Part shown: piece after piece, positions 1 to 64,000 of the stretch | Layout: the number at the start of each line of letters is the position of its first letter | Position numbering within the stretch: the stretch's first letter is position 1 | Assembly: GCA_963717085.1 (NCBI GenBank) | Contig: CAVQVM010000021.1 | Location: forward strand, 116,560 to 180,559 | From: an uncultured bacterium | GTDB lineage: Bacteria; Actinomycetota; Acidimicrobiia; Acidimicrobiales; VFJN01 | DNA: 64,000 nucleotides | Reading direction: 5' to 3' | Translations under genes and position numbers: made by a program | Notes under the pieces: generated by a model | The model's input: only the letters and a program-made list of their open reading frames with translations | What the model was told of the DNA's origin: nothing | Database searches by the model: none

Positions 1-641
1 TCCACCGGATCGACGCCCGCCAGGATGAGCCCGGTCATGGCGCCGGGTAGGAAGACCAGCCCCACTGCCTTGGTGCTCTCGAGCTGTGACGTGAGGGCGG
101 TCCGCAGCGCGCTGCGCACGAACGGCTTCGATGCCTGCTGCCACGGCTGCCCGAGCGCCAACCGGGCCTCGACCTCGGGGCGCCGCTCGGTGAGCTCCCC
201 GACGATGCGACGGGCGGCCACCACCACGCTGCCGATCGAGTTGCCGATCATCATGCCAGCGATGGGCACCACCGCCCGGCCGACGTTCGGATAGACGCCG
301 AGGCCGAACACGACCAGCAGGCTGATGGCCGCCGATGCGGCGATGGCCAACGCCGCGATCCGGGTGATGTCGGGGATCTCGGACGCGCGACGCCCGACCG
401 TCACGGCCGCGAAGACAACCATCGCCGCGACCCAGAGCCACGCCCAGATGACGGGTGTGTCCTCGTCGACGACCAGCAGCAACAGGTACCCCACCGCCAG
501 CAGCTGGGAGATGGCCCGGGCACACGCCCACGCGATCTCGCGCTCGAGCCGCAGCCCCTGCCACACGGACAGGCCGATGGCCACGGCCACGAGGATGAGC
601 GAGAGGGCCAGTCCACCCCATCCGATCGCGGCGTCATCCAT
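1..641 (-). CDS. fetB: FetB/YbbM-like (UPF0014) ABC iron-export permease; the 3' end runs off the window
   Basis: Not in the supplied track because it is open-ended. My own translation from the ATG at 639-641 (minus) reads MDDAAIGWGGLALSLILVAVAIGLSVWQGLRLEREIAWACARAISQLLAVGYLL...ESTKAVGLVFLPGAMTGLILAGVDP. It is polytopic and hydrophobic, and there is a 5-nt gap after the stop of the upstream ATPase. An ATPase plus UPF0014 permease is the FetAB/YbbLM arrangement. Confidence 0.6.
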   Translation of the reverse strand, partial: MDDAAIGWGGLALSLILVAVAIGLSVWQGLRLEREIAWACARAISQLLAVGYLLLLVVDEDTPVIWAWLWVAAMVVFAAVTVGRRASEIPDITRIAALAIAASAAISLLVVFGLGVYPNVGRAVVPIAGMMIGNSIGSVVVAARRIVGELTERRPEVEARLALGQPWQQASKPFVRSALRTALTSQLESTKAVGLVFLPGAMTGLILAGVDPV

Positions 642-646
642 GGGTC

Positions 647-1336
647 TCAACCACCTTCGTCCTCCTTCAGGAAACGCGCACGCTCGTCGGCGGACGCGAT
701 CCGTCCGTCGATGACCACCAGCACGTCGTCGGCCAAGCGGTCCGCCTGGCCCAGGTCGTGGGTCACCCACACCAGTGGTCGGCCCTCGGCGGCGAGATCC
801 CGGGCGGTGCGTTCCAGGCGATGGCGTGCGTCGGGATCGAGCGCGGCGGTGGGCTCGTCCATGAGCAGGACCTCGGGCCGGGTGACCAGCGTGCGGGCGA
901 GACACATGCGCTGCGACTCGCCGCCGGACAGGTCATCGGCGGACCGGTCGAGGAACGCCGGCCCCAGCCCGGCGCCGCCGAGGGCGGCGACCAGGGTGTC
1001 ATCGGTCGCCGCCGGGTCAGCCACCCGCAGGTTGTCGCGCACGGTGCCCGGGAACGGTGCCGGCCGCTGGAACACCATGCCCACCCGGCGACGCAGGGCC
1101 AGGGGGTCGATCGACGCCACCGGTTGGCCCCGGAAGCGGACCACCCCGGCGGTCGGGACTTCGAGCCGGTTGAGGAGCCGCAGGATCATGGACTTGCCCG
1201 CGCCCGACGGCCCGAGCAGGACGGTGATGCCCTCGTCGGGGACCGTGAGCGAGATGCCGCGCAGGATCGGGCGCCCGTCGATCTCCAGCGAGACGCCGTC
1301 CAGCTCGAACAACGGCGCACCCACGCGCCGGCGCAT
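647..1336 (-). CDS. fetA: ABC transporter ATP-binding protein, FetA/YbbL-like
   Basis: Walker A GPSGAGKS, signature LSGGESQR, Walker B LLMDEPTAALD. I chose the internal start MRRRVG (ATG ending at 1336). The upstream part of track ORF 647..1444 runs through the repeat element and is not coding. Confidence 0.75.
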   Translation of the reverse strand: MRRRVGAPLFELDGVSLEIDGRPILRGISLTVPDEGITVLLGPSGAGKSMILRLLNRLEVPTAGVVRFRGQPVASIDPLALRRRVGMVFQRPAPFPGTVRDNLRVADPAATDDTLVAALGGAGLGPAFLDRSADDLSGGESQRMCLARTLVTRPEVLLMDEPTAALDPDARHRLERTARDLAAEGRPLVWVTHDLGQADRLADDVLVVIDGRIASADERARFLKEDEGG

Positions 1337-1340
1337 GTTC

Positions 1341-1486
1341 TCCTCAGAGGCCGAGCGGATAGGCCCGAAAGTGGGCACGGAACCGTACGGGATTTGCAGT
1401 GTCAGCCCAAGCCACACAGCTCGGCCTCCGCCAGCGCTGACCACGGTAAGCCCAGACGACGTGCATATCAGCTCAGGTCCTCAGAC
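1341..1486 (-). repeat. MITE-like palindromic intergenic repeat, copy 1 (inverted relative to copies 2 and 3)
   Basis: It aligns by eye along its whole length with the reverse complement of 55361-55506: ggccgagcggataggc...gtacgggatttgcag...cacagctcggcctcc...cagcgctgaccacggt.agcccagacgacgtgc.tatc.gctcag. The terminal inverted repeats contain GAGCGGATAGGC. Confidence 0.8.
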
Positions 1487-2308
1487 GCGCGAGCGGTCAC
1501 CGTGGGCCGCGGTGGCACCGTCGGCCCGGTACCCATCGTCGCCGGTGCCCCGGGCCGGCGGTGCGCCCGCACGGCCCGCGGAACCACGGAACCCACTGCG
1601 CACGCGCTCGCCCGGCGGCGAGTACTTGAGGATGCACCAGACCGCCCGGACGCCGTCGCGCCACCCGATCTTCTTGCCCTCCGCGTAGGTGCGCCCGCGG
1701 TAGCTGATCCCCACCTCGTACACCCGCCATTCCGGGTGGGCGGCGACCTTGGCCGTGACCTCGGGCTCGACACCGAACCGATCCTCCTCGAGGTCAATGG
1801 CCTGGATGACCTCGCGGCGGAACACCTTGTAGCAGGTCTCCATATCGGTGAGGTTCAGGTTGGTGAAGACGTTGGACAGGGTGGTGAGGAACCGGTTCCC
1901 CACCGAGTGCCAGAAGTAGAGCACCCGGTGCGGATGGCTGGAGATGAACCGTGACCCGAAGACGACGTCGGCGTCGTCGCCGAGAAGGGGCTGGACCAGC
2001 GCCCCGTACTCGCCGGGGTCGTACTCGAGGTCGGCATCCTGGACGATCACCAGCGGCGCGGTCGCTTCGGCGAATCCCCGACGCAGCGCGGCCCCCTTGC
2101 CCTGGTTGTAGGGCTGGAGCACCACACGCACGCGGGGTTCGGCGAGGCCCGCCAGGACATCGCGCGTGCCGTCGGTGGACCCGTCGTCGACGATGATGAC
2201 CTCGACCGTCCACGGCGAGGCGAGCACCCGCGCCACTACGGCCGCCACCGTGTCGCGCTCGTTGTAGCAGGGGATGACGACCGAGAGGCAGGCCTGGGTG
2301 TCGGGCAT
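1481..2308 (-). CDS. Glycosyltransferase family 2, DPM1/polyprenol-phosphate sugar synthase-like
   Basis: [28 protein letters not shown] (DxD) and a GT-A fold pattern. The start is the ATG at 2306-2308 ([11 protein letters not shown]). Confidence 0.8.
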
Positions 2309-2487
2309 GCGCGGGTCCTTTGCTGCGGGATCGACGGGGCATCCTACGGGCGGACAGGCTTCGTCGCCCGGCATCAGCTTCCCTAGGCTGCAAACGTGAG
2401 CGAGCGTCAGCGAGCGAACCAGGGACACAGTGCCCTAGCGCCGCGAAGCGGCGATGCGGTCAGTGGCGGCGCCCGGAGGGCGCGCCA

Positions 2488-4638
<2,151 letters not shown>

Positions 4639-4651
4639 CGACGAGGGCCCA

Positions 4652-6412
4652 CTAGGACTGGTCGTCGCCGACGAACCCGACCGACGACCCGCTCGGTCCC
4701 CCGCTGGGCGGGGGCGGATCGAGCGCGAAGACCCGGGTGGTGCGGCCCTCGACCCTCACCTCGTGCACCAGGCGCAGCCCGGGCATCCGGTCGGTGGTCC
4801 GGAGCGGCGCCAGCTGGGGACGCAACCGCACGGCCGTGTACCAGTCGACGACCAGGTAGCCGGCGCCGTAGTGGCGGGCGTAGCGCAGGATCTGGTCGAC
4901 GCTGGCGTAGGGGATCGCCATGGTCTGCCGCTCGGCGTAGTAGTCGACGACCATGCTGCGCGTCATGACGCGGTCGCCGGGCCGGGTGTTGGCGGCGATC
5001 CACTCGCCGGCCGCGCGCTGGTCGCCGTGCTCCGACGGGTGCCACCAACCGGCGGCCTCGCTGTGGAACGCCTGCACCGACGACAGTGCCAGCAGCGCTA
5101 CCACCGCGAGCATCACGGGCCGCCGCCAGGCGACCGACAGCGCCGCGATCGCGGCACCGACGAGCGGCGTCGCGAGCGCCACAGCGACGATGAGGTAGCG
5201 GGGTTGGACGAAGAACGCCAGCGCGGTCGCCACCGGCAACGCACCGACTGCCAGCAACAGGCGGACCACCCCCGACCGGCGGTGGCGCCAGGCACCGAAC
5301 GCCGCCAGCCCCCACAGGGGGAGGGGCAGCAACAGCCACGAGAGCCGCTGGTCGGTGACCGGGTTGGTGATGGACGCGACCAGCTCGCCAGCGTTGGTGC
5401 GGACGATGCCGAGGTAGCCGGCCGGGTCTTCGCGGGCCAGCGTCGCCAACGACGATCGCCCGGCGGCGAAGTGGAGGCCCGTCTCGTCCAGCGCGTACAG
5501 CACGGAGTCGCGCCGCTCACGGTCCGCCCGCGCCACGGCGTCCCAGGCCTCGATCGAGGCATCCTGGGTCTTGGCGCTGAGCTGCCACTGGCCGGTGTTG
5601 TCGTGCAGGTACATCGCGTACGGCACGATGCACACGACGACCGGCAGCAAGAAGACCGCCAGCAATGGCGCGCCCGCCCGGAGGCCCCGGACGTCGAGCC
5701 TCCGCAGCCGGGCGGCCTGGCCCGGGGGACGCACCGCGAGGACGAGCACCGCGATCCCGAGCGGGACCGCCATGAACAGTCCCTCGGGCCTGGTCAGGTA
5801 CGCGAGCCCGACCATGACACCCGCGCCGAACACGCGCCATGCGCGGGCGCGTGCCACATGGTCGACCGCGGACACCACCAACCAGACCGCGCCGACGACC
5901 AGGAGCGTGTACTCCGCCTCCGAGCCCGCACCGCGGTTGACGATGGTCGTCGACAGGCCCGGTCCGAGGGCGGCTACCCAGGCGGTGGCGATGCCGGCGG
6001 TGTGGCCTCCGATCCGCCGACCCAGCAGCGCCAGCGGGACGATGAGTGCCGTGCTCGACAGGCACGTCAGGACCACGGTGCCGGTGTGGGGGTCAGACGC
6101 CACCTGGCTCGCGAGCCCGAGCAGGAACGGCACGAACGGCGGGAAGTGCAGCTCAGGGCTGCCGTCACGCTGGTAGCCGTCGCCCTCGACCAGGGACACG
6201 CCAGAGCGCAGGTAGGCGGTCTCGTCGGTGGCGGGTGCGTCGTCGGTCAGGCCGATCGCGACGCGGAGGGCGAACCCGACCACCACGGCCGCGACGACCA
6301 TGAGCACGAACCGCGTCCGCCGTGACGGGGTCGGGGCAGGAGAAACGCTGCCGGTCGATGGGGGGGAGGCCGCCGGCGACGTATCGCCCGGCGATGCGAC
6401 GGTGGTGGCCAT
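4652..6412 (-). CDS. GT-C fold membrane glycosyltransferase (PMT_2/ArnT/GT39-like)
   Basis: It has many predicted TM helices, and the first-loop motif TDETAYLRSG resembles the DE..Y motif of ArnT/PMT enzymes. There is a large C-terminal soluble part. I chose the start MATTVASPG because the upstream gene ends at 6427. Confidence 0.65.
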   Translation of the reverse strand: MATTVASPGDTSPAASPPSTGSVSPAPTPSRRTRFVLMVVAAVVVGFALRVAIGLTDDAPATDETAYLRSGVSLVEGDGYQRDGSPELHFPPFVPFLLGLASQVASDPHTGTVVLTCLSSTALIVPLALLGRRIGGHTAGIATAWVAALGPGLSTTIVNRGAGSEAEYTLLVVGAVWLVVSAVDHVARARAWRVFGAGVMVGLAYLTRPEGLFMAVPLGIAVLVLAVRPPGQAARLRRLDVRGLRAGAPLLAVFLLPVVVCIVPYAMYLHDNTGQWQLSAKTQDASIEAWDAVARADRERRDSVLYALDETGLHFAAGRSSLATLAREDPAGYLGIVRTNAGELVASITNPVTDQRLSWLLLPLPLWGLAAFGAWRHRRSGVVRLLLAVGALPVATALAFFVQPRYLIVAVALATPLVGAAIAALSVAWRRPVMLAVVALLALSSVQAFHSEAAGWWHPSEHGDQRAAGEWIAANTRPGDRVMTRSMVVDYYAERQTMAIPYASVDQILRYARHYGAGYLVVDWYTAVRLRPQLAPLRTTDRMPGLRLVHEVRVEGRTTRVFALDPPPPSGGPSGSSVGFVGDDQS

Positions 6413-6426
6413 CCCCCGCCTCGGCG

Positions 6427-7098
6427 TTACGCCTGCCGGGCCGGGACGACGGGAACCGCCGCTGGCATGGCGTCCGGGCCGCGGCCATTGCGGCGGGCAC
6501 CGCGTGGCCGCGCCTCGATCATCGTCCACGGGAAAGGCGTGCTCACGCTCAGAACTTCGAGCTGTGAACCCACGAGCTCGGCGAACCCCCGCCGCGACCA
6601 GTGCTGAACGTGGCCCGGCGTGTTGCCGAGGTCGGAAAGGTACTTACCGCGAGCCATGTTGGCGACTCGCCAGATTGGCTCGCGGGGCACGGATAGCACC
6701 AGTCGGTCGCGACTGACGCGCACGAGTTCGGCGAGTGCGGTGGGAGGGTCGTCCACGTGCTCCAGCACCTCGATGGCCATCACGAGGTCGAACGTCAGGG
6801 CTGGGAACGGCAGCCGGACGGTGTCGGCGAAGGCGCCGACGAACCCGCGGTGGCGCCAACCGGAGGCGAGTGCTTCGTCATGCAGGTCAATGCCCACGAT
6901 GTGCGCATCCGGGTAGAGGGACCGCAGCTTGGAGCTGATCTCGCCCTCACCCACCCCGACCTCCAGCACGGTCGCCGGGTGCTCACGGGGAAGCACATCC
7001 GCCAGCGCGCCGAAGAAGCCCGTCATGAGGCGACGCTCGATTGGGTTCCTCGACCGGTACTTGTCGTAGGTGTTGCCCGTCGGGACCCTGGTGGACAC
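6427..7098 (-). CDS. Class I SAM-dependent methyltransferase
   Basis: Motif I VLEVGVGEG; later FDLVMAIEVLEHVDDP. The start is uncertain (GTG at 7096-7098 giving VSTRVPTGNTYDKYRSRNP, or ATG at 7170). Confidence 0.75.
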   Translation of the reverse strand: MSTRVPTGNTYDKYRSRNPIERRLMTGFFGALADVLPREHPATVLEVGVGEGEISSKLRSLYPDAHIVGIDLHDEALASGWRHRGFVGAFADTVRLPFPALTFDLVMAIEVLEHVDDPPTALAELVRVSRDRLVLSVPREPIWRVANMARGKYLSDLGNTPGHVQHWSRRGFAELVGSQLEVLSVSTPFPWTMIEARPRGARRNGRGPDAMPAAVPVVPARQA

Positions 7099-7341
7099 GT
7101 GGTAGCTCCGGAACTCGCTTGATTTCGGGCAGCCGCCCCAGGCGACGTGTGGCGAACCGGGTTGGCCCACAACGCCGCCGCGCGACCGGCGACACTAACA
7201 CTGCCCCGATCGCAAGGCCGAGGCTGCGGGCGGGAGCCCAGTTTCACGCTCCCGACAAGTGCTGTTCCTCGTGCCGTCACCCTCGTCGACACGCGTCCCC
7301 TGGGCATCGAGTTCCTCGCGTCGCCTTTAGACTCCGCGCTC

Positions 7342-8346
7342 GTGACCGATCCGGAGCCGCTCGCGACGCGCCTTGTCGAGGGCGATCGGCGGGCGCTCGC
7401 CCGGTCGATCACGCTGGTCGAGTCGACACGCCCCGACCACCGGTCGGCAGCCGCCGCGCTCCTCGACACTGTGCTCGCCCATACCGGCGGCGCTATTCGC
7501 CTCGGCATCACCGGCACACCGGGCGCGGGCAAGTCGACACTCATCGAGGAGCTCGGCGGCAACCTCACCGCCGCGGGCCATCGAGTCGCAGTACTAGCGG
7601 TCGATCCGTCCAGTCGGCGTAGTGGTGGTTCGATCCTGGGCGACAAGACGCGCATGGAACGCCTTGCCCGCGATCCGCGTGCCTTCATCAGGCCATCGCC
7701 CTCAGGTGGGTCGGTCGGCGGCGTCGCCCGCCGCACCCGGGAGGCCGCGCTGCTGTGCGAGGCCGCTGGCTTCGATGTCATCGTCGTCGAGACCGTCGGG
7801 GTGGGACAGTCGGAGGTGGCGGTTGCGGACATGGTCGACTGTTTCTGCCTGGTCGTTGCGCCGGGCGGCGGCGATGAGCTACAGGGGATCAAGCGGGGGA
7901 TCATCGAGCTCGCCGATGTCGTCGTCGTCAACAAGGCCGACGGCGACCTGCTACCGGCGGCCCGACGAGCCATCGCCGACTACCGCCAGGCCGTCCACCT
8001 GCTGCGGCCCAAGCACGCCGGCTGGGAAGTGCCTGTGCTGGCCACATCGGCTCTCGAGGGCGCCGGGGTCGACGAAGCATGGGCTGCCGTGGAAAAGCTC
8101 GTTGCGCACCTCCGTGAGGACGACGCGCTCGACCGCCTCCGAGCCGGCCAGGCGGTGGCGTGGATGTGGGACGAGATCCGCGAACACCTCATGGATTCGT
8201 TCCGTCGGGATCCCGGGGTGGCGACGCGTTGGTCCGACGCCGAGGAGGCCGTCCGGGCCGGCCGGGTGTCCCCCGGCACCGTAGCCCGCCGCCTGCTCGA
8301 GGCCCATGGCGTCGCGCCAGGTGACCACAATGCGAGCGCCCAGTGA
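7342..8346 (+). CDS. meaB: Methylmalonyl-CoA mutase-associated GTPase MeaB (ArgK family)
   Basis: Walker A GTPGAGKST, VETVGVGQSE, NKADGD. The GTG start at 7342 gives about 334 aa, the typical MeaB length. Confidence 0.9.
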   Translation: MTDPEPLATRLVEGDRRALARSITLVESTRPDHRSAAAALLDTVLAHTGGAIRLGITGTPGAGKSTLIEELGGNLTAAGHRVAVLAVDPSSRRSGGSILGDKTRMERLARDPRAFIRPSPSGGSVGGVARRTREAALLCEAAGFDVIVVETVGVGQSEVAVADMVDCFCLVVAPGGGDELQGIKRGIIELADVVVVNKADGDLLPAARRAIADYRQAVHLLRPKHAGWEVPVLATSALEGAGVDEAWAAVEKLVAHLREDDALDRLRAGQAVAWMWDEIREHLMDSFRRDPGVATRWSDAEEAVRAGRVSPGTVARRLLEAHGVAPGDHNASAQ

Positions 8347-9287
8347 CAGACGGCCTCACAGCCAACCACAGCGGTCGCCTCGGCTCCGGCGTGCGAGCCG
8401 CAGTGCGGAGGGTCGCGAAACGTTCGTACCGCACGCTGGGGGCGGTCGGCCAGCGCTTCTTCGCTGACGACCCATTGCCCGCGTCCGCACTGCACCCCGA
8501 TCCGCTGACTCCTCCCTGGATGCCGTTCCCAGAACCGGGCGCCGGCCCCTCGCTGTGCAACATCTGCCGTTGGGAGGGCGACGCTTTCGGCGGCCGCCAA
8601 CACGTCGAGTTCTCGACCTGTCCGGCCTGCGGCAGCAATGGCCGGGACCGATTCCTGCACTGGTGCCTCCGCGAACGGATCGGGCTCCACGCGGCGCTGC
8701 GCGTGATCGAGTGCAGTCCCCGCCTCGGCCAGGCGTACCGCGAAGCCATGGCGACCTGGTTCTTCTATCGCACCAGCGACTACGACCTACGGGCCCATGC
8801 TGGCAACCTCCGACTCGACCTGCAGGCCATCGACCTGCCCGATGCGTGCATCGACGTCATGCTGTGCGCACACGTGCTCGAACACGTGCCCGATACCGAC
8901 AAGGCCCTGGCCGAGCTGCATCGGGTCATTGCCCCCGGGGGTCATCTGTTGCTGCAGGTACCCGTGCTCCAAGGCCACACCGCGCCACCGACGGAGCCGG
9001 AGTTCCACGGGGACAACACCCCGGTATTCTGGCGGTTCGGGTTCGACCTGACGGCCCGGCTGCGTGGACTGGGGTTCGTCACCGAGCTGTTGTGCACGGC
9101 CGAGCTCGCCGATGCGGTCGTGGCGGCGCAAAGTCCGTGGCACGAGTGGTCCGGTGAGTTCGATGTTCCCGACATCCTGGACGGCGCCATCATCGAGGAT
9201 CTCGTTGTGGTCGCCGATCGCACCACGTCTGCCCGGCTAGGGATCGATCCCAGCTACATGTACCTCACATGGGACTGCGCGGTGTGA
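8343..9287 (+). CDS. SAM-dependent methyltransferase (type 11-like) with an N-terminal Cys4 zinc-ribbon
   Basis: CNICRW...CPACG zinc ribbon; IDVMLCAHVLEHVPD, APGGHLLLQVP. A GTGA overlap with the meaB stop occurs at 8343-8346. High GC3 from 8343 supports the long form, with an alternative ATG at 8520. Confidence 0.7.
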   Translation: MTDGLTANHSGRLGSGVRAAVRRVAKRSYRTLGAVGQRFFADDPLPASALHPDPLTPPWMPFPEPGAGPSLCNICRWEGDAFGGRQHVEFSTCPACGSNGRDRFLHWCLRERIGLHAALRVIECSPRLGQAYREAMATWFFYRTSDYDLRAHAGNLRLDLQAIDLPDACIDVMLCAHVLEHVPDTDKALAELHRVIAPGGHLLLQVPVLQGHTAPPTEPEFHGDNTPVFWRFGFDLTARLRGLGFVTELLCTAELADAVVAAQSPWHEWSGEFDVPDILDGAIIEDLVVVADRTTSARLGIDPSYMYLTWDCAV

Positions 9288-9294
9288 TGGGGTA

Positions 9295-10686
9295 TTAGGG
9301 CTTGGGTTCGGCCAGGTACAGCGTGCGGGTACCGTTCGGAAGCCGTTGCTGCTCGTGGACGAGGAAATGCTCGGCCAGCAATTGCTCGAACGCTTCCCGC
9401 CGATAGTCGTTGAACAATCCAGGCGGCTTGTTGGCCAGCAGCCGCTTCACCTGAACGTCATCCACATGGACGAACTCAACGACGACGCGGCCGCCGAACG
9501 ACCTGAGCCATGAGACGACTTCCCCCAGAGGCACGTTGCCGGCGATCGCGACATGGTGAACGAGCGCCAACGCGAGCAGCACGTCGGGACGAACGCGGTC
9601 GACGAACGCGGCGCGCTCGCGGTTACGCCAGCCGATGCCCCCCGAGGGGTCGACGAGGTTCATAACCAAGGGAAGGATGTTCTGCTTCCCCTCCGATCGG
9701 AGCCGCCGGTAAAGCGCGTCGATCACCATCTCGTCGGCGTCGACGGCCACGACGTAGTCGGCCTGCTCCGCGGCCAACCGCGAGTACGCACCGTCGTTGG
9801 CGCCCAGATCGAGCACGAGCCCCGACTCCCCCGCCGCGAGCGCCGAGCGCACGAACGCCTGCTTGGCTGCGGCGTCGGCATCGCTGTACGAGCAGGTGTC
9901 GCGATAGTCGGACCACGTCGACCGCCGCCGTCTCAACTCGAGCCCTCCGACGAGCTTGGCCAGGTTCCTCACTGTCGCCTTGGCGACGTCGGTGGAGAAC
10001 CCCGAGGCCCTGAGCTCGGTCTTCACCCGCTCCGACCCGGTACTCACGCGCCGTTCCAGCATGCTGTGGAGCGTGACGTTGCGCAGCACACCTTTGCGCA
10101 GCCGGCGCAGTCCCGAGAACATGCCGGCCACATCCGAGGGCTTCAGACCGTCGACATCACCCCGGAGTAGCGGCTGGAACGGGACTCCCAGGTACGCCTG
10201 GATCATCAACGGGAACAGCATCGTCTGGCAGAACTGCCGGTAGCCCGGCCAGGGCCCGGATGCGGGTTCGAACGATCCCACGTCGATGAACGTCGGCCGC
10301 GACCCGAAGAACTGCACGTTGTAGGCCGTGCCGTCCTTGAGCGAGATGTTCTCGTCGAGGGCCGCCTCCAACACCTCGAGCTGCAGCGCGGCTGCTTCGC
10401 GCAACATCGCGAACGGCCACTCGTACGGATACGAGACCACCGGCACACGCTCGTGCTCGAGGACCCGCGCCCACGCGCCCCCACGGGGAGAGAGTGGAGC
10501 GTCCCCCTCGTGCTCGGTCGTGGCCACGATCTGACCCGACGCCATCAGGCGGGAGAAGAACGACGTACGCGTCAGGCGGTCGTAGTCGGCGGCGGCCGGT
10601 CCCGAGAGCCCCCGAAGGATCTTGCCGCCGGCCATGAAGACGGCACTGCCCGGATCCCGGAATGAGCCGGGCTCGTAGCTCGACAC
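9295..10686 (-). CDS. Class I SAM-dependent methyltransferase with a NoeA-like N-terminal domain
   Basis: The N-terminus SYEPGSFRDPGSAVFMAGGKILRGLS...DYDRL is typical of the NoeA-type family. Motif I is VLDLGANDGAYS. The GTG start at 10684-10686 lies 17 nt after the small upstream ORF. Confidence 0.7.
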   Translation of the reverse strand: MSSYEPGSFRDPGSAVFMAGGKILRGLSGPAAADYDRLTRTSFFSRLMASGQIVATTEHEGDAPLSPRGGAWARVLEHERVPVVSYPYEWPFAMLREAAALQLEVLEAALDENISLKDGTAYNVQFFGSRPTFIDVGSFEPASGPWPGYRQFCQTMLFPLMIQAYLGVPFQPLLRGDVDGLKPSDVAGMFSGLRRLRKGVLRNVTLHSMLERRVSTGSERVKTELRASGFSTDVAKATVRNLAKLVGGLELRRRRSTWSDYRDTCSYSDADAAAKQAFVRSALAAGESGLVLDLGANDGAYSRLAAEQADYVVAVDADEMVIDALYRRLRSEGKQNILPLVMNLVDPSGGIGWRNRERAAFVDRVRPDVLLALALVHHVAIAGNVPLGEVVSWLRSFGGRVVVEFVHVDDVQVKRLLANKPPGLFNDYRREAFEQLLAEHFLVHEQQRLPNGTRTLYLAEPKP

Positions 10687-10702
10687 CGCGACGGCGCGGC
10701 GC

Positions 10703-10900
10703 TCAGGCTTCGGTGCTCGCCGGGTCGGCCCCGGACTCGGCCTCCGATGATGTTGCCTCGGCCTCGTCGCGCTTCCGTGAAAACCTGCTCGTGACGCGGT
10801 GTCGGGCCTGCCTGATGGCGACGCCGGCGGCGGCAGCGCCACCCACGACCGCCGAGGCGATGAGGCTGCCAGAGCCCGGGTCGAGATAGCCGATCGTCAC
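10703..10900 (-). CDS. Small (65 aa) single-pass membrane protein with an acidic C-terminal tail
   Basis: GTG start preceded by AAGGAGGA (10905-10912). The sequence is MTIGYLDPGSGSLIASAVVGGAAAAGVAI followed by a basic stretch and then an acidic tail. GC3 is high, and the ORF sits directly upstream of the methyltransferase at 9295-10686. Confidence 0.6.
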   Translation of the reverse strand: MTIGYLDPGSGSLIASAVVGGAAAAGVAIRQARHRVTSRFSRKRDEAEATSSEAESGADPASTEA

Positions 10901-11085
10901 CTCAGTCCTCCTTGTGTCGCGTACACACCCCGCTGGCGACCGCCAGCGGCCGACGCGACAGATATTCGGTGGATGTTAACCAGCGGCCACCCGACCGTCA
11001 CTGGCAGGTCGGCACTGGATTACCCGGCGTTCATGTGGCGCCGCATTGTGACACACCGGAGCGCCGCGTCTGGCCAGACCTCTCG

Positions 11086-13242
11086 TCAGCCTGAGCCCAC
11101 CTCGTGGAGGATCACACGATCGCCCGCGCGTTCGACCCGGTAGGCGGCGACATCGTTGGGGCCGTCCACGAAGTAGTTGGCCATCAGCCCGCTGAACTTC
11201 CAAGCGTCGCCGTCGGGCTGATACCCGCCGATCGCCCCCGCGAGCGTGCCGTTGAGCGCCACCGCCAACTCCGGCGGCGTGCCGTCGCTACCGCGCAGCA
11301 CCCCGCGCAACGTTTGAGGCACCAAGCCCGAGTCGACGGACAGATCGACGAGCAGGTCGCGGCGGTTCAGCGTCAGGGACAGGTCGCTGGGCGCGCCGAC
11401 CTCGAACTCGCTCACGGGCCGCCCCACCAGGTCCTCGGCGACGCCCACGGCGGCCAGGTCGTCCCAGCCCTCGCCACGGGGAAACAGGGCCGCCTGGCGG
11501 GCAGCGACCTCGAAGGCCGCCTCCACATCGCTGGTCACCAACCGGTCGAACTTGGGCTTGCTGCCGTCGAACAGCGAGTGGCCGTCGAAACGCCACTCCG
11601 TCTCGATGCTCAGCAGGTCCACGATCGAGGGCAGCACATCGGCCGTCGACGCCGGATCGTCACGCACCTCCCCGTCGACCTGGTCCGGCGCCTTGATGAA
11701 CAACGGGATCCGGAACAACTCATCGACGTTGTCGTCGGTCGGCGCGCGGCTGAGACCGCCGGGCGGGGTGAGGTCGACCCCGTGATCGGACGTGATCACC
11801 ACCGTCGCTTCCTCCCACGCCCCCGTGGACTGCAGACGGTCGACGAGATGACCCACCATCCCGTCGACTGCCCCTACCTGCAGCGCCTGGTGGGCTCGCA
11901 CCTCGCGGGTGATGAACTCATAGCCGGGCTGCGAGGGGTTCGTGGGGACCCACGCCGCCCGGTAGCCGTCGCTGTTCACCGTGCCCCAGGGCGTGAGCAC
12001 GTAGGGGTGGTGAGGTAGCGCCACATGGATGACATTGATCGACGGGGCGGCGCCGATCAGGTCGATCTGGCGCACGAGCGCGCGGGCTTGCCCGTCTTTG
12101 CCGCCATCGCTGCTCCTGGCAATGCTGCGCATGTGAGCCAGCACGTCCGGCTCGCCGGCTGCGTTGGTCGGGACGGTGGTCCCTTGGGTGGCGGCGTCGC
12201 CCACGATGCCGTCACCGAAGTTCCCCCACGAGCCGTCGATGTCGGGCAGGCCGGCACGCAGGGCCTTGGGCAGCGCTCGGTGCCCGTACACGACAGACGC
12301 GTCGTCCAACGCCTGGCGTAGCGGTTCCGCCGCCCGGCGGGCGCACACCTCCGCCGGGCACAGGTCCGTCAGCAACTCGTAACGGTTCACCGGGTGCCTG
12401 GCGCCGAACAAGCTGAACAGGTTCCGCGGATGATCCTGGAGGAACGGAAGGTCGTCCTCGTCGGCTACAACCCCCGTGAGGATGGTGGGCACGGACCGAC
12501 CCGTGTGCGCGGATTCGCTGGCGGCGTTGCGGAACCACGTCGACTTCCGGGCAAGCGCCGCGAACTTTGGGTAGCGCACCTCGTTGATCGACCCGTCGGC
12601 CCGCAGCAACGACGTCAACGGGAACTCGTCGAGCACCACCACCACGACCGGGCCGTCCAATGGCGGCACCCTTACGTTGCCCGCATCCGCGTAGGACGCC
12701 CCGGTCAGCAACTCCGCGGACGGGCTCGTCAGCAGAAACAACACCACAAACGCGACGTTGCCCACCGCCAGGTACGACAGGAACGGGCGAGCCCAGGGCA
12801 CCCGCCACTCCGCCAGCGCCACGCCCACGCCCAGCAGGACCGCCACCACCAGCGCCGGCGCTATCGCATCCACGCCCAGCGTGCGGCACACCACCAGCCC
12901 GAACAGTCCCGCGAACCCGGCCACCGCCCCACCGTGCAGGCATGCCCCCAACCGGCGATCCACCAACCCGGGCACTGCCGACGCCACGAATGCCACCAAC
13001 GCCGGCACGAACCCCACCACCACCGCGAAGGCCGCGATCTGGCGACGTCCGTACCCCCCGGCGACGAAGAATGTCGGATTCCGCCCGAACAGGTCCAGGA
13101 CCGGCTGCGTGATCGCTACTCCTGCCACGCCCACCAGCACCGCCGCATCCACCGCCAACTCGCGCCACGAACGCGACGGGCTGGCCCGGGCCCCGCCCCG
13201 GAGGTCGCGGCGAGCGTTGTCGGGCAGCCGAAGGTCCACCAC
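11086..13242 (-). CDS. Sulfatase/alkaline-phosphatase-superfamily membrane transferase (LTA-synthase/phosphotransferase-like), paralogue 1
   Basis: An N-terminal block of about 5 TM helices, then VVVVVLDEFPLTSL (metal-binding Asp region), SVPTILTG and ITSDHGV. An extra C-terminal domain follows. Confidence 0.75.
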   Translation of the reverse strand: MVDLRLPDNARRDLRGGARASPSRSWRELAVDAAVLVGVAGVAITQPVLDLFGRNPTFFVAGGYGRRQIAAFAVVVGFVPALVAFVASAVPGLVDRRLGACLHGGAVAGFAGLFGLVVCRTLGVDAIAPALVVAVLLGVGVALAEWRVPWARPFLSYLAVGNVAFVVLFLLTSPSAELLTGASYADAGNVRVPPLDGPVVVVVLDEFPLTSLLRADGSINEVRYPKFAALARKSTWFRNAASESAHTGRSVPTILTGVVADEDDLPFLQDHPRNLFSLFGARHPVNRYELLTDLCPAEVCARRAAEPLRQALDDASVVYGHRALPKALRAGLPDIDGSWGNFGDGIVGDAATQGTTVPTNAAGEPDVLAHMRSIARSSDGGKDGQARALVRQIDLIGAAPSINVIHVALPHHPYVLTPWGTVNSDGYRAAWVPTNPSQPGYEFITREVRAHQALQVGAVDGMVGHLVDRLQSTGAWEEATVVITSDHGVDLTPPGGLSRAPTDDNVDELFRIPLFIKAPDQVDGEVRDDPASTADVLPSIVDLLSIETEWRFDGHSLFDGSKPKFDRLVTSDVEAAFEVAARQAALFPRGEGWDDLAAVGVAEDLVGRPVSEFEVGAPSDLSLTLNRRDLLVDLSVDSGLVPQTLRGVLRGSDGTPPELAVALNGTLAGAIGGYQPDGDAWKFSGLMANYFVDGPNDVAAYRVERAGDRVILHEVGSG

Positions 13243-13293
13243 CGCGGGATTGTCTATCCCATAGCCGCGTGTCGGTTCCGACGAGCCGCGGGT

Positions 13294-15510
13294 TCAGCGG
13301 GCGGCAACCTCGTGGAGGATGATCCGCTCGCCGGCGCGTTCGACCTGGTAGGCGGCGACATCGTTGGGACCGTCGACGAAGTAGTTGGCCATCAGCCCGC
13401 TGAACTTCCAGGCGTCGCCGTCCGGACGGTAGCCGCCGATCGTGCCCGCAAACGTGCCGTTGAGGGCCACGACCAGCTCCGGAGGCGTGCCATCGCCGCC
13501 TGTCAGCGAGCCCCGCAACGAATACGGCACCTCACCGGACAACGACAGCTTTGCCAGCAGGTCGCGATGTTCATAGGTCAGCGTCAGCGCGCTGGGTGCA
13601 CCCACCTCGTAGTCCGCCACTGTGCGACCCACCAGGTCCTCGCCCTCTCCCACCGCGGCCAGGTCGTCCCAGCCGTCGCCTCGCGGGAACTGAGCCGCTT
13701 GGCGCCCGGCGACCTCGAACGCGACCTGCACGTCGCTGGTCACGAGGCGGTCGATCTTCGGCTCACTGCCGTCGAACAAGGAATGGCCTTCGAACGTCCA
13801 GTTGGTTTCGATGCCCAGCAGGTCCACGAGCGACGGCAGCACGTCGACCGTGGACGCCGGATCGTCGCGCACCTCGCCGGCGGTCTGCCCGGGAGCCTTG
13901 ATGAACAACGGGATGCGGAACAGCTCGTCGACGTTGTCCTCGCTCGGTGTGCGTGTGAAGCCGGGTGGCGTGATGTCGACGCCGTGGTCGGAAGTGACGA
14001 CGACCGTGGCGTCATCCCAAGCTCCCGCGTCCTTCAGGTGCGCGATCAGATGACCGATCATCCCGTCGATCGCCCCGACCTGCATCGCCTGGAGCCCGCG
14101 AAGCTCGCGGAAGATGAACTCGTAGCCGGGGTCGGATGGGGCCCGCGGCACCGACGAGGGGATCCACGTGTCGGTGTCGACGCCTCCCCAGGGCGTGAGC
14201 TCGTAGGGATGGTGCGGGAGCTGCACGTGGATCATGTTGATGGACGGCTCGGCACCGATCAGGTCGATCTGGCGCAGCAGGGCACCTGCCTGACCGAGGC
14301 GACCTCCGTCGCTGGCGGGCACCTGGTTCATCCTCGCCATCGGGTCGGGGCTGCCCGTCGGCGTCGTCGGCACGGTCGTCCCCGACACGGGGGCCTCGCC
14401 CACGATGTCGTCGCCGAAGTTGCCCCACGAGTGGTCGATGTCGGGGAGGCCGTCGCGCCATTCCTTCGGCAACACGCGATGCCGGTAGACGACCGACGCG
14501 TCCTCTAGCGCCTGGCGGAGCGGTTCGCCCCGCTCGCGCTCGCACACGGCGGGTGGGCATAAGTCCGTCACCAGCTCGTATCGATTCACCGGATAGCGCG
14601 GGCCGAACAACGTGAAGTAGTTCCGTGGGTGATCGCCGACAAAGGGCAGATCGTCGTCGGCGGCGCGCACACCCGTGAGGATCGTCGGCACCGACACGAA
14701 TGTCGTTCTCGACTCGCTGGCGGCGTTGCGGAACCAGGTCGACTGCTCGGCCAACGCGGCCAGGTTCGGATACCGCGCCTCGTTGATCGACCCGTCACCT
14801 CGCAGCAGCGAGGTCAACGGGAACTCGTCGAGCACCACGACCAAGACCGGGCCGTCCAGCGGCGGGATCTTGACGCTGCCGGCATCGGCGTACGAAGCCC
14901 CGCCTAGCAACTCCGCCGTCGGGCTGGCCACCAGGAACATCACCACGAACGCGACGTTCCCCACGGCCAGGTATGACAGGAACTGGCGCGCCAACCGGAC
15001 TCGCAACTCCAACACGGCAATGCCGATACTCATCAGGAGAGCAAGCGCCACGGCTGGCCACAGCGTCTCGGCACCCAACGTTTGGGCCACCACGAGGCCG
15101 AACAGGCCCGCCAGCCCGCCCACCGCCAGACTGTGCAGCCAGGCGCCCAGACGGCGATCGACGAGCCCCGGCACCGCCGACGCTGCGAACACGACCAACG
15201 CGGGAACGAACGCGACCGTGAGGGCGAACGCCACGATCTGGCGTCGTCCGTATCCCCCGGCCACGAAGAACGTCGGGTTGCGCCCGAACAGGTCAAGGAC
15301 CGGCTGGGTGATCGCCACGCCGGCGAGCCCGAGGAGCACCGCCCCGTCCACGACCAACATCCGCCAGGGACGCGCCCGTTGCGACCCCACCCCGCCCGGC
15401 GCTCGGTCGTCGCCGCCCGCGGCGCTCCCCGCCCGTCGGTTCTGTTGGACCTCGTTGAGCACGACCTGATTGATAGCCGCTGGGGAGGCCCCGGTTTGGC
15501 CGGCATCCAC
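13294..15510 (-). CDS. Sulfatase/alkaline-phosphatase-superfamily membrane transferase, paralogue 2 (tandem duplicate)
   Basis: Same architecture: VLVVVLDEFPLTSL, VTSDHGV. The N-terminus (VAITQPVLDLFGRNPTFFVAGGYGRRQI) and C-terminus (DGDAWKFSGLMANYFVDGPNDVAAY) are identical to paralogue 1. Confidence 0.75.
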   Translation of the reverse strand: MDAGQTGASPAAINQVVLNEVQQNRRAGSAAGGDDRAPGGVGSQRARPWRMLVVDGAVLLGLAGVAITQPVLDLFGRNPTFFVAGGYGRRQIVAFALTVAFVPALVVFAASAVPGLVDRRLGAWLHSLAVGGLAGLFGLVVAQTLGAETLWPAVALALLMSIGIAVLELRVRLARQFLSYLAVGNVAFVVMFLVASPTAELLGGASYADAGSVKIPPLDGPVLVVVLDEFPLTSLLRGDGSINEARYPNLAALAEQSTWFRNAASESRTTFVSVPTILTGVRAADDDLPFVGDHPRNYFTLFGPRYPVNRYELVTDLCPPAVCERERGEPLRQALEDASVVYRHRVLPKEWRDGLPDIDHSWGNFGDDIVGEAPVSGTTVPTTPTGSPDPMARMNQVPASDGGRLGQAGALLRQIDLIGAEPSINMIHVQLPHHPYELTPWGGVDTDTWIPSSVPRAPSDPGYEFIFRELRGLQAMQVGAIDGMIGHLIAHLKDAGAWDDATVVVTSDHGVDITPPGFTRTPSEDNVDELFRIPLFIKAPGQTAGEVRDDPASTVDVLPSLVDLLGIETNWTFEGHSLFDGSEPKIDRLVTSDVQVAFEVAGRQAAQFPRGDGWDDLAAVGEGEDLVGRTVADYEVGAPSALTLTYEHRDLLAKLSLSGEVPYSLRGSLTGGDGTPPELVVALNGTFAGTIGGYRPDGDAWKFSGLMANYFVDGPNDVAAYQVERAGERIILHEVAAR

Positions 15511-15513
15511 GGC

Positions 15514-16506
15514 TCAGCCCACCTTCTCGAGCCAGAGGTTGGCCCCTGGGTTCTTGGCCACCCACGGGATCCGCTCGAGCCGTTCCCGGTGCCTGGACCA
15601 GAGGAAGTCCTCGAACCAACGAATCTCGAACGTGGGGTTGAACGCCAGGAACGCACGCACCAGGTAGGCCTCGTGCCACGCCCGCCCCTGACGGACCCAG
15701 TCCTCCGGGTATTCGAATGGAAAGAAGATGTCGTGCAGGTGCACCCAGACGCCCGACTGCAGCCGCGGCAGCACCTCGAAGACGAGGTGGTTGACGTCAG
15801 AGCCGGCCTTGACGACGTGGGTCGAGTCGACGAACAGTACGTCGCCGTTCCCGAGCTGATCGAAGACATCCAGCGATACGTCCTGGACCGCGACCTCGTG
15901 GATCGTCACCCGCGTCTCGTCTCCGGGCCGGAGCAGGCCCCGCAGGAGCTCGGGATGGGGCTCGATGAACGTCAGCTCGGTGCTGCCCAGCCAGCCGTCG
16001 GCCGTGTCGAGGATCAACGCCGACGAGTAGCCCGACCCGACCTCGATGACCCGGCGCGGCCGCAGGCGACGCAGCATGCCGTGCAGCACCGTGCCGTCGC
16101 CGTAGGCGTAGGACGGGTTGTCGAACCAATAGCGGGTGGCGCCGTTTGGATCGGGTTGTTCCGGGAAGGCGATGTCGGCCACGAGCCCCCCGATGGTCTC
16201 AACCAGTTCGAGCTGGTCGGACTCGCGCAGATCGATGCCCAGCACTGGACGGTGTGGGTCCCGTAGGTCGGGCCCCCGCCGCCCGTAGTCGGCGAGATCG
16301 GGGAACGGCGAGTAGAAGTGCCCTGGCGGCACCCAGGTCTCGTACACAGCGCGCAGGTGCTGGTTCTCGGTCTCGAGCTCCCGCTGACGCCGATCCACGG
16401 CCACGGGGTGGCGCACCACGCGGGCCACGGCGTTCATACGGCGGGCCACTCGGCGGAGGACGTCAACGGCAGGTTCCACGACAGGAGGACCGCAGCACGA
16501 CAACAC
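15514..16506 (-). CDS. Class I SAM-dependent methyltransferase (Methyltransf_24-like)
   Basis: VIEVGSGYSS motif I, VLFVDSTHVVKAGSDVNH. An alternative start is the ATG at 16437 (MNAVARVV). Confidence 0.65.
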   Translation of the reverse strand: MLSCCGPPVVEPAVDVLRRVARRMNAVARVVRHPVAVDRRQRELETENQHLRAVYETWVPPGHFYSPFPDLADYGRRGPDLRDPHRPVLGIDLRESDQLELVETIGGLVADIAFPEQPDPNGATRYWFDNPSYAYGDGTVLHGMLRRLRPRRVIEVGSGYSSALILDTADGWLGSTELTFIEPHPELLRGLLRPGDETRVTIHEVAVQDVSLDVFDQLGNGDVLFVDSTHVVKAGSDVNHLVFEVLPRLQSGVWVHLHDIFFPFEYPEDWVRQGRAWHEAYLVRAFLAFNPTFEIRWFEDFLWSRHRERLERIPWVAKNPGANLWLEKVG

Positions 16507-16530
16507 CCGTACAACCAGCCCGGTCGACCT

Positions 16531-17355
16531 TCACACGTACGCGTGGAACACCATGCGACCACTGCGGGGCGACCCGAAGCGATGACGTAGCCGGTAACGC
16601 GCCTTGTCGACGAGGGTCGTGGGGCTGACCTCGGCTGCCGGGGGGACTGAGTACCACAGGTTCGTCGCCCACGGCTCGAAGGCCACGACCCGTCCGAAGC
16701 CCGCGTCGGCCAGCATGCCCTCGACCGCCGGGGGATTGGGCCCGAAGTGGTTGCTTCCGTCGTTGTTGAGGGACGCACCGGGATAGTAGGCGGCTGCCGG
16801 TATGCGGACATCGAGAAGGTCGACCATGGTCTCGATGATGGCCATCTCACCGGTCACGCTGCGCAACCGCTTCAGGTAGCCCAGCGGATCGGGCGCGTGG
16901 TACAGCACGCCGAGGAACAGGACGATGTCGAAGGTCCCGCCGACGACTTCGGGTGCCAGCTTTTCGACGGCCACATCCTGCACCCGCACGACGCTGCCCA
17001 AGAGCTCGTGGACGAGGTCGAAGTTGCGGCGGGCGTCACTCCCCGGCCAGTTCCAGGCCCAGCTGTCCGTCGCCAGGACGTCCTTCGCACCGCGGCGCTC
17101 GGCCTCGAACGAATAGAAGCCGTCGTAGGCACCGACGTCGAGCACCGTCCGACCCGTGAGGTCGGGCAGCCGCATGTGGACGACCTCGGCGGGCGTGTGC
17201 TTCTGTCCCGGGGTGAGGATCCCGTTGCCCAGATCGATGGTGTGGAACCAGGTTCGTCCGGCGATCTCGGCACGGACGCGGCTCGGCGTCCATTCGCTCG
17301 ATGTACGCGCGTCGTCGCGCCCCGAACCCATCGGCTCACCATAGGCGTTCACCAT
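16531..17355 (-). CDS. Class I SAM-dependent methyltransferase (CmoB/DUF1698-like)
   Basis: WFHTIDLGNGILTPG, VLDVGAYDGFYS, IVLFLGVLYHAPDP. The start MVNAYGE at 17353-17355 forms an ATGA overlap with the stop of the upstream GT4. The remainder of track ORF 16531..17847 is off-frame overlap. Confidence 0.75.
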   Translation of the reverse strand: MVNAYGEPMGSGRDDARTSSEWTPSRVRAEIAGRTWFHTIDLGNGILTPGQKHTPAEVVHMRLPDLTGRTVLDVGAYDGFYSFEAERRGAKDVLATDSWAWNWPGSDARRNFDLVHELLGSVVRVQDVAVEKLAPEVVGGTFDIVLFLGVLYHAPDPLGYLKRLRSVTGEMAIIETMVDLLDVRIPAAAYYPGASLNNDGSNHFGPNPPAVEGMLADAGFGRVVAFEPWATNLWYSVPPAAEVSPTTLVDKARYRLRHRFGSPRSGRMVFHAYV

Positions 17356-18914
17356 CAGGCGAACCGAGCGACCTCGTGGTGAACCCGGCGGAGGAATGCG
17401 TCCCACCCGAACTCCTGCGCCCGACGCTCGGCCGCCGCCGAGAGGGTCGCCCGCCAGCCGGGGTTGTCGATCAGGCGCTCGGTGTGCGCCACCAGGCCGT
17501 CGAGCGAGCCGAAGCGGTAGCCCGTGAACCCCTGGTCGACGATCTCGATCTGACCGGCGGCATCGATCACTACGGGAACGGCGCCGGCAGACATGGCCTC
17601 GACGGTGCTGATGCCAAAGTGCTCGTAGCGGTCGGGGAAGCGCTCGACGTGCTCGTCGAGCCCGGCGGCGTGCCAGAAGATCGACGCCTTCCCGTACAGG
17701 TCGCGCAGCTCGGCGCCCGCGGCGTCGGGGTGCAGCACGACGGGCAAGCCCGCCGCAGCCGCCCGGATCTGTTCCAGGTAGGGGGCGTGCTCGGGCGGAC
17801 ACCCCCCGACCAGGTGGAACGTCCAACCGTGCGCGCCCCGCTCGCACAGCCGGCGGAAGGCCTCGACCATCTCGAACTGCTTCTTGTTGTGGCCGGTGCC
17901 CGGCAGGAGAAATCGCCCGACCGACAGGACGACGGGCTCTTTCCTACCCCGAGGCACGAGCGTGACGGGCGGGTGGAACACGTCGCTGTCGCGGCTCCAG
18001 AGCCGCTTGACCCACCCCTGGGTGTAGGCCGAGTTCGCCAGGATGGCGTCGTAGGTGTCGAGGAAGTCGAGTTGGTTGCGGCCGGCCACGAGCGTCGGCG
18101 CGGCGCGGGCGATCGCCCGCCGCCACCCGCCACCTGCGTGGACGCCGATGATCGGCACGCCGAGCCGGCGGGTGTCGGTCCCGATGCCGTGCTCGCTGGG
18201 AACCCAAGATGGGCTGCGCAACCTCACTGTGCGCGACGCTCCCGCGTCAACCTCGACGGCGAAGGCCAGCGTCACGGAGCGCCGCCGGTCCGCCCTCGAC
18301 CTCGGCGCGGTAACCGTCGCCCGTCCGACGACGTCGCCGTCGATCTCGGCCTCGACGTCGACTGGCGCCACCTGCGGGGGCACGAAGCGGCCGAGCAGCA
18401 CGACAACGGGCACGGGGCCACTCCGATCGTGCCCGGAGGTTACCGTCAGCGTGGCGTCGCCCGCGGTCCATTGGATTGTGTGCAGGCGGGCTCGTTCCGG
18501 CAGGTAGAAGCCGTCGCCGAACGTGACGCCGGCGTCGCCATCGAGCAGGCCCGACGCCTGTTCGGCGAGCGCCGCCTGGGCCCGTTCGACGCGAGCTGGC
18601 ACCGGACCGGGGAAGTGGACGACGTACAGCCCGTGGCGGGCCCGGCTGGCGTCGCCACTGCGATAGGAGGCGTTGACGAAGAGGTCATGCGCCGCGGAGG
18701 CGTGCGAAACGGCCCCGGCGTCCTCGGCCTGCACGTCGACGCCGACACCGGTCAGGTCGACGTGCAGCCGCTCGCCGAGCCAGCCCGTGTCCACGGCTTC
18801 GTGGGCGATGAGCACCACGTCGTGGTCGGCGGCGAGGGCAGCCGCAATGCCGGCAGCGAACTTTTCGCCGCCACCGCCCGTCGACCAGTAGCGGTCGTAG
18901 ACGGCGACCTTCAC
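17355..18914 (-). CDS. Glycosyltransferase family 4 (GT-B, group 1)
   Basis: C-terminal EHFGISTVEAMSAGAVPVV (E-x7-E) and NKKQFEMVEAF. The start is probably the GTG at 18912-18914 (VKVAVYDRYW), with an alternative ATG at 18971. Confidence 0.8.
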   Translation of the reverse strand: MKVAVYDRYWSTGGGGEKFAAGIAAALAADHDVVLIAHEAVDTGWLGERLHVDLTGVGVDVQAEDAGAVSHASAAHDLFVNASYRSGDASRARHGLYVVHFPGPVPARVERAQAALAEQASGLLDGDAGVTFGDGFYLPERARLHTIQWTAGDATLTVTSGHDRSGPVPVVVLLGRFVPPQVAPVDVEAEIDGDVVGRATVTAPRSRADRRRSVTLAFAVEVDAGASRTVRLRSPSWVPSEHGIGTDTRRLGVPIIGVHAGGGWRRAIARAAPTLVAGRNQLDFLDTYDAILANSAYTQGWVKRLWSRDSDVFHPPVTLVPRGRKEPVVLSVGRFLLPGTGHNKKQFEMVEAFRRLCERGAHGWTFHLVGGCPPEHAPYLEQIRAAAAGLPVVLHPDAAGAELRDLYGKASIFWHAAGLDEHVERFPDRYEHFGISTVEAMSAGAVPVVIDAAGQIEIVDQGFTGYRFGSLDGLVAHTERLIDNPGWRATLSAAAERRAQEFGWDAFLRRVHHEVARFA

Positions 18915-18933
18915 CGCTCCGGCACCATCGCGG

Positions 18934-20331
18934 TCATCGCCGCGTGAACCAGGTCCGCAGCTCGCCGTCATAGACGGTGGCGCGCCGGCGGATGCGCCAC
19001 CGATCGAGGAGCATCGCGGGTGCTAGCCACGCGAAGCCGGCGAACGAAGCCAGGCGCCGCCGCACCTGCTCGACATTCGGTCGATGCAGCCGTAGCACGG
19101 GCCGGACGACGTCCCGCCGCGCGTACGACAGCGTCACGAGCAGGTAACGCCACACGGCGTGCCAGGCCAGGTCGCGGGGTGCGTCCTTTGCCAGCATGAG
19201 CAGCCTGTTGCGCTCGACGTAGTGCTGGAAGACCGGCGACCCCTCGCCCGTCGAAGCGGCGTGCAGGTGGCGCACGACGGCGTCCGGCACGTACCGGTAA
19301 CGCCAGCCGCGTGTGCGCCCGCGCCATGAGAGGTCGGTGTCTTCGTAGTAGAGGAAGAAGCGCTCGTCGAACAGTCCGACATCAGCCAGGTAGCCGGGGC
19401 GGAGCAGCACGCTGCCGCCGCACCAGGCGAAGACCTCGGCCGGTGCGTGGTACTGGCCCACGTCGGGCTCGAGGAACCCCCGATCGGCGCCGTAGCCGTC
19501 GTCGAAGACGACCGAGCCGACGTTGTTGACGATGTCGCGCGGGGTTCCGGAGACCTGGATGTCGATCCACTCCGGGGCGATGCCGACGTCGACGCGACGC
19601 TCGATTGCCCCGCACAACAGAGTGATCTGCTTGGGCGTCTCGGCCGCCAAGCGCAGGTCGACCACGGGAGGGCCCAGGTCGCCGGCCTGGGCCAGGCCGT
19701 CTGCGGGCGGCTGGCGTGCCCCCGGCCGGGCGAGCCCGACCGGCACCCGCACGACCGCCCGGTCGCTCGTCCACTGGAACGTGCCGCCGCCGGGATCGTG
19801 CTCGATGCCCCAGGTGCCCTCAGCGAACTGGACATCCCGCCAGCGGTCGATGCCGTCGACCCTGGCACCGCTGAGCTGCACGCCCAACGTGCGGGGATCC
19901 GCGGTGCCGGGTACGAAGGTGGGAGAGCTGATCTCGAGGTCGACGAACCGGTCGGCGAACAGCATGCGGGGGCTCACGGCACCCAGGTCCTCATCGGCCT
20001 CGAGGGTCGCGACAAGAGCGCGCAGCCACCCGGGTTCGACACAGGAGTCCGGGTTGACCAGGCCCACGTAGTCGACGCCGTCCAATTGGCTCAGTGCCAG
20101 GTTGTTGGCCGGAAATCCGTTGTTCCGGGGGTTTCGGATCAGCCGGACGGCCGGGAACCGCTCGGCGATCACGGCGGCGCTACCATCGGTCGACGCGTTG
20201 TCGACCACGACGACTTCGAGGCGGTCGTCGGGCCAGTCGAGCTTCCCGAGCGCCTCGAGGCAGTGCACGACCAGCTCGCCCCCGTTGTAGTTGAGGACGA
20301 CGAGGCGGACCAGTGGCGTGTCAGGAACCAC
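18934..20331 (-). CDS. Glycosyltransferase family 2 carrying a large internal insertion
   Basis: LVVLNYNGG, VVVDNASTDGS, GLVNPDS (DxD-like), and later FFLYYEDTDLSWR. About 140 aa are inserted between SPRMLF and NNVGSVVF. Confidence 0.75.
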   Translation of the reverse strand: MVPDTPLVRLVVLNYNGGELVVHCLEALGKLDWPDDRLEVVVVDNASTDGSAAVIAERFPAVRLIRNPRNNGFPANNLALSQLDGVDYVGLVNPDSCVEPGWLRALVATLEADEDLGAVSPRMLFADRFVDLEISSPTFVPGTADPRTLGVQLSGARVDGIDRWRDVQFAEGTWGIEHDPGGGTFQWTSDRAVVRVPVGLARPGARQPPADGLAQAGDLGPPVVDLRLAAETPKQITLLCGAIERRVDVGIAPEWIDIQVSGTPRDIVNNVGSVVFDDGYGADRGFLEPDVGQYHAPAEVFAWCGGSVLLRPGYLADVGLFDERFFLYYEDTDLSWRGRTRGWRYRYVPDAVVRHLHAASTGEGSPVFQHYVERNRLLMLAKDAPRDLAWHAVWRYLLVTLSYARRDVVRPVLRLHRPNVEQVRRRLASFAGFAWLAPAMLLDRWRIRRRATVYDGELRTWFTRR

Positions 20332-21403
20332 GGTTTGCTGCCGCCCGCCCCGAGGTGACGACCTCGTCCGCGGGCTGACTGACCTCGAGCTCGTCGAGCT
20401 GGCCCGCGACGCCCGAGACCCCGGGCCGGCGGCCGGGCAGGTAGTGCGACGGCGGCACCCCGAGCTCGAGCTCGATGCGTCGAACCCGCTCGAGCGTGCG
20501 CTGGGTCACGATCCGATGCGAGGCGATCAGGTCGGCCAGCACACCCAGGGCGAACGTCTGGAGGGCGGCCATCGTGAGAACGCCGCCGAGGATGACCGAT
20601 TGCAGGTGCCCATCGCGGCGACCGTTCATCAGCCAGTCCCAGAGGAATGGGCCCCAGGCTGCGAATGCGCCTGCGAGCAGCAACAAGGCCAAGGTCGTGA
20701 ACACGCGGAGAGGCTCGTAGCCCGTGTAGATGCGGAAGATCGCGGAGACGTTGCGGCGTATGTAGGACGACATGGAGGCGAACAGTCGCGATTCCCGGGT
20801 CTTCGCGTTGGTGCTCACCGTGACGTGGTCGACGGCCACGAGGCTCTTGCCCGCCTGGATCAACGACTCGAGCGTGTAGGTGAACTTCGACACGACAGTG
20901 AGCCCGAGGGCAGCCTCGCGGTTGTAGGCCCGGAACCCTGAGGTGGCGTCGAGGATTTCGGTGTCCGACGCCTGGCGCACCACCCAGCTGCCGATCCGTT
21001 GCAGCCGTTTCTTGGTGGTCGAGAAGTGCTCGACCGCCATCACGTTCCGGTCGCCCACGACCATGTCCGCCCGACCGGCCAGGATCGGTTGGACCAGGGT
21101 GGGGATGTCTGCGGCCGAATACTGATTGTCGGCGTCGGTGTTGACGATCACGTCGGCGCCCAGCTTCAGGGCGGCGTCGAGGCCAGCCTGGAAGGACGAC
21201 GCCAAGCCCTTGTTGTTGGTCAGCTTGACGATGTGGTCGACGCCGTGGTGCCGGGCGACCTCGACGGTCCGGTCGCTCGAGCCGTCGTCGATGATGAGCC
21301 ACTCGACCTCATCGAAGCCCGGCACGTGACGGGGCAGGTCAGCGAGGGTCGCGGGCAGCTGGGCCTCCTCGTTGAGGCACGGGATCTGGATGATGAGTTT
21401 CAT
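20321..21403 (-). CDS. Membrane-anchored GT2, polyprenyl-phosphate glycosyltransferase type (GtrB/CsbB/ArnC-like)
   Basis: IQIPCLNEE, IIDDGSSD, NTDADNQY, followed by two C-terminal TM helices (LRVFTTLALLLLAGAFAAWGPFLW; VILGGVLTMAALQTFALGVLADLI). The start is the ATG at 21401-21403 (MKLIIQ). Confidence 0.8.
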   Translation of the reverse strand: MKLIIQIPCLNEEAQLPATLADLPRHVPGFDEVEWLIIDDGSSDRTVEVARHHGVDHIVKLTNNKGLASSFQAGLDAALKLGADVIVNTDADNQYSAADIPTLVQPILAGRADMVVGDRNVMAVEHFSTTKKRLQRIGSWVVRQASDTEILDATSGFRAYNREAALGLTVVSKFTYTLESLIQAGKSLVAVDHVTVSTNAKTRESRLFASMSSYIRRNVSAIFRIYTGYEPLRVFTTLALLLLAGAFAAWGPFLWDWLMNGRRDGHLQSVILGGVLTMAALQTFALGVLADLIASHRIVTQRTLERVRRIELELGVPPSHYLPGRRPGVSGVAGQLDELEVSQPADEVVTSGRAAANRGS

Positions 21404-21512
21404 GGGCTCGTGTCGTCGGGCGCGGCGCCAGCCAGAATCCTGCCACCCCAGCAGGTCGTCAAGGCCGACGCGACACCGGCCGGGCCGCGAGCTGACGTTA
21501 GACTTACCGCCC

Positions 21513-22490
21513 GTGTCTGATCCAGATGACGGGGTCACCGACCCGCCGGCGCCCGCCGACGAGTCTCCGTCATCCTGCGATGCCGGGCGGCTGTACGGCC
21601 GGTGGTACTACGACTCGTACACGGTGCCGTACGTCGAGAACGACCATTGGCAGAGGTTCTTCGGGCAGGTCGCTGACGCGATCGTCGGGCAGCTCGCACC
21701 GCAGACGGTGCTCGACGCGGGGTGTGCCAAGGGCTTCCTGGTCGCGGCCTTGCGGGAACGCGGGGTCGACGCCCACGGCTTTGACCTTTCCGAGGTGGCC
21801 ATCGCCGACGCACGAGACGCGGCGAGGCCGTACGTGAGGGTCGGTTCGCTCACCGAACCCATCGACGGGCACTATGACCTCGTCACCTGCATCGAGGTCA
21901 TCGAGCACCTCGACCCGACCGATGCTCCCGGCGCGGTCGCCAACCTCTGTGGGGCGAGCGATCGTGTGCTGCTGTCGTCGACCCCCGGCGATCTTCACGA
22001 GCCCACCCACGTCAACATCCAGCCACCCGAGCGATGGTCCCAGCTCTTCGCTAGCAACGGGCTGTTCCGCGACTTCCGCCACGACGCGGGCTACCTGTCG
22101 CCTTGGGCGGTGCTCTACCGCCGGGAACCCGAGAGGTCGGTTCCCGACGTCGTGTTCGAATACGAGCGAGCGTGGTCGCGGCTCCGAGCAGAGACCATTG
22201 AGCAGCGCAAGGGTCTGCTCGACCTCCAGGGCCGTCTGGAGGGCTCGGTCGACCAACGCCAGCTCGACGAGGTGGAGGAGCTGCGCAAGGAGATCCTGCG
22301 CCTGCGCGACCTCGTCGCCGGCAACGAGGGCCAGCTCGGCGCGGCCAAGGCGCGCGTAGCCGAGCTCACCACGATGGTCGAGCGCTACATCAATCTCGAA
22401 CAACGGCTCAACGACGTGTTGCAGTCTCGTTCGTGGCGCATCATGTGGGTGGCTGGGAAGCCCCTGCGCAAGCTCCGATCGCGCGGGTAG
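21513..22490 (+). CDS. Class I SAM methyltransferase with a C-terminal coiled-coil and an SWR...PLR tail
   Basis: VLDAGCAKGF motif I, DLVTCIEVIEHLDP. The last ~100 aa are heptad-rich (LRAETIEQRKGLLDLQGRLEG...ELRKEILRLRDLVAG...RVAELTTMVERYINLEQRLNDV) and end in SRSWRIMWVAGKPLRKL. The start is uncertain (GTG at 21513 chosen). Confidence 0.7.
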   Translation: MSDPDDGVTDPPAPADESPSSCDAGRLYGRWYYDSYTVPYVENDHWQRFFGQVADAIVGQLAPQTVLDAGCAKGFLVAALRERGVDAHGFDLSEVAIADARDAARPYVRVGSLTEPIDGHYDLVTCIEVIEHLDPTDAPGAVANLCGASDRVLLSSTPGDLHEPTHVNIQPPERWSQLFASNGLFRDFRHDAGYLSPWAVLYRREPERSVPDVVFEYERAWSRLRAETIEQRKGLLDLQGRLEGSVDQRQLDEVEELRKEILRLRDLVAGNEGQLGAAKARVAELTTMVERYINLEQRLNDVLQSRSWRIMWVAGKPLRKLRSRG

Positions 22491-22496
22491 GTCCGC

Positions 22497-24116
22497 ATGC
22501 CCCGGTTCTCGATCGTCACGCCCGTCTACGACCCCCCGGCCGACGTGCTCCGGGCGATGTTGCGCTCGGTCGCCAACCAGTCCTTCGACGATTGGGAGCT
22601 CTGCCTGGTCGACGACTGCTCGACCCAGCCCCACGTGCGCCGGATCCTCGAGAAGGCCGCCGCCGGCGACAGCCGGGTCCAGGTCACCTATCGAGCCAAG
22701 AATGGTGGCATCGTGGCCGCGTCGAGCGACGCTCTCACCATGGCCTCGGGCGAGTTCGTGGCGCTCCTCGACCACGACGACGAGCTGCACACCGACGCAT
22801 TGCGGTTGGTCGACGAGGCGATCACCGGAGAGCCGGAGGCCGATTACGTCTACACCGACGAAGACAAGATCGACGAGGCAGGGCGGAGGGCGTACGCCTT
22901 CCTGAAGCCGGACTGGTCACCCGAGCGATTGCGAACGCAGATGTACACCTGTCATCTCAGCGTGCTGCGCCGTTCGCTGGTCGATGACGTCGGTGGCTTC
23001 CGCGCCGAGTTCAACGGTTCACAGGATTGGGACCTCGTGCTGCGAGTCACCGAACGTGCCCGCCGCGTCGTCCACGTCCCCACGGTGCTTTATCACTGGC
23101 GGATGCTCTCCACGTCGGCCGCCGGGTCCGGCCTGGAGGCCAAGCCGTGGGCCTACGACGCTGGTGCGCGGGCGATCCAGGCGCATTGCGACCGCACGGG
23201 CGTCGAAGCGGTGGTCGAGCACGACATCGAGTTCTCCGGGATCTACCACCTGCTCCCCCGGCTGCGGCACCAGCCTCCGGTGAGCATCGTCATCCCCACC
23301 GGAGGCCAGGTCCGAGACGTGCACGGCGAGCTGGTGGTGCTCGTCACCAGATGCGTGGAGAGCATCGTCAAGACATCGACGTACGACAACTTCGAGATCG
23401 TCTGTGTCGTCGACGAGCGCACCGACACCGGGGTGCTCCGGGGCGTACGGGACATTGCGAACGGCCGCCTGCAGGTGGTCGCGTGCCCCGGTCCCTTCAA
23501 CTTCTCGGAGCGCATCAACACCGGTGTCCTCGCCAGTGGGGGCGAGCACGTGCTGCTCCTCAACGACGACATCGAGGTGGTCACGCCTGATTGGCTCGAG
23601 CGGATGGTCATGTACTCGCAGCTACCCGAGGTCGGTGCCGTGGGAGCCAAGCTGCTGTTCGGTGACGATTGCCTACAGCACGCCGGCGTGATCCTCAACG
23701 AGGTCGGCCCCGGCCACATATACCGCAAGTTCCACGGCGACCACGGCGGCTACTTCAACATGCTCAAGGTCGCCAACAACTTTCAGGCAGTCACGGGAGC
23801 ATGCCTCATGTCGCGGCGCGCCGTTTTCGACGGGGTCGGCGGCCTGTCCATGCTGTTCCCCCTCAACTTCAACGACATCGACTACTGCCTCAAGCTGCGA
23901 GAGCAGCACCTACGTGCCGTCGTCGACCCAGACACGATCCTCTACCACTACGAGTCGTCGAGCCGGCCGGCCGACGTGTCGGAATGGGAGATCCGGCTGC
24001 TGCAGGAGCGCCACAGCAGCGCCGTGCCCGACCCCTACTACAACCCGGGGTTCCTCGAGACGTCGCTCAACTACGTGGCGCCGGTCACCCTGGCCGACGG
24101 CAGCGTCCTCCGCTGA
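22497..24116 (+). CDS. Dual-domain glycosyltransferase (two tandem GT2/GT-A modules), candidate polymerising enzyme
   Basis: Module 1: SIVTPVYDPP, LVDDCST, LDHDDEL. Module 2: VSIVIPTGG, VVDERTD, LLNDDIEV. Confidence 0.8.
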   Translation: MPRFSIVTPVYDPPADVLRAMLRSVANQSFDDWELCLVDDCSTQPHVRRILEKAAAGDSRVQVTYRAKNGGIVAASSDALTMASGEFVALLDHDDELHTDALRLVDEAITGEPEADYVYTDEDKIDEAGRRAYAFLKPDWSPERLRTQMYTCHLSVLRRSLVDDVGGFRAEFNGSQDWDLVLRVTERARRVVHVPTVLYHWRMLSTSAAGSGLEAKPWAYDAGARAIQAHCDRTGVEAVVEHDIEFSGIYHLLPRLRHQPPVSIVIPTGGQVRDVHGELVVLVTRCVESIVKTSTYDNFEIVCVVDERTDTGVLRGVRDIANGRLQVVACPGPFNFSERINTGVLASGGEHVLLLNDDIEVVTPDWLERMVMYSQLPEVGAVGAKLLFGDDCLQHAGVILNEVGPGHIYRKFHGDHGGYFNMLKVANNFQAVTGACLMSRRAVFDGVGGLSMLFPLNFNDIDYCLKLREQHLRAVVDPDTILYHYESSSRPADVSEWEIRLLQERHSSAVPDPYYNPGFLETSLNYVAPVTLADGSVLR

Positions 24117-24118
24117 CA

Positions 24119-26944
24119 GTGGTCGACCTCGTTGACCACGCAGGGCCTGACGTGCGCGTGGCTGCGTCGCCCAGCGGCGTGCGCCGCCGCCTTCCGCTGT
24201 TGGTCGCCGTGGTCGCCGGAGTCGCGTTCGTCGTCGGCACCATCGGGCCGCCGTTGTTCGGTCGGGGCGTCTTCCTGGCCACCGATGTGTTGACGAGCGC
24301 CTACCCCTGGCGCGCGGTCTCGGACCCCGCGGGCGAGAACATCGCCGATCACGGCCCGGTCGGCGACACGATCGATGCCGGCTACCCCTTCCGGTCGACA
24401 TTCGCCGAGGCGTTGCGGGACGGCGACTACCTCGGGTGGAACCCCTTCCCGGTCGGGGGCACGGTCCTCGGTGCCGACGGGTCGGCGGGCACCACGAGCC
24501 CGTTCGAGCTCCTGTACGTCGTGTTCCCGACCTGGTTCGCCCCGGCGGCCATCAAGCTCGTCCAGCTGGCGGCCGCCATCGGCTTCACGTTCCTGTTCTG
24601 CCGGCGCCTGGGGGCGGGCCAGGTGGCGTCCGTCGTCGGTGGCCTGGCGTTCGCGGGCTCGGGGTTCATGGTCATGTGGACCAACTGGCCCCAACCCGAG
24701 GTCGCGGCGCTGATCCCAGCCGTGTTCTGGGCCACGGAGCGGTTCCTGGCCGCACCAACGGTGAGAGCGGCGTGCCCGATAGCGCTGGCGCTGGCGGCGA
24801 TGCTGGTCGGCAACTTCCCCGCGGTGGTCTTCCACACGCTCTACGTCCTCGTGCCCTACGTCATCGTCCGGGTCGCCCTGATGCACCGGCAGACGCTGCG
24901 ACGGGCGCTGGCACTGCTCGGCGGCGCGGGGGCCAGCGTCGTGACCGGCGGGCTGCTGGCAGCCGGGGTCCTGATCCCCTTCGCGCAGCGGTTGGACTTC
25001 CTCGGGACCGAGTCCCGGGCCCAGAACCCGCAGCTCAGGCTCGGGCTCGATACGTTGTTGACAACGGTCGCCCCGAAGGCGCTCGGCCTGTCGACCGAAG
25101 GCCTGAACGCCCAGTACTTCGGTGCCTACAACCAGGTCGAGACGATCTCCTTCGTCGGGGCGACGACGGCCCTCCTGGCGCTTGCCGGCGTCGCGCTCCC
25201 CCGCCTACGCGCCACCCCGCGAGGCGCCCGCGAGGTGCTGATCGTCGCCACGGTCGTGATCGGGTGGGCGGCGTACGTGGGCGGCGACCTGCTGGCCCAG
25301 CTACAGCGACTCCCCGGCTTCGAGGAGAGCTTCGTCGGGCGCACGCGCTCGATCCTCGGCTTCATGGTCGCCGTCCTCGCCGCGCTCGGGCTCCAGGCCC
25401 TCGTCGAGCGGCGGTGGCCGGCGGGCCGCCGTCAATGGGCCTGGGCGGGTGCTGTGCTCGGCGCCGCTGGTCTGACCGCCGCCTATGCCGGCAACCGGGC
25501 GCTTTGGCGCGCCCGGGGCGTGGAGCAGGTGGACGTGCTGCGCGAGGGCCTCGTGTTGCCCGCCCTCGTCGGTGCCGCAGCCCTGGTGGCACTGGCCATC
25601 GTTCGATGGGGCGGTCGCCGCGCGGCGATGGGGGCGCTGGCCGCGGTCCCCGTCCTGCTGGTGATCGAATCACTGGCGCTGTCGCTGCCCCTGCTACCCA
25701 ACGAAGACCGCAGCACCGTGTACCCGACGACTCCTGGCATCGACTTCCTGGCCGCTCGGGCGGCCGGCGAACGGATCGCCTTCCAGGACCTGACTCTCTA
25801 CGGCAGTGCCACGACGATCTACGGCTTGCGGTCGGTGACCGGTCACGCGTTCAACTCGCCCACCTGGAAGCAGGCGGTGGCGACGATCGATCCCGACGCG
25901 TTCAGCCGGTCGGGAACGTTCGCGTTCCTGTCGGGGACGAACGAGCAGGTGACGTCGCCATTGCTCGATCGACTCGGCGCGCGCTGGTTCGCCAGCACGC
26001 CGGAGACCGTGCCACCCGGCGACCGACGCACCACGGACGCGGCCGATACCTCGTGCGAGACGACGACCGAGTTGCGTGACGAGGTCTCGCTGTCGGTTCC
26101 CGCCGACGACGGCATCCGGGGTGTGATCCTGCGCGTGTGCGAGTCGGTGCAGCTACCGGCCGGCGCTGCCATCCAGGTCCAAGCCACGGGCGCGACCGTT
26201 CCGGCCCGGGTTCCCCTTAAGGAGGTGATCGATCCGGGCGAGCTGGTGATCACGGTGCCGTCGGAAGACCCGCCCCCCCGTGGCACGGTCGACGTCCGCC
26301 TGTCGTTGGCTCATGCGGACGGCCGAGGGCTACAGCTCGCCGCCCGGCCGGATGGGAGGATCGTCGCCGACGCGGTGCACGTGACCGACGACGGCTTGCG
26401 GCTGGCGTACGTCGATGACCTCGTCGTCCTCCATCGATCCCGGGGGTTCCCCCGCTTCCGTTGGGCGGGCCGCGCTACGACGGTGGCCAACGACGGCGCG
26501 CGCCTGAGCCGCCTCGCCACGGGCGGGGTCGCCGACGACACCGTAGTGTTGAGCGAAGCCGGACCGGCAGGCTCGGGCGAGCCCGGCGATGTGGCCGTGA
26601 CCCGTGACACCCCGGCGAGCCTGGCAGCCGTGGTCGATGCCCAGGGGGACGGGTACCTGGTCGTTGCCGAAGCGCTCCAGCAGGGCTGGGTTGCGGAGGT
26701 CGACGGGGAGCGGGCCGACCTCGTCGACGCCGACCACGCGGGCGTGGCCGTGTACGTCCCCGCCGGGCGGCACGAGGTGACGCTGCGCTACGCACCGTCC
26801 GGGCAGCGGGCGGGCGTCGCTGTGTCGGCGGTGGCGGCCGCTGGCCTCACAGCCGCCTGGATATCGGGGGATCGTCTTCGCTTGCGCTGGGGCCGCCGTC
26901 GACGCGCCCCGACCGGTCAATCCTCGGTGCCTATCGACCAGTGA
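24119..26944 (+). CDS. Large polytopic membrane protein, YfhO-like/GT-C-like, with a C-terminal extracytoplasmic domain
   Basis: More than 10 predicted TM helices after the GTG at 24119 (3 nt after the stop of the preceding GT). The N-terminal loop is DTIDAGYPFRSTFAEALRDGDYLGWNPFPVGG. The last ~330 aa are soluble. The family call is tentative. Confidence 0.5.
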   Translation: MVDLVDHAGPDVRVAASPSGVRRRLPLLVAVVAGVAFVVGTIGPPLFGRGVFLATDVLTSAYPWRAVSDPAGENIADHGPVGDTIDAGYPFRSTFAEALRDGDYLGWNPFPVGGTVLGADGSAGTTSPFELLYVVFPTWFAPAAIKLVQLAAAIGFTFLFCRRLGAGQVASVVGGLAFAGSGFMVMWTNWPQPEVAALIPAVFWATERFLAAPTVRAACPIALALAAMLVGNFPAVVFHTLYVLVPYVIVRVALMHRQTLRRALALLGGAGASVVTGGLLAAGVLIPFAQRLDFLGTESRAQNPQLRLGLDTLLTTVAPKALGLSTEGLNAQYFGAYNQVETISFVGATTALLALAGVALPRLRATPRGAREVLIVATVVIGWAAYVGGDLLAQLQRLPGFEESFVGRTRSILGFMVAVLAALGLQALVERRWPAGRRQWAWAGAVLGAAGLTAAYAGNRALWRARGVEQVDVLREGLVLPALVGAAALVALAIVRWGGRRAAMGALAAVPVLLVIESLALSLPLLPNEDRSTVYPTTPGIDFLAARAAGERIAFQDLTLYGSATTIYGLRSVTGHAFNSPTWKQAVATIDPDAFSRSGTFAFLSGTNEQVTSPLLDRLGARWFASTPETVPPGDRRTTDAADTSCETTTELRDEVSLSVPADDGIRGVILRVCESVQLPAGAAIQVQATGATVPARVPLKEVIDPGELVITVPSEDPPPRGTVDVRLSLAHADGRGLQLAARPDGRIVADAVHVTDDGLRLAYVDDLVVLHRSRGFPRFRWAGRATTVANDGARLSRLATGGVADDTVVLSEAGPAGSGEPGDVAVTRDTPASLAAVVDAQGDGYLVVAEALQQGWVAEVDGERADLVDADHAGVAVYVPAGRHEVTLRYAPSGQRAGVAVSAVAAAGLTAAWISGDRLRLRWGRRRRAPTGQSSVPIDQ

Positions 26945-28119
26945 CCGTCCAGCGAGGTGAACCCGCCATACGTCTCGTGGGGCGTTCCCGGTTTCACGTC
27001 GAATCGGAAGGCGCGCTGTAGACGGTCGTAACTGTGGGTGACGGTGTTGTCGGTGCACTCCGCAGACAGGTCGTAGTTGCCCAGCAACAGCAGGAGACGC
27101 GGCACCTCCAGGTCGACCACGCCACACCCGTCGACCTTGTCGATTGAGACCTCCGCCTCCTTGCTGTTCGGCCCGGTGACCAGCACGCCCTCGGGCGTGT
27201 GCACCGAGAAGCTGAAGACCGGGTCGTGCACGGGCTCCGCGGCCTCGTAGTGGGCTCGGAACGTCACCGCATCGCCGGTGCACACCTGGTCGACCGGTCG
27301 GCCGGACGCATCGAGCATCTCGAGAGCGACGATGCGCACCTTGCCTGTGCCTGGCCGCGGGTGATCCTGCTCCTGAGCTTGGAGCTCGACGTGGACCTGC
27401 CCGAGGTAGGCGTCCGCGACCTGGTCGGCCTTGCCCCACTCGCGCATCCTGCCGTGCTCCAGCCAGATGGCCTCGTCGCACAGGCTGCGCACCGTCATCA
27501 GCGAGTGGGTCACCACCACGATTGTCTTGGCCGCTGCCCGCAGCTCAGAAATGCGCTCGAGGCACTTACGCTGGAACTCCTCGTCGCCGACCGCGAGCAC
27601 CTCGTCGATGAGCAGCACGTCCGGGTCGACGTTGATGGCCACGGAGAACCCGAGCCGCACGTACATTCCCGACGAGTAGTTCTTGACCGGCATGTCGATG
27701 AAGCGGTTGAGGCCGGCGAACTCGACGATCTCGTCGAACCGTCGTTCGAGCTCGCGCTTCGACAAACCCAGGATCGAGCCGTTGAGGAACACGTTCTCTC
27801 GACCCGACAGCTCGGGATGGAACCCGGCGCCCAGCTCGAGAAGTGCGGACAGGTTGCCCTCCACCGAGATCGTGCCCTTGTCGGGCCTCAGGATTCTGGC
27901 GAGGCATTTGAGCATCGTGCTCTTGCCCGACCCGTTCTCGCCGACGAGCGCGAACGTGCTGCCTTCCTTGACGTCGAACGAGACGTCATCGAGGGCCAAG
28001 AACTCCTCGTACCGAGCCCGGCCCCCGCGCATGATGGCGGCCTTCACGCTCTGGTTGCGTTCGTGGTACAGGCGGAACCGTTTCGAAACCTCCCGCACTT
28101 CGATGGGGTGTCCGCTCAC
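26917..28119 (-). CDS. wzt: Polysaccharide ABC exporter ATP-binding protein Wzt/TagH type with a C-terminal beta-sandwich (Wzt_C-like) extension
   Basis: GENGSGKST, YSSGMYVRLGFS, LLIDEVLAVGD. There are about 150 additional C-terminal residues (VRIVALEMLDASGRPVDQVCTGDAVTFRAHYEA...LLLLGNYDLSAE). The GTG start overlaps the wzm stop (GTGA, 28116-28119). Confidence 0.85.
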   Translation of the reverse strand: MSGHPIEVREVSKRFRLYHERNQSVKAAIMRGGRARYEEFLALDDVSFDVKEGSTFALVGENGSGKSTMLKCLARILRPDKGTISVEGNLSALLELGAGFHPELSGRENVFLNGSILGLSKRELERRFDEIVEFAGLNRFIDMPVKNYSSGMYVRLGFSVAINVDPDVLLIDEVLAVGDEEFQRKCLERISELRAAAKTIVVVTHSLMTVRSLCDEAIWLEHGRMREWGKADQVADAYLGQVHVELQAQEQDHPRPGTGKVRIVALEMLDASGRPVDQVCTGDAVTFRAHYEAAEPVHDPVFSFSVHTPEGVLVTGPNSKEAEVSIDKVDGCGVVDLEVPRLLLLLGNYDLSAECTDNTVTHSYDRLQRAFRFDVKPGTPHETYGGFTSLDGHWSIGTED

Positions 28120-28931
28120 AGCTCCTCGGCCAGCCTTCCTTCCAGACGTCCGAAGATGGCGTACCCGATGACCAGCGCGGCGACGGACACTCCCACGAGA
28201 TAGGCGATCTCATCGACCGGTGGCCAGCGCAGGCTGTAGAGGAAGTCCCGGTAGGCCGCGACGAATCGGGTGAGGGGGTTCAGGTTGTAGATGGTGAGCA
28301 GGAGCGAACGCTCCGACAGCTGCTCGGTGACCAGCGTCATCGGGTAGACGATCGGCGCCGAGTAGAACCAGGCCTGCAGCACGAGCCCGAGCAGGTGCTC
28401 GAGGTCGCGGAAGTAGACCGCCGCCGCCGACAGCGCAAGCGCCAACCCCAGAACGAACATCGTTTGCAGCGCGATGAGCACGAGCACCGCCGGCAGCCAG
28501 ATCAGCACGCCGTTGCCCACGACGAGGAGAGCGACCACCAGCAGTCCCATCTCGATGAAGAAGGACACGAGCCAGGACGCGGTGTCGGCGCCCACCAGGA
28601 TCTCGCGGGGGAAGTACGTCTTCTTGATGAGGTTGCTGTTCCCGAGGAGCGAGCCCATGCCCCCGGTGAGCGACAGGGCGAGGAAGTTGAACGGGAGCAG
28701 GCCGCACATGAGGTAGAGCGGGAAGCTCTTGAGCCCGCTCGGATCACCGGTCTCGGGCTTGATCTCCAGGATGAACCCGAAGACGAACGAGTAGAGCAGC
28801 AGCGTCGTGAGCGGGTTCAGGAGGGACCACGCCCAGCCGAGGACGGATCGCTTGTACTTGCCTCGCAGCTCGCGCAGCGTCAGGTTAACGAACAGCTCGC
28901 GCCGCGAGGCGATCTCTTGCAGCTTGGTCAT
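28116..28931 (-). CDS. wzm: ABC-2 type polysaccharide exporter permease Wzm/TagG type
   Basis: The N-terminal RELFVNLTLRELRGKYKRSVLGWAWSLLNPL is the typical ABC-2 signature region. It has 6 TM helices and is translationally coupled to wzt. Confidence 0.85.
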   Translation of the reverse strand: MTKLQEIASRRELFVNLTLRELRGKYKRSVLGWAWSLLNPLTTLLLYSFVFGFILEIKPETGDPSGLKSFPLYLMCGLLPFNFLALSLTGGMGSLLGNSNLIKKTYFPREILVGADTASWLVSFFIEMGLLVVALLVVGNGVLIWLPAVLVLIALQTMFVLGLALALSAAAVYFRDLEHLLGLVLQAWFYSAPIVYPMTLVTEQLSERSLLLTIYNLNPLTRFVAAYRDFLYSLRWPPVDEIAYLVGVSVAALVIGYAIFGRLEGRLAEEL

Positions 28932-29071
28932 GGAGTCCTGTGGATCCTGAGGCCCCCGATGGGTAACTCCACGAGGCTAGCTGCACGGCTCACGCGGGCG
29001 GTGACCAGTGGTCCACTAGGGTTTGCTGCTTCTTCCCCACCGGTCGCGTTCGACGTCGACGAAGTCCCGGG

Positions 29072-30757
29072 ATGCAGATGAACGACCAGTCCGACCTGGC
29101 CACGGACATCTCACACGACCAGCCGCCGACCAACCAGGATCGGCAGCGCCGCGTTCCGGCCGTCGTCTGGTGGATCAGCGCCCTGCACGTCGCCGTCCTG
29201 TTGGCGTACTCCGTCCTCCTTCCCACGTACAGGGCCCCGGACGAGCCGCTGCACGTCGATCTGGCTCACCTCTTCTCGGAGGAGTTCCACTACCCGGCCT
29301 GGGACGAGCGCGACACCGGGGCCGGCGTTCTGCACTCGCTCAACATCGTGCAGTACCACACCGGGTCGAGGCATCTCGAAGCGTCGCAGGCGCCGCCCAA
29401 GGACGACAGGCCATCGATCGACGAGCTCGACGAGCAGCCCCGCAAGCGCGGCGTCAATCAGCAGTCGCAGCACCCGCCCCTCTACTACGCCGTCGCGGGC
29501 ACGATAGAGCGAGGGGTCGAACTCGTGACGGGTGACCCGATCGGCGCCTTCGACATCGAAGCGTGGTTCTACCGGCTGGTGAGCATCCTCCTGGTGGCGC
29601 CGCTGCCGCTGATCATCTGGACGGTCGGCCGTCGCCTCGGCCTGCCGGAGCCCGTGGCTATCGCCGCGATGCTGGTTCCGCTCGCCATACCCCAGTACCT
29701 CCACATGGGGTCTGTGGCCAACAACGACAGCCTGCTGATCCTGCTCTTCTGGTTGCTCACGCCCGTGATCCTGCGGCTGGCCGATGGCGACGTCCGGGCG
29801 CGCACCGCCGCGCTCGCCGGGCTGCTCACGGGCCTGGCTCTGTACACCAAGGGCTTCGCCCTCGTCCTGCCACTCTGGGTCCTGGCCGCCCTACTCGTCG
29901 CCCTGCGTCGGCTCGGGCGTCCGTATCTTCGGCAGGTCAGCCTTGCGGGTCTGGCGTACTCGGGAGTGAGCCTCGCCTTGGGCGGGTGGTGGTGGATCGC
30001 CAACCTGGTTCGCTACGGCGAACTTGCGCCCTCGCGTCATACCCAGCTGGTGCCCCCGATCGAGAGTGACGTGCGCGACTACGGCAGCTTCTTCGAGGGC
30101 TGGAGCTCGGCGACCATCCGACGGTTCTGGGGCGAGTTCGGCCTGTTCGACGTGCACATCCCCGGCGTGGCCATCAGGGCCGCCAGCGCCGTCGTCATCG
30201 TCGGTCTCGTCGTCGCGTGCGCCCGCCGCGACCGCGTCGCCGGATCACCGATCGGCAACCGACTGCTGTTGGCAGCGCCGATCATCCTGTTGGTCGTCCT
30301 GCAGTTCACCCTCGCTCTACGGGCCTACGTCCTGCTCGGGCGCATGCCCGGCCTGCAGGGCCGCTACTGGTTCGGCGCCCTGGCCGCGCTCGCGGTGATC
30401 GTGGCGCTCGGCCTCGCCAACCTGCTCCGCAGCGGGACCCGGTGGCTGCCGCTGGCCGTGTTGGCCGGCGCGGTCGCCATGAACGCGCTGGCGGTCGACA
30501 CCATCCTCGGCTTCTACTGGGCTGCCCCGGGCAGCGCCTTCACGAGCCAGGTGCGGGCCGCAGTCGCCTGGGCGCCGCTGCAGGGCGAGGTGCTGGCCGT
30601 CGGCGCTGCCGTGGGGGCCGTCATCGCCGTCGTGACGATCCTCTACCTGGTAGTGACCGCCGTGCGACCCGGCGGCGCTCCGCCCAGCGGACCGGCCCAC
30701 CTGACGTCGCCGCCCCACCCGGCAGACCGTGTTCCCGCGCCGATGGCCACCCCGTGA
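29072..30757 (+). CDS. Polytopic membrane protein, DUF2142-like/GT-C-like
   Basis: The first loop is YRAPDEPLHVDLAH (PDE..H motif). There are more than 10 TM helices and a proline-rich C-terminal tail. It is divergent from wzm. Confidence 0.55.
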   Translation: MQMNDQSDLATDISHDQPPTNQDRQRRVPAVVWWISALHVAVLLAYSVLLPTYRAPDEPLHVDLAHLFSEEFHYPAWDERDTGAGVLHSLNIVQYHTGSRHLEASQAPPKDDRPSIDELDEQPRKRGVNQQSQHPPLYYAVAGTIERGVELVTGDPIGAFDIEAWFYRLVSILLVAPLPLIIWTVGRRLGLPEPVAIAAMLVPLAIPQYLHMGSVANNDSLLILLFWLLTPVILRLADGDVRARTAALAGLLTGLALYTKGFALVLPLWVLAALLVALRRLGRPYLRQVSLAGLAYSGVSLALGGWWWIANLVRYGELAPSRHTQLVPPIESDVRDYGSFFEGWSSATIRRFWGEFGLFDVHIPGVAIRAASAVVIVGLVVACARRDRVAGSPIGNRLLLAAPIILLVVLQFTLALRAYVLLGRMPGLQGRYWFGALAALAVIVALGLANLLRSGTRWLPLAVLAGAVAMNALAVDTILGFYWAAPGSAFTSQVRAAVAWAPLQGEVLAVGAAVGAVIAVVTILYLVVTAVRPGGAPPSGPAHLTSPPHPADRVPAPMATP

Positions 30758-30772
30758 GCCGCGGGGAGCGAC

Positions 30773-31531
30773 CTAGCGCACGGCGGTGATCATCAGGTGC
30801 CACCCGATCGCCCGGCCCAGCGGACGCCTCACCCACAAGGGCAGCCGCGTGCCGACGGAGCCGAAGCCGAAGGTGAACGGGTACTCCGTTCTCACGGAAA
30901 CGTGAGCGAACTCGTGGAACAACCGCTTCACGCCCGGCCGGCTGAACGTGTACACGACCGGGCAATGGTCCTTCCGGCCCCTCGGTGACTCGTACGGCAG
31001 CCGCAAGAGCCGGTGGGCAAGGTTCACCAGCGACCACCGGTGATAGAGCATCACATAGGCCTTCCCGCCGGGCCGGAGGACCCGGTGCACCTCGGCAACG
31101 GCCCGCTCGATGTCCGGCGTGTGATGCAGGACGCCGAATGAGTAGACGGCATCGAAGCTCTCGTCGGCGAAATCGAGGCCCTCCGCGTTACCCACCCGGA
31201 AGTCGACGCTGACCCCTCGACGGCGGGCCGACTCGCGGGCCACGTCGATGGCGCTCTCGGTCAGATCGACGGCCGTGACGTCGAAGCCGCATCGGGCGAG
31301 CTGGATGCTGTCGACACCGATGCCACAGCCCACCTCGAGCAGCCTGCCGTGGCTTCCCTCGAGCCGCGCGAACAGTTCTCGGAGGTGGTAGTGCCAGCCG
31401 TATCGCCGGTCCTCGATCTCGGAGAGGTACGCCTCTGACGCCCGCTCCTCCTCCGTGTAGTACTCGTTGTTCACGTGCGTCTCCCAGAAGTCCTTTACGG
31501 ACTTCACGGTGGCGCGTGTTGCCGGCGTCAT
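30773..31531 (-). CDS. Class I SAM-dependent methyltransferase (type 11)
   Basis: LLEVGCGIGVDS, FDAVYSFGVLHHTPD, LRPGGKAYVM. Confidence 0.8.
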   Translation of the reverse strand: MTPATRATVKSVKDFWETHVNNEYYTEEERASEAYLSEIEDRRYGWHYHLRELFARLEGSHGRLLEVGCGIGVDSIQLARCGFDVTAVDLTESAIDVARESARRRGVSVDFRVGNAEGLDFADESFDAVYSFGVLHHTPDIERAVAEVHRVLRPGGKAYVMLYHRWSLVNLAHRLLRLPYESPRGRKDHCPVVYTFSRPGVKRLFHEFAHVSVRTEYPFTFGFGSVGTRLPLWVRRPLGRAIGWHLMITAVR

Positions 31532-31535
31532 CTGC

Positions 31536-33467
31536 TCAGGCCCCTTCTGGTACGGCGGCCCGCCGGGATGGGCGGCCGGTGGGTGTGGACGTGTTCTGCG
31601 GCTCGGTGAAGATCTCCCGCCAGATCTCGATGCCGATCATCTGCCAGAGCATGAAGTAATGCCAGCGCAGCCGCTGATGGGGCTTGGCATCGAGCACCTG
31701 GCGAACGAACTCTGGGTTGAACACCCCCGAGCGCCGGAGTCGGTCCGGCGTGAGGACCTCGAGCGCCAGTGACCGCAGGTCCTTGCGGTACTGCTCGACC
31801 GGGTCGAACGTGAATCCCCATTTCTTCTTGGTGAGCACCTGCTCGGGCAGCACTCCCATGAGGGCCTTCTTGAGCAATCCCTTGAGCCCACCCCGGAACC
31901 GGATGTCGTCCGGGATCCGTGCCGCGAACCGGACCAGCTCGAGGTCGAGGAGCGGCACGCGCGACTCGACGGAGTGGGCCATCGACATGGTGTTCTCGTT
32001 GTGGAGCAGGTCGGAGACCATCTTCGTGGAGAACTCGGCGCGCAACGACCGGCCGAGACTCGTTCCCCCGCCGAGGAAGTAGGGATCGAAGTCGTCGCGG
32101 GTCGCCGTGTGGAGCCTGTCGAGGAAGTCCGGGGTGTAGACGCGGCGGAGGAGTGAACCGTTGAAGTCCCAGGCGTTGCGGAGGAGCAGGTACTGGCGCG
32201 CATCGTCGTCGGCCGATGCCATCCATTCCAGCCCCCGGACGTAGAGGTCGGCGTGGGGCCTGCCGACGGCGGCCGCTCGGCCTGCGGTCCACTCGAGGAC
32301 CGGTGAAGCGGCCCGGATGGCGGCCCCTGACACGCCCGATCCGAGCCGACGACTGCGCTCGAGGTAGCGGTAGAAGTCGTAGCCGGCGAACAGCTCGTCG
32401 CCCCCCAGCCCCGAGAGCACGACCTTCACGTGCTCACCGACGTAGCGGTGAAGCAGGTAGAGCTGGAGTGAGTTGACCTTCGGCTCTTCGGTGTGGCGAA
32501 TGGCGTCACGCAGATAGGCGAGCGCCGGTTCGTGGAGGACCGTCTCGTGATGCTCGGTCTCGAAGGTGTCGGCCACGAACCGGGCATCGTCGAGCTCGTC
32601 CCAGGGCTCGTCGAACCCGAGGGTGAACGTCTTGATCGGCCCGGATTCGCTGCGTCGCAACATCGCGACGATGGAGCTGGAATCGATCCCACCCGAGAGT
32701 GAGACGCCCACGGGCACATCGGAGAGGAGCTGGCGCTTCACCGCCGCCTCGTAGTGAGCCCTGATCCCGTCGATCCAATCGCCCTCGCCGAGCGTCGTGT
32801 CCGGCGTCCAGTCGATGCTCGCATATGAGGAGACTCGGGCCTGGCCTTCGGTGAACTCGAGCACGTGGCCCGGAGCTAGGCGGTGGATGTCACGGAAGAA
32901 GGTGCGGTCGCCAGGCACATAGCGGACGTTCATCGTCAGGTGCAGGCTCGCCTCGTCGAGGTCGGCGCCCACCAAGCCGCTCGCCAGGATGGCCTTGGCC
33001 TCCGACCCGAATGCCAGGCGGCCGTCGCGCATGGCGTAGACCAGGGGATTGACCCCCACCGGGTCGCGAACCAGGTACAACTTCCGGTGACTGCGATCGA
33101 AGAGACCGAAGGCGAAGATGCCGTTCAGGCGGGCGGCAAACCCGATGCCCTCCTCTTCGTAGAGGTGAGGCAGGATCTCCGTGTCGCAATGCGTGCGAAG
33201 AACGTGGCCGCGGGCAAGCACCTGCTGACGAAGCTCCGGGTAGTTGTAGATCTCGCCGTTGTAGACGACGACTACCGAGCCGTCCTCGTTCGTCATCGGC
33301 TGGGATCCGCCCGCCACATCCAGGATCGCGAGCCGACGGTTGCCGAGGCAGACGCCGTCGCCGACGAAGAAGCCCTCCCCGTCGGGCCCGCGATGCGCGA
33401 TGACGTCGGTCATCGTCCTGATCAGGTCTTCGTCGCCGAACCCCGCGGTACCCGCTATGCCGCACAC
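31536..33467 (-). CDS. asnB: Asparagine synthase family glutamine-hydrolysing amidotransferase
   Basis: N-terminal nucleophile MCGIAG, PP-loop VSLSGGIDSS, full length of 643 aa. Confidence 0.88.
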   Translation of the reverse strand: MCGIAGTAGFGDEDLIRTMTDVIAHRGPDGEGFFVGDGVCLGNRRLAILDVAGGSQPMTNEDGSVVVVYNGEIYNYPELRQQVLARGHVLRTHCDTEILPHLYEEEGIGFAARLNGIFAFGLFDRSHRKLYLVRDPVGVNPLVYAMRDGRLAFGSEAKAILASGLVGADLDEASLHLTMNVRYVPGDRTFFRDIHRLAPGHVLEFTEGQARVSSYASIDWTPDTTLGEGDWIDGIRAHYEAAVKRQLLSDVPVGVSLSGGIDSSSIVAMLRRSESGPIKTFTLGFDEPWDELDDARFVADTFETEHHETVLHEPALAYLRDAIRHTEEPKVNSLQLYLLHRYVGEHVKVVLSGLGGDELFAGYDFYRYLERSRRLGSGVSGAAIRAASPVLEWTAGRAAAVGRPHADLYVRGLEWMASADDDARQYLLLRNAWDFNGSLLRRVYTPDFLDRLHTATRDDFDPYFLGGGTSLGRSLRAEFSTKMVSDLLHNENTMSMAHSVESRVPLLDLELVRFAARIPDDIRFRGGLKGLLKKALMGVLPEQVLTKKKWGFTFDPVEQYRKDLRSLALEVLTPDRLRRSGVFNPEFVRQVLDAKPHQRLRWHYFMLWQMIGIEIWREIFTEPQNTSTPTGRPSRRAAVPEGA

Positions 33468-33493
33468 GAGCGATCACGCTCCCCTCTCCGGGG

Positions 33494-34531
33494 TCACTTG
33501 GCCACTGCGAACGTCGACTCGAAGTAGTCGACCATCCACTGGGTCACGTCGATCTTGTCGTCCAACAGGCGGGCTCGTGCCGCCTGCCCAAAGTCTCGGG
33601 GCGAGTTGGCGAACAACTCCTCGATCGTGCCAAGGGCGCGATCGTATTCGTCCTCGGTGAAGTGACGGACGAGGCCGTATCGCTTCTCCTGGTCCTCGGT
33701 GTACCCGCGTCCAGTGGTCGCGATGAACACGGCCGGGACACCGAGCACGGCCGCCTCCGACGACATCGTGGCGGACTCCCCCACCACCACGTGAGCGTGG
33801 GCCATCAGATGATGGATGTCATGCACGGGGCCGGTGACCTCGAGCGGAGCGAGATCGGACGGGAGCGGCGCCTCCGACGACACGAGGACCCGACCGTGGC
33901 TCTGGAGGACCTCGACCAGATGCCGCTTCTGGGCCGCTGCGAGCCCGCGTTCGCGGCGGTCGTGGACCGCTTGCCACGATACGAACCGCACGAGGGAAAA
34001 GGGCTCGTCGGAGGAGACACCGAACGCACCGAGCTTGCCGGGATCGGCTCGGAACCGGTTGGGGTGGAGGTAGGCGAGCTCGTGGTAGCCCGCATAACGG
34101 CGGTGGGTGCCGGGAACCTTGCCCTGGTAGCAGTCGGGCGTGCAGACGCTGTGGGCCAACGGGTAGACGAACCGGTTGGTCTGGGTGGCGAACTCGGTGT
34201 CGTAGAAGACCACAGCCGGCACCCGGCGAACGGCGCCAGCGAGCGCGATCGAGGGTCCCATGATTCCGGTGAGCACGTCGGGCCGGAACCTGCGCATCAG
34301 CCTGACGAGCCGGGCAGTGCGCTCTGCCATCTCGACGGTCATCCCGACACCGCCCGACCGCTGATCGGAGAGGTGGTGATATGGCAGCCCGAACCGGTCC
34401 AAGAGGTCGAGCGACCGGTCCTTGGCCCGCGCGGTGATGCAGAGCTGGTGCCCTCGACCCGCCATCTCGTCGTGGAAGTTTCGGAAGAAGTGGACGTGTG
34501 CGGGGTGAAGTATGTCGATCAGGATCCGCAT
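33494..34531 (-). CDS. DUF354 family protein (GT-B-like, predicted glycosyltransferase/epimerase fold)
   Basis: The N-terminus MRILIDILHPAHVHFFRNF...GHQLCITARAKD matches the characteristic DUF354 start. The length is 345 aa. Confidence 0.65.
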   Translation of the reverse strand: MRILIDILHPAHVHFFRNFHDEMAGRGHQLCITARAKDRSLDLLDRFGLPYHHLSDQRSGGVGMTVEMAERTARLVRLMRRFRPDVLTGIMGPSIALAGAVRRVPAVVFYDTEFATQTNRFVYPLAHSVCTPDCYQGKVPGTHRRYAGYHELAYLHPNRFRADPGKLGAFGVSSDEPFSLVRFVSWQAVHDRRERGLAAAQKRHLVEVLQSHGRVLVSSEAPLPSDLAPLEVTGPVHDIHHLMAHAHVVVGESATMSSEAAVLGVPAVFIATTGRGYTEDQEKRYGLVRHFTEDEYDRALGTIEELFANSPRDFGQAARARLLDDKIDVTQWMVDYFESTFAVAK

Positions 34532-34535
34532 GGAG

Positions 34536-35336
34536 TCAGGCCGGGTCCTGCCCGTCGGGTTCGTCCGGTCGCCGGGCCTTGATCAAGACACCGGCACCCC
34601 AACTCGGGTTCGAGAACTTGCCCAGGTAAGACAGCATCAGCAGCGCGGGGAACGCGACGGCGTAGAGCGCCTTGTTCCGTTGGTCGGCGCCGCTGATGAG
34701 GTAAGAGAGATTGTTGGTGAATGTCTCCAGGGGACCGTACGTGTACCGCTGATCGATGACTTCGAACCCTGCCAGGCGCAGCTTGTCGGCGAGCTCCGAG
34801 GCTCGGTAGCCGGGTCGGACGTGCCCCGGGACGTCGAAGTTGACCCGGCGGCCGAACAGCAGCCAGCGGCGCTCGTATCCCGGAACGTGGACCGCCAGTG
34901 ACCCACCGGGATGCAGCGCTCGCCGCAAGGTCTCCATGGCGGTGACGTCGTCCTCGACGTGCTCGAGGTTGTCGACGCTCACCACGAGGTCGAACTTGGC
35001 GTCGAAGTCCAGTTGGGTGACGTCCCCCTTCTCGAACCGGCAGTTGGCCAGGCCCGCCCGCTCGGCGATCACGTTGGCCCGCTCGACGAGGTCCGGCTCG
35101 AGCTCGATGCCGAGCACCTGCGCCTGCGGATGGCGCTTGGCCAGCTCGAAGGCGAAGACCCCGGGGCCACAACCCGCGTCGAGGATCGTGCGGTGGTCGC
35201 CATCGGTTGCGGGGAGGACGCGGCGCAGGCGTATGCGCAGGCCGTTGGCGGGGGCCCCGAGCAGGCGAGAATACATGCGCTCGAACCGGCTGCGGCCGGG
35301 ATCGAGCGACAGCTCGCAACCGGGGAAGCCCCTCAT
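34536..35336 (-). CDS. Class I SAM-dependent methyltransferase with a C-terminal membrane-associated tail
   Basis: ILDAGCGPGVFA, DLVVSVDNLEHVEDD, LHPGGSLAVHVP. The start MRGFPG forms an ATGA overlap with the upstream stop (35333-35336). Confidence 0.75.
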   Translation of the reverse strand: MRGFPGCELSLDPGRSRFERMYSRLLGAPANGLRIRLRRVLPATDGDHRTILDAGCGPGVFAFELAKRHPQAQVLGIELEPDLVERANVIAERAGLANCRFEKGDVTQLDFDAKFDLVVSVDNLEHVEDDVTAMETLRRALHPGGSLAVHVPGYERRWLLFGRRVNFDVPGHVRPGYRASELADKLRLAGFEVIDQRYTYGPLETFTNNLSYLISGADQRNKALYAVAFPALLMLSYLGKFSNPSWGAGVLIKARRPDEPDGQDPA

Positions 35337-36574
35337 GCCGGCTCCCCGCAGTTCTCGAGGTATGAGGCCAGTGCCAACGACATCCATCCCTGACACCATC
35401 GCAGCTCGCGGATCTTTGTACGAAAGGTCCGGCGCTTCTGGTAGTAGAACCAGCCACTCTTCGGGTCCCACATGTGGGCCAGGGTCCAGTCCAGCACGCG
35501 CCCCGCGACCTCGGCACCCTCGCCCCGATGCTTCTGTCGAAGCGAGAACGTGATGATCCCCTGGGCGCACCCATGGATGTCGAAGGGGTAGCGGCGATCG
35601 CTCATGAAGCGCGGGGCGCCATCGAGATCGAAGAGCCTCCGCTGATAGAAGTCGATACCTCGCTCGTACGCCTCATCGAACTCCGCGCTACCGGTCGCCA
35701 GGGCATGGACGAGGATGGCGTCGAGAATGAATCCGGTGTGGTAGTTGTCGTGCGTGATGCGGCTGGCTGACGGCGGCTCGGCGTAGAACCACGCGCCTTC
35801 GTCGGTCTGCTTGGAGACGACGTAACGGACCAGTCGTGTGCTCTCCTCCCTGAGCTTCTCGTCGCCATCGAGTGCCGCGAACCGCGCCGTGAGCGCCCCG
35901 ACCAGCGCCGACACATCCATCACGATCCAATCGATCGATTCGTCGGGTACGTAACTCACGCACCGGTGCCGGTCGTCCTCGAACAGCGTCTTGGGAGCGT
36001 CGAGCAGGAAGCGGACGGCGTCCGACGCTGCCTTCAGGTAGCGGCCGTCATCGAGGGTGTCGTACCCGTCGAGCAGTGCCTGGCCCACGAACGAGGTGAC
36101 AACCCGGTTGGGCAGGTTTCGAGGCGCGAAGAACCCGGCGTCCTGCCACGGGTACGGATAACCCCAGGCGAGCCCATCGAACCCGGCGGACGGGTTGGCG
36201 ACCAGCCAGTCGAGCAGCTCCCGGGCCGTCCGCGCGTCCTCCTGCGACCCGGTCATCCGATAGCGAGCGAGGTGGGCTCGGGCGAACAGCGACAGGCCCT
36301 TCGGGTTCCGGGCCTTGCGGACTCCGAGCAGGGGGCGGACGTGGATTGGTGACCGCATCACGAGCTGGATGGCGGCGAGCCGTCGCAACCTCGAACCACC
36401 CGCCAGTGTCTCCAGCCAGGGGGCGTTCAGCGCGTCGTGCTTCGAGTAGCCCTCGAAGTCGTCGCGTCGGGCCGTTTCGAGCACGCTTTCCAGCACGTCG
36501 CCATGGTGGGCGCGGACGCCGGCAAAGGTCATCGTCGGAGTGTTCTTCACCATGGCCGCGCCAAACCTCGCCAA
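35333..36574 (-). CDS. Hypothetical protein, probably (alpha/alpha)6-toroid-like polysaccharide-modifying enzyme
   Basis: It is a 413-aa soluble protein with aromatic-rich repeats (GLAWGYPYPWQ, THDNYHTGFILDAI, LRWCQGWMSLAL). It lies inside the asnB-DUF354 operon. I recognise no catalytic family with confidence. Confidence 0.45.
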   Translation of the reverse strand: MARFGAAMVKNTPTMTFAGVRAHHGDVLESVLETARRDDFEGYSKHDALNAPWLETLAGGSRLRRLAAIQLVMRSPIHVRPLLGVRKARNPKGLSLFARAHLARYRMTGSQEDARTARELLDWLVANPSAGFDGLAWGYPYPWQDAGFFAPRNLPNRVVTSFVGQALLDGYDTLDDGRYLKAASDAVRFLLDAPKTLFEDDRHRCVSYVPDESIDWIVMDVSALVGALTARFAALDGDEKLREESTRLVRYVVSKQTDEGAWFYAEPPSASRITHDNYHTGFILDAILVHALATGSAEFDEAYERGIDFYQRRLFDLDGAPRFMSDRRYPFDIHGCAQGIITFSLRQKHRGEGAEVAGRVLDWTLAHMWDPKSGWFYYQKRRTFRTKIRELRWCQGWMSLALASYLENCGEPA

Positions 36575-36758
36575 TTGTCCTTGGTGTTCATCGCCGCGCC
36601 TGGCGCCGCCCGCTCCGCCGCGCCAAGCGACGTCGATGGAGTGGTCACACTAGCCCCCATTCTTCATGGACGTGAGATGACGTGACGCAGCCATGACGCG
36701 ACAGGGGGCCCCTCCCACCCGTCCTCGGCGTGCACCATCTGATCTTCGAGCGACGCCT

Positions 36759-37688
36759 TCATGACGTTGTCACCTGCGGGGCCTGCGCGGCCTCGGGCGC
36801 TGAGCTAACGACGTGACGCCGCACCGTCACCTTGTTGCCGATGGTGGCCAGCAGCTCGGTGCCGATGGTGAGCAGTCGCAGAGCGAGCGACGCCGCGAGC
36901 AACTGCGCCGTGCCGACCCCGGGAAGGAGACCGATGAGCACGGCCTCGCGGACGCCGACACCGGCCGGGATCGGTAGGGCTATGAAGCCGACCGCCCAGC
37001 TGATCGCGAAGGCGCAGAAGACGGTCCCGGGGTTCGCCCCGGTATGGAGCGAGCCCAGCAGGATCGCATACGCGCCGCAGAGCGAGCCGATGGTGACGAG
37101 GGCCCACGCGTAGAACACGACGATGTCCCGCTGTGTCGGCAGCTGATCAGAGCCGGGAATCCGGTGCATGACACGTCGGGCGAGGTCGAGGACCCGCGCC
37201 ATGAGCGTACGGCGGAGCAGGATCGGCGTCAGCAGACCGAGCAGGGCGAGCACGCGGATCCAGTCGGCGAGACCGGCGTCCAAGGCGAGCCCGCTCCCCA
37301 ACGTCATGCAGGCCACGACCGCGCAAACCGCAGACACCGGGAAGGCGACGGCGGCCCGCTTGAGCGGGACGCCGACGGTGGGGGCGAGTCCCAGCTGGCT
37401 GGCCGCCTGGGCGAAGCCACCGACAGGTAGGTACTTCGTGAGCTGCGCAAGATAGAAGGTCCCCCGTACGGCGGCGCGGGAGGCCCGGGCGTCCAGCAGG
37501 TCGCTGAACAGCGCGACCCAGGCTCGTGCGGACGCGACGATCGCAACCAGCGCGAGGACGCCCGCGACCACCCACGCCGGGGCAGACGGCAGGACCTGGT
37601 CCTGCGCTGTGTCCACCGTGCGGGAAACGGCGAAGGCGATCCCGACCAGCCCGGCCAGGAGGATGATGGTCTGTAGACGGCGGCTCAT
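36759..37688 (-). CDS. Flippase-like membrane protein (LPG_synthase_TM/UPF0104 family)
   Basis: About 8 TM helices and the C-terminal motif ALPIPAGVGVREAVLIGLL typical of this family. Confidence 0.65.
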   Translation of the reverse strand: MSRRLQTIILLAGLVGIAFAVSRTVDTAQDQVLPSAPAWVVAGVLALVAIVASARAWVALFSDLLDARASRAAVRGTFYLAQLTKYLPVGGFAQAASQLGLAPTVGVPLKRAAVAFPVSAVCAVVACMTLGSGLALDAGLADWIRVLALLGLLTPILLRRTLMARVLDLARRVMHRIPGSDQLPTQRDIVVFYAWALVTIGSLCGAYAILLGSLHTGANPGTVFCAFAISWAVGFIALPIPAGVGVREAVLIGLLPGVGTAQLLAASLALRLLTIGTELLATIGNKVTVRRHVVSSAPEAAQAPQVTTS

Positions 37689-37913
37689 GGAAGGCGGTGG
37701 CTCGTCGGTGGGCTTGCCAGACGGGGCGCGGGCTTAGCGAACACCGGGACCGGAGAAGCGTAGTTTGTGGGGCGGGACCATCCGATCACGCTCAATCCGC
37801 TGGGAAGGTGGGTACACGCCGTTGCGGGCCTGCGCATCGTGCTCGGTTACGATCGGCCGGCCTTGAGCGGCTCTGGAACACCGGGCCGACCGCCGCCCAG
37901 CAATGGTTCACAA

Positions 37914-38741
37914 ATGACACAACTGGACGCAACAATGAGGAAGCGGTTGCAATTGGAAGCAATCCGTCAGCAGATGCGTGATGTCGTCCCAAAGTCGGTG
38001 CGAATGCGCCTGATAAAGGGAATAAACCGCGCCAGCGGAAACTACCTCTCCCGGCCATTGTACGGTAAGGCAACGTACAACCAGGACGGTCTGGCCACAG
38101 CCCATAGCGCGCCCTTCATGGACGATCCCCGCTTCAAGGAAGCCTACGACACCGGAAGGTCGACTGGTTCTTGGACCTTCGGCGACCTGCATTGGCGAGC
38201 GCACGTCGTATGCTGGGCCGCCGAGCGTGGGGCATCTTTGACCGGAGATTTCGTTGAGTGTGGCGTGAATCGCGGCGGCTACGCCCTGACTGTCATCAAG
38301 TACTTGGGATTCGAGACGTTGCCAAAGACCTTCTACCTTCTCGACACCTATGAAGGCTTGGCCGAACGCTACATCTCGCCCGAAGAGAAGGCTCGAGGGG
38401 TCCGTGTGGGTGAGTATGAGCCGTGCTATGAGGCCGTGGTCAGGACCTTCAGCCCCTACACCAACGTCAAGATCATCAGAGGTACGGTGCCCGACACGCT
38501 CCCGTCGGCCGAGACCGACAGCGTCGCCTTCCTGTCGCTGGACATGAACACGCGCGATCCGGAGATCGCAGCGGCCGAACACTTCTGGGAGAGACTGACC
38601 AGTGGGGCCGCGATCGTGCTCGATGACTACGGCTGGCGGAAGCACCGGGAACAGCAGCGAGCCTTCGATGCCTTCGCCGAGAGGCGGGGGGTGCAGGTGC
38701 TCGCTCTGCCGACCGGTCAAGGCCTCATCCTCAAGCCGTGA
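37914..38741 (+). CDS. TylF/MycF/NovP-type sugar O-methyltransferase
   Basis: GDFVECGVNRGG, LLDTYEGL, IIRGTVPDTLP, LSLDMN, IVLDDYG. GC is lower than in the surrounding DNA. The alternative start is the ATG at 37935. Confidence 0.8.
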   Translation: MTQLDATMRKRLQLEAIRQQMRDVVPKSVRMRLIKGINRASGNYLSRPLYGKATYNQDGLATAHSAPFMDDPRFKEAYDTGRSTGSWTFGDLHWRAHVVCWAAERGASLTGDFVECGVNRGGYALTVIKYLGFETLPKTFYLLDTYEGLAERYISPEEKARGVRVGEYEPCYEAVVRTFSPYTNVKIIRGTVPDTLPSAETDSVAFLSLDMNTRDPEIAAAEHFWERLTSGAAIVLDDYGWRKHREQQRAFDAFAERRGVQVLALPTGQGLILKP

Positions 38742-38825
38742 TGCGAGGCAACGTGGCCCCAGTAGCGGACCCAGGCGCCACGGCGGCGTGTTGGATCGTC
38801 CCCAGGACCCGTTGAGCGGGCGTCG

Positions 38826-39383
38826 ATGAACGACGTTGACGGGCTGCACGTCCGGGTACCGCTGCTGACGGCCATCGGCGACTATCTCGTCGAGTTCTTC
38901 ATGGCGCTCACGCCGCACGATCCGATCTCCAACCGGATCAAGCGCCTGCTGATGCGGTGGCGTGGTGCCGAGGTCGGTGCCCGGCCGAAGATCTGGAGGG
39001 ATGTGTGGGTGGACAACTACCGCAAGCTCAGCGTCGGGGCGGACGTGTCGATCGGCAAATCGGCGATGCTGGGCTGCATCGGTGGTGTCACCATCGGCGA
39101 CCGGGTGATGATCGCGCACGGCGCCCAGGTCCTCAGCGCCGGTCACCGGATCCCGGGCGCCGGCGATTCGATGCCGATGCGCTTCTCGGGGTTGGACGTG
39201 GCGCCGATCGCCATCGAGGACGACGCTTGGATCGGTGCCGGAGCTATCGTCCTGCCGGGCGTGACGGTGGGACGCGGAGCGGTGGTTGCGGCGGGGGCGG
39301 TCGTGACGAAGGACGTCGGGAGCTTTACGATCGTGGGTGGCGTGCCGAGCGTCGTCATCGGTTGCCGGAACGAGCAGGACTGA
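38826..39383 (+). CDS. Hexapeptide-repeat (LbH) O-acetyltransferase
   Basis: [13 protein letters not shown] and [35 protein letters not shown]. Confidence 0.85.
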
Positions 39384-39439
39384 CCTCGTCCGCCATTGAC
39401 AGTCGCATCGCAAGCTGGGGCCAGGAGGTTCCAGCTGCC

Positions 39440-40126
39440 ATGCCGTTAGTAGAGACCCACTACCACCGAGAGAAGGTCTACTGGGACGAGCGGGGCAGCG
39501 AGGACTACGCGACGCTGTCACCGTTTGACCGGGCGCGCATCGCCGCTTGGATCGACTGGCGGGGACATGGGCGCATCCTCGACGTGGGCGGCGGCGCCGG
39601 AATGGTCAGCCGCATCATCAAGGATCAGCCGGAGACCCGGGTGACGTGCGTCGACATCTCGGCCGAGATGCTCCGCCACGCCCCGGTTTCCGCCGTCCAG
39701 GCCGATGGGATCCATCTGCCGTTTCCGCCCGACACCTTCGACATGGTCGTGGCCGCTGCATTCCTTCACCATCTCCCGGATGCCGAGTCGAACGTCATGG
39801 CGGAATGCCACCGGGTTGCGGTTCCAGGCGGTCGTGTCGTTGGCTACGACCCGAATGGCTGGTGCCTGCAAAACCGCATCTTCATGGGCGATGGACCCCT
39901 TCGGCTCAAGCTCTTCGCACCCGACGAGCGACCAATAGTGCCCGAGAGCATCGCGACGAAGGCAATCGAACTTTCGTTCAAATCATTCGAGTATCAGCTG
40001 TTCACATTTCGAAACATGAAGAAGACACCGTTCGAGGTCGTGCAGCGTTACGTCATCAACCCGATGGCACAAGGTCCACTCAAGAAGTACCTCGACCGCT
40101 GGTTCCTCTGGCGAGCGACCAAATAG
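39440..40126 (+). CDS. Class I SAM-dependent methyltransferase (type 11)
   Basis: ILDVGGGAGMVS, FDMVVAAAFLHHLPD, VPGGRVVGYDPN. The ATG at 39440 is preceded by AGGAGG at 39423-39428. The 3' part is strongly AT-rich. Confidence 0.75.
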   Translation: MPLVETHYHREKVYWDERGSEDYATLSPFDRARIAAWIDWRGHGRILDVGGGAGMVSRIIKDQPETRVTCVDISAEMLRHAPVSAVQADGIHLPFPPDTFDMVVAAAFLHHLPDAESNVMAECHRVAVPGGRVVGYDPNGWCLQNRIFMGDGPLRLKLFAPDERPIVPESIATKAIELSFKSFEYQLFTFRNMKKTPFEVVQRYVINPMAQGPLKKYLDRWFLWRATK

Positions 40127-40154
40127 AGCCGGGCGCCCAGGAACTGCGGAGCTC

Positions 40155-42356
40155 TTACTCGATCGGGGACTCGTCCTCGCCCGGCTCCGCCGCTGCGGTC
40201 AGGCGTTCACGAAACTCCTCCAGATCGACCGCCTCGCCGGTGCGAATGCTCTCTTGCCCTGCGAAGACGCAGAGCGTTGCGAGCGACGCCTGCTCCCAGG
40301 TGAGCAGCGTGTTCGCATCGCCACGGATCCCTGCCACGAACTGTGTCAGCTCTTCCTTGTGGCCCATGGAGGCGCCGAGGGCGACGCCGAGCTTGCGGAC
40401 TCGCTTGCCGTGGACCGAGAGGTGGGCGAAGTCGTCGAGTGCGACCACCTTTCCCTTGGCCAGAACGGTGATCCTCTCCTGCGGGTAGCCGACCGCCCCG
40501 CTCTCGTTGAACACGATGTTGGCGACGGCGCCATCGTAATGGATGGTCAAGGCGTAGTTGCACAGCGTGCGCAGGTCGTCAGGGGGATTCCCGAGCGCAC
40601 GAGCGTAGACCGACAGAGGCGGCCGGCCGATCAGGAGGTGGCACAGGTCGACGAAGTGCTCGCCCTCGCTGATCAGCCTCCCGCCCCCGTCGATCGGGTC
40701 CAGCGACCAGTGGTCCGGCGGCACGAAGGGTCGCGTGACCGTGTAGTCGACGGAGTCGATGGGACCGCCGACGAGCTCGCGCAGCCGCTGGACCATCGGC
40801 GAGTAGCGGCGGTTCAGCCCGACCGTGAGGAGCACGGGCTCGCCGTCCATGCGGCGGAGCAGATCACGAAAGTCCTCGAGGCGGGTCACCATCGGCTTCT
40901 CGACGAACACGGCCTTGTTCGCGTCGATCGCCTTGCAGATGTGCCCGTAGTGCTCCGGCTGGGTCGACCCGATGACGACCCCGTCGGTCCCCGCGTCCTC
41001 CAAGAGCTGGTCGACGTCGGTGGTGATCATCGCGGCGCCGACCTTCTCCCCGACGGTGGCGGCGTTCCGAGCCGTGGCCGAGGCGATCCCCCGGATCTCC
41101 ACGCCCGGCATCGCCCTCAGGTTCGGCAGGTGGGTGGCCAGCATGTGGTTCCCCAGTCCGACCAGGGCGATGCCCACCGCCCCGTCCCCCCGTGGTCGGG
41201 AATGGATGCGCTTCGTTCGGCTGCGGTCGGGCTCTTCGGGGCCATAGCGGATGAGCGCCGCGATCCCGGGGAGCTCGCGATTTCGGATGGCGTCGAAGGC
41301 GTCCTGGGCCTCGTCGAGGTCGTAGACGCGAGCGATCAGGGGCTCCAACGACACGGAGCCGGACGAGACGAGGCGCACGAACTCCGCCAGGTTGCGCTTC
41401 TCGGTCCAGCGCACGTAGCCGAACGGATAGTCGATCCGGCCCTTCTCGTAGCCCGTGTGGTAGCTGCCTGGGCCGTACGCCCTCGAGTAGCGCAGGTCGA
41501 TCTCGCGGTGGAGGAAGTTCTTGGGGTGGATGTCGAGACGTACGTAGCCGACGAGCACGACGCGCCCCTGGCGCCGGGTGATCTCCATCGACGAGTTGAT
41601 GATCTCGGATGAATCCGAGCTCGCGCACACGATCGTGGCATCGACTCCGTGCTTGTCGGTGAAGTCGCTGAGCCCCCGCTTCCAGTCGGGATCGCGAGGA
41701 TCGACCACCAGGGATGCTCCCGCCGCCCGGGCGAGCTCGTTCGCCCGGGGGTTGATGTCGATGCCGATCACCACGCAGCCTGCGGCCAGAGCGATCTGTG
41801 TGCACAGCTGGCCGACGAGCCCGAGGCCGTAGATGGCGACCGTCTCGCCGAACTGGAGGTCGGCGCGGCGCAGCGCCTGGATGGCGATTCCGCCCACGGT
41901 CACGAAGGCCGCATGCCGTAGATCGACGTCGTCGGGTACCGGCACGACGTGATTGATGACCGGGGCGGCGATCTCCGCATGGCCCGTTGCGGCGTAGGCG
42001 ACCGTTTGCCCGATCTTGAAACCCTCGACGCTGTCGCCGAGGGCGAGCACAGTACCGGCGCCGCTGTAGCCGACCTCGCGCGGTGTGACCATCTCGTGCC
42101 AGACGCGACGCACGGTCTGTGCCGGACCGGTCGAGAACACCGTCTGCTTCACGACGTTGCGCATCCACGGATCGGCGAGCGTCTGCTTGGCCAGCTCGAC
42201 CGGGGTCTTGGACAGCGTCGTCGTCTCGGTGCCCGAGCTGATCAAGGAGTAGTGCGTCTGCACGAGCACCTGGTCGGGACCGAGGTGCGGCTCGGGTAGG
42301 TCGATCACCTGAACACGACCTCGCCGATCGATCACCCGCCGGACGACTTGTTTCAT
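40155..42356 (-). CDS. Bi-domain oxidoreductase: N-terminal MDR zinc-type alcohol dehydrogenase fused to C-terminal Gfo/Idh/MocA oxidoreductase
   Basis: N-terminal half: VLVQTHYSLISSGTE, VAIYGLGLVGQL (Rossmann). C-terminal half: IALVGLGNHMLATHLP and KAVFVEKP, typical of Gfo/Idh/MocA. Confidence 0.8.
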   Translation of the reverse strand: MKQVVRRVIDRRGRVQVIDLPEPHLGPDQVLVQTHYSLISSGTETTTLSKTPVELAKQTLADPWMRNVVKQTVFSTGPAQTVRRVWHEMVTPREVGYSGAGTVLALGDSVEGFKIGQTVAYAATGHAEIAAPVINHVVPVPDDVDLRHAAFVTVGGIAIQALRRADLQFGETVAIYGLGLVGQLCTQIALAAGCVVIGIDINPRANELARAAGASLVVDPRDPDWKRGLSDFTDKHGVDATIVCASSDSSEIINSSMEITRRQGRVVLVGYVRLDIHPKNFLHREIDLRYSRAYGPGSYHTGYEKGRIDYPFGYVRWTEKRNLAEFVRLVSSGSVSLEPLIARVYDLDEAQDAFDAIRNRELPGIAALIRYGPEEPDRSRTKRIHSRPRGDGAVGIALVGLGNHMLATHLPNLRAMPGVEIRGIASATARNAATVGEKVGAAMITTDVDQLLEDAGTDGVVIGSTQPEHYGHICKAIDANKAVFVEKPMVTRLEDFRDLLRRMDGEPVLLTVGLNRRYSPMVQRLRELVGGPIDSVDYTVTRPFVPPDHWSLDPIDGGGRLISEGEHFVDLCHLLIGRPPLSVYARALGNPPDDLRTLCNYALTIHYDGAVANIVFNESGAVGYPQERITVLAKGKVVALDDFAHLSVHGKRVRKLGVALGASMGHKEELTQFVAGIRGDANTLLTWEQASLATLCVFAGQESIRTGEAVDLEEFRERLTAAAEPGEDESPIE
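42013..42116. repeat. 104-bp direct repeat, copy A (inside the oxidoreductase gene)
   Basis: atcttgaaaccctcgacg.tgtcgccgagggcgagcac.gtaccggcgccg.tgtagccgacctcgcgcggtgtgaccatctcgtgccagacgcgacgcacggt. It has 3 mismatches relative to 45349-45452. Confidence 0.9.
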
Positions 42357-42550
42357 TCTGCGAGTCCTTCGCTACAGGGTCTCACTCGACGACGCCGCGG
42401 TGAACCCCACGCACGCGTCACGTCTTGGGCAAGCGTCTGATCGTACTCCGGCGGTGCGACGCTCTTGCCAGTCACGCCCTGTCCACCACGATGTGCGAGA
42501 ATCTCCGGTTCCAGCCGGCTTTCGTTCGTGTGCCACACGAGAGGGGAACG

Positions 42551-45355
42551 ATGCGGCTCGTCATGACTGTGCTCGTTCGAGACGAGGCCGACGTCATCGA
42601 GGCGATGCTCGAGAGCCACTACGCACTCGGGGTCGACTTCGTGATCGCCACCGACCACCGCTCGGAAGATGGCACCACCGCAATCCTCGAGCGCTACCAG
42701 CGCCAAGGGCGTCTGCGCCTGATCCACGAACCCGACGACGTCCACCAACAAGCCCGCTGGGTCACACGCATGGCGCGCCTCGCGGCGGTCGACCACAACG
42801 CCGATTGGGTGATCAACGCCGACGCCGATGAGTGGTGGTGGCCCCGCGACGGCGACCTTGCCTCGACGTTCACGAGCCTGCCCGACGAGGTGACCGTGCT
42901 GGTGGCACAGCGCTACAACTTCGTGCTGCGGCCCGACGACGGTCAACCCTTCCACGAGCGGATGCAGTGGCGACGCACCGACTCCCTCACCCAAGACGGC
43001 GACCTCATGGCTGTCAAGGTCGCCCATCGCGCGAGCCCGGAGGTCGAGGTAGCGGTCGGGAACCACGCCGTGTCCGGTCTCGGGGGACGCATCCTGGACG
43101 ACGGCCGCATCGAGGTGCTGCACTTTCCGGTCCGGTCATGGGACCAGTACGAGCGCAAGATCCGGCTCGGGATGGTCGCTGTCGAGCACAACACCTCGTA
43201 CGGGCCTGAGGTCTTCTACCACTGGCGCCGCTCGTCGCGGCTGCTGCACGAGGGCAGGCTCGCCGAGGAGTGGGCGTCATGGGTCTACGACGACGATGCG
43301 CTCGCACGGGCCGTGGCCGCCGGCGAGGTCGTCGCCGATGATCGCGTGGCCGGCCTGCTCGCCACGCTGCCGGCGCCAGCGATCCTGGCTGTGACCCCGG
43401 GGCCGCCTGCGTCTAGCTTCTCCGGCATGCCATCGCCCGGACACGGCGTTCGGCGACTCGGCGCTGGGGTCAGCTACGCAGACGGCGCCGAAGACGACGT
43501 GCTCGCCGTCCTCAGGAAGGTCGAGGACACCTCGTCGGGCTCGGTCGAGCTCGCCGAGCACATCGTCGACTGGCCGACCTGCTACCACTTATCGCCCCAG
43601 CGCTCGAACCTGCTACGGCCCCTGAACATCACCTCGAGCCTGCGGGTACTCGACGTCGGGGCGGGATCGGGCGTGCTCACCCGCTACCTCGCCGAGCAGG
43701 GAGCGACGGTGGTCGCGCTCGAGGGGAACCCCCGGCGCGCCGACGCCGCGGCGGAGCGATGCCGCGATCTCGATCACGTCGACGTGATCGCTGGAACGCT
43801 CGAAGACCTCGATCCGGCCGAGCGGTTCGATCTCGTGCTCCTCGTCGGCGTGCTCGAGTACGCCGGTTCCGCCATCGGCGGTGGTGGCGGTGCCTCGGAG
43901 ATGCTGCGGGACGCTCGGTCGCACCTGAGCGAGGGTGGCGCCGTCGTCGTCGCCACCGAGAACCAGCTGGGGCTCAAGTACCTGCTCGGTGGCCGGGAGG
44001 ACCACCTGGGGGAGCCGTGGGTGGGCATCGACGGCTACCCCGGCCCGCCGGGTGTGCGCACCTGGACTCGCACTGCGCTACGGAGGCTCCTTGCCGAGGC
44101 GGGGCTCGACCGGCAGCATTGGCTCGCGCCGTTCCCGGACTACAAGCTCCCCACGGTCGTGCTCGACGAGCGGGTATACGCGCGGCCTGACGCAGCCGAG
44201 GTGATCGAGCAGCTGGTGCTCCATCCGGTGATGAGCCTGGATCAACCGCCGGTGCGGGGTGCGGACGGAATTGGCGCTCATCGCGTCTGGGCGGAGGCCG
44301 GGCTGGCGGCGGAGGTCGCCAACTCGTTCCTCGTCCTTGCCGGCACTGATGACACGTTCATCGCCAAGCTCGTCGACGACCGGGCGTTGGCGTGGCTCTA
44401 CGGCGGCAACCGTGTGCCGCCGTGGCGACGAGAACGGATGGTCACTGTCGATGGCGAGGTCGTCACGTTGGGCGACAACCAACCGCGGCGAGTCGGATGG
44501 CTCGGCCAGGATCCCGGCACGTCGCGGCCCTATCGGCGAGGCCGCACTTTGGCCCAGGACGCGATGGATGCCGTGCGTGCGCACGATCTCGATGCTCTGG
44601 CAACCACACTGCGACGCTGGCGCGCCGAGCTCGAGGCGAGAGCCGTGGAGATCGCCGTGGTACCGAGTGGTGCCCATCCCTTCCTGCTGCCCGATTCGAC
44701 GCGGGGACTTCCCGACGGTCACCTCGACGTCGGCCTGGCGAATTTCGTCGACACCGGGACCGAGCTTGCCTTCGTCGACGACGAGTGGCGCACCGAACAC
44801 CCGGTCGACGTGCGCCTCGCCGAGTACCGGGCGCTCTGGGTGCTGGCCCACGATGTCCTCGGCTCGGCGGTCGCGCACCCCTGGGGAGACGAGGCGACGG
44901 TCGACGACATCGTGGCTCAACTCGCATCGCTCGCCCGGGCCGAGTTCGACGAGTACATCTTCGACGCCTTCCAAGCGGCGGAGACCGAATTGCAGGGGCT
45001 CGTCGCAGGTGAACCGCCCGACCGCCTCACCACCGGTTGGCTCAACGGCGCCCTCCGCGCGGCCGACCTCAGTCCCTGGAGCCCGGCCGACGCGGACCTG
45101 CGACACCTGCACGACGAAGAGATCTCGCGGCTGCGCCGCGAGGTCGCCGCGTTGGGCACGGAGCGGACAGCGCTGCTGGAGCAACGGACGGAGCTCACCG
45201 GCCAGAACGAGCACTTCCAGGGGGTGATAGCGGCTAAGCAGGCGGAGGTCGACCGCCTGCGCACCCTCCGCGGCTTCGTGGGCCACCGGCTCCGGGCCAT
45301 CACCTGGCTGCGCCTGCTCGTCGGCCGCCTGCGGCCTGTCGAGCCCGTATCTTGA
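42551..45355 (+). CDS. Multidomain protein: N-terminal GT-A-like glycosyltransferase, class I SAM methyltransferase, kinase-like domain, coiled-coil and amphipathic tail (WbdD-like chain terminator fused to a GT)
   Basis: GT part: VMTVLVRDEADVIEAMLESH, INADADEWWWP. Methyltransferase motif I: VLDVGAGSGVL, VLLVGVLEYAG. Kinase-like: HLDVGLAN (HxDxxxxN) and FVDDEW. Coiled-coil: EEISRLRREVAALGTERTALLEQRTELTGQNEHFQGVIAAKQAEVDRLRTL. Tail: GHRLRAITWLRLLVGRL. The ATG at 42551 follows GAGAGGGGA. Confidence 0.7.
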   Translation: MRLVMTVLVRDEADVIEAMLESHYALGVDFVIATDHRSEDGTTAILERYQRQGRLRLIHEPDDVHQQARWVTRMARLAAVDHNADWVINADADEWWWPRDGDLASTFTSLPDEVTVLVAQRYNFVLRPDDGQPFHERMQWRRTDSLTQDGDLMAVKVAHRASPEVEVAVGNHAVSGLGGRILDDGRIEVLHFPVRSWDQYERKIRLGMVAVEHNTSYGPEVFYHWRRSSRLLHEGRLAEEWASWVYDDDALARAVAAGEVVADDRVAGLLATLPAPAILAVTPGPPASSFSGMPSPGHGVRRLGAGVSYADGAEDDVLAVLRKVEDTSSGSVELAEHIVDWPTCYHLSPQRSNLLRPLNITSSLRVLDVGAGSGVLTRYLAEQGATVVALEGNPRRADAAAERCRDLDHVDVIAGTLEDLDPAERFDLVLLVGVLEYAGSAIGGGGGASEMLRDARSHLSEGGAVVVATENQLGLKYLLGGREDHLGEPWVGIDGYPGPPGVRTWTRTALRRLLAEAGLDRQHWLAPFPDYKLPTVVLDERVYARPDAAEVIEQLVLHPVMSLDQPPVRGADGIGAHRVWAEAGLAAEVANSFLVLAGTDDTFIAKLVDDRALAWLYGGNRVPPWRRERMVTVDGEVVTLGDNQPRRVGWLGQDPGTSRPYRRGRTLAQDAMDAVRAHDLDALATTLRRWRAELEARAVEIAVVPSGAHPFLLPDSTRGLPDGHLDVGLANFVDTGTELAFVDDEWRTEHPVDVRLAEYRALWVLAHDVLGSAVAHPWGDEATVDDIVAQLASLARAEFDEYIFDAFQAAETELQGLVAGEPPDRLTTGWLNGALRAADLSPWSPADADLRHLHDEEISRLRREVAALGTERTALLEQRTELTGQNEHFQGVIAAKQAEVDRLRTLRGFVGHRLRAITWLRLLVGRLRPVEPVS

Positions 45356-45452
45356 AACCCTCGACGTTGTCGCCGAGGGCGAGCACGGTACCGGCGCCGT
45401 TGTAGCCGACCTCGCGCGGTGTGACCATCTCGTGCCAGACGCGACGCACGGT
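45349..45452. repeat. 104-bp direct repeat, copy B (orphan fragment of the oxidoreductase gene)
   Basis: It matches copy A at 101 of 104 positions. On the minus strand it translates to VWHEMVTPREVGY.GAGTVLALGD.VEGFKI, as in residues ~80-115 of the 40155-42356 product. The flanks are unrelated. The stop codon of the 42551-45355 gene (45353-45355) lies inside it. Confidence 0.9.
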
Positions 45453-45539
45453 TCGTGGCACGCACGAAGATCGCGATGCGGCCCCCGGCCACGGAGCGAC
45501 TGCCGGCGTCCCGAGGGTTCCGCCCCCGTCGGGTCGCAT

Positions 45540-45647
45540 CCGACCGACCACACCATGCTCGATGCGGCCGCGCTCCCCCAGATCGTCGACGCCATCCGCG
45601 CCCGCGGCTACGCGTTCGCGACGGTGAGCGCGCTGATCGGCGGGTGA
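45540..45647 (+). pseudogene. Possible 3' remnant of a polysaccharide deacetylase gene
   Basis: The tail of track ORF 45432..45647 reads MLDAAALPQIVDAIRARGYAFATVSALIGG*. This resembles the usual C-terminus of NodB-type deacetylases (..ALP.II..L.ARGY.FVTVSEL). No catalytic domain lies upstream. Confidence 0.35.
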
Positions 45648-45662
45648 CCCTGCGGCCCTCGG

Positions 45663-46844
45663 CTACCCCGCCGGTGGCGGCGCGATGGGATGCGGCATGC
45701 AGAGCTCGTCGTACTCGGCGATCACGATGCGCTCGGGATCGATGGAGCAGGTCGGGCACTCGGGGTCGCGCAGCATCCGGTAGGTACGGAACGACTGCTC
45801 GAGGGAGTCGTACGCCAGCAGCCGGCCGGAGAGATCCTCGCCGACGCCGAGGATGAGCTTGATGGCCTCGACCGCCTGGATCGAGCCCACGATGCCGGGC
45901 AGCACGCCCAGGACGCCGGCCTCGGCGCACGAGGGGGCCAGCTCGGCGGGCGGTGGCTCGGGGAGGAAGCAGCGGTAGCAGGGACCGTCGTGGGGCTTGA
46001 ACACGGTCACCTGGCCCTCGAAGCGGAAGATCGAGCCGTGAACGACGGGGATCTCGAGCTTCAGCGCTGCGTCGTTGAGCAGGTAGCGCACGGGGAAGTT
46101 GTCCGCGCCGTCGACCACGATGTCGTAGCCCGACAGGATGTCCATGACGTTGTCGGCGCCCAGGCGGACGTCGTGGGTCACGACGTTGACGTCGGGGTTG
46201 ATGGCCGTGAGCGTCTTCTTGGCCGAGTCGACCTTGCGCTCGCCCACGCGGTCGACGTTGTGGAGGATCTGTCGCTGCAGGTTCGACTCGTCGACGACGT
46301 CCATGTCGACGATGCCGATGGTGCCGACGCCCGCGGCCGCCAGGTACAGCGCCGCCGGCGAGCCGAGGCCACCGGCGCCCAGCAGCAGCACCCGCGCGTC
46401 GAGCAGCTTGAGCTGCCCCGCGACGTCGACCTCCGGCAGGAGCAGGTGGCGCTGGTAGCGGTTGCGCTGCTCCGCCGACAGCTTGCGCGGGGCGGCCCAG
46501 TCGCGGCCCTCATCCTTCCACCTGTTGAAGCCGCCGGTCATCGACACGACGTCCTGGTAGCCCATGTCGCTGAGCGTCTTGGCGGCGAACGCCGACCGCA
46601 CGCCGCTGGCGCAATGGATGATCACCGGCGCCGACTTGTCGGTGATCCGGTTCTCCACCGAGCTCTCGAGCGTGCCCCGGGGGATGTGCACCGCCCCGGG
46701 GATGGCCCCCTGCTCGTACTCGTCGGGCTCGCGCACGTCGAGGACCACCGCCTTTGGCCGCCGCCGCAGCTCGTCGGCCTGGGCGGTGTCGACCTCGCGG
46801 ATCTCGGCTTTGGTGGCGGCAAGCAACTCACGGAAGCTCGGCAT
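45663..46844 (-). CDS. Rhodanese-ThiF/MoeB-family adenylyltransferase/sulfurtransferase (MoeZ-like, with the rhodanese domain N-terminal)
   Basis: N-terminal rhodanese with active site IHCASGVRS, then LLLGAGGLGSP (nucleotide loop), DESNLQRQ, and the zinc cysteines CYRC and CPTC. Confidence 0.8.
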   Translation of the reverse strand: MPSFRELLAATKAEIREVDTAQADELRRRPKAVVLDVREPDEYEQGAIPGAVHIPRGTLESSVENRITDKSAPVIIHCASGVRSAFAAKTLSDMGYQDVVSMTGGFNRWKDEGRDWAAPRKLSAEQRNRYQRHLLLPEVDVAGQLKLLDARVLLLGAGGLGSPAALYLAAAGVGTIGIVDMDVVDESNLQRQILHNVDRVGERKVDSAKKTLTAINPDVNVVTHDVRLGADNVMDILSGYDIVVDGADNFPVRYLLNDAALKLEIPVVHGSIFRFEGQVTVFKPHDGPCYRCFLPEPPPAELAPSCAEAGVLGVLPGIVGSIQAVEAIKLILGVGEDLSGRLLAYDSLEQSFRTYRMLRDPECPTCSIDPERIVIAEYDELCMPHPIAPPPAG

Positions 46845-46962
46845 GGAAACCTCTCGGGCGATCTCTCTCGGCGTCTGAAAAGCCTACAGACCCGCTCAAC
46901 ATTCTGCGTGGGTCGTCGGCCAGGCGGAGGCCGTGGCGCCACAGCGCCATGACCCGAGCGGG

Positions 46963-48312
46963 TCAGGCTTCGATCGGGACCTCGTGGATGGCCTCGATCA
47001 AGTCGCCCCGGTCGACGGCCAGCGGGCCCGAGACCGCCAAGCGGCGGAGCAGCAGCACGCCCATGGTGAGGAACGCGACCAGGCTGCCGACCAACAGGCC
47101 CAGCTCGACCCGGAGGAACAGGTCGTCGCTGGCGAGCCAGGTGGTCACCGCGAGGGCGACGATCCCCATCCCCCAGCCGATCGCCTGGTCCCGGTGCCCG
47201 CCCAGCGCGATCAATGCCTGCGCGCAGGCCAGGGCCAGCATGTACAGGCCGCTGCCGGCGGCCAGAAGCCCCATCGTGCGGCTGTCGAGATCGGCGTTGG
47301 GGAACATGATCTCCACGATCGTCGGTCCCAGTACGGCGCCAACAACGGTGCCGGCGGCCGCCAAGGCGGCCACCACCACCATGATCCGCTTGAGACCGAC
47401 CCGGAAGTCGCCGAGGCGGCCCGCCGTGGCCAGCGCCGACAACTTCGGCAGCAGCGCCGCCTGGACCGCCTGGAACAGGAACAGGGGGATGCGCGCCACC
47501 ACGACGCCGGTGACGAACCGACCGGCGGCACCGGCCTGGGCATCGGACGCCAGCAGCTTCACGATCACCGGACCGATGTTCATGAGCCCGAACGCCAGCA
47601 GCGACGCAATCAACAGGTAACCGAGGGCACTGCTGATCTCCCGCAGCGCCGCCTCTGGGCCCGGCCGCAGCGACGGGCGCTCGACCCGCAGCGCCACGGG
47701 CACCGCCAGCAGCCCCGAGATCCCGAGCGCGATGCCGAACCAGCCCGCGGTCTTCACCCCGATCACGGCGCACAGCACGCAACCCAGCAGCCGGATGAAC
47801 CCGTCGGCGCCGATGTAGGTGCCGTAGCCCTTGAAATGCCCCGTCCCCGACATGCAACCGCGGGTGACGTGCCCGGCCAGCGCGCCGGCGACGCCCAGTG
47901 CCAGTCCCACCAACAGCAGGAGCTGGTGGTCGAAGAGCTCGTCGACCGACCAGCGGGCGGTGGCGATGAGCAGCACCAGCACCGCCAGCGCGAGCCCCAC
48001 CCCGAGGGTGCCCGCTCGGCGCACGACCGGCGCCCCGCCCACGCCCCGGGTGCGGCGCTCGGCGAGCGCACGGCTGATCTCCTGTTCCAGGGGCAGGAAC
48101 AGGCCCGGGCCGATGAGGAACACCAGGCTCCAGGTCGCCGACAGCGGCGAGTACTCGGCCTGGCTCAAGGGCCGGTCGGCGACTGCCAGGAAGCCATAGG
48201 CGGACAAGCCCGCGACGAGGAGCCCCGCTCCGACCGCGAACGTGCCGGTCGGTAGGGGATTGCGGCGCCTCGCAGCCTCCAGCAGCGCAGCCATCGGGGA
48301 CACGCTACTCAC
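46963..48312 (-). CDS. MOP-superfamily polysaccharide/oligosaccharide flippase-like membrane protein
   Basis: 449 aa with about 12-14 TM helices and no soluble domain. The topology and length fit Wzx/polysaccharide-biosynthesis family proteins. I recognised no specific motifs. Confidence 0.5.
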   Translation of the reverse strand: MSSVSPMAALLEAARRRNPLPTGTFAVGAGLLVAGLSAYGFLAVADRPLSQAEYSPLSATWSLVFLIGPGLFLPLEQEISRALAERRTRGVGGAPVVRRAGTLGVGLALAVLVLLIATARWSVDELFDHQLLLLVGLALGVAGALAGHVTRGCMSGTGHFKGYGTYIGADGFIRLLGCVLCAVIGVKTAGWFGIALGISGLLAVPVALRVERPSLRPGPEAALREISSALGYLLIASLLAFGLMNIGPVIVKLLASDAQAGAAGRFVTGVVVARIPLFLFQAVQAALLPKLSALATAGRLGDFRVGLKRIMVVVAALAAAGTVVGAVLGPTIVEIMFPNADLDSRTMGLLAAGSGLYMLALACAQALIALGGHRDQAIGWGMGIVALAVTTWLASDDLFLRVELGLLVGSLVAFLTMGVLLLRRLAVSGPLAVDRGDLIEAIHEVPIEA

Positions 48313-48374
48313 ATCGCGGGACTCGGCGTCCCGAGCCCCGGCGGGGGCTGCGCGTATCGGTCATTGTGGGTCCA

Positions 48375-49178
48375 CTAGTCGGCGCTCAGCTCGGGCTCGG
48401 CCGTACCGACCAGTCGCGGGAGCACCTCGCCGATCGAGCCACGAATCACGGCATCGGCGAGGTCGTCCATCGCCGTCTCCTCGGCATTGACGATCACGAT
48501 CTGCGCGCCCGCCATGTGCGCAAGCGGCACCATCTCGGCCACTGGGTACACCGCCAGCGTCGAACCCACGGCGAGCAGCAGGTCGCAGCGCCGTGCGGCC
48601 TCCATCGCCCGCTGCAGGTCCTCGGCAACGAGGTTCTGGCCGAAGCTGATGGTCGCCGACTTGAGGATGCCGCCGCACGTCCGGCAGGGCGGATCGTCCT
48701 CGCCGCCCCGCACCCGCTCCAACGCCCGCTCCATGGGCGCCCGTTCGCCGCACGACATGCACACGACGGTGTGGATGGTGCCGTGGACCTCGACGACCAT
48801 GTCCGGGTCGGAGCCGGCGGACTGGTGCAACCCGTCGATGTTCTGGGTGACGAGCGTGTCGAGCTTGCCCCGGCGCTCGAGCTCGACGAGCGCCCGGTGG
48901 CCGGCGTTGGGCCGAGCGGAGAGCCCCGGGTGCCGCAAGCGCGTCTGCCATGCATCGCGGCGGACCTCGGGATCGGACATGTAGTTCTGCAGCGTCGCCC
49001 GCCGCTCGGCGCCGGGGTTGCGGGTCCACACTCCGTTGGGTCCCCGGAAGTCGGGGATCCCGCTGTCGGTGCTGATGCCCGCCCCGGTGAGCACCACGAC
49101 CCGCTGGGCCGCGTCGATCCAGCGCGCCGCGTCGGCGATCCGATCGTCCCGCACGGCCGACACACTACTCTGCAACAT
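48375..49178 (-). CDS. cobB: NAD-dependent protein deacylase, Sir2 family
   Basis: GAGISTDSGIPDFRG, QNIDGLH, and the zinc cysteines CMSCG...CRTCGG. The start is the ATG at 49176-49178 (MLQSSVSAV). The upstream part of the track ORF is not coding. Confidence 0.85.
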   Translation of the reverse strand: MLQSSVSAVRDDRIADAARWIDAAQRVVVLTGAGISTDSGIPDFRGPNGVWTRNPGAERRATLQNYMSDPEVRRDAWQTRLRHPGLSARPNAGHRALVELERRGKLDTLVTQNIDGLHQSAGSDPDMVVEVHGTIHTVVCMSCGERAPMERALERVRGGEDDPPCRTCGGILKSATISFGQNLVAEDLQRAMEAARRCDLLLAVGSTLAVYPVAEMVPLAHMAGAQIVIVNAEETAMDDLADAVIRGSIGEVLPRLVGTAEPELSAD

Positions 49179-49286
49179 GGATGATATTGAAACATCATGA
49201 AAATGGTGAGAAGATCGCCGGGACGCCCCGGACGAAAAGAGCAACTTCCCCGCTGGCAGCTCGCTCGACCCGCCGTCGGAGACGCA

Positions 49287-49934
49287 ATGCACCCCCGCGA
49301 CATCCCTACCACCATCCCCACCCTGCAAGTCCTGCCCTGGTCCGACCCGGTCATAGACCAGGTCGGCTACGACCCCCGTTCCCGCTACGTCGAGCGCTTC
49401 TGGCTCGGCATCCTCGGTCCCTCTGCCACTTGGCTCATGCGCCACCTCGTCGACGGGCTCGAGCGATCGCCCGAGGGCTATCCACTCGACCTCGACGAGT
49501 GCGCCACCGCGCTCGGCCTCGGGCGCTACCGCGGCTCCAGCAGCGCCTTCCCCCGCACCATCGCCCGCTGCTGCCAGTTCGGCACCAGCCGCCTCACCCC
49601 GGATGCGTCGCTCGAGGTGCGCCGCCGCCTACCACCGCTCACCCTCCGCCAGGTCCGGCGGCTGTCCCCTGTGTTGCAGGCCGAGCACGCCGCGTGGGTC
49701 GATCGGGCCCCGGCGGCCCTCGACGCCGACGACCTGCGTGACCAGGCTCGCCGGCTGGCCCTCACCCTGCTGGAGCTCGGGGAGGACGGTGAGGCAGCAG
49801 AGCGGCAACTCCAGCGCTGGCGGTTCCACCCCGCGCTCGCGAGCGAGGCAACGGCTTGGGCGCTCGAGCGCCATGAGGTCGTGGGTCCGCCGGAGGCGAA
49901 GCCCGAGCCGGAACGCGCCCATCCGAGGCCATAG
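49287..49934 (+). CDS. Conserved hypothetical protein
   Basis: LPWSDPVIDQVGYDPRSRYVERFWLGILGPSATWLMRHL. GC3 is high. It is divergent from the sirtuin gene across an AT-rich spacer. The start is uncertain (ATG at 49287 or 49197). Confidence 0.55.
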   Translation: MHPRDIPTTIPTLQVLPWSDPVIDQVGYDPRSRYVERFWLGILGPSATWLMRHLVDGLERSPEGYPLDLDECATALGLGRYRGSSSAFPRTIARCCQFGTSRLTPDASLEVRRRLPPLTLRQVRRLSPVLQAEHAAWVDRAPAALDADDLRDQARRLALTLLELGEDGEAAERQLQRWRFHPALASEATAWALERHEVVGPPEAKPEPERAHPRP

Positions 49935-49984
49935 GTTCCACCAAGCCGAGCCCGAGGCCATAGGTTCCGACCCGGAAACCTATG
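49925..49984. promoter_or_regulatory. Repeat cluster upstream of the GH84 gene: two direct copies of GAGGCCATAGGTTCC plus an inverted half-site
   Basis: gaggccataggttcc occurs at 49925-49939 and 49953-49967. ataggttccgacccggaaacctat forms an imperfect palindrome ending at 49983. Confidence 0.4.
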
Positions 49985-52138
49985 ACCTCAGGTTCTGGCC
50001 GCCGGAACCCATTGCCTCGAACGGCCCGTGTCGGGGCGGCCCGGGGACGACCGGGGACGCCCCGGCGGCGCGGCGCGCTCGGGCTCAGCGCCTCGGCGCT
50101 CGTGCTTGCATGGTCGACCGTGGCGTGCTCCGGCGACTTCCGTGGAGCCCGGGATGACCGTGACCGTTCGGACGGTGCCGCCGACCAAGCAACCACCACC
50201 CCCGGCGACCCGATCCTCGAGGCGCGCGACGATCCCCTGCCGGTGGTGACGCCGACGCCGCGCGAGATGCGCTGGCTCGGGCCCGACGTTCCCGTCCCGC
50301 CGGAGGTCGACGTCGTCGCCGACGACGACGTCGCGGCCGCCACCACCGACACCGTGACCGAGGTGCTCCGGGCGGCCGGGGCGCGGACAGTGCGCGAGTT
50401 GGGCCCCGGCGAGCGGGACCGCGTCGACGCGCCGCTCGTCGTGGACGTCGGGGCCATCGGCAGCGAGCCCACCACTTCACCCCTCCGCGACGCGGGGCTC
50501 GAGGTGCCCGCCGACGTGCCGGCCGAGGGCTACGCCCTGGCGGCGTTCACCCGCGAGGGGGGAACGGCGGAGATCGTCCTCGCCGGCGCCGACGCCGCCG
50601 GCACGTTCTACGCCGCGCAGACCTTGCGCCAGCTGCTCACCGGCGCCATGGGCGGGAGCGAAGCCGGCACCGCCCGGGCGGCCGTTGTTGGCGTCGGCGT
50701 CGTCGATCACCCCGCCATGCGCCACCGTGGCGCCATCGAGGGCTTCTACGGCAGCCCCTGGACTCAGCAGGAGCGACTCGACCAGCTCGCCTTCTACGGC
50801 CGCTTCAAGCTCAACACCTACATCTACGCCCCCAAGGACGACCCTTACCACCGCGACCGCTGGCGGGAGCCGTACCCCGCCGAGCAGGTCGCCGGTCTCC
50901 GGTCGCTGATCGACCGGGCCGCCGCCAACCAGGTGCGGTTCACGTTCGCCGTCTCGCCCGGGGTTTCGATCTGCTACAGCGACCCGGCCGACCTCGATGC
51001 CCTCGTCGCCAAGCTCGACGCCGTCTACCAGCTGGGGGTGCGGGCCTTCTCCGTCGCACTCGACGACATCGTGTACACCCGCTGGAACTGCGATGGCGAC
51101 CAGAGCCGCTACGGCGCACCCTCACCGGAGGCGGCCGCCCGGGCCCAGGTCGAGCTGCTCAACGCGCTGCAGCGCGGCTTCATCGCGGACCACGAGGGCG
51201 CACAGCCCCTGCAGATGGTCCCCACCGAATATCGCGGCACCGACGACAGTCCCTACCGGCAGGTCATCCGCGAGCAGCTTGATCCGGCCGTCGAGGTCAT
51301 GTGGACGGGATCGATGGTGGTGCCGCCCGAGATCACGATCGATGAAGCGGCGGCCGCCGCCGGGGTGGTCGGGCGGCGGCCGCTCGTGTGGGACAACACG
51401 CCGGTCAACGACTACCCACCCACCGAGGGCAGGCTGATCCTGGCGCCGTACGACCGGCGGCAGCGAGGCCTCTCCGCTGAGGTGACCGGGATCGTGCTCA
51501 ACCCCATGAACCAGGCCGCCGCCAGCAAGGTGCAACTCATCGGGGCCGCCGACTTCGGCTGGAACGACGCCGCGTACGACCCGGTGCGGGCCCACCGGGC
51601 AGCCGCCGTCCACCTGGCCGGCGGGACCGGTAGCGCGGCTGCCGATCCCCCGACGGTCGACGCCCTGCTGGCCTTCTTCGACCTCGAGAACTTGGCGCCG
51701 ACTTCGGCAGCGTCCGGCACGGTGTCCCAGCCGCAGGCGCCGGCGCTGGCTCGGCAGCTCGACGCCTTCCGCACGGCGTGGGACCGCGGCGACCGGCCAG
51801 GAGCCATCGGGGGCCTGCGTCCCTATGCCGAGCGGCTGGCCGGGGCGCCGGATGTGATCCGGCGCGGTGTCGCCGACGCCGGGTTCGTCGCCGACGGCCA
51901 GCCGTGGCTCGACGCCACAGCGCTGTGGGGCCAGGCGCTGGTCGCCTCGTTGGACGCGCTCGACGCGCAGATCGCCGGTGACGTCGCCGGCGCCCAGGCG
52001 CGGTTCGCCGACGCCGACGCCCTGGCCGAACGGGCGGCCGCCATCGAGACCATTCCGGGCGAGACGCGCCCGCAAGGCCCGGTGAGGGTCGGCGACGGCG
52101 TCCTCGACGACTTCATCGCCGGCGCCCAGGCCCTATGA
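49982..52138 (+). CDS. Glycoside hydrolase family 84 beta-N-acetylglucosaminidase (O-GlcNAcase/NagJ-like), probable lipoprotein
   Basis: HRGAIEGFYGSPW, NTYIYAPKDDPYHR, the catalytic pair in FSVALDDI, and VWDNTPVNDY. The N-terminal signal has the lipobox-like sequence LAWSTVAC. Confidence 0.85.
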   Translation: MTSGSGRRNPLPRTARVGAARGRPGTPRRRGALGLSASALVLAWSTVACSGDFRGARDDRDRSDGAADQATTTPGDPILEARDDPLPVVTPTPREMRWLGPDVPVPPEVDVVADDDVAAATTDTVTEVLRAAGARTVRELGPGERDRVDAPLVVDVGAIGSEPTTSPLRDAGLEVPADVPAEGYALAAFTREGGTAEIVLAGADAAGTFYAAQTLRQLLTGAMGGSEAGTARAAVVGVGVVDHPAMRHRGAIEGFYGSPWTQQERLDQLAFYGRFKLNTYIYAPKDDPYHRDRWREPYPAEQVAGLRSLIDRAAANQVRFTFAVSPGVSICYSDPADLDALVAKLDAVYQLGVRAFSVALDDIVYTRWNCDGDQSRYGAPSPEAAARAQVELLNALQRGFIADHEGAQPLQMVPTEYRGTDDSPYRQVIREQLDPAVEVMWTGSMVVPPEITIDEAAAAAGVVGRRPLVWDNTPVNDYPPTEGRLILAPYDRRQRGLSAEVTGIVLNPMNQAAASKVQLIGAADFGWNDAAYDPVRAHRAAAVHLAGGTGSAAADPPTVDALLAFFDLENLAPTSAASGTVSQPQAPALARQLDAFRTAWDRGDRPGAIGGLRPYAERLAGAPDVIRRGVADAGFVADGQPWLDATALWGQALVASLDALDAQIAGDVAGAQARFADADALAERAAAIETIPGETRPQGPVRVGDGVLDDFIAGAQAL

Positions 52139-52144
52139 CGATCG

Positions 52145-52639
52145 TCAACCGACGTGGCTGCCCCTGCGCTGCCGCCAGCGGTCCATCATCCCGGCCGCCT
52201 CGTCGTGGAGGAAGGCGAAGAACTCACGGCTCTCCTCCAGGCGTCTCCCGGCGGGCCCACCCGCGCCGACCATCTCCACGGCCTCGGCCAGCGCCTCTTC
52301 CCAGCGCACGAGTGCGTCGTTGCGCCTCATGACCGCCTCGTACCAGGCGTCGTCGTCGATGCGGTAGTGGTCGGTGCGAGCGCCCGGCTCACGCTCGCGG
52401 GTCACCAGCCCGATCTGGATCAGGTAGCGCACGGCCCCCGATATCGCGGCCGGGCTGACCCGCAGGCGCGACGCCAGGCCGCCGGCCGTCAACGAGCCGG
52501 CATCCTCACACAGGAGGCAGGCGAAGACCCGGGCCGGCATGCGGGGCCACCCCGCCTCGGTCAGCATCAGGGCAAAGCGCTCGACGAAGCGCAGGATCGC
52601 GTCGTCACCGTCGCTGCTGGTCGTGTCCATCCCGCTCAT
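52145..52639 (-). CDS. MarR/GbsR-type winged-helix transcriptional regulator
   Basis: ARVFACLLCEDAGSLTAGGLASRLRVSPAAISGAVRYLIQIGLVTRE. It is divergent from the ABC exporter operon. Confidence 0.75.
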   Translation of the reverse strand: MSGMDTTSSDGDDAILRFVERFALMLTEAGWPRMPARVFACLLCEDAGSLTAGGLASRLRVSPAAISGAVRYLIQIGLVTREREPGARTDHYRIDDDAWYEAVMRRNDALVRWEEALAEAVEMVGAGGPAGRRLEESREFFAFLHDEAAGMMDRWRQRRGSHVG

Positions 52640-52650
52640 GAGGTTACATC

Positions 52651-52686
52651 TTTCACAAGTTCTTGGCTCTTCACAAGTTTGTGAAG
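52651..52686. promoter_or_regulatory. Candidate operator in the divergent MarR/ABC promoter
   Basis: A palindrome with perfect 8-bp arms, CTTCACAA-GT-TTGTGAAG, lies at 52669-52686. An extra half-site TTCACAAGTT lies at 52652-52661. The local region is AT-rich. Confidence 0.5.
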
Positions 52687-52704
52687 TCTAGATAGGGTCG
52701 AGTC

Positions 52705-53658
52705 ATGACCAACGCCATCGAGGTCTCGGGCCTCGTCAAGACCTTCGGCCGGACGCGGGCGCTCGACGGCCTCGACCTCAGCGTGGCCACCGGGGAGGTC
52801 CACGGCTTCCTCGGGCCCAACGGGTCGGGCAAGTCGACCACGATCAGGGTGTTGCTCGGCCTGCTCCGGGCCGACTCGGGCCGGGCGGTCCTGCTCGGCG
52901 GCGATCCCTGGGGCGACGCCGTCGCCCTCCACCGGCGGCTGGCCTACGTCCCCGGCGACGTCACGCTGTGGCCCAACCTGTCGGGTGGCGAGGTGATCGA
53001 CCTGCTCGGGCATCTCCGCGGCGGGCTCGACCGGCACAGCCGCGACCAGCTGCTGGAGCGGTTCGAGCTCGATCCCACCAAGAAGGGACGCACGTACTCG
53101 AAGGGCAACCGCCAGAAGGTGGCGCTGGTGGCGGCGCTCGCCTCCGACGCGGAGCTGCTGATCCTCGACGAACCGACCTCGGGGCTCGATCCACTCATGG
53201 AGGCGGTGTTCCAGGACACGATCAAGGAGCTGACGCAGGACGGCCGCACCGTGCTGCTCTCCAGCCACATCCTGGCCGAGGTCGAGGCGCTGTGTGATCG
53301 GGTGAGCATCATCCGCCTGGGCCGCACCGTCGAGTCGGGCACCCTGACCGAGCTGCGCCACCTGACCCGCACCTCGATCGCGGTCGAGACCGAGCGGCCC
53401 ATCGGCGGCCTCGAGCACCTGCCCGGTGTCCACGATCCCCAGGTCGACGGGCTGCGGGCACGGTTCGACGTCGACACGGCCCAGCTGGAGGGCGCGCTCG
53501 AGTTCCTCACCGGCTTCGGCGTCCGCGGCCTGACCAGCCAGCCGCCGACGCTCGAGGAGCTGTTCCTGCGCCATTACGGCGATGAGCTGGCCGAGCTCGA
53601 GGGCCGGGTCACCGTGTCACCCGACGGCCCGTCCGCCGACACCGGAGTCGCCCGGTGA
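52705..53658 (+). CDS. ABC transporter ATP-binding protein (ABC-2/DrrA-like exporter)
   Basis: [32 protein letters not shown]. Confidence 0.85.
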
Positions 53659-55313
53659 GCGCCACCGGGGCGACCCTGGCGGGCCCGCCGGCGGCAGGCG
53701 CCGCCTTGGCTCCGGCGCCGGCGCGGGGCACGACGCTCACCGGCACGTGGGCGCTGGTGCGGTTCATCCTGCGCCGCGACCGCGTGCGCCTGTTGGTGTG
53801 GATCGTCGGGATCATCCTGCTGGTCCTGTCGACCGCTGCGAGCGTCGAGGGCCTGTATCCCACCCAGGCCGACCTCGACAAGGCCGCGCAGACCGCGAAC
53901 GACAACGCCGCGCTGATCGCACTGAACGCCCCCTCCTACGCCCTCGACACGCTCGGCGGCCAAGCCGTGTTCAACGTCGGCAGCTTCGGCTACGTCGTGA
54001 TGGCGCTCATGGGCATGTTCCTCGTCGGCCGCCACACCCGGGCGGACGAGGAGGCCGGCCGGACTGAGCTGCTGCGCGCCACGGTGCTGGGCCGCAACGC
54101 CCCGGTCACCGCGGTGCTGGTCGTTGCCGCGGGTGCCTTCGCGGTCCTCGGCGGCCTGATCACCCTGAGCATGCTCAGCCAGGACCTTCCCACCGCAGGG
54201 TCGGTCCTCTATGGCTTGGCCATGGGGGGCTTCGGCCTGCTGTTCGCCTGCGTCACCGCGGTCACGGTCCAGCTCACCGAGCACAACCGCGCCGCGCTCG
54301 GGTTCGCCGGCGCACTGCTCGGCGCCTCCTACGTCCTGCGGGCGGTCGGCGACGTCGGCGACGGCACCCTGTCGTGGGCGTCGCCGATGGGGTGGGCCCA
54401 GGCAGCCCGGCCGTACGCCGGCGAGCGCTGGTGGACGCTGCCGTTGCTGGCGGGGGCGGCGATCGTCTGCGTGACCGTGGCCTTCGTCCTGTTGGGCCTG
54501 CGCGACCTGGGGGGTGGGCTGGTGCCGCCCCGCCCCGGACCCCCGGTGGCGTCCACGGCGTTGGTGGGATCACGCTTCGGCCTGCCCTTCCGTCTCCAGC
54601 GCGCCAGCCTGGCGGCGTGGACGATCGGGCTCGGCCTCACCGGTGTGTCGTACGGCTCGGTGGGCCAGGACGTCCGCGACCTGATCGGCAACAACAGCGC
54701 GTTCGAGGACATCATCGCCCAGGGCGGCGGCAGCCTGACCGACGCGTTCTTCACCACATCGCTGCTGTTGCTGGCGTTGATCGCGGGCGGGTTCGCGATC
54801 TCGTCGACGCTGCGGCTACGCGGCGAGGAGGCCGGCGGCCGCGCCGAGCCGCTGCTGGCCACCGGATTGGGGCGCACGCCGTGGGTCACGTCGTACCTCG
54901 CGGTCGCGCTCGGCGGATCCGCGGCGCTGATGACCGCGGCCGGCCTCGGCATGGGCCTCACCTACGGGGTGGCCGTGAGTGACCTGGGGCAGGTTGGCCG
55001 CCTCGTCGGCGCCGCCGTCGCCTTCGTGCCCGCCCTGTGGGTGCTCGTCGGCGTCACGCTCGTGCTGTTCGGGTTCGCCCCCCGGGCGACGGCGGCGGCC
55101 TGGGGGGTGCTCGTGGCGTGCTTCGTGATCGGGCTGTTCGCCGAGCTCCTCAACCTGCCGGGGTGGCTCGTCGACGTGTCGCCGTTCCAGCACGTGCCGG
55201 CGATGCCCTCGGAGGGCTTCGCGTTGACGCCCATCGTGGCCCTGACCGCAACCGCCGCCGTCCTCCTGGTCGCCGGGGCCGTCGGCTTCCGCCGGCGTGA
55301 CGCCGGCTACTGA
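53655..55313 (+). CDS. ABC-2 exporter permease (12-TM, antibiotic-exporter-like)
   Basis: 552 aa with about 12 TM helices. It has a GTGA overlap with the upstream ATPase stop. Confidence 0.75.
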
Positions 55314-55360
55314 CGGTCCGTGTGAACCTGAACTTGCGGCGGTTGGCGAGGCTATGGCGT

Positions 55361-55506
55361 CGCTAAGGACCTGAGCGGATAGGCACGTCGTCTGGGCTCA
55401 CCGTGGTCAGCGCTGTTGGAGGCCGAGCTGTGGGGCCCGGGCTCACCCTGCAAATCCCGTACTGTTCAGTACCCACTTGCAGGCCTATCCGCTCGGCCCC
55501 TAAGCG
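55361..55506 (+). repeat. MITE-like palindromic intergenic repeat, copy 2
   Basis: The ~24-bp terminal inverted repeats are cgctaaggacctgagcggataggc and gcctatccgctcggcccctaagcg. It has internal hairpins (ctgcaaatcccgtactgttcagtacccacttgcag) and lies between convergent genes. Confidence 0.85.
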
Positions 55507-55542
55507 CCGCAAGTTCGAGGAGGGTTCGAGGGGGGATCGGGT

Positions 55543-57009
55543 TCAGGGCTTGCGGAAGTCCGACAACAGGCGCAGGAGGGTGCGCACGCCGAAGCCGGTG
55601 CCGCCCTTGGGGGACTCGCTGCCGTCCTCCATCGCGTCGGCGGGGCCGGCGATGTCGAGGTGGGCCCAGGGCGTGCCGTCGGGGACGAACCGCTGGAGGA
55701 ACAGCCCGGCGATCAGCGCGCCGCCCCAGCGGCCGGCCCCTACGTTCTTCATGTCGGCGACCTCGGAGTCGAGCTGGCGCCGCATGTCGTCGGGAAGCGG
55801 CAGCGGCCACACCGGCTCGCCCGCGGCGTCGGAGGCGGCGCGCACTGCGGCGACGAACCCGTCGTGATTGCCCATGAGCCCGGCGATGCCGGTCCCCAGC
55901 GCCACCATGCAGGCACCGGTGAGCGTGGCCAGGTCGACGATGGCGTCGGGCCCGGCCTCGCCGGCCAGTGACAGCGCATCGGCGAGGACCAGCCGTCCCT
56001 CGGCGTCGGTGTTGAGGACCTCCACGGTGGTGCCGTTGCGGATGCGCAGGACGTCGCCGACCCGCGTGGCGTCGCCCCCCGGCATGTTGTCGGTCAGCGG
56101 AAGGAAGCCGAGGACGCGCACCGGTGGCCGCACGGTGTCGAGCGCCGAGAACGCCGCCAGCACCGTGGCCGCGCCGGCCATGTCGCCCTTCATGCCCACC
56201 ATCGACTCCGCGGTCTTGAGCGAGAGGCCGCCCGAGTCGAACGTGATGCCCTTGCCCACCAGCGCCACCGTCGCCCGCGGGCGCTCGGGCTCCCACGCCA
56301 GCTTCACGAACCGGGGTTCCTCGTCGGACCCGCGGTTGACCCCCAACAAGCCGCCGAGGCGATGGTCCTCGATGGCCGCCCGGTCGAGGACCTCGGCACT
56401 GAACCCGCCGGACGCGGCCAGCTCCTCGGCTCGCGCCACGAAGGCCGTCGGCGTGAGTGTCCCGCCCGGCTGATTGACGAGGTCGCGGGCGAGGCACACC
56501 GCCTCGGCGATCGCCCGTCCCCGCTCGAGCGCAGCTGCGACCCGCTTGCCGCCCTTCCCGACCACCAGCAGCGATTCGATGCGGCTGGGCTCGGGGTCTG
56601 ACTTCAGCTCGGTGTAGCGGTAGGCGCCGAGCACGATCCCCTCGCCGATGGCTTGGGCCAACTCCGGGCGGTCCAGTCGCTCCGGCGCGCCGTCGAGCAG
56701 GTCGGTCGCCACGTGGCGTTGGCGTTGCGCGGCCCGGGCCAGCGCCGCGGCGGCCCGGCGGTACGTGGCGACCGTGGCGTCGCCCTCCTCGCCGAGACCC
56801 ACGGCCACGACCACAGCGCCGTCCCCGCCCGGCACCACGCACGTCTGACCCGGCTTGCCGGTGAACCCTTGCCCCTCGAGGAACACGCGGTCGAGCGGTC
56901 CGGGCACGTCGCCCGCCTCCAGCCGATCGGCGAACACGCCGACACCGACGGCGTCGGCTGCGGTCGGGTCTGCCGGCAGCATGCGGGCGAGCGCGATGTC
57001 GATGCTCAT
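55543..57009 (-). CDS. pepA: Leucyl aminopeptidase (M17)
   Basis: VGKGITFDSGGLSLK, NTDAEGRLVLADAL. Confidence 0.92.
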   Translation of the reverse strand: MSIDIALARMLPADPTAADAVGVGVFADRLEAGDVPGPLDRVFLEGQGFTGKPGQTCVVPGGDGAVVVAVGLGEEGDATVATYRRAAAALARAAQRQRHVATDLLDGAPERLDRPELAQAIGEGIVLGAYRYTELKSDPEPSRIESLLVVGKGGKRVAAALERGRAIAEAVCLARDLVNQPGGTLTPTAFVARAEELAASGGFSAEVLDRAAIEDHRLGGLLGVNRGSDEEPRFVKLAWEPERPRATVALVGKGITFDSGGLSLKTAESMVGMKGDMAGAATVLAAFSALDTVRPPVRVLGFLPLTDNMPGGDATRVGDVLRIRNGTTVEVLNTDAEGRLVLADALSLAGEAGPDAIVDLATLTGACMVALGTGIAGLMGNHDGFVAAVRAASDAAGEPVWPLPLPDDMRRQLDSEVADMKNVGAGRWGGALIAGLFLQRFVPDGTPWAHLDIAGPADAMEDGSESPKGGTGFGVRTLLRLLSDFRKP

Positions 57010-57018
57010 GCGCGCAGG

Positions 57019-57570
57019 CTACGAGTCCTTGGAGACATCGCGGCTCAGCAGGTGCTCGCCTTCGACCCAGCGGGCTTGAACCCACAGGAGGGAGGAGAGG
57101 CGATTGAGGTACGCGAGCACGTGCGCGCCGGGAATGGTGGCCGCCGCCGCCTCGCGCTCGGCGCGCCGCACGACCGTACGGGCCAGGTCGAGCTGGGCGG
57201 CGAGCGGCGTCTGCCCCGGCACGACGAACTGGGACGGCGCCTCGAACCGGGTGCCGAGGTCGTTGACCAGCGCCTCGACGGTCACGATCATCTCGGCGGT
57301 GACCCGGGTCTGGCCGTCTACGAGCTTGCCGTGGTTCTCGGGCAGGGTCGCCAGCTCGGCCATGAGCACCCACAGGTCCCGGCACACCAGGGTCAGCGCC
57401 TGGTCGAGCTCGCTCCCCCGCTCGCACAACGACCGGGCTACCCCGATGACCGCCTGGGCCTCGTCGACGGCCCCGCACGCCCGCGGATGCGCCGAGTCCT
57501 TCGGCACCCGCCCACCGAACAGGAGCCCGGTCGTGCCGTCGTCGCCCTTGCCGGTGTAGAGGCGGGTCAC
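57019..57570 (-). CDS. ATP:cob(I)alamin adenosyltransferase, PduO type
   Basis: The N-terminus is RLYTGKGDDGTTGL. The product is 183 aa, with a GTG start at 57568-57570. Confidence 0.88.
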   Translation of the reverse strand: MTRLYTGKGDDGTTGLLFGGRVPKDSAHPRACGAVDEAQAVIGVARSLCERGSELDQALTLVCRDLWVLMAELATLPENHGKLVDGQTRVTAEMIVTVEALVNDLGTRFEAPSQFVVPGQTPLAAQLDLARTVVRRAEREAAAATIPGAHVLAYLNRLSSLLWVQARWVEGEHLLSRDVSKDS

Positions 57571-57699
57571 ATGCTCTCCGCTCTTGCTGCTCCTCCGGGA
57601 CGTTCGCTCGGGGCGACGCTACCGCTACCGCCAGGGACACACATCAGCGCAGGTCACGGCCATCCCTCTGCCTCGACGTGAGGTACAGGTAGAGGTTCG

Positions 57700-58632
57700 T
57701 CAGTAGCCCGCCAGCGGGTCGACCGAGCCGACGAGCGGCTCACCCGCGATCCAGCGGCGGACGTTGTCCGTGATCCGTGCGCCGAGCAGCGGTAGCGCCA
57801 TCTCCTGGGTGTTGGCCGTGTGTGGCGTCACGATCACGTTGGGCAGGTTCCACAGCGGGTGTCCTCCGGGCAGGGGCTCGGGGTCGGTCACATCCAGCCC
57901 CGCCGACCCCAGCGTGCCGTCCCGCAGGGCATCGACGAGATCGGCCGTCACGACATGCTGGCCGCGGGCGACGTTCACCAGGCAGGCATCGGGCGCCAGC
58001 AGTTCCAGCCGCCGGCGGTCGATGAGCCCGGCCGTGCCGGGCAGCAGCGGCAGGGCGAGCACCACGAGCTCCGCGCCGGCCAGCGCGTCGTCGAGCCGGT
58101 CGCCACCCATCACCCTGGTGGCGCCGGCCATGGCCCGGGGATTCCGGCGCACGACCGTGACCTCGCATCCGAAGGGCCCGAGCAGCCGCAGCAGGGACTC
58201 GGCGATGCCACCACCGCCCACGATCGTGACCCGGGCACCGAGGAGGTTGTGACCGCGCTGCCCGGTCCACGACGTGGCCCTCGCGTAGTGCCCCAGGCCC
58301 CGCAGCCCGGCCAGCGCCAGCGCCAGCGCGTGCTCGGCGACCGGCTCAGCGTAGACACCCTTGCCACAGGTCCACGTGCGGTCGGCGTGCGCCCGGATCA
58401 CGTCGACGTAAGGCTCGACCCCGGCCCACGGCAGCTGCACCCAGTGCAGCCCGGCATGGTCGTCGAGCACGTGGCCGAGCGGTTCGGCGGCGGCCGTCTC
58501 AGTCCACACGAGGGCGACGGCGTCGTCGGGATCGGACAGCACTCCCCCGCCGGCCTCGACCGCGTCGGCGAGAAAGGTCCGCACGCCGCCGGGCAGGACG
58601 GCGATGCGGGCGCGGTCGGCGGCGGTCGGCAT
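57700..58632 (-). CDS. D-isomer-specific 2-hydroxyacid dehydrogenase family protein
   Basis: VTIVGGGGIAESL (NAD loop), VNVARG, VTPHTAN. The start is the ATG at 58630-58632 (MPTAADRA). The rest of track ORF 57700..59490 is off-frame. Confidence 0.85.
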   Translation of the reverse strand: MPTAADRARIAVLPGGVRTFLADAVEAGGGVLSDPDDAVALVWTETAAAEPLGHVLDDHAGLHWVQLPWAGVEPYVDVIRAHADRTWTCGKGVYAEPVAEHALALALAGLRGLGHYARATSWTGQRGHNLLGARVTIVGGGGIAESLLRLLGPFGCEVTVVRRNPRAMAGATRVMGGDRLDDALAGAELVVLALPLLPGTAGLIDRRRLELLAPDACLVNVARGQHVVTADLVDALRDGTLGSAGLDVTDPEPLPGGHPLWNLPNVIVTPHTANTQEMALPLLGARITDNVRRWIAGEPLVGSVDPLAGY

Positions 58633-58662
58633 CCCGGCGAGGCTAGTGGGGGTGTGGATCGG

Positions 58663-58806
58663 CGCTAAGGAACTGAGCGGATAGGCACGTCCTCCTGGCT
58701 CACGGTGGTCAGCGTCGCCGGGAAGCCGAGCTGTGGTGCTGTGGGCGATCGCCAAATTCCCACGCGTAGGCTGCACGAACCGCCCTATTCGCTCGGCTCC
58801 TAAGCG
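58663..58806 (+). repeat. MITE-like palindromic intergenic repeat, copy 3
   Basis: cgctaaggaactgagcggataggcacgtc...ccctattcgctcggctcctaagcg. It is in the same orientation as copy 2 and its centre is more diverged. It overlaps the stop codon (58800-58802) of the DUF72 gene. Confidence 0.8.
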
Positions 58807-59573
58807 GGCGCCCGGGGGGCCGCCGCCACGTTCATGCCGCGGCGCCGGCCCATACGGCGCAGCGTCCGGGCGTTGTGGATGGCCGCACCGCCGCGGTCGT
58901 TGTTGAAGAACACGAACACGTCGGCGGCCGCCGACCCGAGCGGCCACGCGGCGTCCAGGCGGTCGAGCCACGTGGCGAGGGCCGCTCGCCCGTACGACGG
59001 CCGCGGCGACGCCGTGCCCTCGTGCATGCGCGCGTAGCCCCAGTCGGCGGTGCGCCACAGCGGCGTCACCGGGCGCCCCAGGCGGTCGGCCCAGCACAGC
59101 GCCGCGTGGCGGTGCGTCAGCACGTCGCGCACGTCGTCGGTCCACCACGACTCGTGCCGGGGCTCGACCGCGACTCGGGCGCTGCGGGGAAAGCACCCCA
59201 GGCAGGCGTCGAGCGCCTCCGGGTCGGCGCGCAGTGTGGGCGGAAGCTGCAGGAGGTAGGGCCCCAACCGGTCGCCCAACCGCTCGGCGCGGGCGGCGAG
59301 CCGGGCCACCGGCTCGGCGGGGTCGCGCAACCGCCGGATGTGCGTCAGGTAGCGGCTCACCTTGACGGCGACGACGAACCCGGCAGGCGTGTCTTCCCGC
59401 CAACGCTCGAACACCGCCCGCTCCGGCAGCCGGTAGAAGGCGTTGTTGACCTCGACCGCCGGGAACTCCTCGGCAAAGCGCCGCAGCCACGCCCGTTGTG
59501 GCAACCCCTCGGGATAGAGCACGCCCCGCCAGTCGCGGTACTGCCAGCCCGACGTGCCGACGATCAGCGGCAT
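58800..59573 (-). CDS. DUF72 (YecE-like) family protein
   Basis: IVGTSGWQYRDWRGVLYPEGL is the classic DUF72 N-terminus. The start is the ATG at 59571-59573. Confidence 0.85.
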   Translation of the reverse strand: MPLIVGTSGWQYRDWRGVLYPEGLPQRAWLRRFAEEFPAVEVNNAFYRLPERAVFERWREDTPAGFVVAVKVSRYLTHIRRLRDPAEPVARLAARAERLGDRLGPYLLQLPPTLRADPEALDACLGCFPRSARVAVEPRHESWWTDDVRDVLTHRHAALCWADRLGRPVTPLWRTADWGYARMHEGTASPRPSYGRAALATWLDRLDAAWPLGSAAADVFVFFNNDRGGAAIHNARTLRRMGRRRGMNVAAAPRAPA

Positions 59574-59601
59574 ACCCGGGAATGCCCGGCCTCGCGAGCC
59601 C

Positions 59602-59904
59602 TCAGTCGGGCAGCTCGAACTGCACCGAGGCCCGCTCCGCCAGGATCGGCCGCACCAGGTCGCGGATGAGCGCCTGGTGATCCGGGTGGTCGCGGTACAC
59701 CAGGTAATCGTCCACGGTGGCGAAGTCGCCCACGACCACGTAGTCGTACGAGGTCTCGTTGATGCCGGCATCCCTCCCGTGGCGGTAGTCGACCATGGTG
59801 CCCACCGCGGCCGGCATGCCGTCGAGCCCCTCGGCGAGCGCCTGCACCTGGTCGTCGGTGGTGCCCTCGGCGAACCTGAACATCACAACGTGGCGCAGCG
59901 CCAT
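59602..59904 (-). CDS. Dabb (stress-responsive dimeric alpha/beta barrel) family protein
   Basis: LRHVVMFRFAEGTTDDQV...HPDHQAL; 100 aa. Confidence 0.8.
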   Translation of the reverse strand: MALRHVVMFRFAEGTTDDQVQALAEGLDGMPAAVGTMVDYRHGRDAGINETSYDYVVVGDFATVDDYLVYRDHPDHQALIRDLVRPILAERASVQFELPD

Positions 59905-60052
59905 CGGGCCTCCTCCCTCGTCGACCGCACCGCGCGACCGCGCCGGGCGACGTTACCGGGCCCGCCCGAGCCGAGCCCGGCGAACCCGATCCCTTGGCCC
60001 GATTCCGGCTTCCGTTCCGTGAGCGGCCGGCCGGTAGCCTGGTGACTTGTCT

Positions 60053-63000
60053 ATGCGCGGGTTCCTCGATCTCGTCAACGAGCGCGTCGTCGTCTACGAC
60101 GGCGCCTTCGGCACGTACATCCAGGAGCTCGGGTTGACGCCCGACGACTTCGGCGGTCCGCACTTCGAGGGCTGCAACGAGATCCTGGTGGTCACCAGGC
60201 CGGACGTCATCGCCGAGATGCACGACGCACACTTCCGCGCCGGCGCCGACGTCGTGGAGACCGCGAGCTTCGGCGGCTTCGCCGTTCCACTCGGCGAGTA
60301 CGGGATCCCCGAGCGGGCCCACGAGATCAGCCTCGCCTCGGCCCGCATCGCCCGCGAGGTCGCCGACGGCCACGGCGGGCTGGTGGCCGGCTCGATGGGC
60401 CCGGGGACCAAGTCGCCGTCGCTCGGGCAGATCCCCTTCACGGAGCTCAGGGATGCGTACGAGGTGATGGCCCGCGGCCTCCTCGAGGGCGGCGTCGACC
60501 TGCTCATCTGCGAAACCCACTTCGACCTGCTCGCCGCGAAGGCCGCCGTCATCGGCGCCCGGCGGGCCATGGCGGCCGAGGACCGCCGGGTGCCCATACA
60601 GCTCCAGGTGACGATGGAGCAGACCGGCACCATGCTGCTCGGCACCGAGATCGGCGCCGCGCTCGCCAGCCTCGGGGCGCTCAAGCCCGACGTCTTCGGC
60701 CTCAACTGCGCCACGGGCCCGGCCGAGATGCACGAGCACCTGCGCCACCTGTCCGCCAACTCCCGCATGCCCATCTCGTGCCTCCCCAACATGGGCCTGC
60801 CGTCGGTCGTCGACGGCAAGATGCACTACGACCTCACCCCCGAGCAGCTGGTCGAGTACCAGACGAGGTTCGTCACCGAGTTGGGCGTCCAGGTGGTGGG
60901 CGGCTGCTGTGGGTCGACACCCGAGCACATCCGGCAGCTGGCCACCGCCGTCAAGGACCTCACGCCCGCCGACCGCAACCCCAGGCCCGAGCCGGCGGCG
61001 ACGTCGATGTTCAGCATGGTGCCGTTCCAGCAGGACGCGAGCTTCCTGATCATCGGCGAGCGCACCAACGCCAACGGATCCAAGAAGTTCCGCGACACGA
61101 TGTTGGCCGGCGACTGGGACTCCTGCGTCCGCATCGCCCGGGACCAGGAGCGTGAGGGCGCCCACGTGCTCGACGTCTGCGTCGACTACGTCGGGCGCGA
61201 CGGCGCCGTCGACATGGACGAGCTGGCCAACCGGTTCTCGACCCAGGTCACGGTGCCGCTGGTGTTGGACTCGACCGAGCCGCCGGTCATCGAGGCCGGG
61301 CTCCAGCGGCTGGGGGGCCGGGCGATCCTCAATTCCGCCAACCTCGAGGACGGCGACGGCGAGGGCAACCGGTTCGACCGGGTGTGCCGCCTCGCCCGGG
61401 AGTACGGCGCGGCCGCGGTCTGCATGCTGATCGACGAGCAGGGTCAGGCGCGCGACGTCGAGTGGAAGCTGCGGGTCGCCCACCGGATCCACGACCTGGC
61501 GACGCAGCGCTACGGGCTCGACCCCGGGGACCTGATCTTCGACGCGCTGACGTTCCCGCTGTCGACGGGGGACGGCGACCTCCGCCAGGACGCGATGCAC
61601 ACGCTCGAGGCGATCCGCCGCATCAAGGCCGAGTTGCCGGGCGTCTTCACGACGCTCGGCGTGTCCAACGTGAGCTTCGGCCTGTCGCCGGCCGCCCGCC
61701 ACGTCCTCAACTCGGTGTTCCTCCACGAGTGCGTGGAGGCCGGGCTCGACTCGGCGATCGTGCACGCGGCCCGCATCATGCCGCTCAACAAGATCCCGGA
61801 GGACCAGGTCAAGGTCTGCCTCGACCTCATCTACGACCGCCGCGACCCGGCGACCGGGTACGACCCGCTGGCGGAACTGCTCGACGTGTTCGCCGACGTG
61901 AGCGTGGCCAAGCAGGAGAAGGAGGACCGCTCGGGCTGGCCGGTCGAGGAACGCCTGAAGTCCCGCATCATCGACGGCGATCGCGACGGCCTCACCGACG
62001 ACCTCGACGAGGCGATGGGCGCCGGCATGCCCGCGCTGGACATCATCAACGAGGTCCTGCTGGCCGGGATGAAGGTGGTCGGCGACCTGTTCGGGTCGGG
62101 GCAGATGCAGCTGCCGTTCGTGCTGCAATCGGCCGAGACGATGAAGGCCGCAGTGGCCCACCTCGAGCCCCACATGGACAAGGTCGAGGGCGGGGCCGGC
62201 AAGGGCAGGATCGTGCTCGCCACCGTGAAGGGCGACGTCCACGACATCGGCAAGAACCTCGTCGACATCATCCTCACGAACAACGGCTACGAGGTGCACA
62301 ACCTCGGCATCAAGATCGGCATCGCCGAGATGATCGAGAAGGCCATGGAGGTGAAGGCCGACGCCATCGGCATGTCGGGCCTGCTGGTGAAGTCCACGCT
62401 CATCATGCGCGACAACCTCGAGGAGCTGAACCAGCGCCAGCTGACGAGCATCCCGGTGCTCCTGGGTGGCGCCGCGCTCACCCGCAGCTACGTCGAGCGT
62501 GACCTGCGCGACGTCTACGAGGGCCGCGTTTTCTACGGCAAGGACGCGTTCGAGGGCCTGCACGTCATGGATCGCCTGGGTGCCATCCGGCGGGGTGCGG
62601 AGGCCGACGATCCCGACTGGGGCCGGGTGGCGTCGGAGTCGCGGGTGCCGTCGCGGGCGTCGCTGGGCCTGGCCGAGAAGGGTTCGGGCGGGGGCGAGGG
62701 CGAGTTGCCGAACCGGTCGCCGGACGTGGTGGCCGACAACCCGGTGTTCGCCCCGCCGTTCCTCGGCTCGCGCATCGTCAAAGGCCTGTCGATCGACGAG
62801 ATCGCCGGCTACCTCAACGAGACGGCGCTGTTCCGCAACCAGTGGCAGTTCCGGCCCGAGGCCAAGGCTGGCGGTGGCACCGAGAGCGACGAGGAGTTCA
62901 AGGCCCGCATCCGGCCGGCGCAGCGGGACGAGCTCGCCAAGGCCAAGGCCGATGGCCTGCTCATCCCCCAGGTGGTCTACGGCTACTTCCCCGCCAACGG

Positions 63001-63553
63001 CGAGGGCAACGACCTGGTCATCTGGAGCGACGAGAGCCGGACCGAGGAACGCGCCCGGTTCTCGTACCCGCGCCAGACGAAGGCGCCGTACTACTGCATC
63101 GCCGACTTCCTCCGACCGATCGACAGCGGCGAGGTGGACTACACCGGCTTCTCGATCGTCACCATGGGCCCGGCCGTGTCGGAGCGCACGGCCAAGCTGT
63201 TCGCCGACGACCGGTACCAGGAGTACCTCCTGCTCCACGGGCTCGGGGTCGAGATGGCCGAGGCCCTCGCCGAGTACTGGCACTGGCGCATGCGGGAGGA
63301 GTGGGGCTTCGCCGACGAGGACGGCCCGACGCTCACCGGCCTGTTCCGCCAGCAGTACCGCGGCGGGCGCTACTCGTGGGGCTACCCCGCCTGCCCGGAC
63401 CTCGAGGACAACGAGAAGGTCCTTCGCCTGTTGGAGGGTGAGCGGATTGGGCTGGAGTGCAACGAGGAGACCGGCTTCCAGTACCAGCCCGAGCAGACCA
63501 CGTCCGCCATCGTTTGCCACCATCCCCAGGCCAAGTACTTCGTGGCCCGCTGA
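60053..63553 (+). CDS. metH: Cobalamin-dependent methionine synthase
   Basis: Hcy domain (GGCCGSTPEHI), pterin-binding domain, B12-binding DxHxxG motif (GDVHDIGKN), and AdoMet activation domain (RYSWGYPACPD). The ATG at 60053 (MRGFLDLV) is preferred over the TTG at 60047. Confidence 0.95.
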   Translation: MRGFLDLVNERVVVYDGAFGTYIQELGLTPDDFGGPHFEGCNEILVVTRPDVIAEMHDAHFRAGADVVETASFGGFAVPLGEYGIPERAHEISLASARIAREVADGHGGLVAGSMGPGTKSPSLGQIPFTELRDAYEVMARGLLEGGVDLLICETHFDLLAAKAAVIGARRAMAAEDRRVPIQLQVTMEQTGTMLLGTEIGAALASLGALKPDVFGLNCATGPAEMHEHLRHLSANSRMPISCLPNMGLPSVVDGKMHYDLTPEQLVEYQTRFVTELGVQVVGGCCGSTPEHIRQLATAVKDLTPADRNPRPEPAATSMFSMVPFQQDASFLIIGERTNANGSKKFRDTMLAGDWDSCVRIARDQEREGAHVLDVCVDYVGRDGAVDMDELANRFSTQVTVPLVLDSTEPPVIEAGLQRLGGRAILNSANLEDGDGEGNRFDRVCRLAREYGAAAVCMLIDEQGQARDVEWKLRVAHRIHDLATQRYGLDPGDLIFDALTFPLSTGDGDLRQDAMHTLEAIRRIKAELPGVFTTLGVSNVSFGLSPAARHVLNSVFLHECVEAGLDSAIVHAARIMPLNKIPEDQVKVCLDLIYDRRDPATGYDPLAELLDVFADVSVAKQEKEDRSGWPVEERLKSRIIDGDRDGLTDDLDEAMGAGMPALDIINEVLLAGMKVVGDLFGSGQMQLPFVLQSAETMKAAVAHLEPHMDKVEGGAGKGRIVLATVKGDVHDIGKNLVDIILTNNGYEVHNLGIKIGIAEMIEKAMEVKADAIGMSGLLVKSTLIMRDNLEELNQRQLTSIPVLLGGAALTRSYVERDLRDVYEGRVFYGKDAFEGLHVMDRLGAIRRGAEADDPDWGRVASESRVPSRASLGLAEKGSGGGEGELPNRSPDVVADNPVFAPPFLGSRIVKGLSIDEIAGYLNETALFRNQWQFRPEAKAGGGTESDEEFKARIRPAQRDELAKAKADGLLIPQVVYGYFPANGEGNDLVIWSDESRTEERARFSYPRQTKAPYYCIADFLRPIDSGEVDYTGFSIVTMGPAVSERTAKLFADDRYQEYLLLHGLGVEMAEALAEYWHWRMREEWGFADEDGPTLTGLFRQQYRGGRYSWGYPACPDLEDNEKVLRLLEGERIGLECNEETGFQYQPEQTTSAIVCHHPQAKYFVAR

Positions 63554-63678
63554 CGGCCGGCGACCGCCGCCCGGTCAGGCACCACGCGGCGGTACGTTAG
63601 GTCCCGTTGCACCCGGAGAGATTCAACACGAAGGGTGGTGTTGCGTCTCTGAACGTAGCGGGTTAAGCATTGGGTACC

Positions 63679-64000
63679 ATGTCTGCACGGTCCGCGGTCG
63701 CAGGAGCGGCCACCGTAGGGGTCTTGGTCGGCGTGCTGGGCAGCCCCGCGGCCGTCGGTACGGCGCAGGATCTCGCCGAACGCCACCGCCTTCCGCTGAC
63801 TGCCGCGACGTTCACTGACATTCCCAATTGGGACGTGTTCCAAGACGGCACGACGGCCGACGTGGTCTGGGGCGTGGTGCTCAAGCTGGCCGTGCTGTTC
63901 GTCATGGTCGCCGTGCTCACCGCCCTCGCCGGTCGCGCCTCGCACGGCGCCGCGTTCCTCGCCGGTTGGGGAAGCCTGGTCGTGGCTGCCGGGCTGGCCG
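63679..64000 (+). CDS. Partial ORF for a secreted/membrane protein (N-terminal part only)
   Basis: Not in the track because it is open-ended. Own translation from the ATG at 63679: MSARSAVAGAATVGVLVGVLGSPAAVGTAQD...VVWGVVLKLAVLFVMVAVLTALAG. It has a signal-like N-terminus followed by TM helices, and GC3 is high. Confidence 0.45.
   Translation, partial: MSARSAVAGAATVGVLVGVLGSPAAVGTAQDLAERHRLPLTAATFTDIPNWDVFQDGTTADVVWGVVLKLAVLFVMVAVLTALAGRASHGAAFLAGWGSLVVAAGLA

Follow-up and report, generated by a model that had tools for sequence, protein, structure and literature searches.

The interval 1481-45355 is a composite of separately inherited modules arranged around an ABC-transporter-dependent polysaccharide pathway with an exporter of familiar type, and on a modest balance of probability it represents a hypervariable cell-envelope glycan island of an uncultured Acidimicrobiales bacterium from soil or rhizosphere. 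The interval is part of a stretch of 64,000 nt, the window analysed here, whose closest relatives are Acidimicrobiales MAGs. The initial annotation described the interval as a single 44-kb locus for one heavily O-methylated polymer; an envelope-glycan region rich in methyltransferases (MTs) is indeed present, but synteny argues against a single pathway and a single product. There are so many MTs because almost all of the modules come with one of their own, and not because a single pathway requires eleven. No characterised locus matches this composition, and the comparators chosen in the initial annotation, MGLP/MMP and O8/O9a, left out the K. pneumoniae O7 and streptococcal GAC loci, both of which are closer to the island (features in Table 1).

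Table 1. Genes and domains of the interval, with supporting evidence; fractions give presence among 30 related loci centred on g26
Gene	Position	Strand	Assignment	Evidence
g02	1481..2332	-	GT2, polyprenyl-phosphate-sugar-synthase-like; conserved left flank	Pfam Glycos_transf_2, E 1.2e-36
g03	2488..4638	+	Methylmalonyl-CoA mutase large subunit	Pfam MM_CoA_mutase, E 9e-240; B12-binding domain
g04	4652..6529	-	GT-C glycosyltransferase, ~9 TM segments	Pfam PMT_2, E 4e-10
g05	6427..7098	-	Class I MT, paired with GT-C g04	Pfam Methyltransf_11, E 2e-15
g06	7300..8346	+	MeaB GTPase, housekeeping	Pfam MeaB, E 3e-109
g07	8343..9287	+	Class I MT	Pfam Methyltransf_11, E 1.7e-11
g08	9295..10686	-	~330-aa N-terminal domain without assigned family, then FkbM-like MT domain	hhalign
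g09	11086..13242	-	Membrane-anchored alkaline-phosphatase-superfamily protein, LtaS/EptA/GacH-like	Pfam Sulfatase, E 5e-19
g10	13294..15510	-	Paralogue of g09	Pfam Sulfatase, E 2e-19
g11	15514..16506	-	Methyltransf_24-type MT	Pfam, E 1.5e-10
g12	16531..17355	-	Methyltransf_9/23-type MT	Pfam, E 3e-11
g13	17355..18914	-	GT4, candidate backbone enzyme	Pfam Glycos_transf_1, E 7e-15
g14	18934..20331	-	GT2, candidate backbone enzyme	Pfam, E 4e-17
g15	20321..21403	-	GT2, two C-terminal TM segments, polyprenyl-phosphate-sugar-synthase-like	Pfam, E 6e-21
g16	21513..22490	+	Class I MT, first in g16-g18 operon	Pfam Methyltransf_23, E 2.7e-12
g17	22497..24116	+	Two GT2 domains, polymerase-like architecture	Two GT2 stretches in Pfam
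g18	24152..26944	+	YfhO-family GT-C, ~13 TM segments	Pfam YfhO, E 2e-17
g19	26917..28119	-	Wzt ATPase, C-terminal carbohydrate-binding module	Pfam ABC_tran and Wzt_C (E 1.8e-24)
g20	28116..28931	-	Wzm permease	Pfam ABC2_membrane, E 2e-12
g21	29078..30757	+	GT-C, PMT_2 family	Pfam PMT_2, E 2e-8
g22	30773..31531	-	Class I MT; cassette D core	Pfam Methyltransf_11, E 1e-28; 22/30
g23	31536..33467	-	AsnB-type glutamine amidotransferase; core	Pfam Asn_synthase, E 8e-79, and GATase_7; 25/30
g24	33494..34531	-	DUF354, GT-B superfamily; core	Pfam DUF354, E 3e-13; 28/30
g25	34536..35336	-	Class I MT; core	Pfam Methyltransf_31, E 1e-23; 30/30
g26	35333..36553	-	Highly conserved protein without Pfam family; core	Homologue search
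g27	36759..37688	-	LPG_synthase_TM-like, flippase-like membrane protein; accessory	6/30
g28	37914..38741	+	TylF-family sugar O-methyltransferase; accessory	Pfam TylF, E 1.4e-16; 3/30
g29	38826..39383	+	Hexapeptide-repeat acetyltransferase; accessory	Pfam Hexapep_2, E 3e-14
g30	39440..40126	+	Class I MT; accessory	Pfam Methyltransf_11, E 1e-18; 2/30
g31	40155..42356	-	Two-domain oxidoreductase; core	Pfam ADH_zinc_N and GFO/IDH/MocA; 24/30
g32	42551..45355	+	Candidate chain terminator: GT, MT, kinase-like, long helix; basic amphipathic tail	Pfam (GT and MT only)
g32	~42572-43294		GT2_4/GT92-like GT domain
g32	~43607-44134		Class I MT domain
g32	44249-45091		Kinase-like domain	HLDVGLAN at 44720, DDEW at 44777
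g32	45083-45262		60-residue helix

Methyltransferase content and other gene classes

All ten stand-alone MT genes proposed by the initial annotation exist, and nine of them (g05, g07, g11, g12, g16, g22, g25, g28 and g30) have a significant Pfam match to a class I MT or TylF family, including g28, the proposed TylF-type enzyme, whose PDB matches are MycF, NovP and related sugar O-MTs. The predicted eleventh domain, within g32, is likewise significant, making ten of the eleven. The remaining gene, g08, gives only a sub-threshold Pfam match (E 0.008), and its assignment is borne out by hhalign, in which residues 334-459 match an MT profile (probability 97%, E 7.6e-11) with an FkbM-like motif I, ‘LDLGANDG’. 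Its homologues, 463-470 aa in length, are named class I SAM MTs by NCBI and JGI, and the start codon originally chosen agrees with that length.

An iterative MT HMM returned nine matches in the interval, with two TylF/MT24-type genes beyond its reach, and the background in 76 Wzt-centred loci of other organisms (1.15 Mb) was 0.20 hits per 10 kb, from which 0.87 hits would be expected (Poisson P ~4e-7). Thus, the suggestion of an unusual number of SAM methyltransferases among envelope-glycan genes is supported by a density about 10 times that of the other loci, as measured with an HMM seeded with sequences from the window. None of the MTs reaches a curated NCBIfam cutoff, and therefore no substrate can be assigned to any of them; nor does any NCBIfam equivalog place one in a non-glycan role. 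Metatranscriptome contigs of at least 99% identity together span all modules, a signal that DNA carry-over could explain, the contigs being unstranded and of even, low depth.

Pfam also confirmed the gene classes said to be interleaved with the MTs, namely GT2, GT4 and DUF354 transferases, a Wzm/Wzt exporter with a Wzt_C domain on Wzt, three GT-C-like proteins (two PMT_2, one YfhO), two sulfatase-family proteins, AsnB, a hexapeptide acetyltransferase and an ADH/GFO oxidoreductase. These are envelope-glycan genes, and the interval also contains two overlooked housekeeping genes, methylmalonyl-CoA mutase (g03), which lies outside the glycan system, and MeaB. Among the 44 genes scanned there was no match to WecA/MraY, WbaP, Wzy/ligase or nucleotide-sugar families, and a GtrA-type flippase, an LCP ligase and a priming enzyme are all missing from the window. 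While these absences agree with the earlier reading, the missing priming enzyme is not the anomaly it was taken for, because ABC-transporter-dependent systems normally encode a WecA-type initiator elsewhere, as in E. coli O8/O9a, mycobacterial galactan and streptococcal GacO.

Transporter core and candidate terminator

At the centre of the pathway, g19 matches the Wzt structure of A. aeolicus (8dku/7k2t, E 3e-61) along nearly its whole length (residues 6-353); the A. aeolicus protein carries a carbohydrate-binding module, as g19 has its Wzt_C domain. The candidate backbone enzymes g13 and g14 have counterparts (44% and 54%) in the compact locus L085, the adjoining MT genes g11 and g12 are both found in L169, and the top PDB match of g17 is the chondroitin polymerase K4CP (E 2e-17).

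In other loci the candidate terminator module adjoins a Wzt with Wzt_C: homologues of g32, stand-alone or fused, lie directly beside Wzm and such a Wzt in L082, L085 and L010. The kinase-like domain of g32 has no significant sequence or fold match in Pfam, PDB profiles or Foldseek; it is without a Pfam match, and PDB profile searches return MTs only. Its alignment nevertheless contains the invariants H-x-D-x4-N and D-x-E-W, and almost all Foldseek matches to the isolated domain are kinases (best E 0.027), the folds including glucosamine kinase, ethanolamine kinase, APH(2'')/APH(3'), PknB, Bud32 and Rio1. AF2 models (pLDDT 88 and 91) show the 60-residue terminal helix, and a whole-model search aligned WbdD (4azs) over 545 columns. 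WbdD consists of MT, kinase and coiled coil (PMC3482155), and the K. pneumoniae O7 terminator of MT, a kinase unannotated at the sequence level, coiled coil and GT2 modules (PMC11231755); read from sequence and model, g32 matches this architecture. Because of this terminator architecture and the cap-binding module of the paired Wzt, at least one MT probably makes a terminal cap, and by analogy the MT of g32 is more likely to cap the chain end than to make methyl ethers in bulk.

Modules with separate distributions

Both the domain content and the modular distribution of the interval can be observed directly. The initial annotation had allowed that the locus might be a mosaic that is not co-conserved, and comparison of gene neighbourhoods found this in part, related Acidimicrobiales contigs revealing a composite region whose site is hypervariable. 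The island is bounded by conserved flanks, of which the left carries methylmalonyl-CoA mutase and MeaB and the right MoeZ, a MurJ-like protein and Sir2. These flanks recur in L003, L007, L085 and L169, with differing module sets between them. L003 is without 8343-20331, 21513-26944 and 29072-30757, and in L085 the transporter core comes with just two MT domains. GC falls to 0.64-0.68 in the island, compared with 0.70-0.74 in the flanks, and the identity of Wzm and Wzt to those of L003 is 63% and 75%, whereas neighbouring genes reach 86-89%.

The pair g04 and g05 is an insertion that separates the mutase from MeaB; g04 is found in L003, whereas L085 and L169 lack it and have the mutase next to MeaB, and a homologue of g05 (66%) in L007 is flanked by two GT-C genes. 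The start of g07 shares 4 nt with the stop of MeaB, and the gene is kept beside MeaB in L085 (75%) and L169, with L003 lacking it. Two further GT-C genes, g18 and g21, are found in L002 and missing from L003. By their best NCBIfam similarities, every one under its cutoff, g02 (AglJ, PpgS and ArnC; found in L003 and L169) and g15 (AglJ and PpgS; L003, 86%, and L085, 74%) resemble polyprenyl-phosphate-sugar synthases.

The g08-g10 module is headed by g08, which keeps company with two sulfatase-like genes in L008, L168 and L169 as well, and in L168 this trio (9295-15510) forms a stand-alone operon. The proteins g09 and g10 are 72.5% identical, and both lack the [CS]xPxR formylglycine motif; g09 has 5-6 N-terminal TM segments and the motifs HTGRSVP and SDHG, and the PDB matches of g10 include phosphonate monoester hydrolase, LtaP and LtaS.

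Cassette D is an autonomous unit. Its core, g31, g26, g25, g24, g23 and g22 (40155-42356 and 30773-36553), occurs without Wzm/Wzt in 28 of the 30 related loci, and in L086 it lies between pyr genes and gmk/rpoZ. In these loci g31, whose NCBIfam similarities (IolG, IolM and UDP-GlcNAc 3-dehydrogenase) are under cutoff, is usually adjacent to and divergent from g26. The latter has 1295 homologues, the best 120 of which share at least 69% identity, almost always annotated as ‘hypothetical’, and weak hints of GH88 (E 0.019) and the AGE family (E 0.14) suggest that it is possibly an (alpha/alpha)6-barrel enzyme. The match of g24 to MurG (3s2u) is weak (E 1e-3), and g27, with ~10 TM segments, matches its Pfam family under the gathering score (E 1e-7). 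As cassette D and g08-g10 lie far from any transporter in other genomes, their tie to the exported polymer is one of co-location only.

A proposed route of polymer assembly

The explanation as a whole, a modular island working by the steps below, is one that we favour with moderate confidence, and within it each of the biochemical steps is inferred, as are the chemistry of the cap and any joint action of all modules on one polymer. The polymer would be assembled cytoplasmically on a polyprenyl carrier whose priming enzyme is encoded at another locus. Candidate backbone transferases are g13, g14 and g17, to which g24 and the GT at the N-terminus of g32 may perhaps be added. Because SAM is available only in the cytoplasm, the cytoplasmic MTs would act ahead of export. 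Chain growth would then be stopped by g32, which may add a methyl or methyl-phosphate cap in the manner of the WbdD and K. pneumoniae O7 layout, and the carbohydrate-binding module of Wzt would recognise the capped end for export of the chain through Wzm/Wzt. Outside the membrane, the GT-C enzymes g04, g18 and g21 may decorate the polymer, using lipid-linked sugars that the GtrB/PpgS-like GT2s g02 and g15 produce, and the LtaS/EptA/GacH-like phosphotransferases g09 and g10 may add phospho-substituents. Cassette D, comprising g31 and g26-g22 with the accessory g27-g30, would have been recruited into the island, where its probable role is to provide or modify a sugar that is amidated, methylated and acetylated.

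Gene content and methyltransferase density

The interval of about 44 kb was initially annotated as a single pathway, but it is better described as an island of modules around an ABC export system of known, probably cap-gated type, given that housekeeping genes lie inside it, relatives carry subsets of its genes and some of its modules are autonomous elsewhere. The GC content of the 64-kb window is ~70%. Its closest named relatives are MAGs of Acidimicrobiales/Acidimicrobiia, and it shares 99.8% nucleotide identity with L001, a metagenome contig in ENA. Genes were called from third-position GC and numbered g01-g44 from left to right; all 44 products were scanned against Pfam, and 20 of them, the ten stand-alone class I SAM methyltransferases (MTs) and ten others, against NCBIfam. 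GC is 0.64-0.69 over most of positions 20001-44000, apart from one 2-kb bin (24001-26000) at 0.715, and 0.70-0.74 in the flank at 44-60 kb.

All eleven MT domains of the initial annotation stand. Nine stand-alone genes and the internal domain of g32 are significant Pfam class I MT or TylF matches, and the tenth stand-alone gene, g08, is sub-threshold in Pfam (E 0.008) but is recovered by profile-profile comparison at 97% probability and E 7.6e-11. In addition, g08 carries an FkbM-like LDLGANDG motif, and its homologues of 463-470 aa are named SAM methyltransferases. The interleaved gene classes were likewise found, namely GT2, GT4, DUF354, Wzm, Wzt with a Wzt_C domain, three GT-C proteins, two sulfatase-family proteins, AsnB, an acetyltransferase and an oxidoreductase, while the housekeeping methylmalonyl-CoA mutase and MeaB inside the interval had been overlooked. 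It had also been stated that no WecA/WbaP, Wzy/ligase or nucleotide-sugar gene occurs in the window; the Pfam scan of the 44 genes agrees, with no match to Glycos_transf_4 or Bac_transf. The missing priming enzyme is no anomaly. In ABC-transporter-dependent glycan pathways, the WecA/TagO-type initiator is usually encoded outside the locus, and a new initiation mechanism was therefore rejected.

An iteratively built MT HMM gave 9 matches in the interval vs 0.87 expected (Poisson P ~4e-7), a density ~10x the background of 0.20 matches per 10 kb in 76 Wzt-centred loci of other organisms, the contrast being somewhat inflated by the seeding of the HMM with window sequences. No background locus of at least 15 kb exceeded 2 matches. 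The enrichment is real. By module, up to four MTs belong to cassette D (g31 and g22-g26) with its accessories (g27-g30) and two to g11-g12, and one each is found in the trio g08-g10, in the GT-C pair g04-g05, beside MeaB, in the g16-g18 operon and inside g32. No family scored above its curated cutoff in the NCBIfam scan of the ten stand-alone MTs and ten other genes, so no substrate is assignable. Signal peptides and TM anchors are absent from all MTs in the TM scan, so methylation is expected on the cytoplasmic side; possible substrates there are nucleotide sugars, lipid-linked donors and the chain as it grows.

Coordinates of the interval, its genes and neighbouring features (window positions unless a contig is named)
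Feature	Position	Strand	Assignment
Interval	1481-45355		methyltransferase-rich island
g02	1481-2332	-	GT2
g03	2488-4638		methylmalonyl-CoA mutase
g04-g05	4652-7098	-	GT-C protein and MT (MT at 6427-7098)
g06	7300-8346		MeaB
g07	8343-9287		MT
g08	9295-10686	-	MT
g09-g10	11086-15510	-	sulfatase-like paralogues
g11	15514-16506		MT
g12	16531-17355		MT
g13-g15	17355-21403		GT4, GT2, GT2
g16-g18	21513-26944		MT (21513-22490), double GT2, YfhO GT-C protein
g19-g20	26917-28931		Wzt, Wzm
g21			PMT_2 GT-C protein
g22-g26	30773-36553	-	MT (30773-31531), AsnB, DUF354, MT (34536-35336), g26
g26	35333-36553	-	protein with no Pfam family
g27			LPG_synthase_TM-like protein
g28	37914-38741		TylF MT
g29			acetyltransferase
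g30	39440-40126		MT
g31	40155-42356	-	oxidoreductase
g32	42551-45355	+	candidate terminator
Flank	46963-48312		MurJ/MOP-like membrane protein
Flank	49982-52138		GH84 beta-N-acetylglucosaminidase
Flank	52705-55313		DrrA-like ABC ATPase and 12-TM protein
Flank	57019-57570		PduO-type cobalamin adenosyltransferase
Flank	60047-63553		MetH (Pfam)
Split DUF354 gene	L001 3590-4626 (window 33494-34531)		241-aa and 103-aa ORFs
GT2-WsaF fusion	L082 4928-7924		998 aa

Four cobalamin-related genes lie around the island, encoding methylmalonyl-CoA mutase, MeaB, a PduO-type adenosyltransferase and the B12-dependent methionine synthase MetH, which regenerates the methionine feeding SAM. Rfam and tRNA scans of the window gave no match, and a cobalamin riboswitch was not detected. 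The nearness of these genes to an MT-rich island is probably a coincidence of conserved flank genes, with no functional tie to the MTs. Just outside the interval are a 14-TM membrane protein weakly matching MurJ/MOP, which is also a conserved flank gene in the related locus L007, and a GH84 enzyme with a hydrophobic N-terminal segment; either could be tied to flipping or turnover of an envelope glycan. Further on, downstream of a divergent MarR regulator, a DrrA-like ABC ATPase gene is followed by one for a 552-aa 12-TM protein with no Pfam match. This pair probably serves efflux or export and has nothing to do with the island.

Export core and the candidate terminator g32

Wzm and Wzt, whose genes overlap by 4 nt, match Pfam ABC2_membrane and ABC_tran, and their PDB matches, including Wzt, TarH/TagH and RfbE, reach E 3e-61. 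The C-terminus of Wzt (residues 254-385) matches Wzt_C with E 1.8e-24, and the protein aligns nearly full length, through residue 353, to the CBM-bearing Wzt of Aquifex aeolicus. The homologues of g32 have in common a conserved MT and a C-terminal module of ~400 aa. This pair stands alone (~640 aa) in many Acidimicrobiia as well as in Holophagae and Thermoanaerobaculales, and is fused to GT2 in Saccharothrix and to GT4 in Caballeronia. The MT domain of g32 is well supported by Pfam Methyltransf_23 (E 3e-14) and by many Foldseek MT matches (E ~1e-9). Two motifs of the C-terminal module, H-x-D-x4-N and D-x-E-W, are invariant in the alignment and read HLDVGLAN and DDEW in g32; their spacing is presumably that of the catalytic loop and the metal-binding motif in kinases of the APH/choline-kinase type.

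AlphaFold (AF2) models with pLDDT 88 and 91, the latter for the isolated domain, predict an MT domain, a two-lobed alpha/beta domain, an uninterrupted 60-residue helix, short helices and a basic amphipathic tail. The kinase-like domain had no relevant Pfam match in nine homologues with E allowed up to 10, and PDB sequence (phmmer) and profile searches with g32 returned MT domains only, WbdD being absent. Because MT matches dominated the whole-model Foldseek search, in which WbdD (4azs) ranked 48 (E 1.2e-7, 545 columns, rmsd 17.7) driven mainly by its MT domain, the kinase-like domain was re-predicted alone. The isolated domain then retrieved almost only kinase folds, but at E 0.027 or worse and with TM scores of at most 0.4, which is not significant. 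As modelled, the second domain nevertheless has quite probably a kinase fold.

In the proposed mechanism, g32 would cap the chain end, Wzt would read the cap, and export would be gated by it. These roles are suggested because of the module architecture of g32, the published precedents and the adjacency of its homologues to Wzt proteins bearing Wzt_C: in a compact locus of Candidatus Poriferisocius (L082), a stand-alone g32 homologue starts 20 nt downstream of such a Wzt, and homologues also abut one in the related loci L085 and L010. For at least one MT, a capping role is probable, and the full mechanism, from capping by g32 to recognition by Wzt, is slightly favoured on balance. The compact L082 locus would offer a simpler system for testing the terminator idea. 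There, a GT2-WsaF fusion is encoded directly upstream of Wzm, Wzt and the stand-alone MT and kinase-like gene, and rml-type genes and an LCP (LytR_cpsA_psr) ligase gene lie near the locus.

The closest precedents are the O antigens of E. coli O9a and K. pneumoniae O3, in which WbdD combines an MT, a kinase and a coiled coil (PMC3482155). In common with the window, these systems have ABC-transporter-dependent export, a Wzt with a C-terminal carbohydrate-binding module, a terminator (g32 being the window's candidate) ordered as MT, kinase or kinase-like domain and C-terminal coiled coil or, in g32, predicted helix, and a priming enzyme encoded outside the locus, as is presumed for the window. 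However, no sequence homology between g32 and WbdD is detectable beyond the MT fold, the kinase-like domain of g32 is nearer, weakly, to the APH/choline-kinase group than to the Src-like fold of WbdD, the N-terminal GT domain of g32 is an addition, and its predicted helix is short, at ~60 residues. The host also differs, being a Gram-positive-type actinobacterium, and many more tailoring genes surround the core. A second precedent is ORF6 of K. pneumoniae O7, a terminator-polymerase with MT, coiled-coil and GT2 modules and an AmiN/APH-like kinase missed by sequence annotation, which adds the methyl-phosphate cap gating export (PMC11231755). Like ORF6, g32 as predicted unites in one polypeptide GT module(s), an MT, a kinase or kinase-like domain without sequence annotation and a coiled-coil or helical region. 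The order is MT, kinase, CBM, coiled coil, GT2 and GT2 in O7 vs GT, MT, kinase-like domain and helix in g32, in which the immunoglobulin-like CBM is not seen.

Composite make-up of the island

Cassette D comprises g31, an ADH_zinc_N and GFO/IDH/MocA oxidoreductase, and the operon g26-g25-g24-g23-g22, encoding a protein with no Pfam family, an MT, DUF354, AsnB and an MT. In 30 g26-centred metagenome loci of at least 11 kb, g26 is accompanied by g25 in all 30, by g24 in 28, by g23 in 25, by g31 in 24 and by g22 in 22, and the accessories (TylF MT, acetyltransferase, g30 MT and LPG_synthase_TM protein) are found mainly in close relatives. The g26 family is very strongly conserved; there are 1295 homologues, the top 120 of which, at 69-93% identity, are almost all annotated 'hypothetical'; the homologues always neighbour an MT, a DUF354 gene and an AsnB gene. 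Pfam and PDB searches gave no more than weak hints that g26 may be an (alpha/alpha)6-barrel enzyme, PDB searches for g24 and g13 also gave weak matches only, and a literature search on DUF354 found nothing usable, the term mostly matching other DUF numbers. In contig L001, a 1-nt indel splits the DUF354 gene, a core gene of the cassette; the assembly may be wrong at this point, or the strain may carry a true frameshift.

The second module able to stand alone is the trio g08-g10, in which the MT g08 is joined to two paralogues with 5-6 N-terminal TM segments and a Pfam Sulfatase-fold domain. Both g09 and g10 have HTGRSVP and SDHG motifs, which we take to resemble those of EptA/MCR-1, and LtaS/LtaP are among their PDB matches. 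The formylglycine motif [CS]xPxR occurs in neither g09 nor g10, and their identity as true sulfatases was rejected on this ground. Their sequences fit membrane phosphotransferases of the LtaS/EptA/GacH type (10.1101/337519). By motif resemblance, they may transfer glycerol-phosphate or phosphoethanolamine from a phospholipid to the glycan.

The autonomy of these modules raises the question of whether they share a target. On one account, which appears rather improbable, the exported polymer is made by g13-g21 and g32 only. Cassette D would then yield something separate, for instance a small molecule, a glycolipid of the membrane or a modified sugar or cyclitol, the trio would act on lipids or on a different wall component, and the MT richness would be a by-product of an island that collects envelope functions. 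Such a division is consistent with the lack of Wzm/Wzt in 28/30 of the g26-centred loci, the two exceptions both being close relatives of the window, and with the 642-kb contig L086, where cassette D is flanked by pyrimidine-biosynthesis genes and by gmk/rpoZ/coaBC and no transporter gene lies closer than 10 kb. Moreover, a GT2 and an LPG_synthase_TM protein of the cassette's own are often close by, the two halves of g31 are most like the inositol dehydrogenases IolG and IolM (NCBIfam, below cutoff), and in the Acidimicrobiales MAG L168 the trio is a stand-alone operon next to chaperonin and formate-dehydrogenase genes. However, cassette D is kept nested between Wzm/g21 and g32 in the window and in L002, L003, L091 and L093, Wzm/Wzt directly adjoin the trio in L008 and Wzt adjoins a sulfatase-like gene in L085, and self-contained sugar-tailoring cassettes are commonly recruited by glycan loci. 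A more specific proposal, doubtful as it stands, would make cassette D an undescribed biosynthetic pathway, widespread in soil Acidimicrobiales, for an amidated, doubly methylated sugar- or cyclitol-derived envelope component that is plugged into the cap-gated exporter in this lineage. Since nearly every other module also brings an MT of its own, the pathway would end in a polymethylated, hydrophobic surface glycan without characterised counterpart.

A tblastn comparison of all window proteins with related loci places the interval at a hypervariable site between conserved flanks. In L085, whose g32 is 60% identical, the locus is compact, consisting of the mutase, MeaB, g07, g32, g15, g13, g14, Wzm, Wzt, one sulfatase-like gene and one GT-C gene, with two MT domains only. 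L003, with housekeeping genes 87-89% identical, is without g07-g14, g16-g18 and g21 and keeps g22-g30. In L169 (g08 86% identical), g07-g14 are present and the mutase and MeaB genes are adjacent, so that g04-g05 are an insertion in the window. L007 has the right flank in common (MoeZ, MurJ-like, Sir2 and GH84 genes) and another gene set beside Wzm/Wzt. Wzm and Wzt are 63% and 75% identical to their L003 counterparts vs 86-89% for nearby genes, a faster divergence that would be expected if transporter specificity tracks a changed polymer or cap. Together with the GC dip, this divergence points to a surface-glycan island that may be under diversifying selection or horizontal exchange.

Against this background, the initial proposal of one dedicated pathway spanning all 44 kb, with ~11 MTs working together on a single envelope glycopolymer that is heavily O-methylated and of a new kind, looks quite unlikely. 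The reality and density of the MT domains, their common cytoplasmic compartment and the collinearity of g17-g31 in the close relatives L002, L091 and L093 speak for it, as do near-identical RNA contigs over the whole region. At least one quarter of the sampled words of a 7.6-kb stretch occur in each of twenty public runs, whose sources include soil, sediment, rhizosphere and cave, and two rhizosphere metatranscriptomes yielded contigs with 0-5 mismatches over every module at low, even depth. The whole island may accordingly be expressed, although the contigs are unstranded, open to DNA carry-over and define neither operons nor strands. However, the interval includes two housekeeping genes, those of the mutase and MeaB, relatives hold subsets (a transporter core with two MT domains in L085; three blocks absent in L003), cassette D and the trio are autonomous elsewhere, gene coordinates give ~10 transcription units on both strands, and the MT of g32 resembles a capping enzyme.

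Further enzymes of the island are predicted to decorate the polymer outside the membrane. The GT-C proteins g04 and g21 (PMT_2) and g18 (YfhO) have 9-13 hydrophobic segments and could use lipid-linked donors there. The best NCBIfam similarities of g02 and g15, all far below cutoffs, are to AglJ, PpgS, dolichyl-phosphate hexose transferase, ArnC and PgfS, and the TM scan gives g15 two C-terminal TM segments, as is typical of GtrB/CsbB-type enzymes. Among the window genes, Pfam gave no match to a GtrA-type flippase; flippase candidates are g27, whose LPG_synthase_TM match is below the gathering score, and the flanking protein with the weak MurJ match. Parallels to such use of lipid-linked donors by GT-C proteins are GacI/GacL (10.1101/180810) and other three-component systems (PMC11127046). 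That the glycan sits on a surface or S-layer protein, or that the GT-C enzymes perform protein O-glycosylation, like Geobacillus S-layer glycans or actinobacterial Pmt/Ppm and not a peptidoglycan-linked wall polysaccharide, is very improbable: two GT-C proteins match PMT_2/PMT families, AglJ is an archaeal S-layer N-glycosylation enzyme and WsaF, seen in the L082 fusion, is an S-layer glycan rhamnosyltransferase family, but the window holds no Wzy_C/WsaB-type O-oligosaccharyltransferase or S-layer gene, the LCP ligase gene beside the L082 locus points to peptidoglycan attachment, and PMT_2 also takes in ArnT-/GacL-type lipid and polysaccharide glycosyltransferases.

Relation to other envelope glycans and significance

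For the decoration enzymes, a close parallel is the streptococcal Group A Carbohydrate (GAC) locus gacA-L, with the related Rgp/SCC/Epa loci (10.1101/337519, 10.1101/180810), which, likewise with Wzm/Wzt-type export, specify a wall polysaccharide. In GAC, as is predicted for the window, a GT-C protein (GacL) decorates the polymer outside the membrane with a lipid-linked sugar that a GT2 (GacI) provides, further decoration comes from GacH, a sulfatase-family phosphotransferase anchored in the membrane, and the initiator GacO is encoded elsewhere. However, the GAC locus has rml genes and has no methyltransferases, no WbdD-like terminator and no Wzt CBM, whereas the window encodes three GT-C proteins and a pair of predicted phosphotransferase paralogues and also has the AsnB/DUF354 cassette. 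In the P. aeruginosa common polysaccharide antigen cluster, including PA5455-PA5459, Wzm/Wzt export is again found, and genes for stand-alone MTs (PA5457 and PA5459) and for an acetyltransferase lie on the flanks of the GT genes; methyl sugars have been reported in the product, and at least one MT is required for polymer production (PMC3560663). This cluster differs in having two MTs only, both without kinase or coiled-coil domains, in its Gram-negative LPS context and in lacking GT-C and LtaS-like modules.

Actinobacterial hosts and SAM MTs are common to the window and the mycobacterial MGLP/MMP pathways, a comparator of the initial annotation, but the window has Wzm/Wzt and extracytoplasmic decoration enzymes. 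In those pathways, dedicated SAM MTs make O-methyl hexoses of cytoplasmic lipid-binding polysaccharides, with no exporter; typical enzymes are an initiator of the GpgS type, or ManT together with MeT1/MeT3. The sole MGLP trace in the window is the NCBIfam GpgS model, at 49 bits for g02 and 22 bits for g15 vs a cutoff of 262, and no MT reached an equivalog cutoff. Taken over all these comparisons, the type of cap-gated ABC export system and the encoding of the priming enzyme elsewhere are already known. New here are the lineage, the domain order of the terminator with its divergent kinase-like domain, the pattern of one MT per module, and both cassette D and the g08-g10 trio.

Soil, rhizosphere and sediment are rich in Acidimicrobiia. 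We know of no chemical study of their cell envelope and of no characterised envelope glycan from this class, and a literature search on the Acidimicrobiia cell wall found nothing usable. The island offers a testable picture of one Acidimicrobiia surface polymer, in which cap-gated ABC export in the style of enterobacterial O antigens is combined with the decoration logic of streptococcal wall polysaccharides. The MT-kinase terminator family would thereby extend into Gram-positive-type actinobacteria. In addition, the island provides two conserved, uncharacterised units that can each be tested alone, the six-gene cassette D and the trio of an MT and two predicted phosphotransferases. The shuffling of modules at one chromosomal site resembles serotype-style surface variation, and bears on the pressure exerted by phages and predators in soil.
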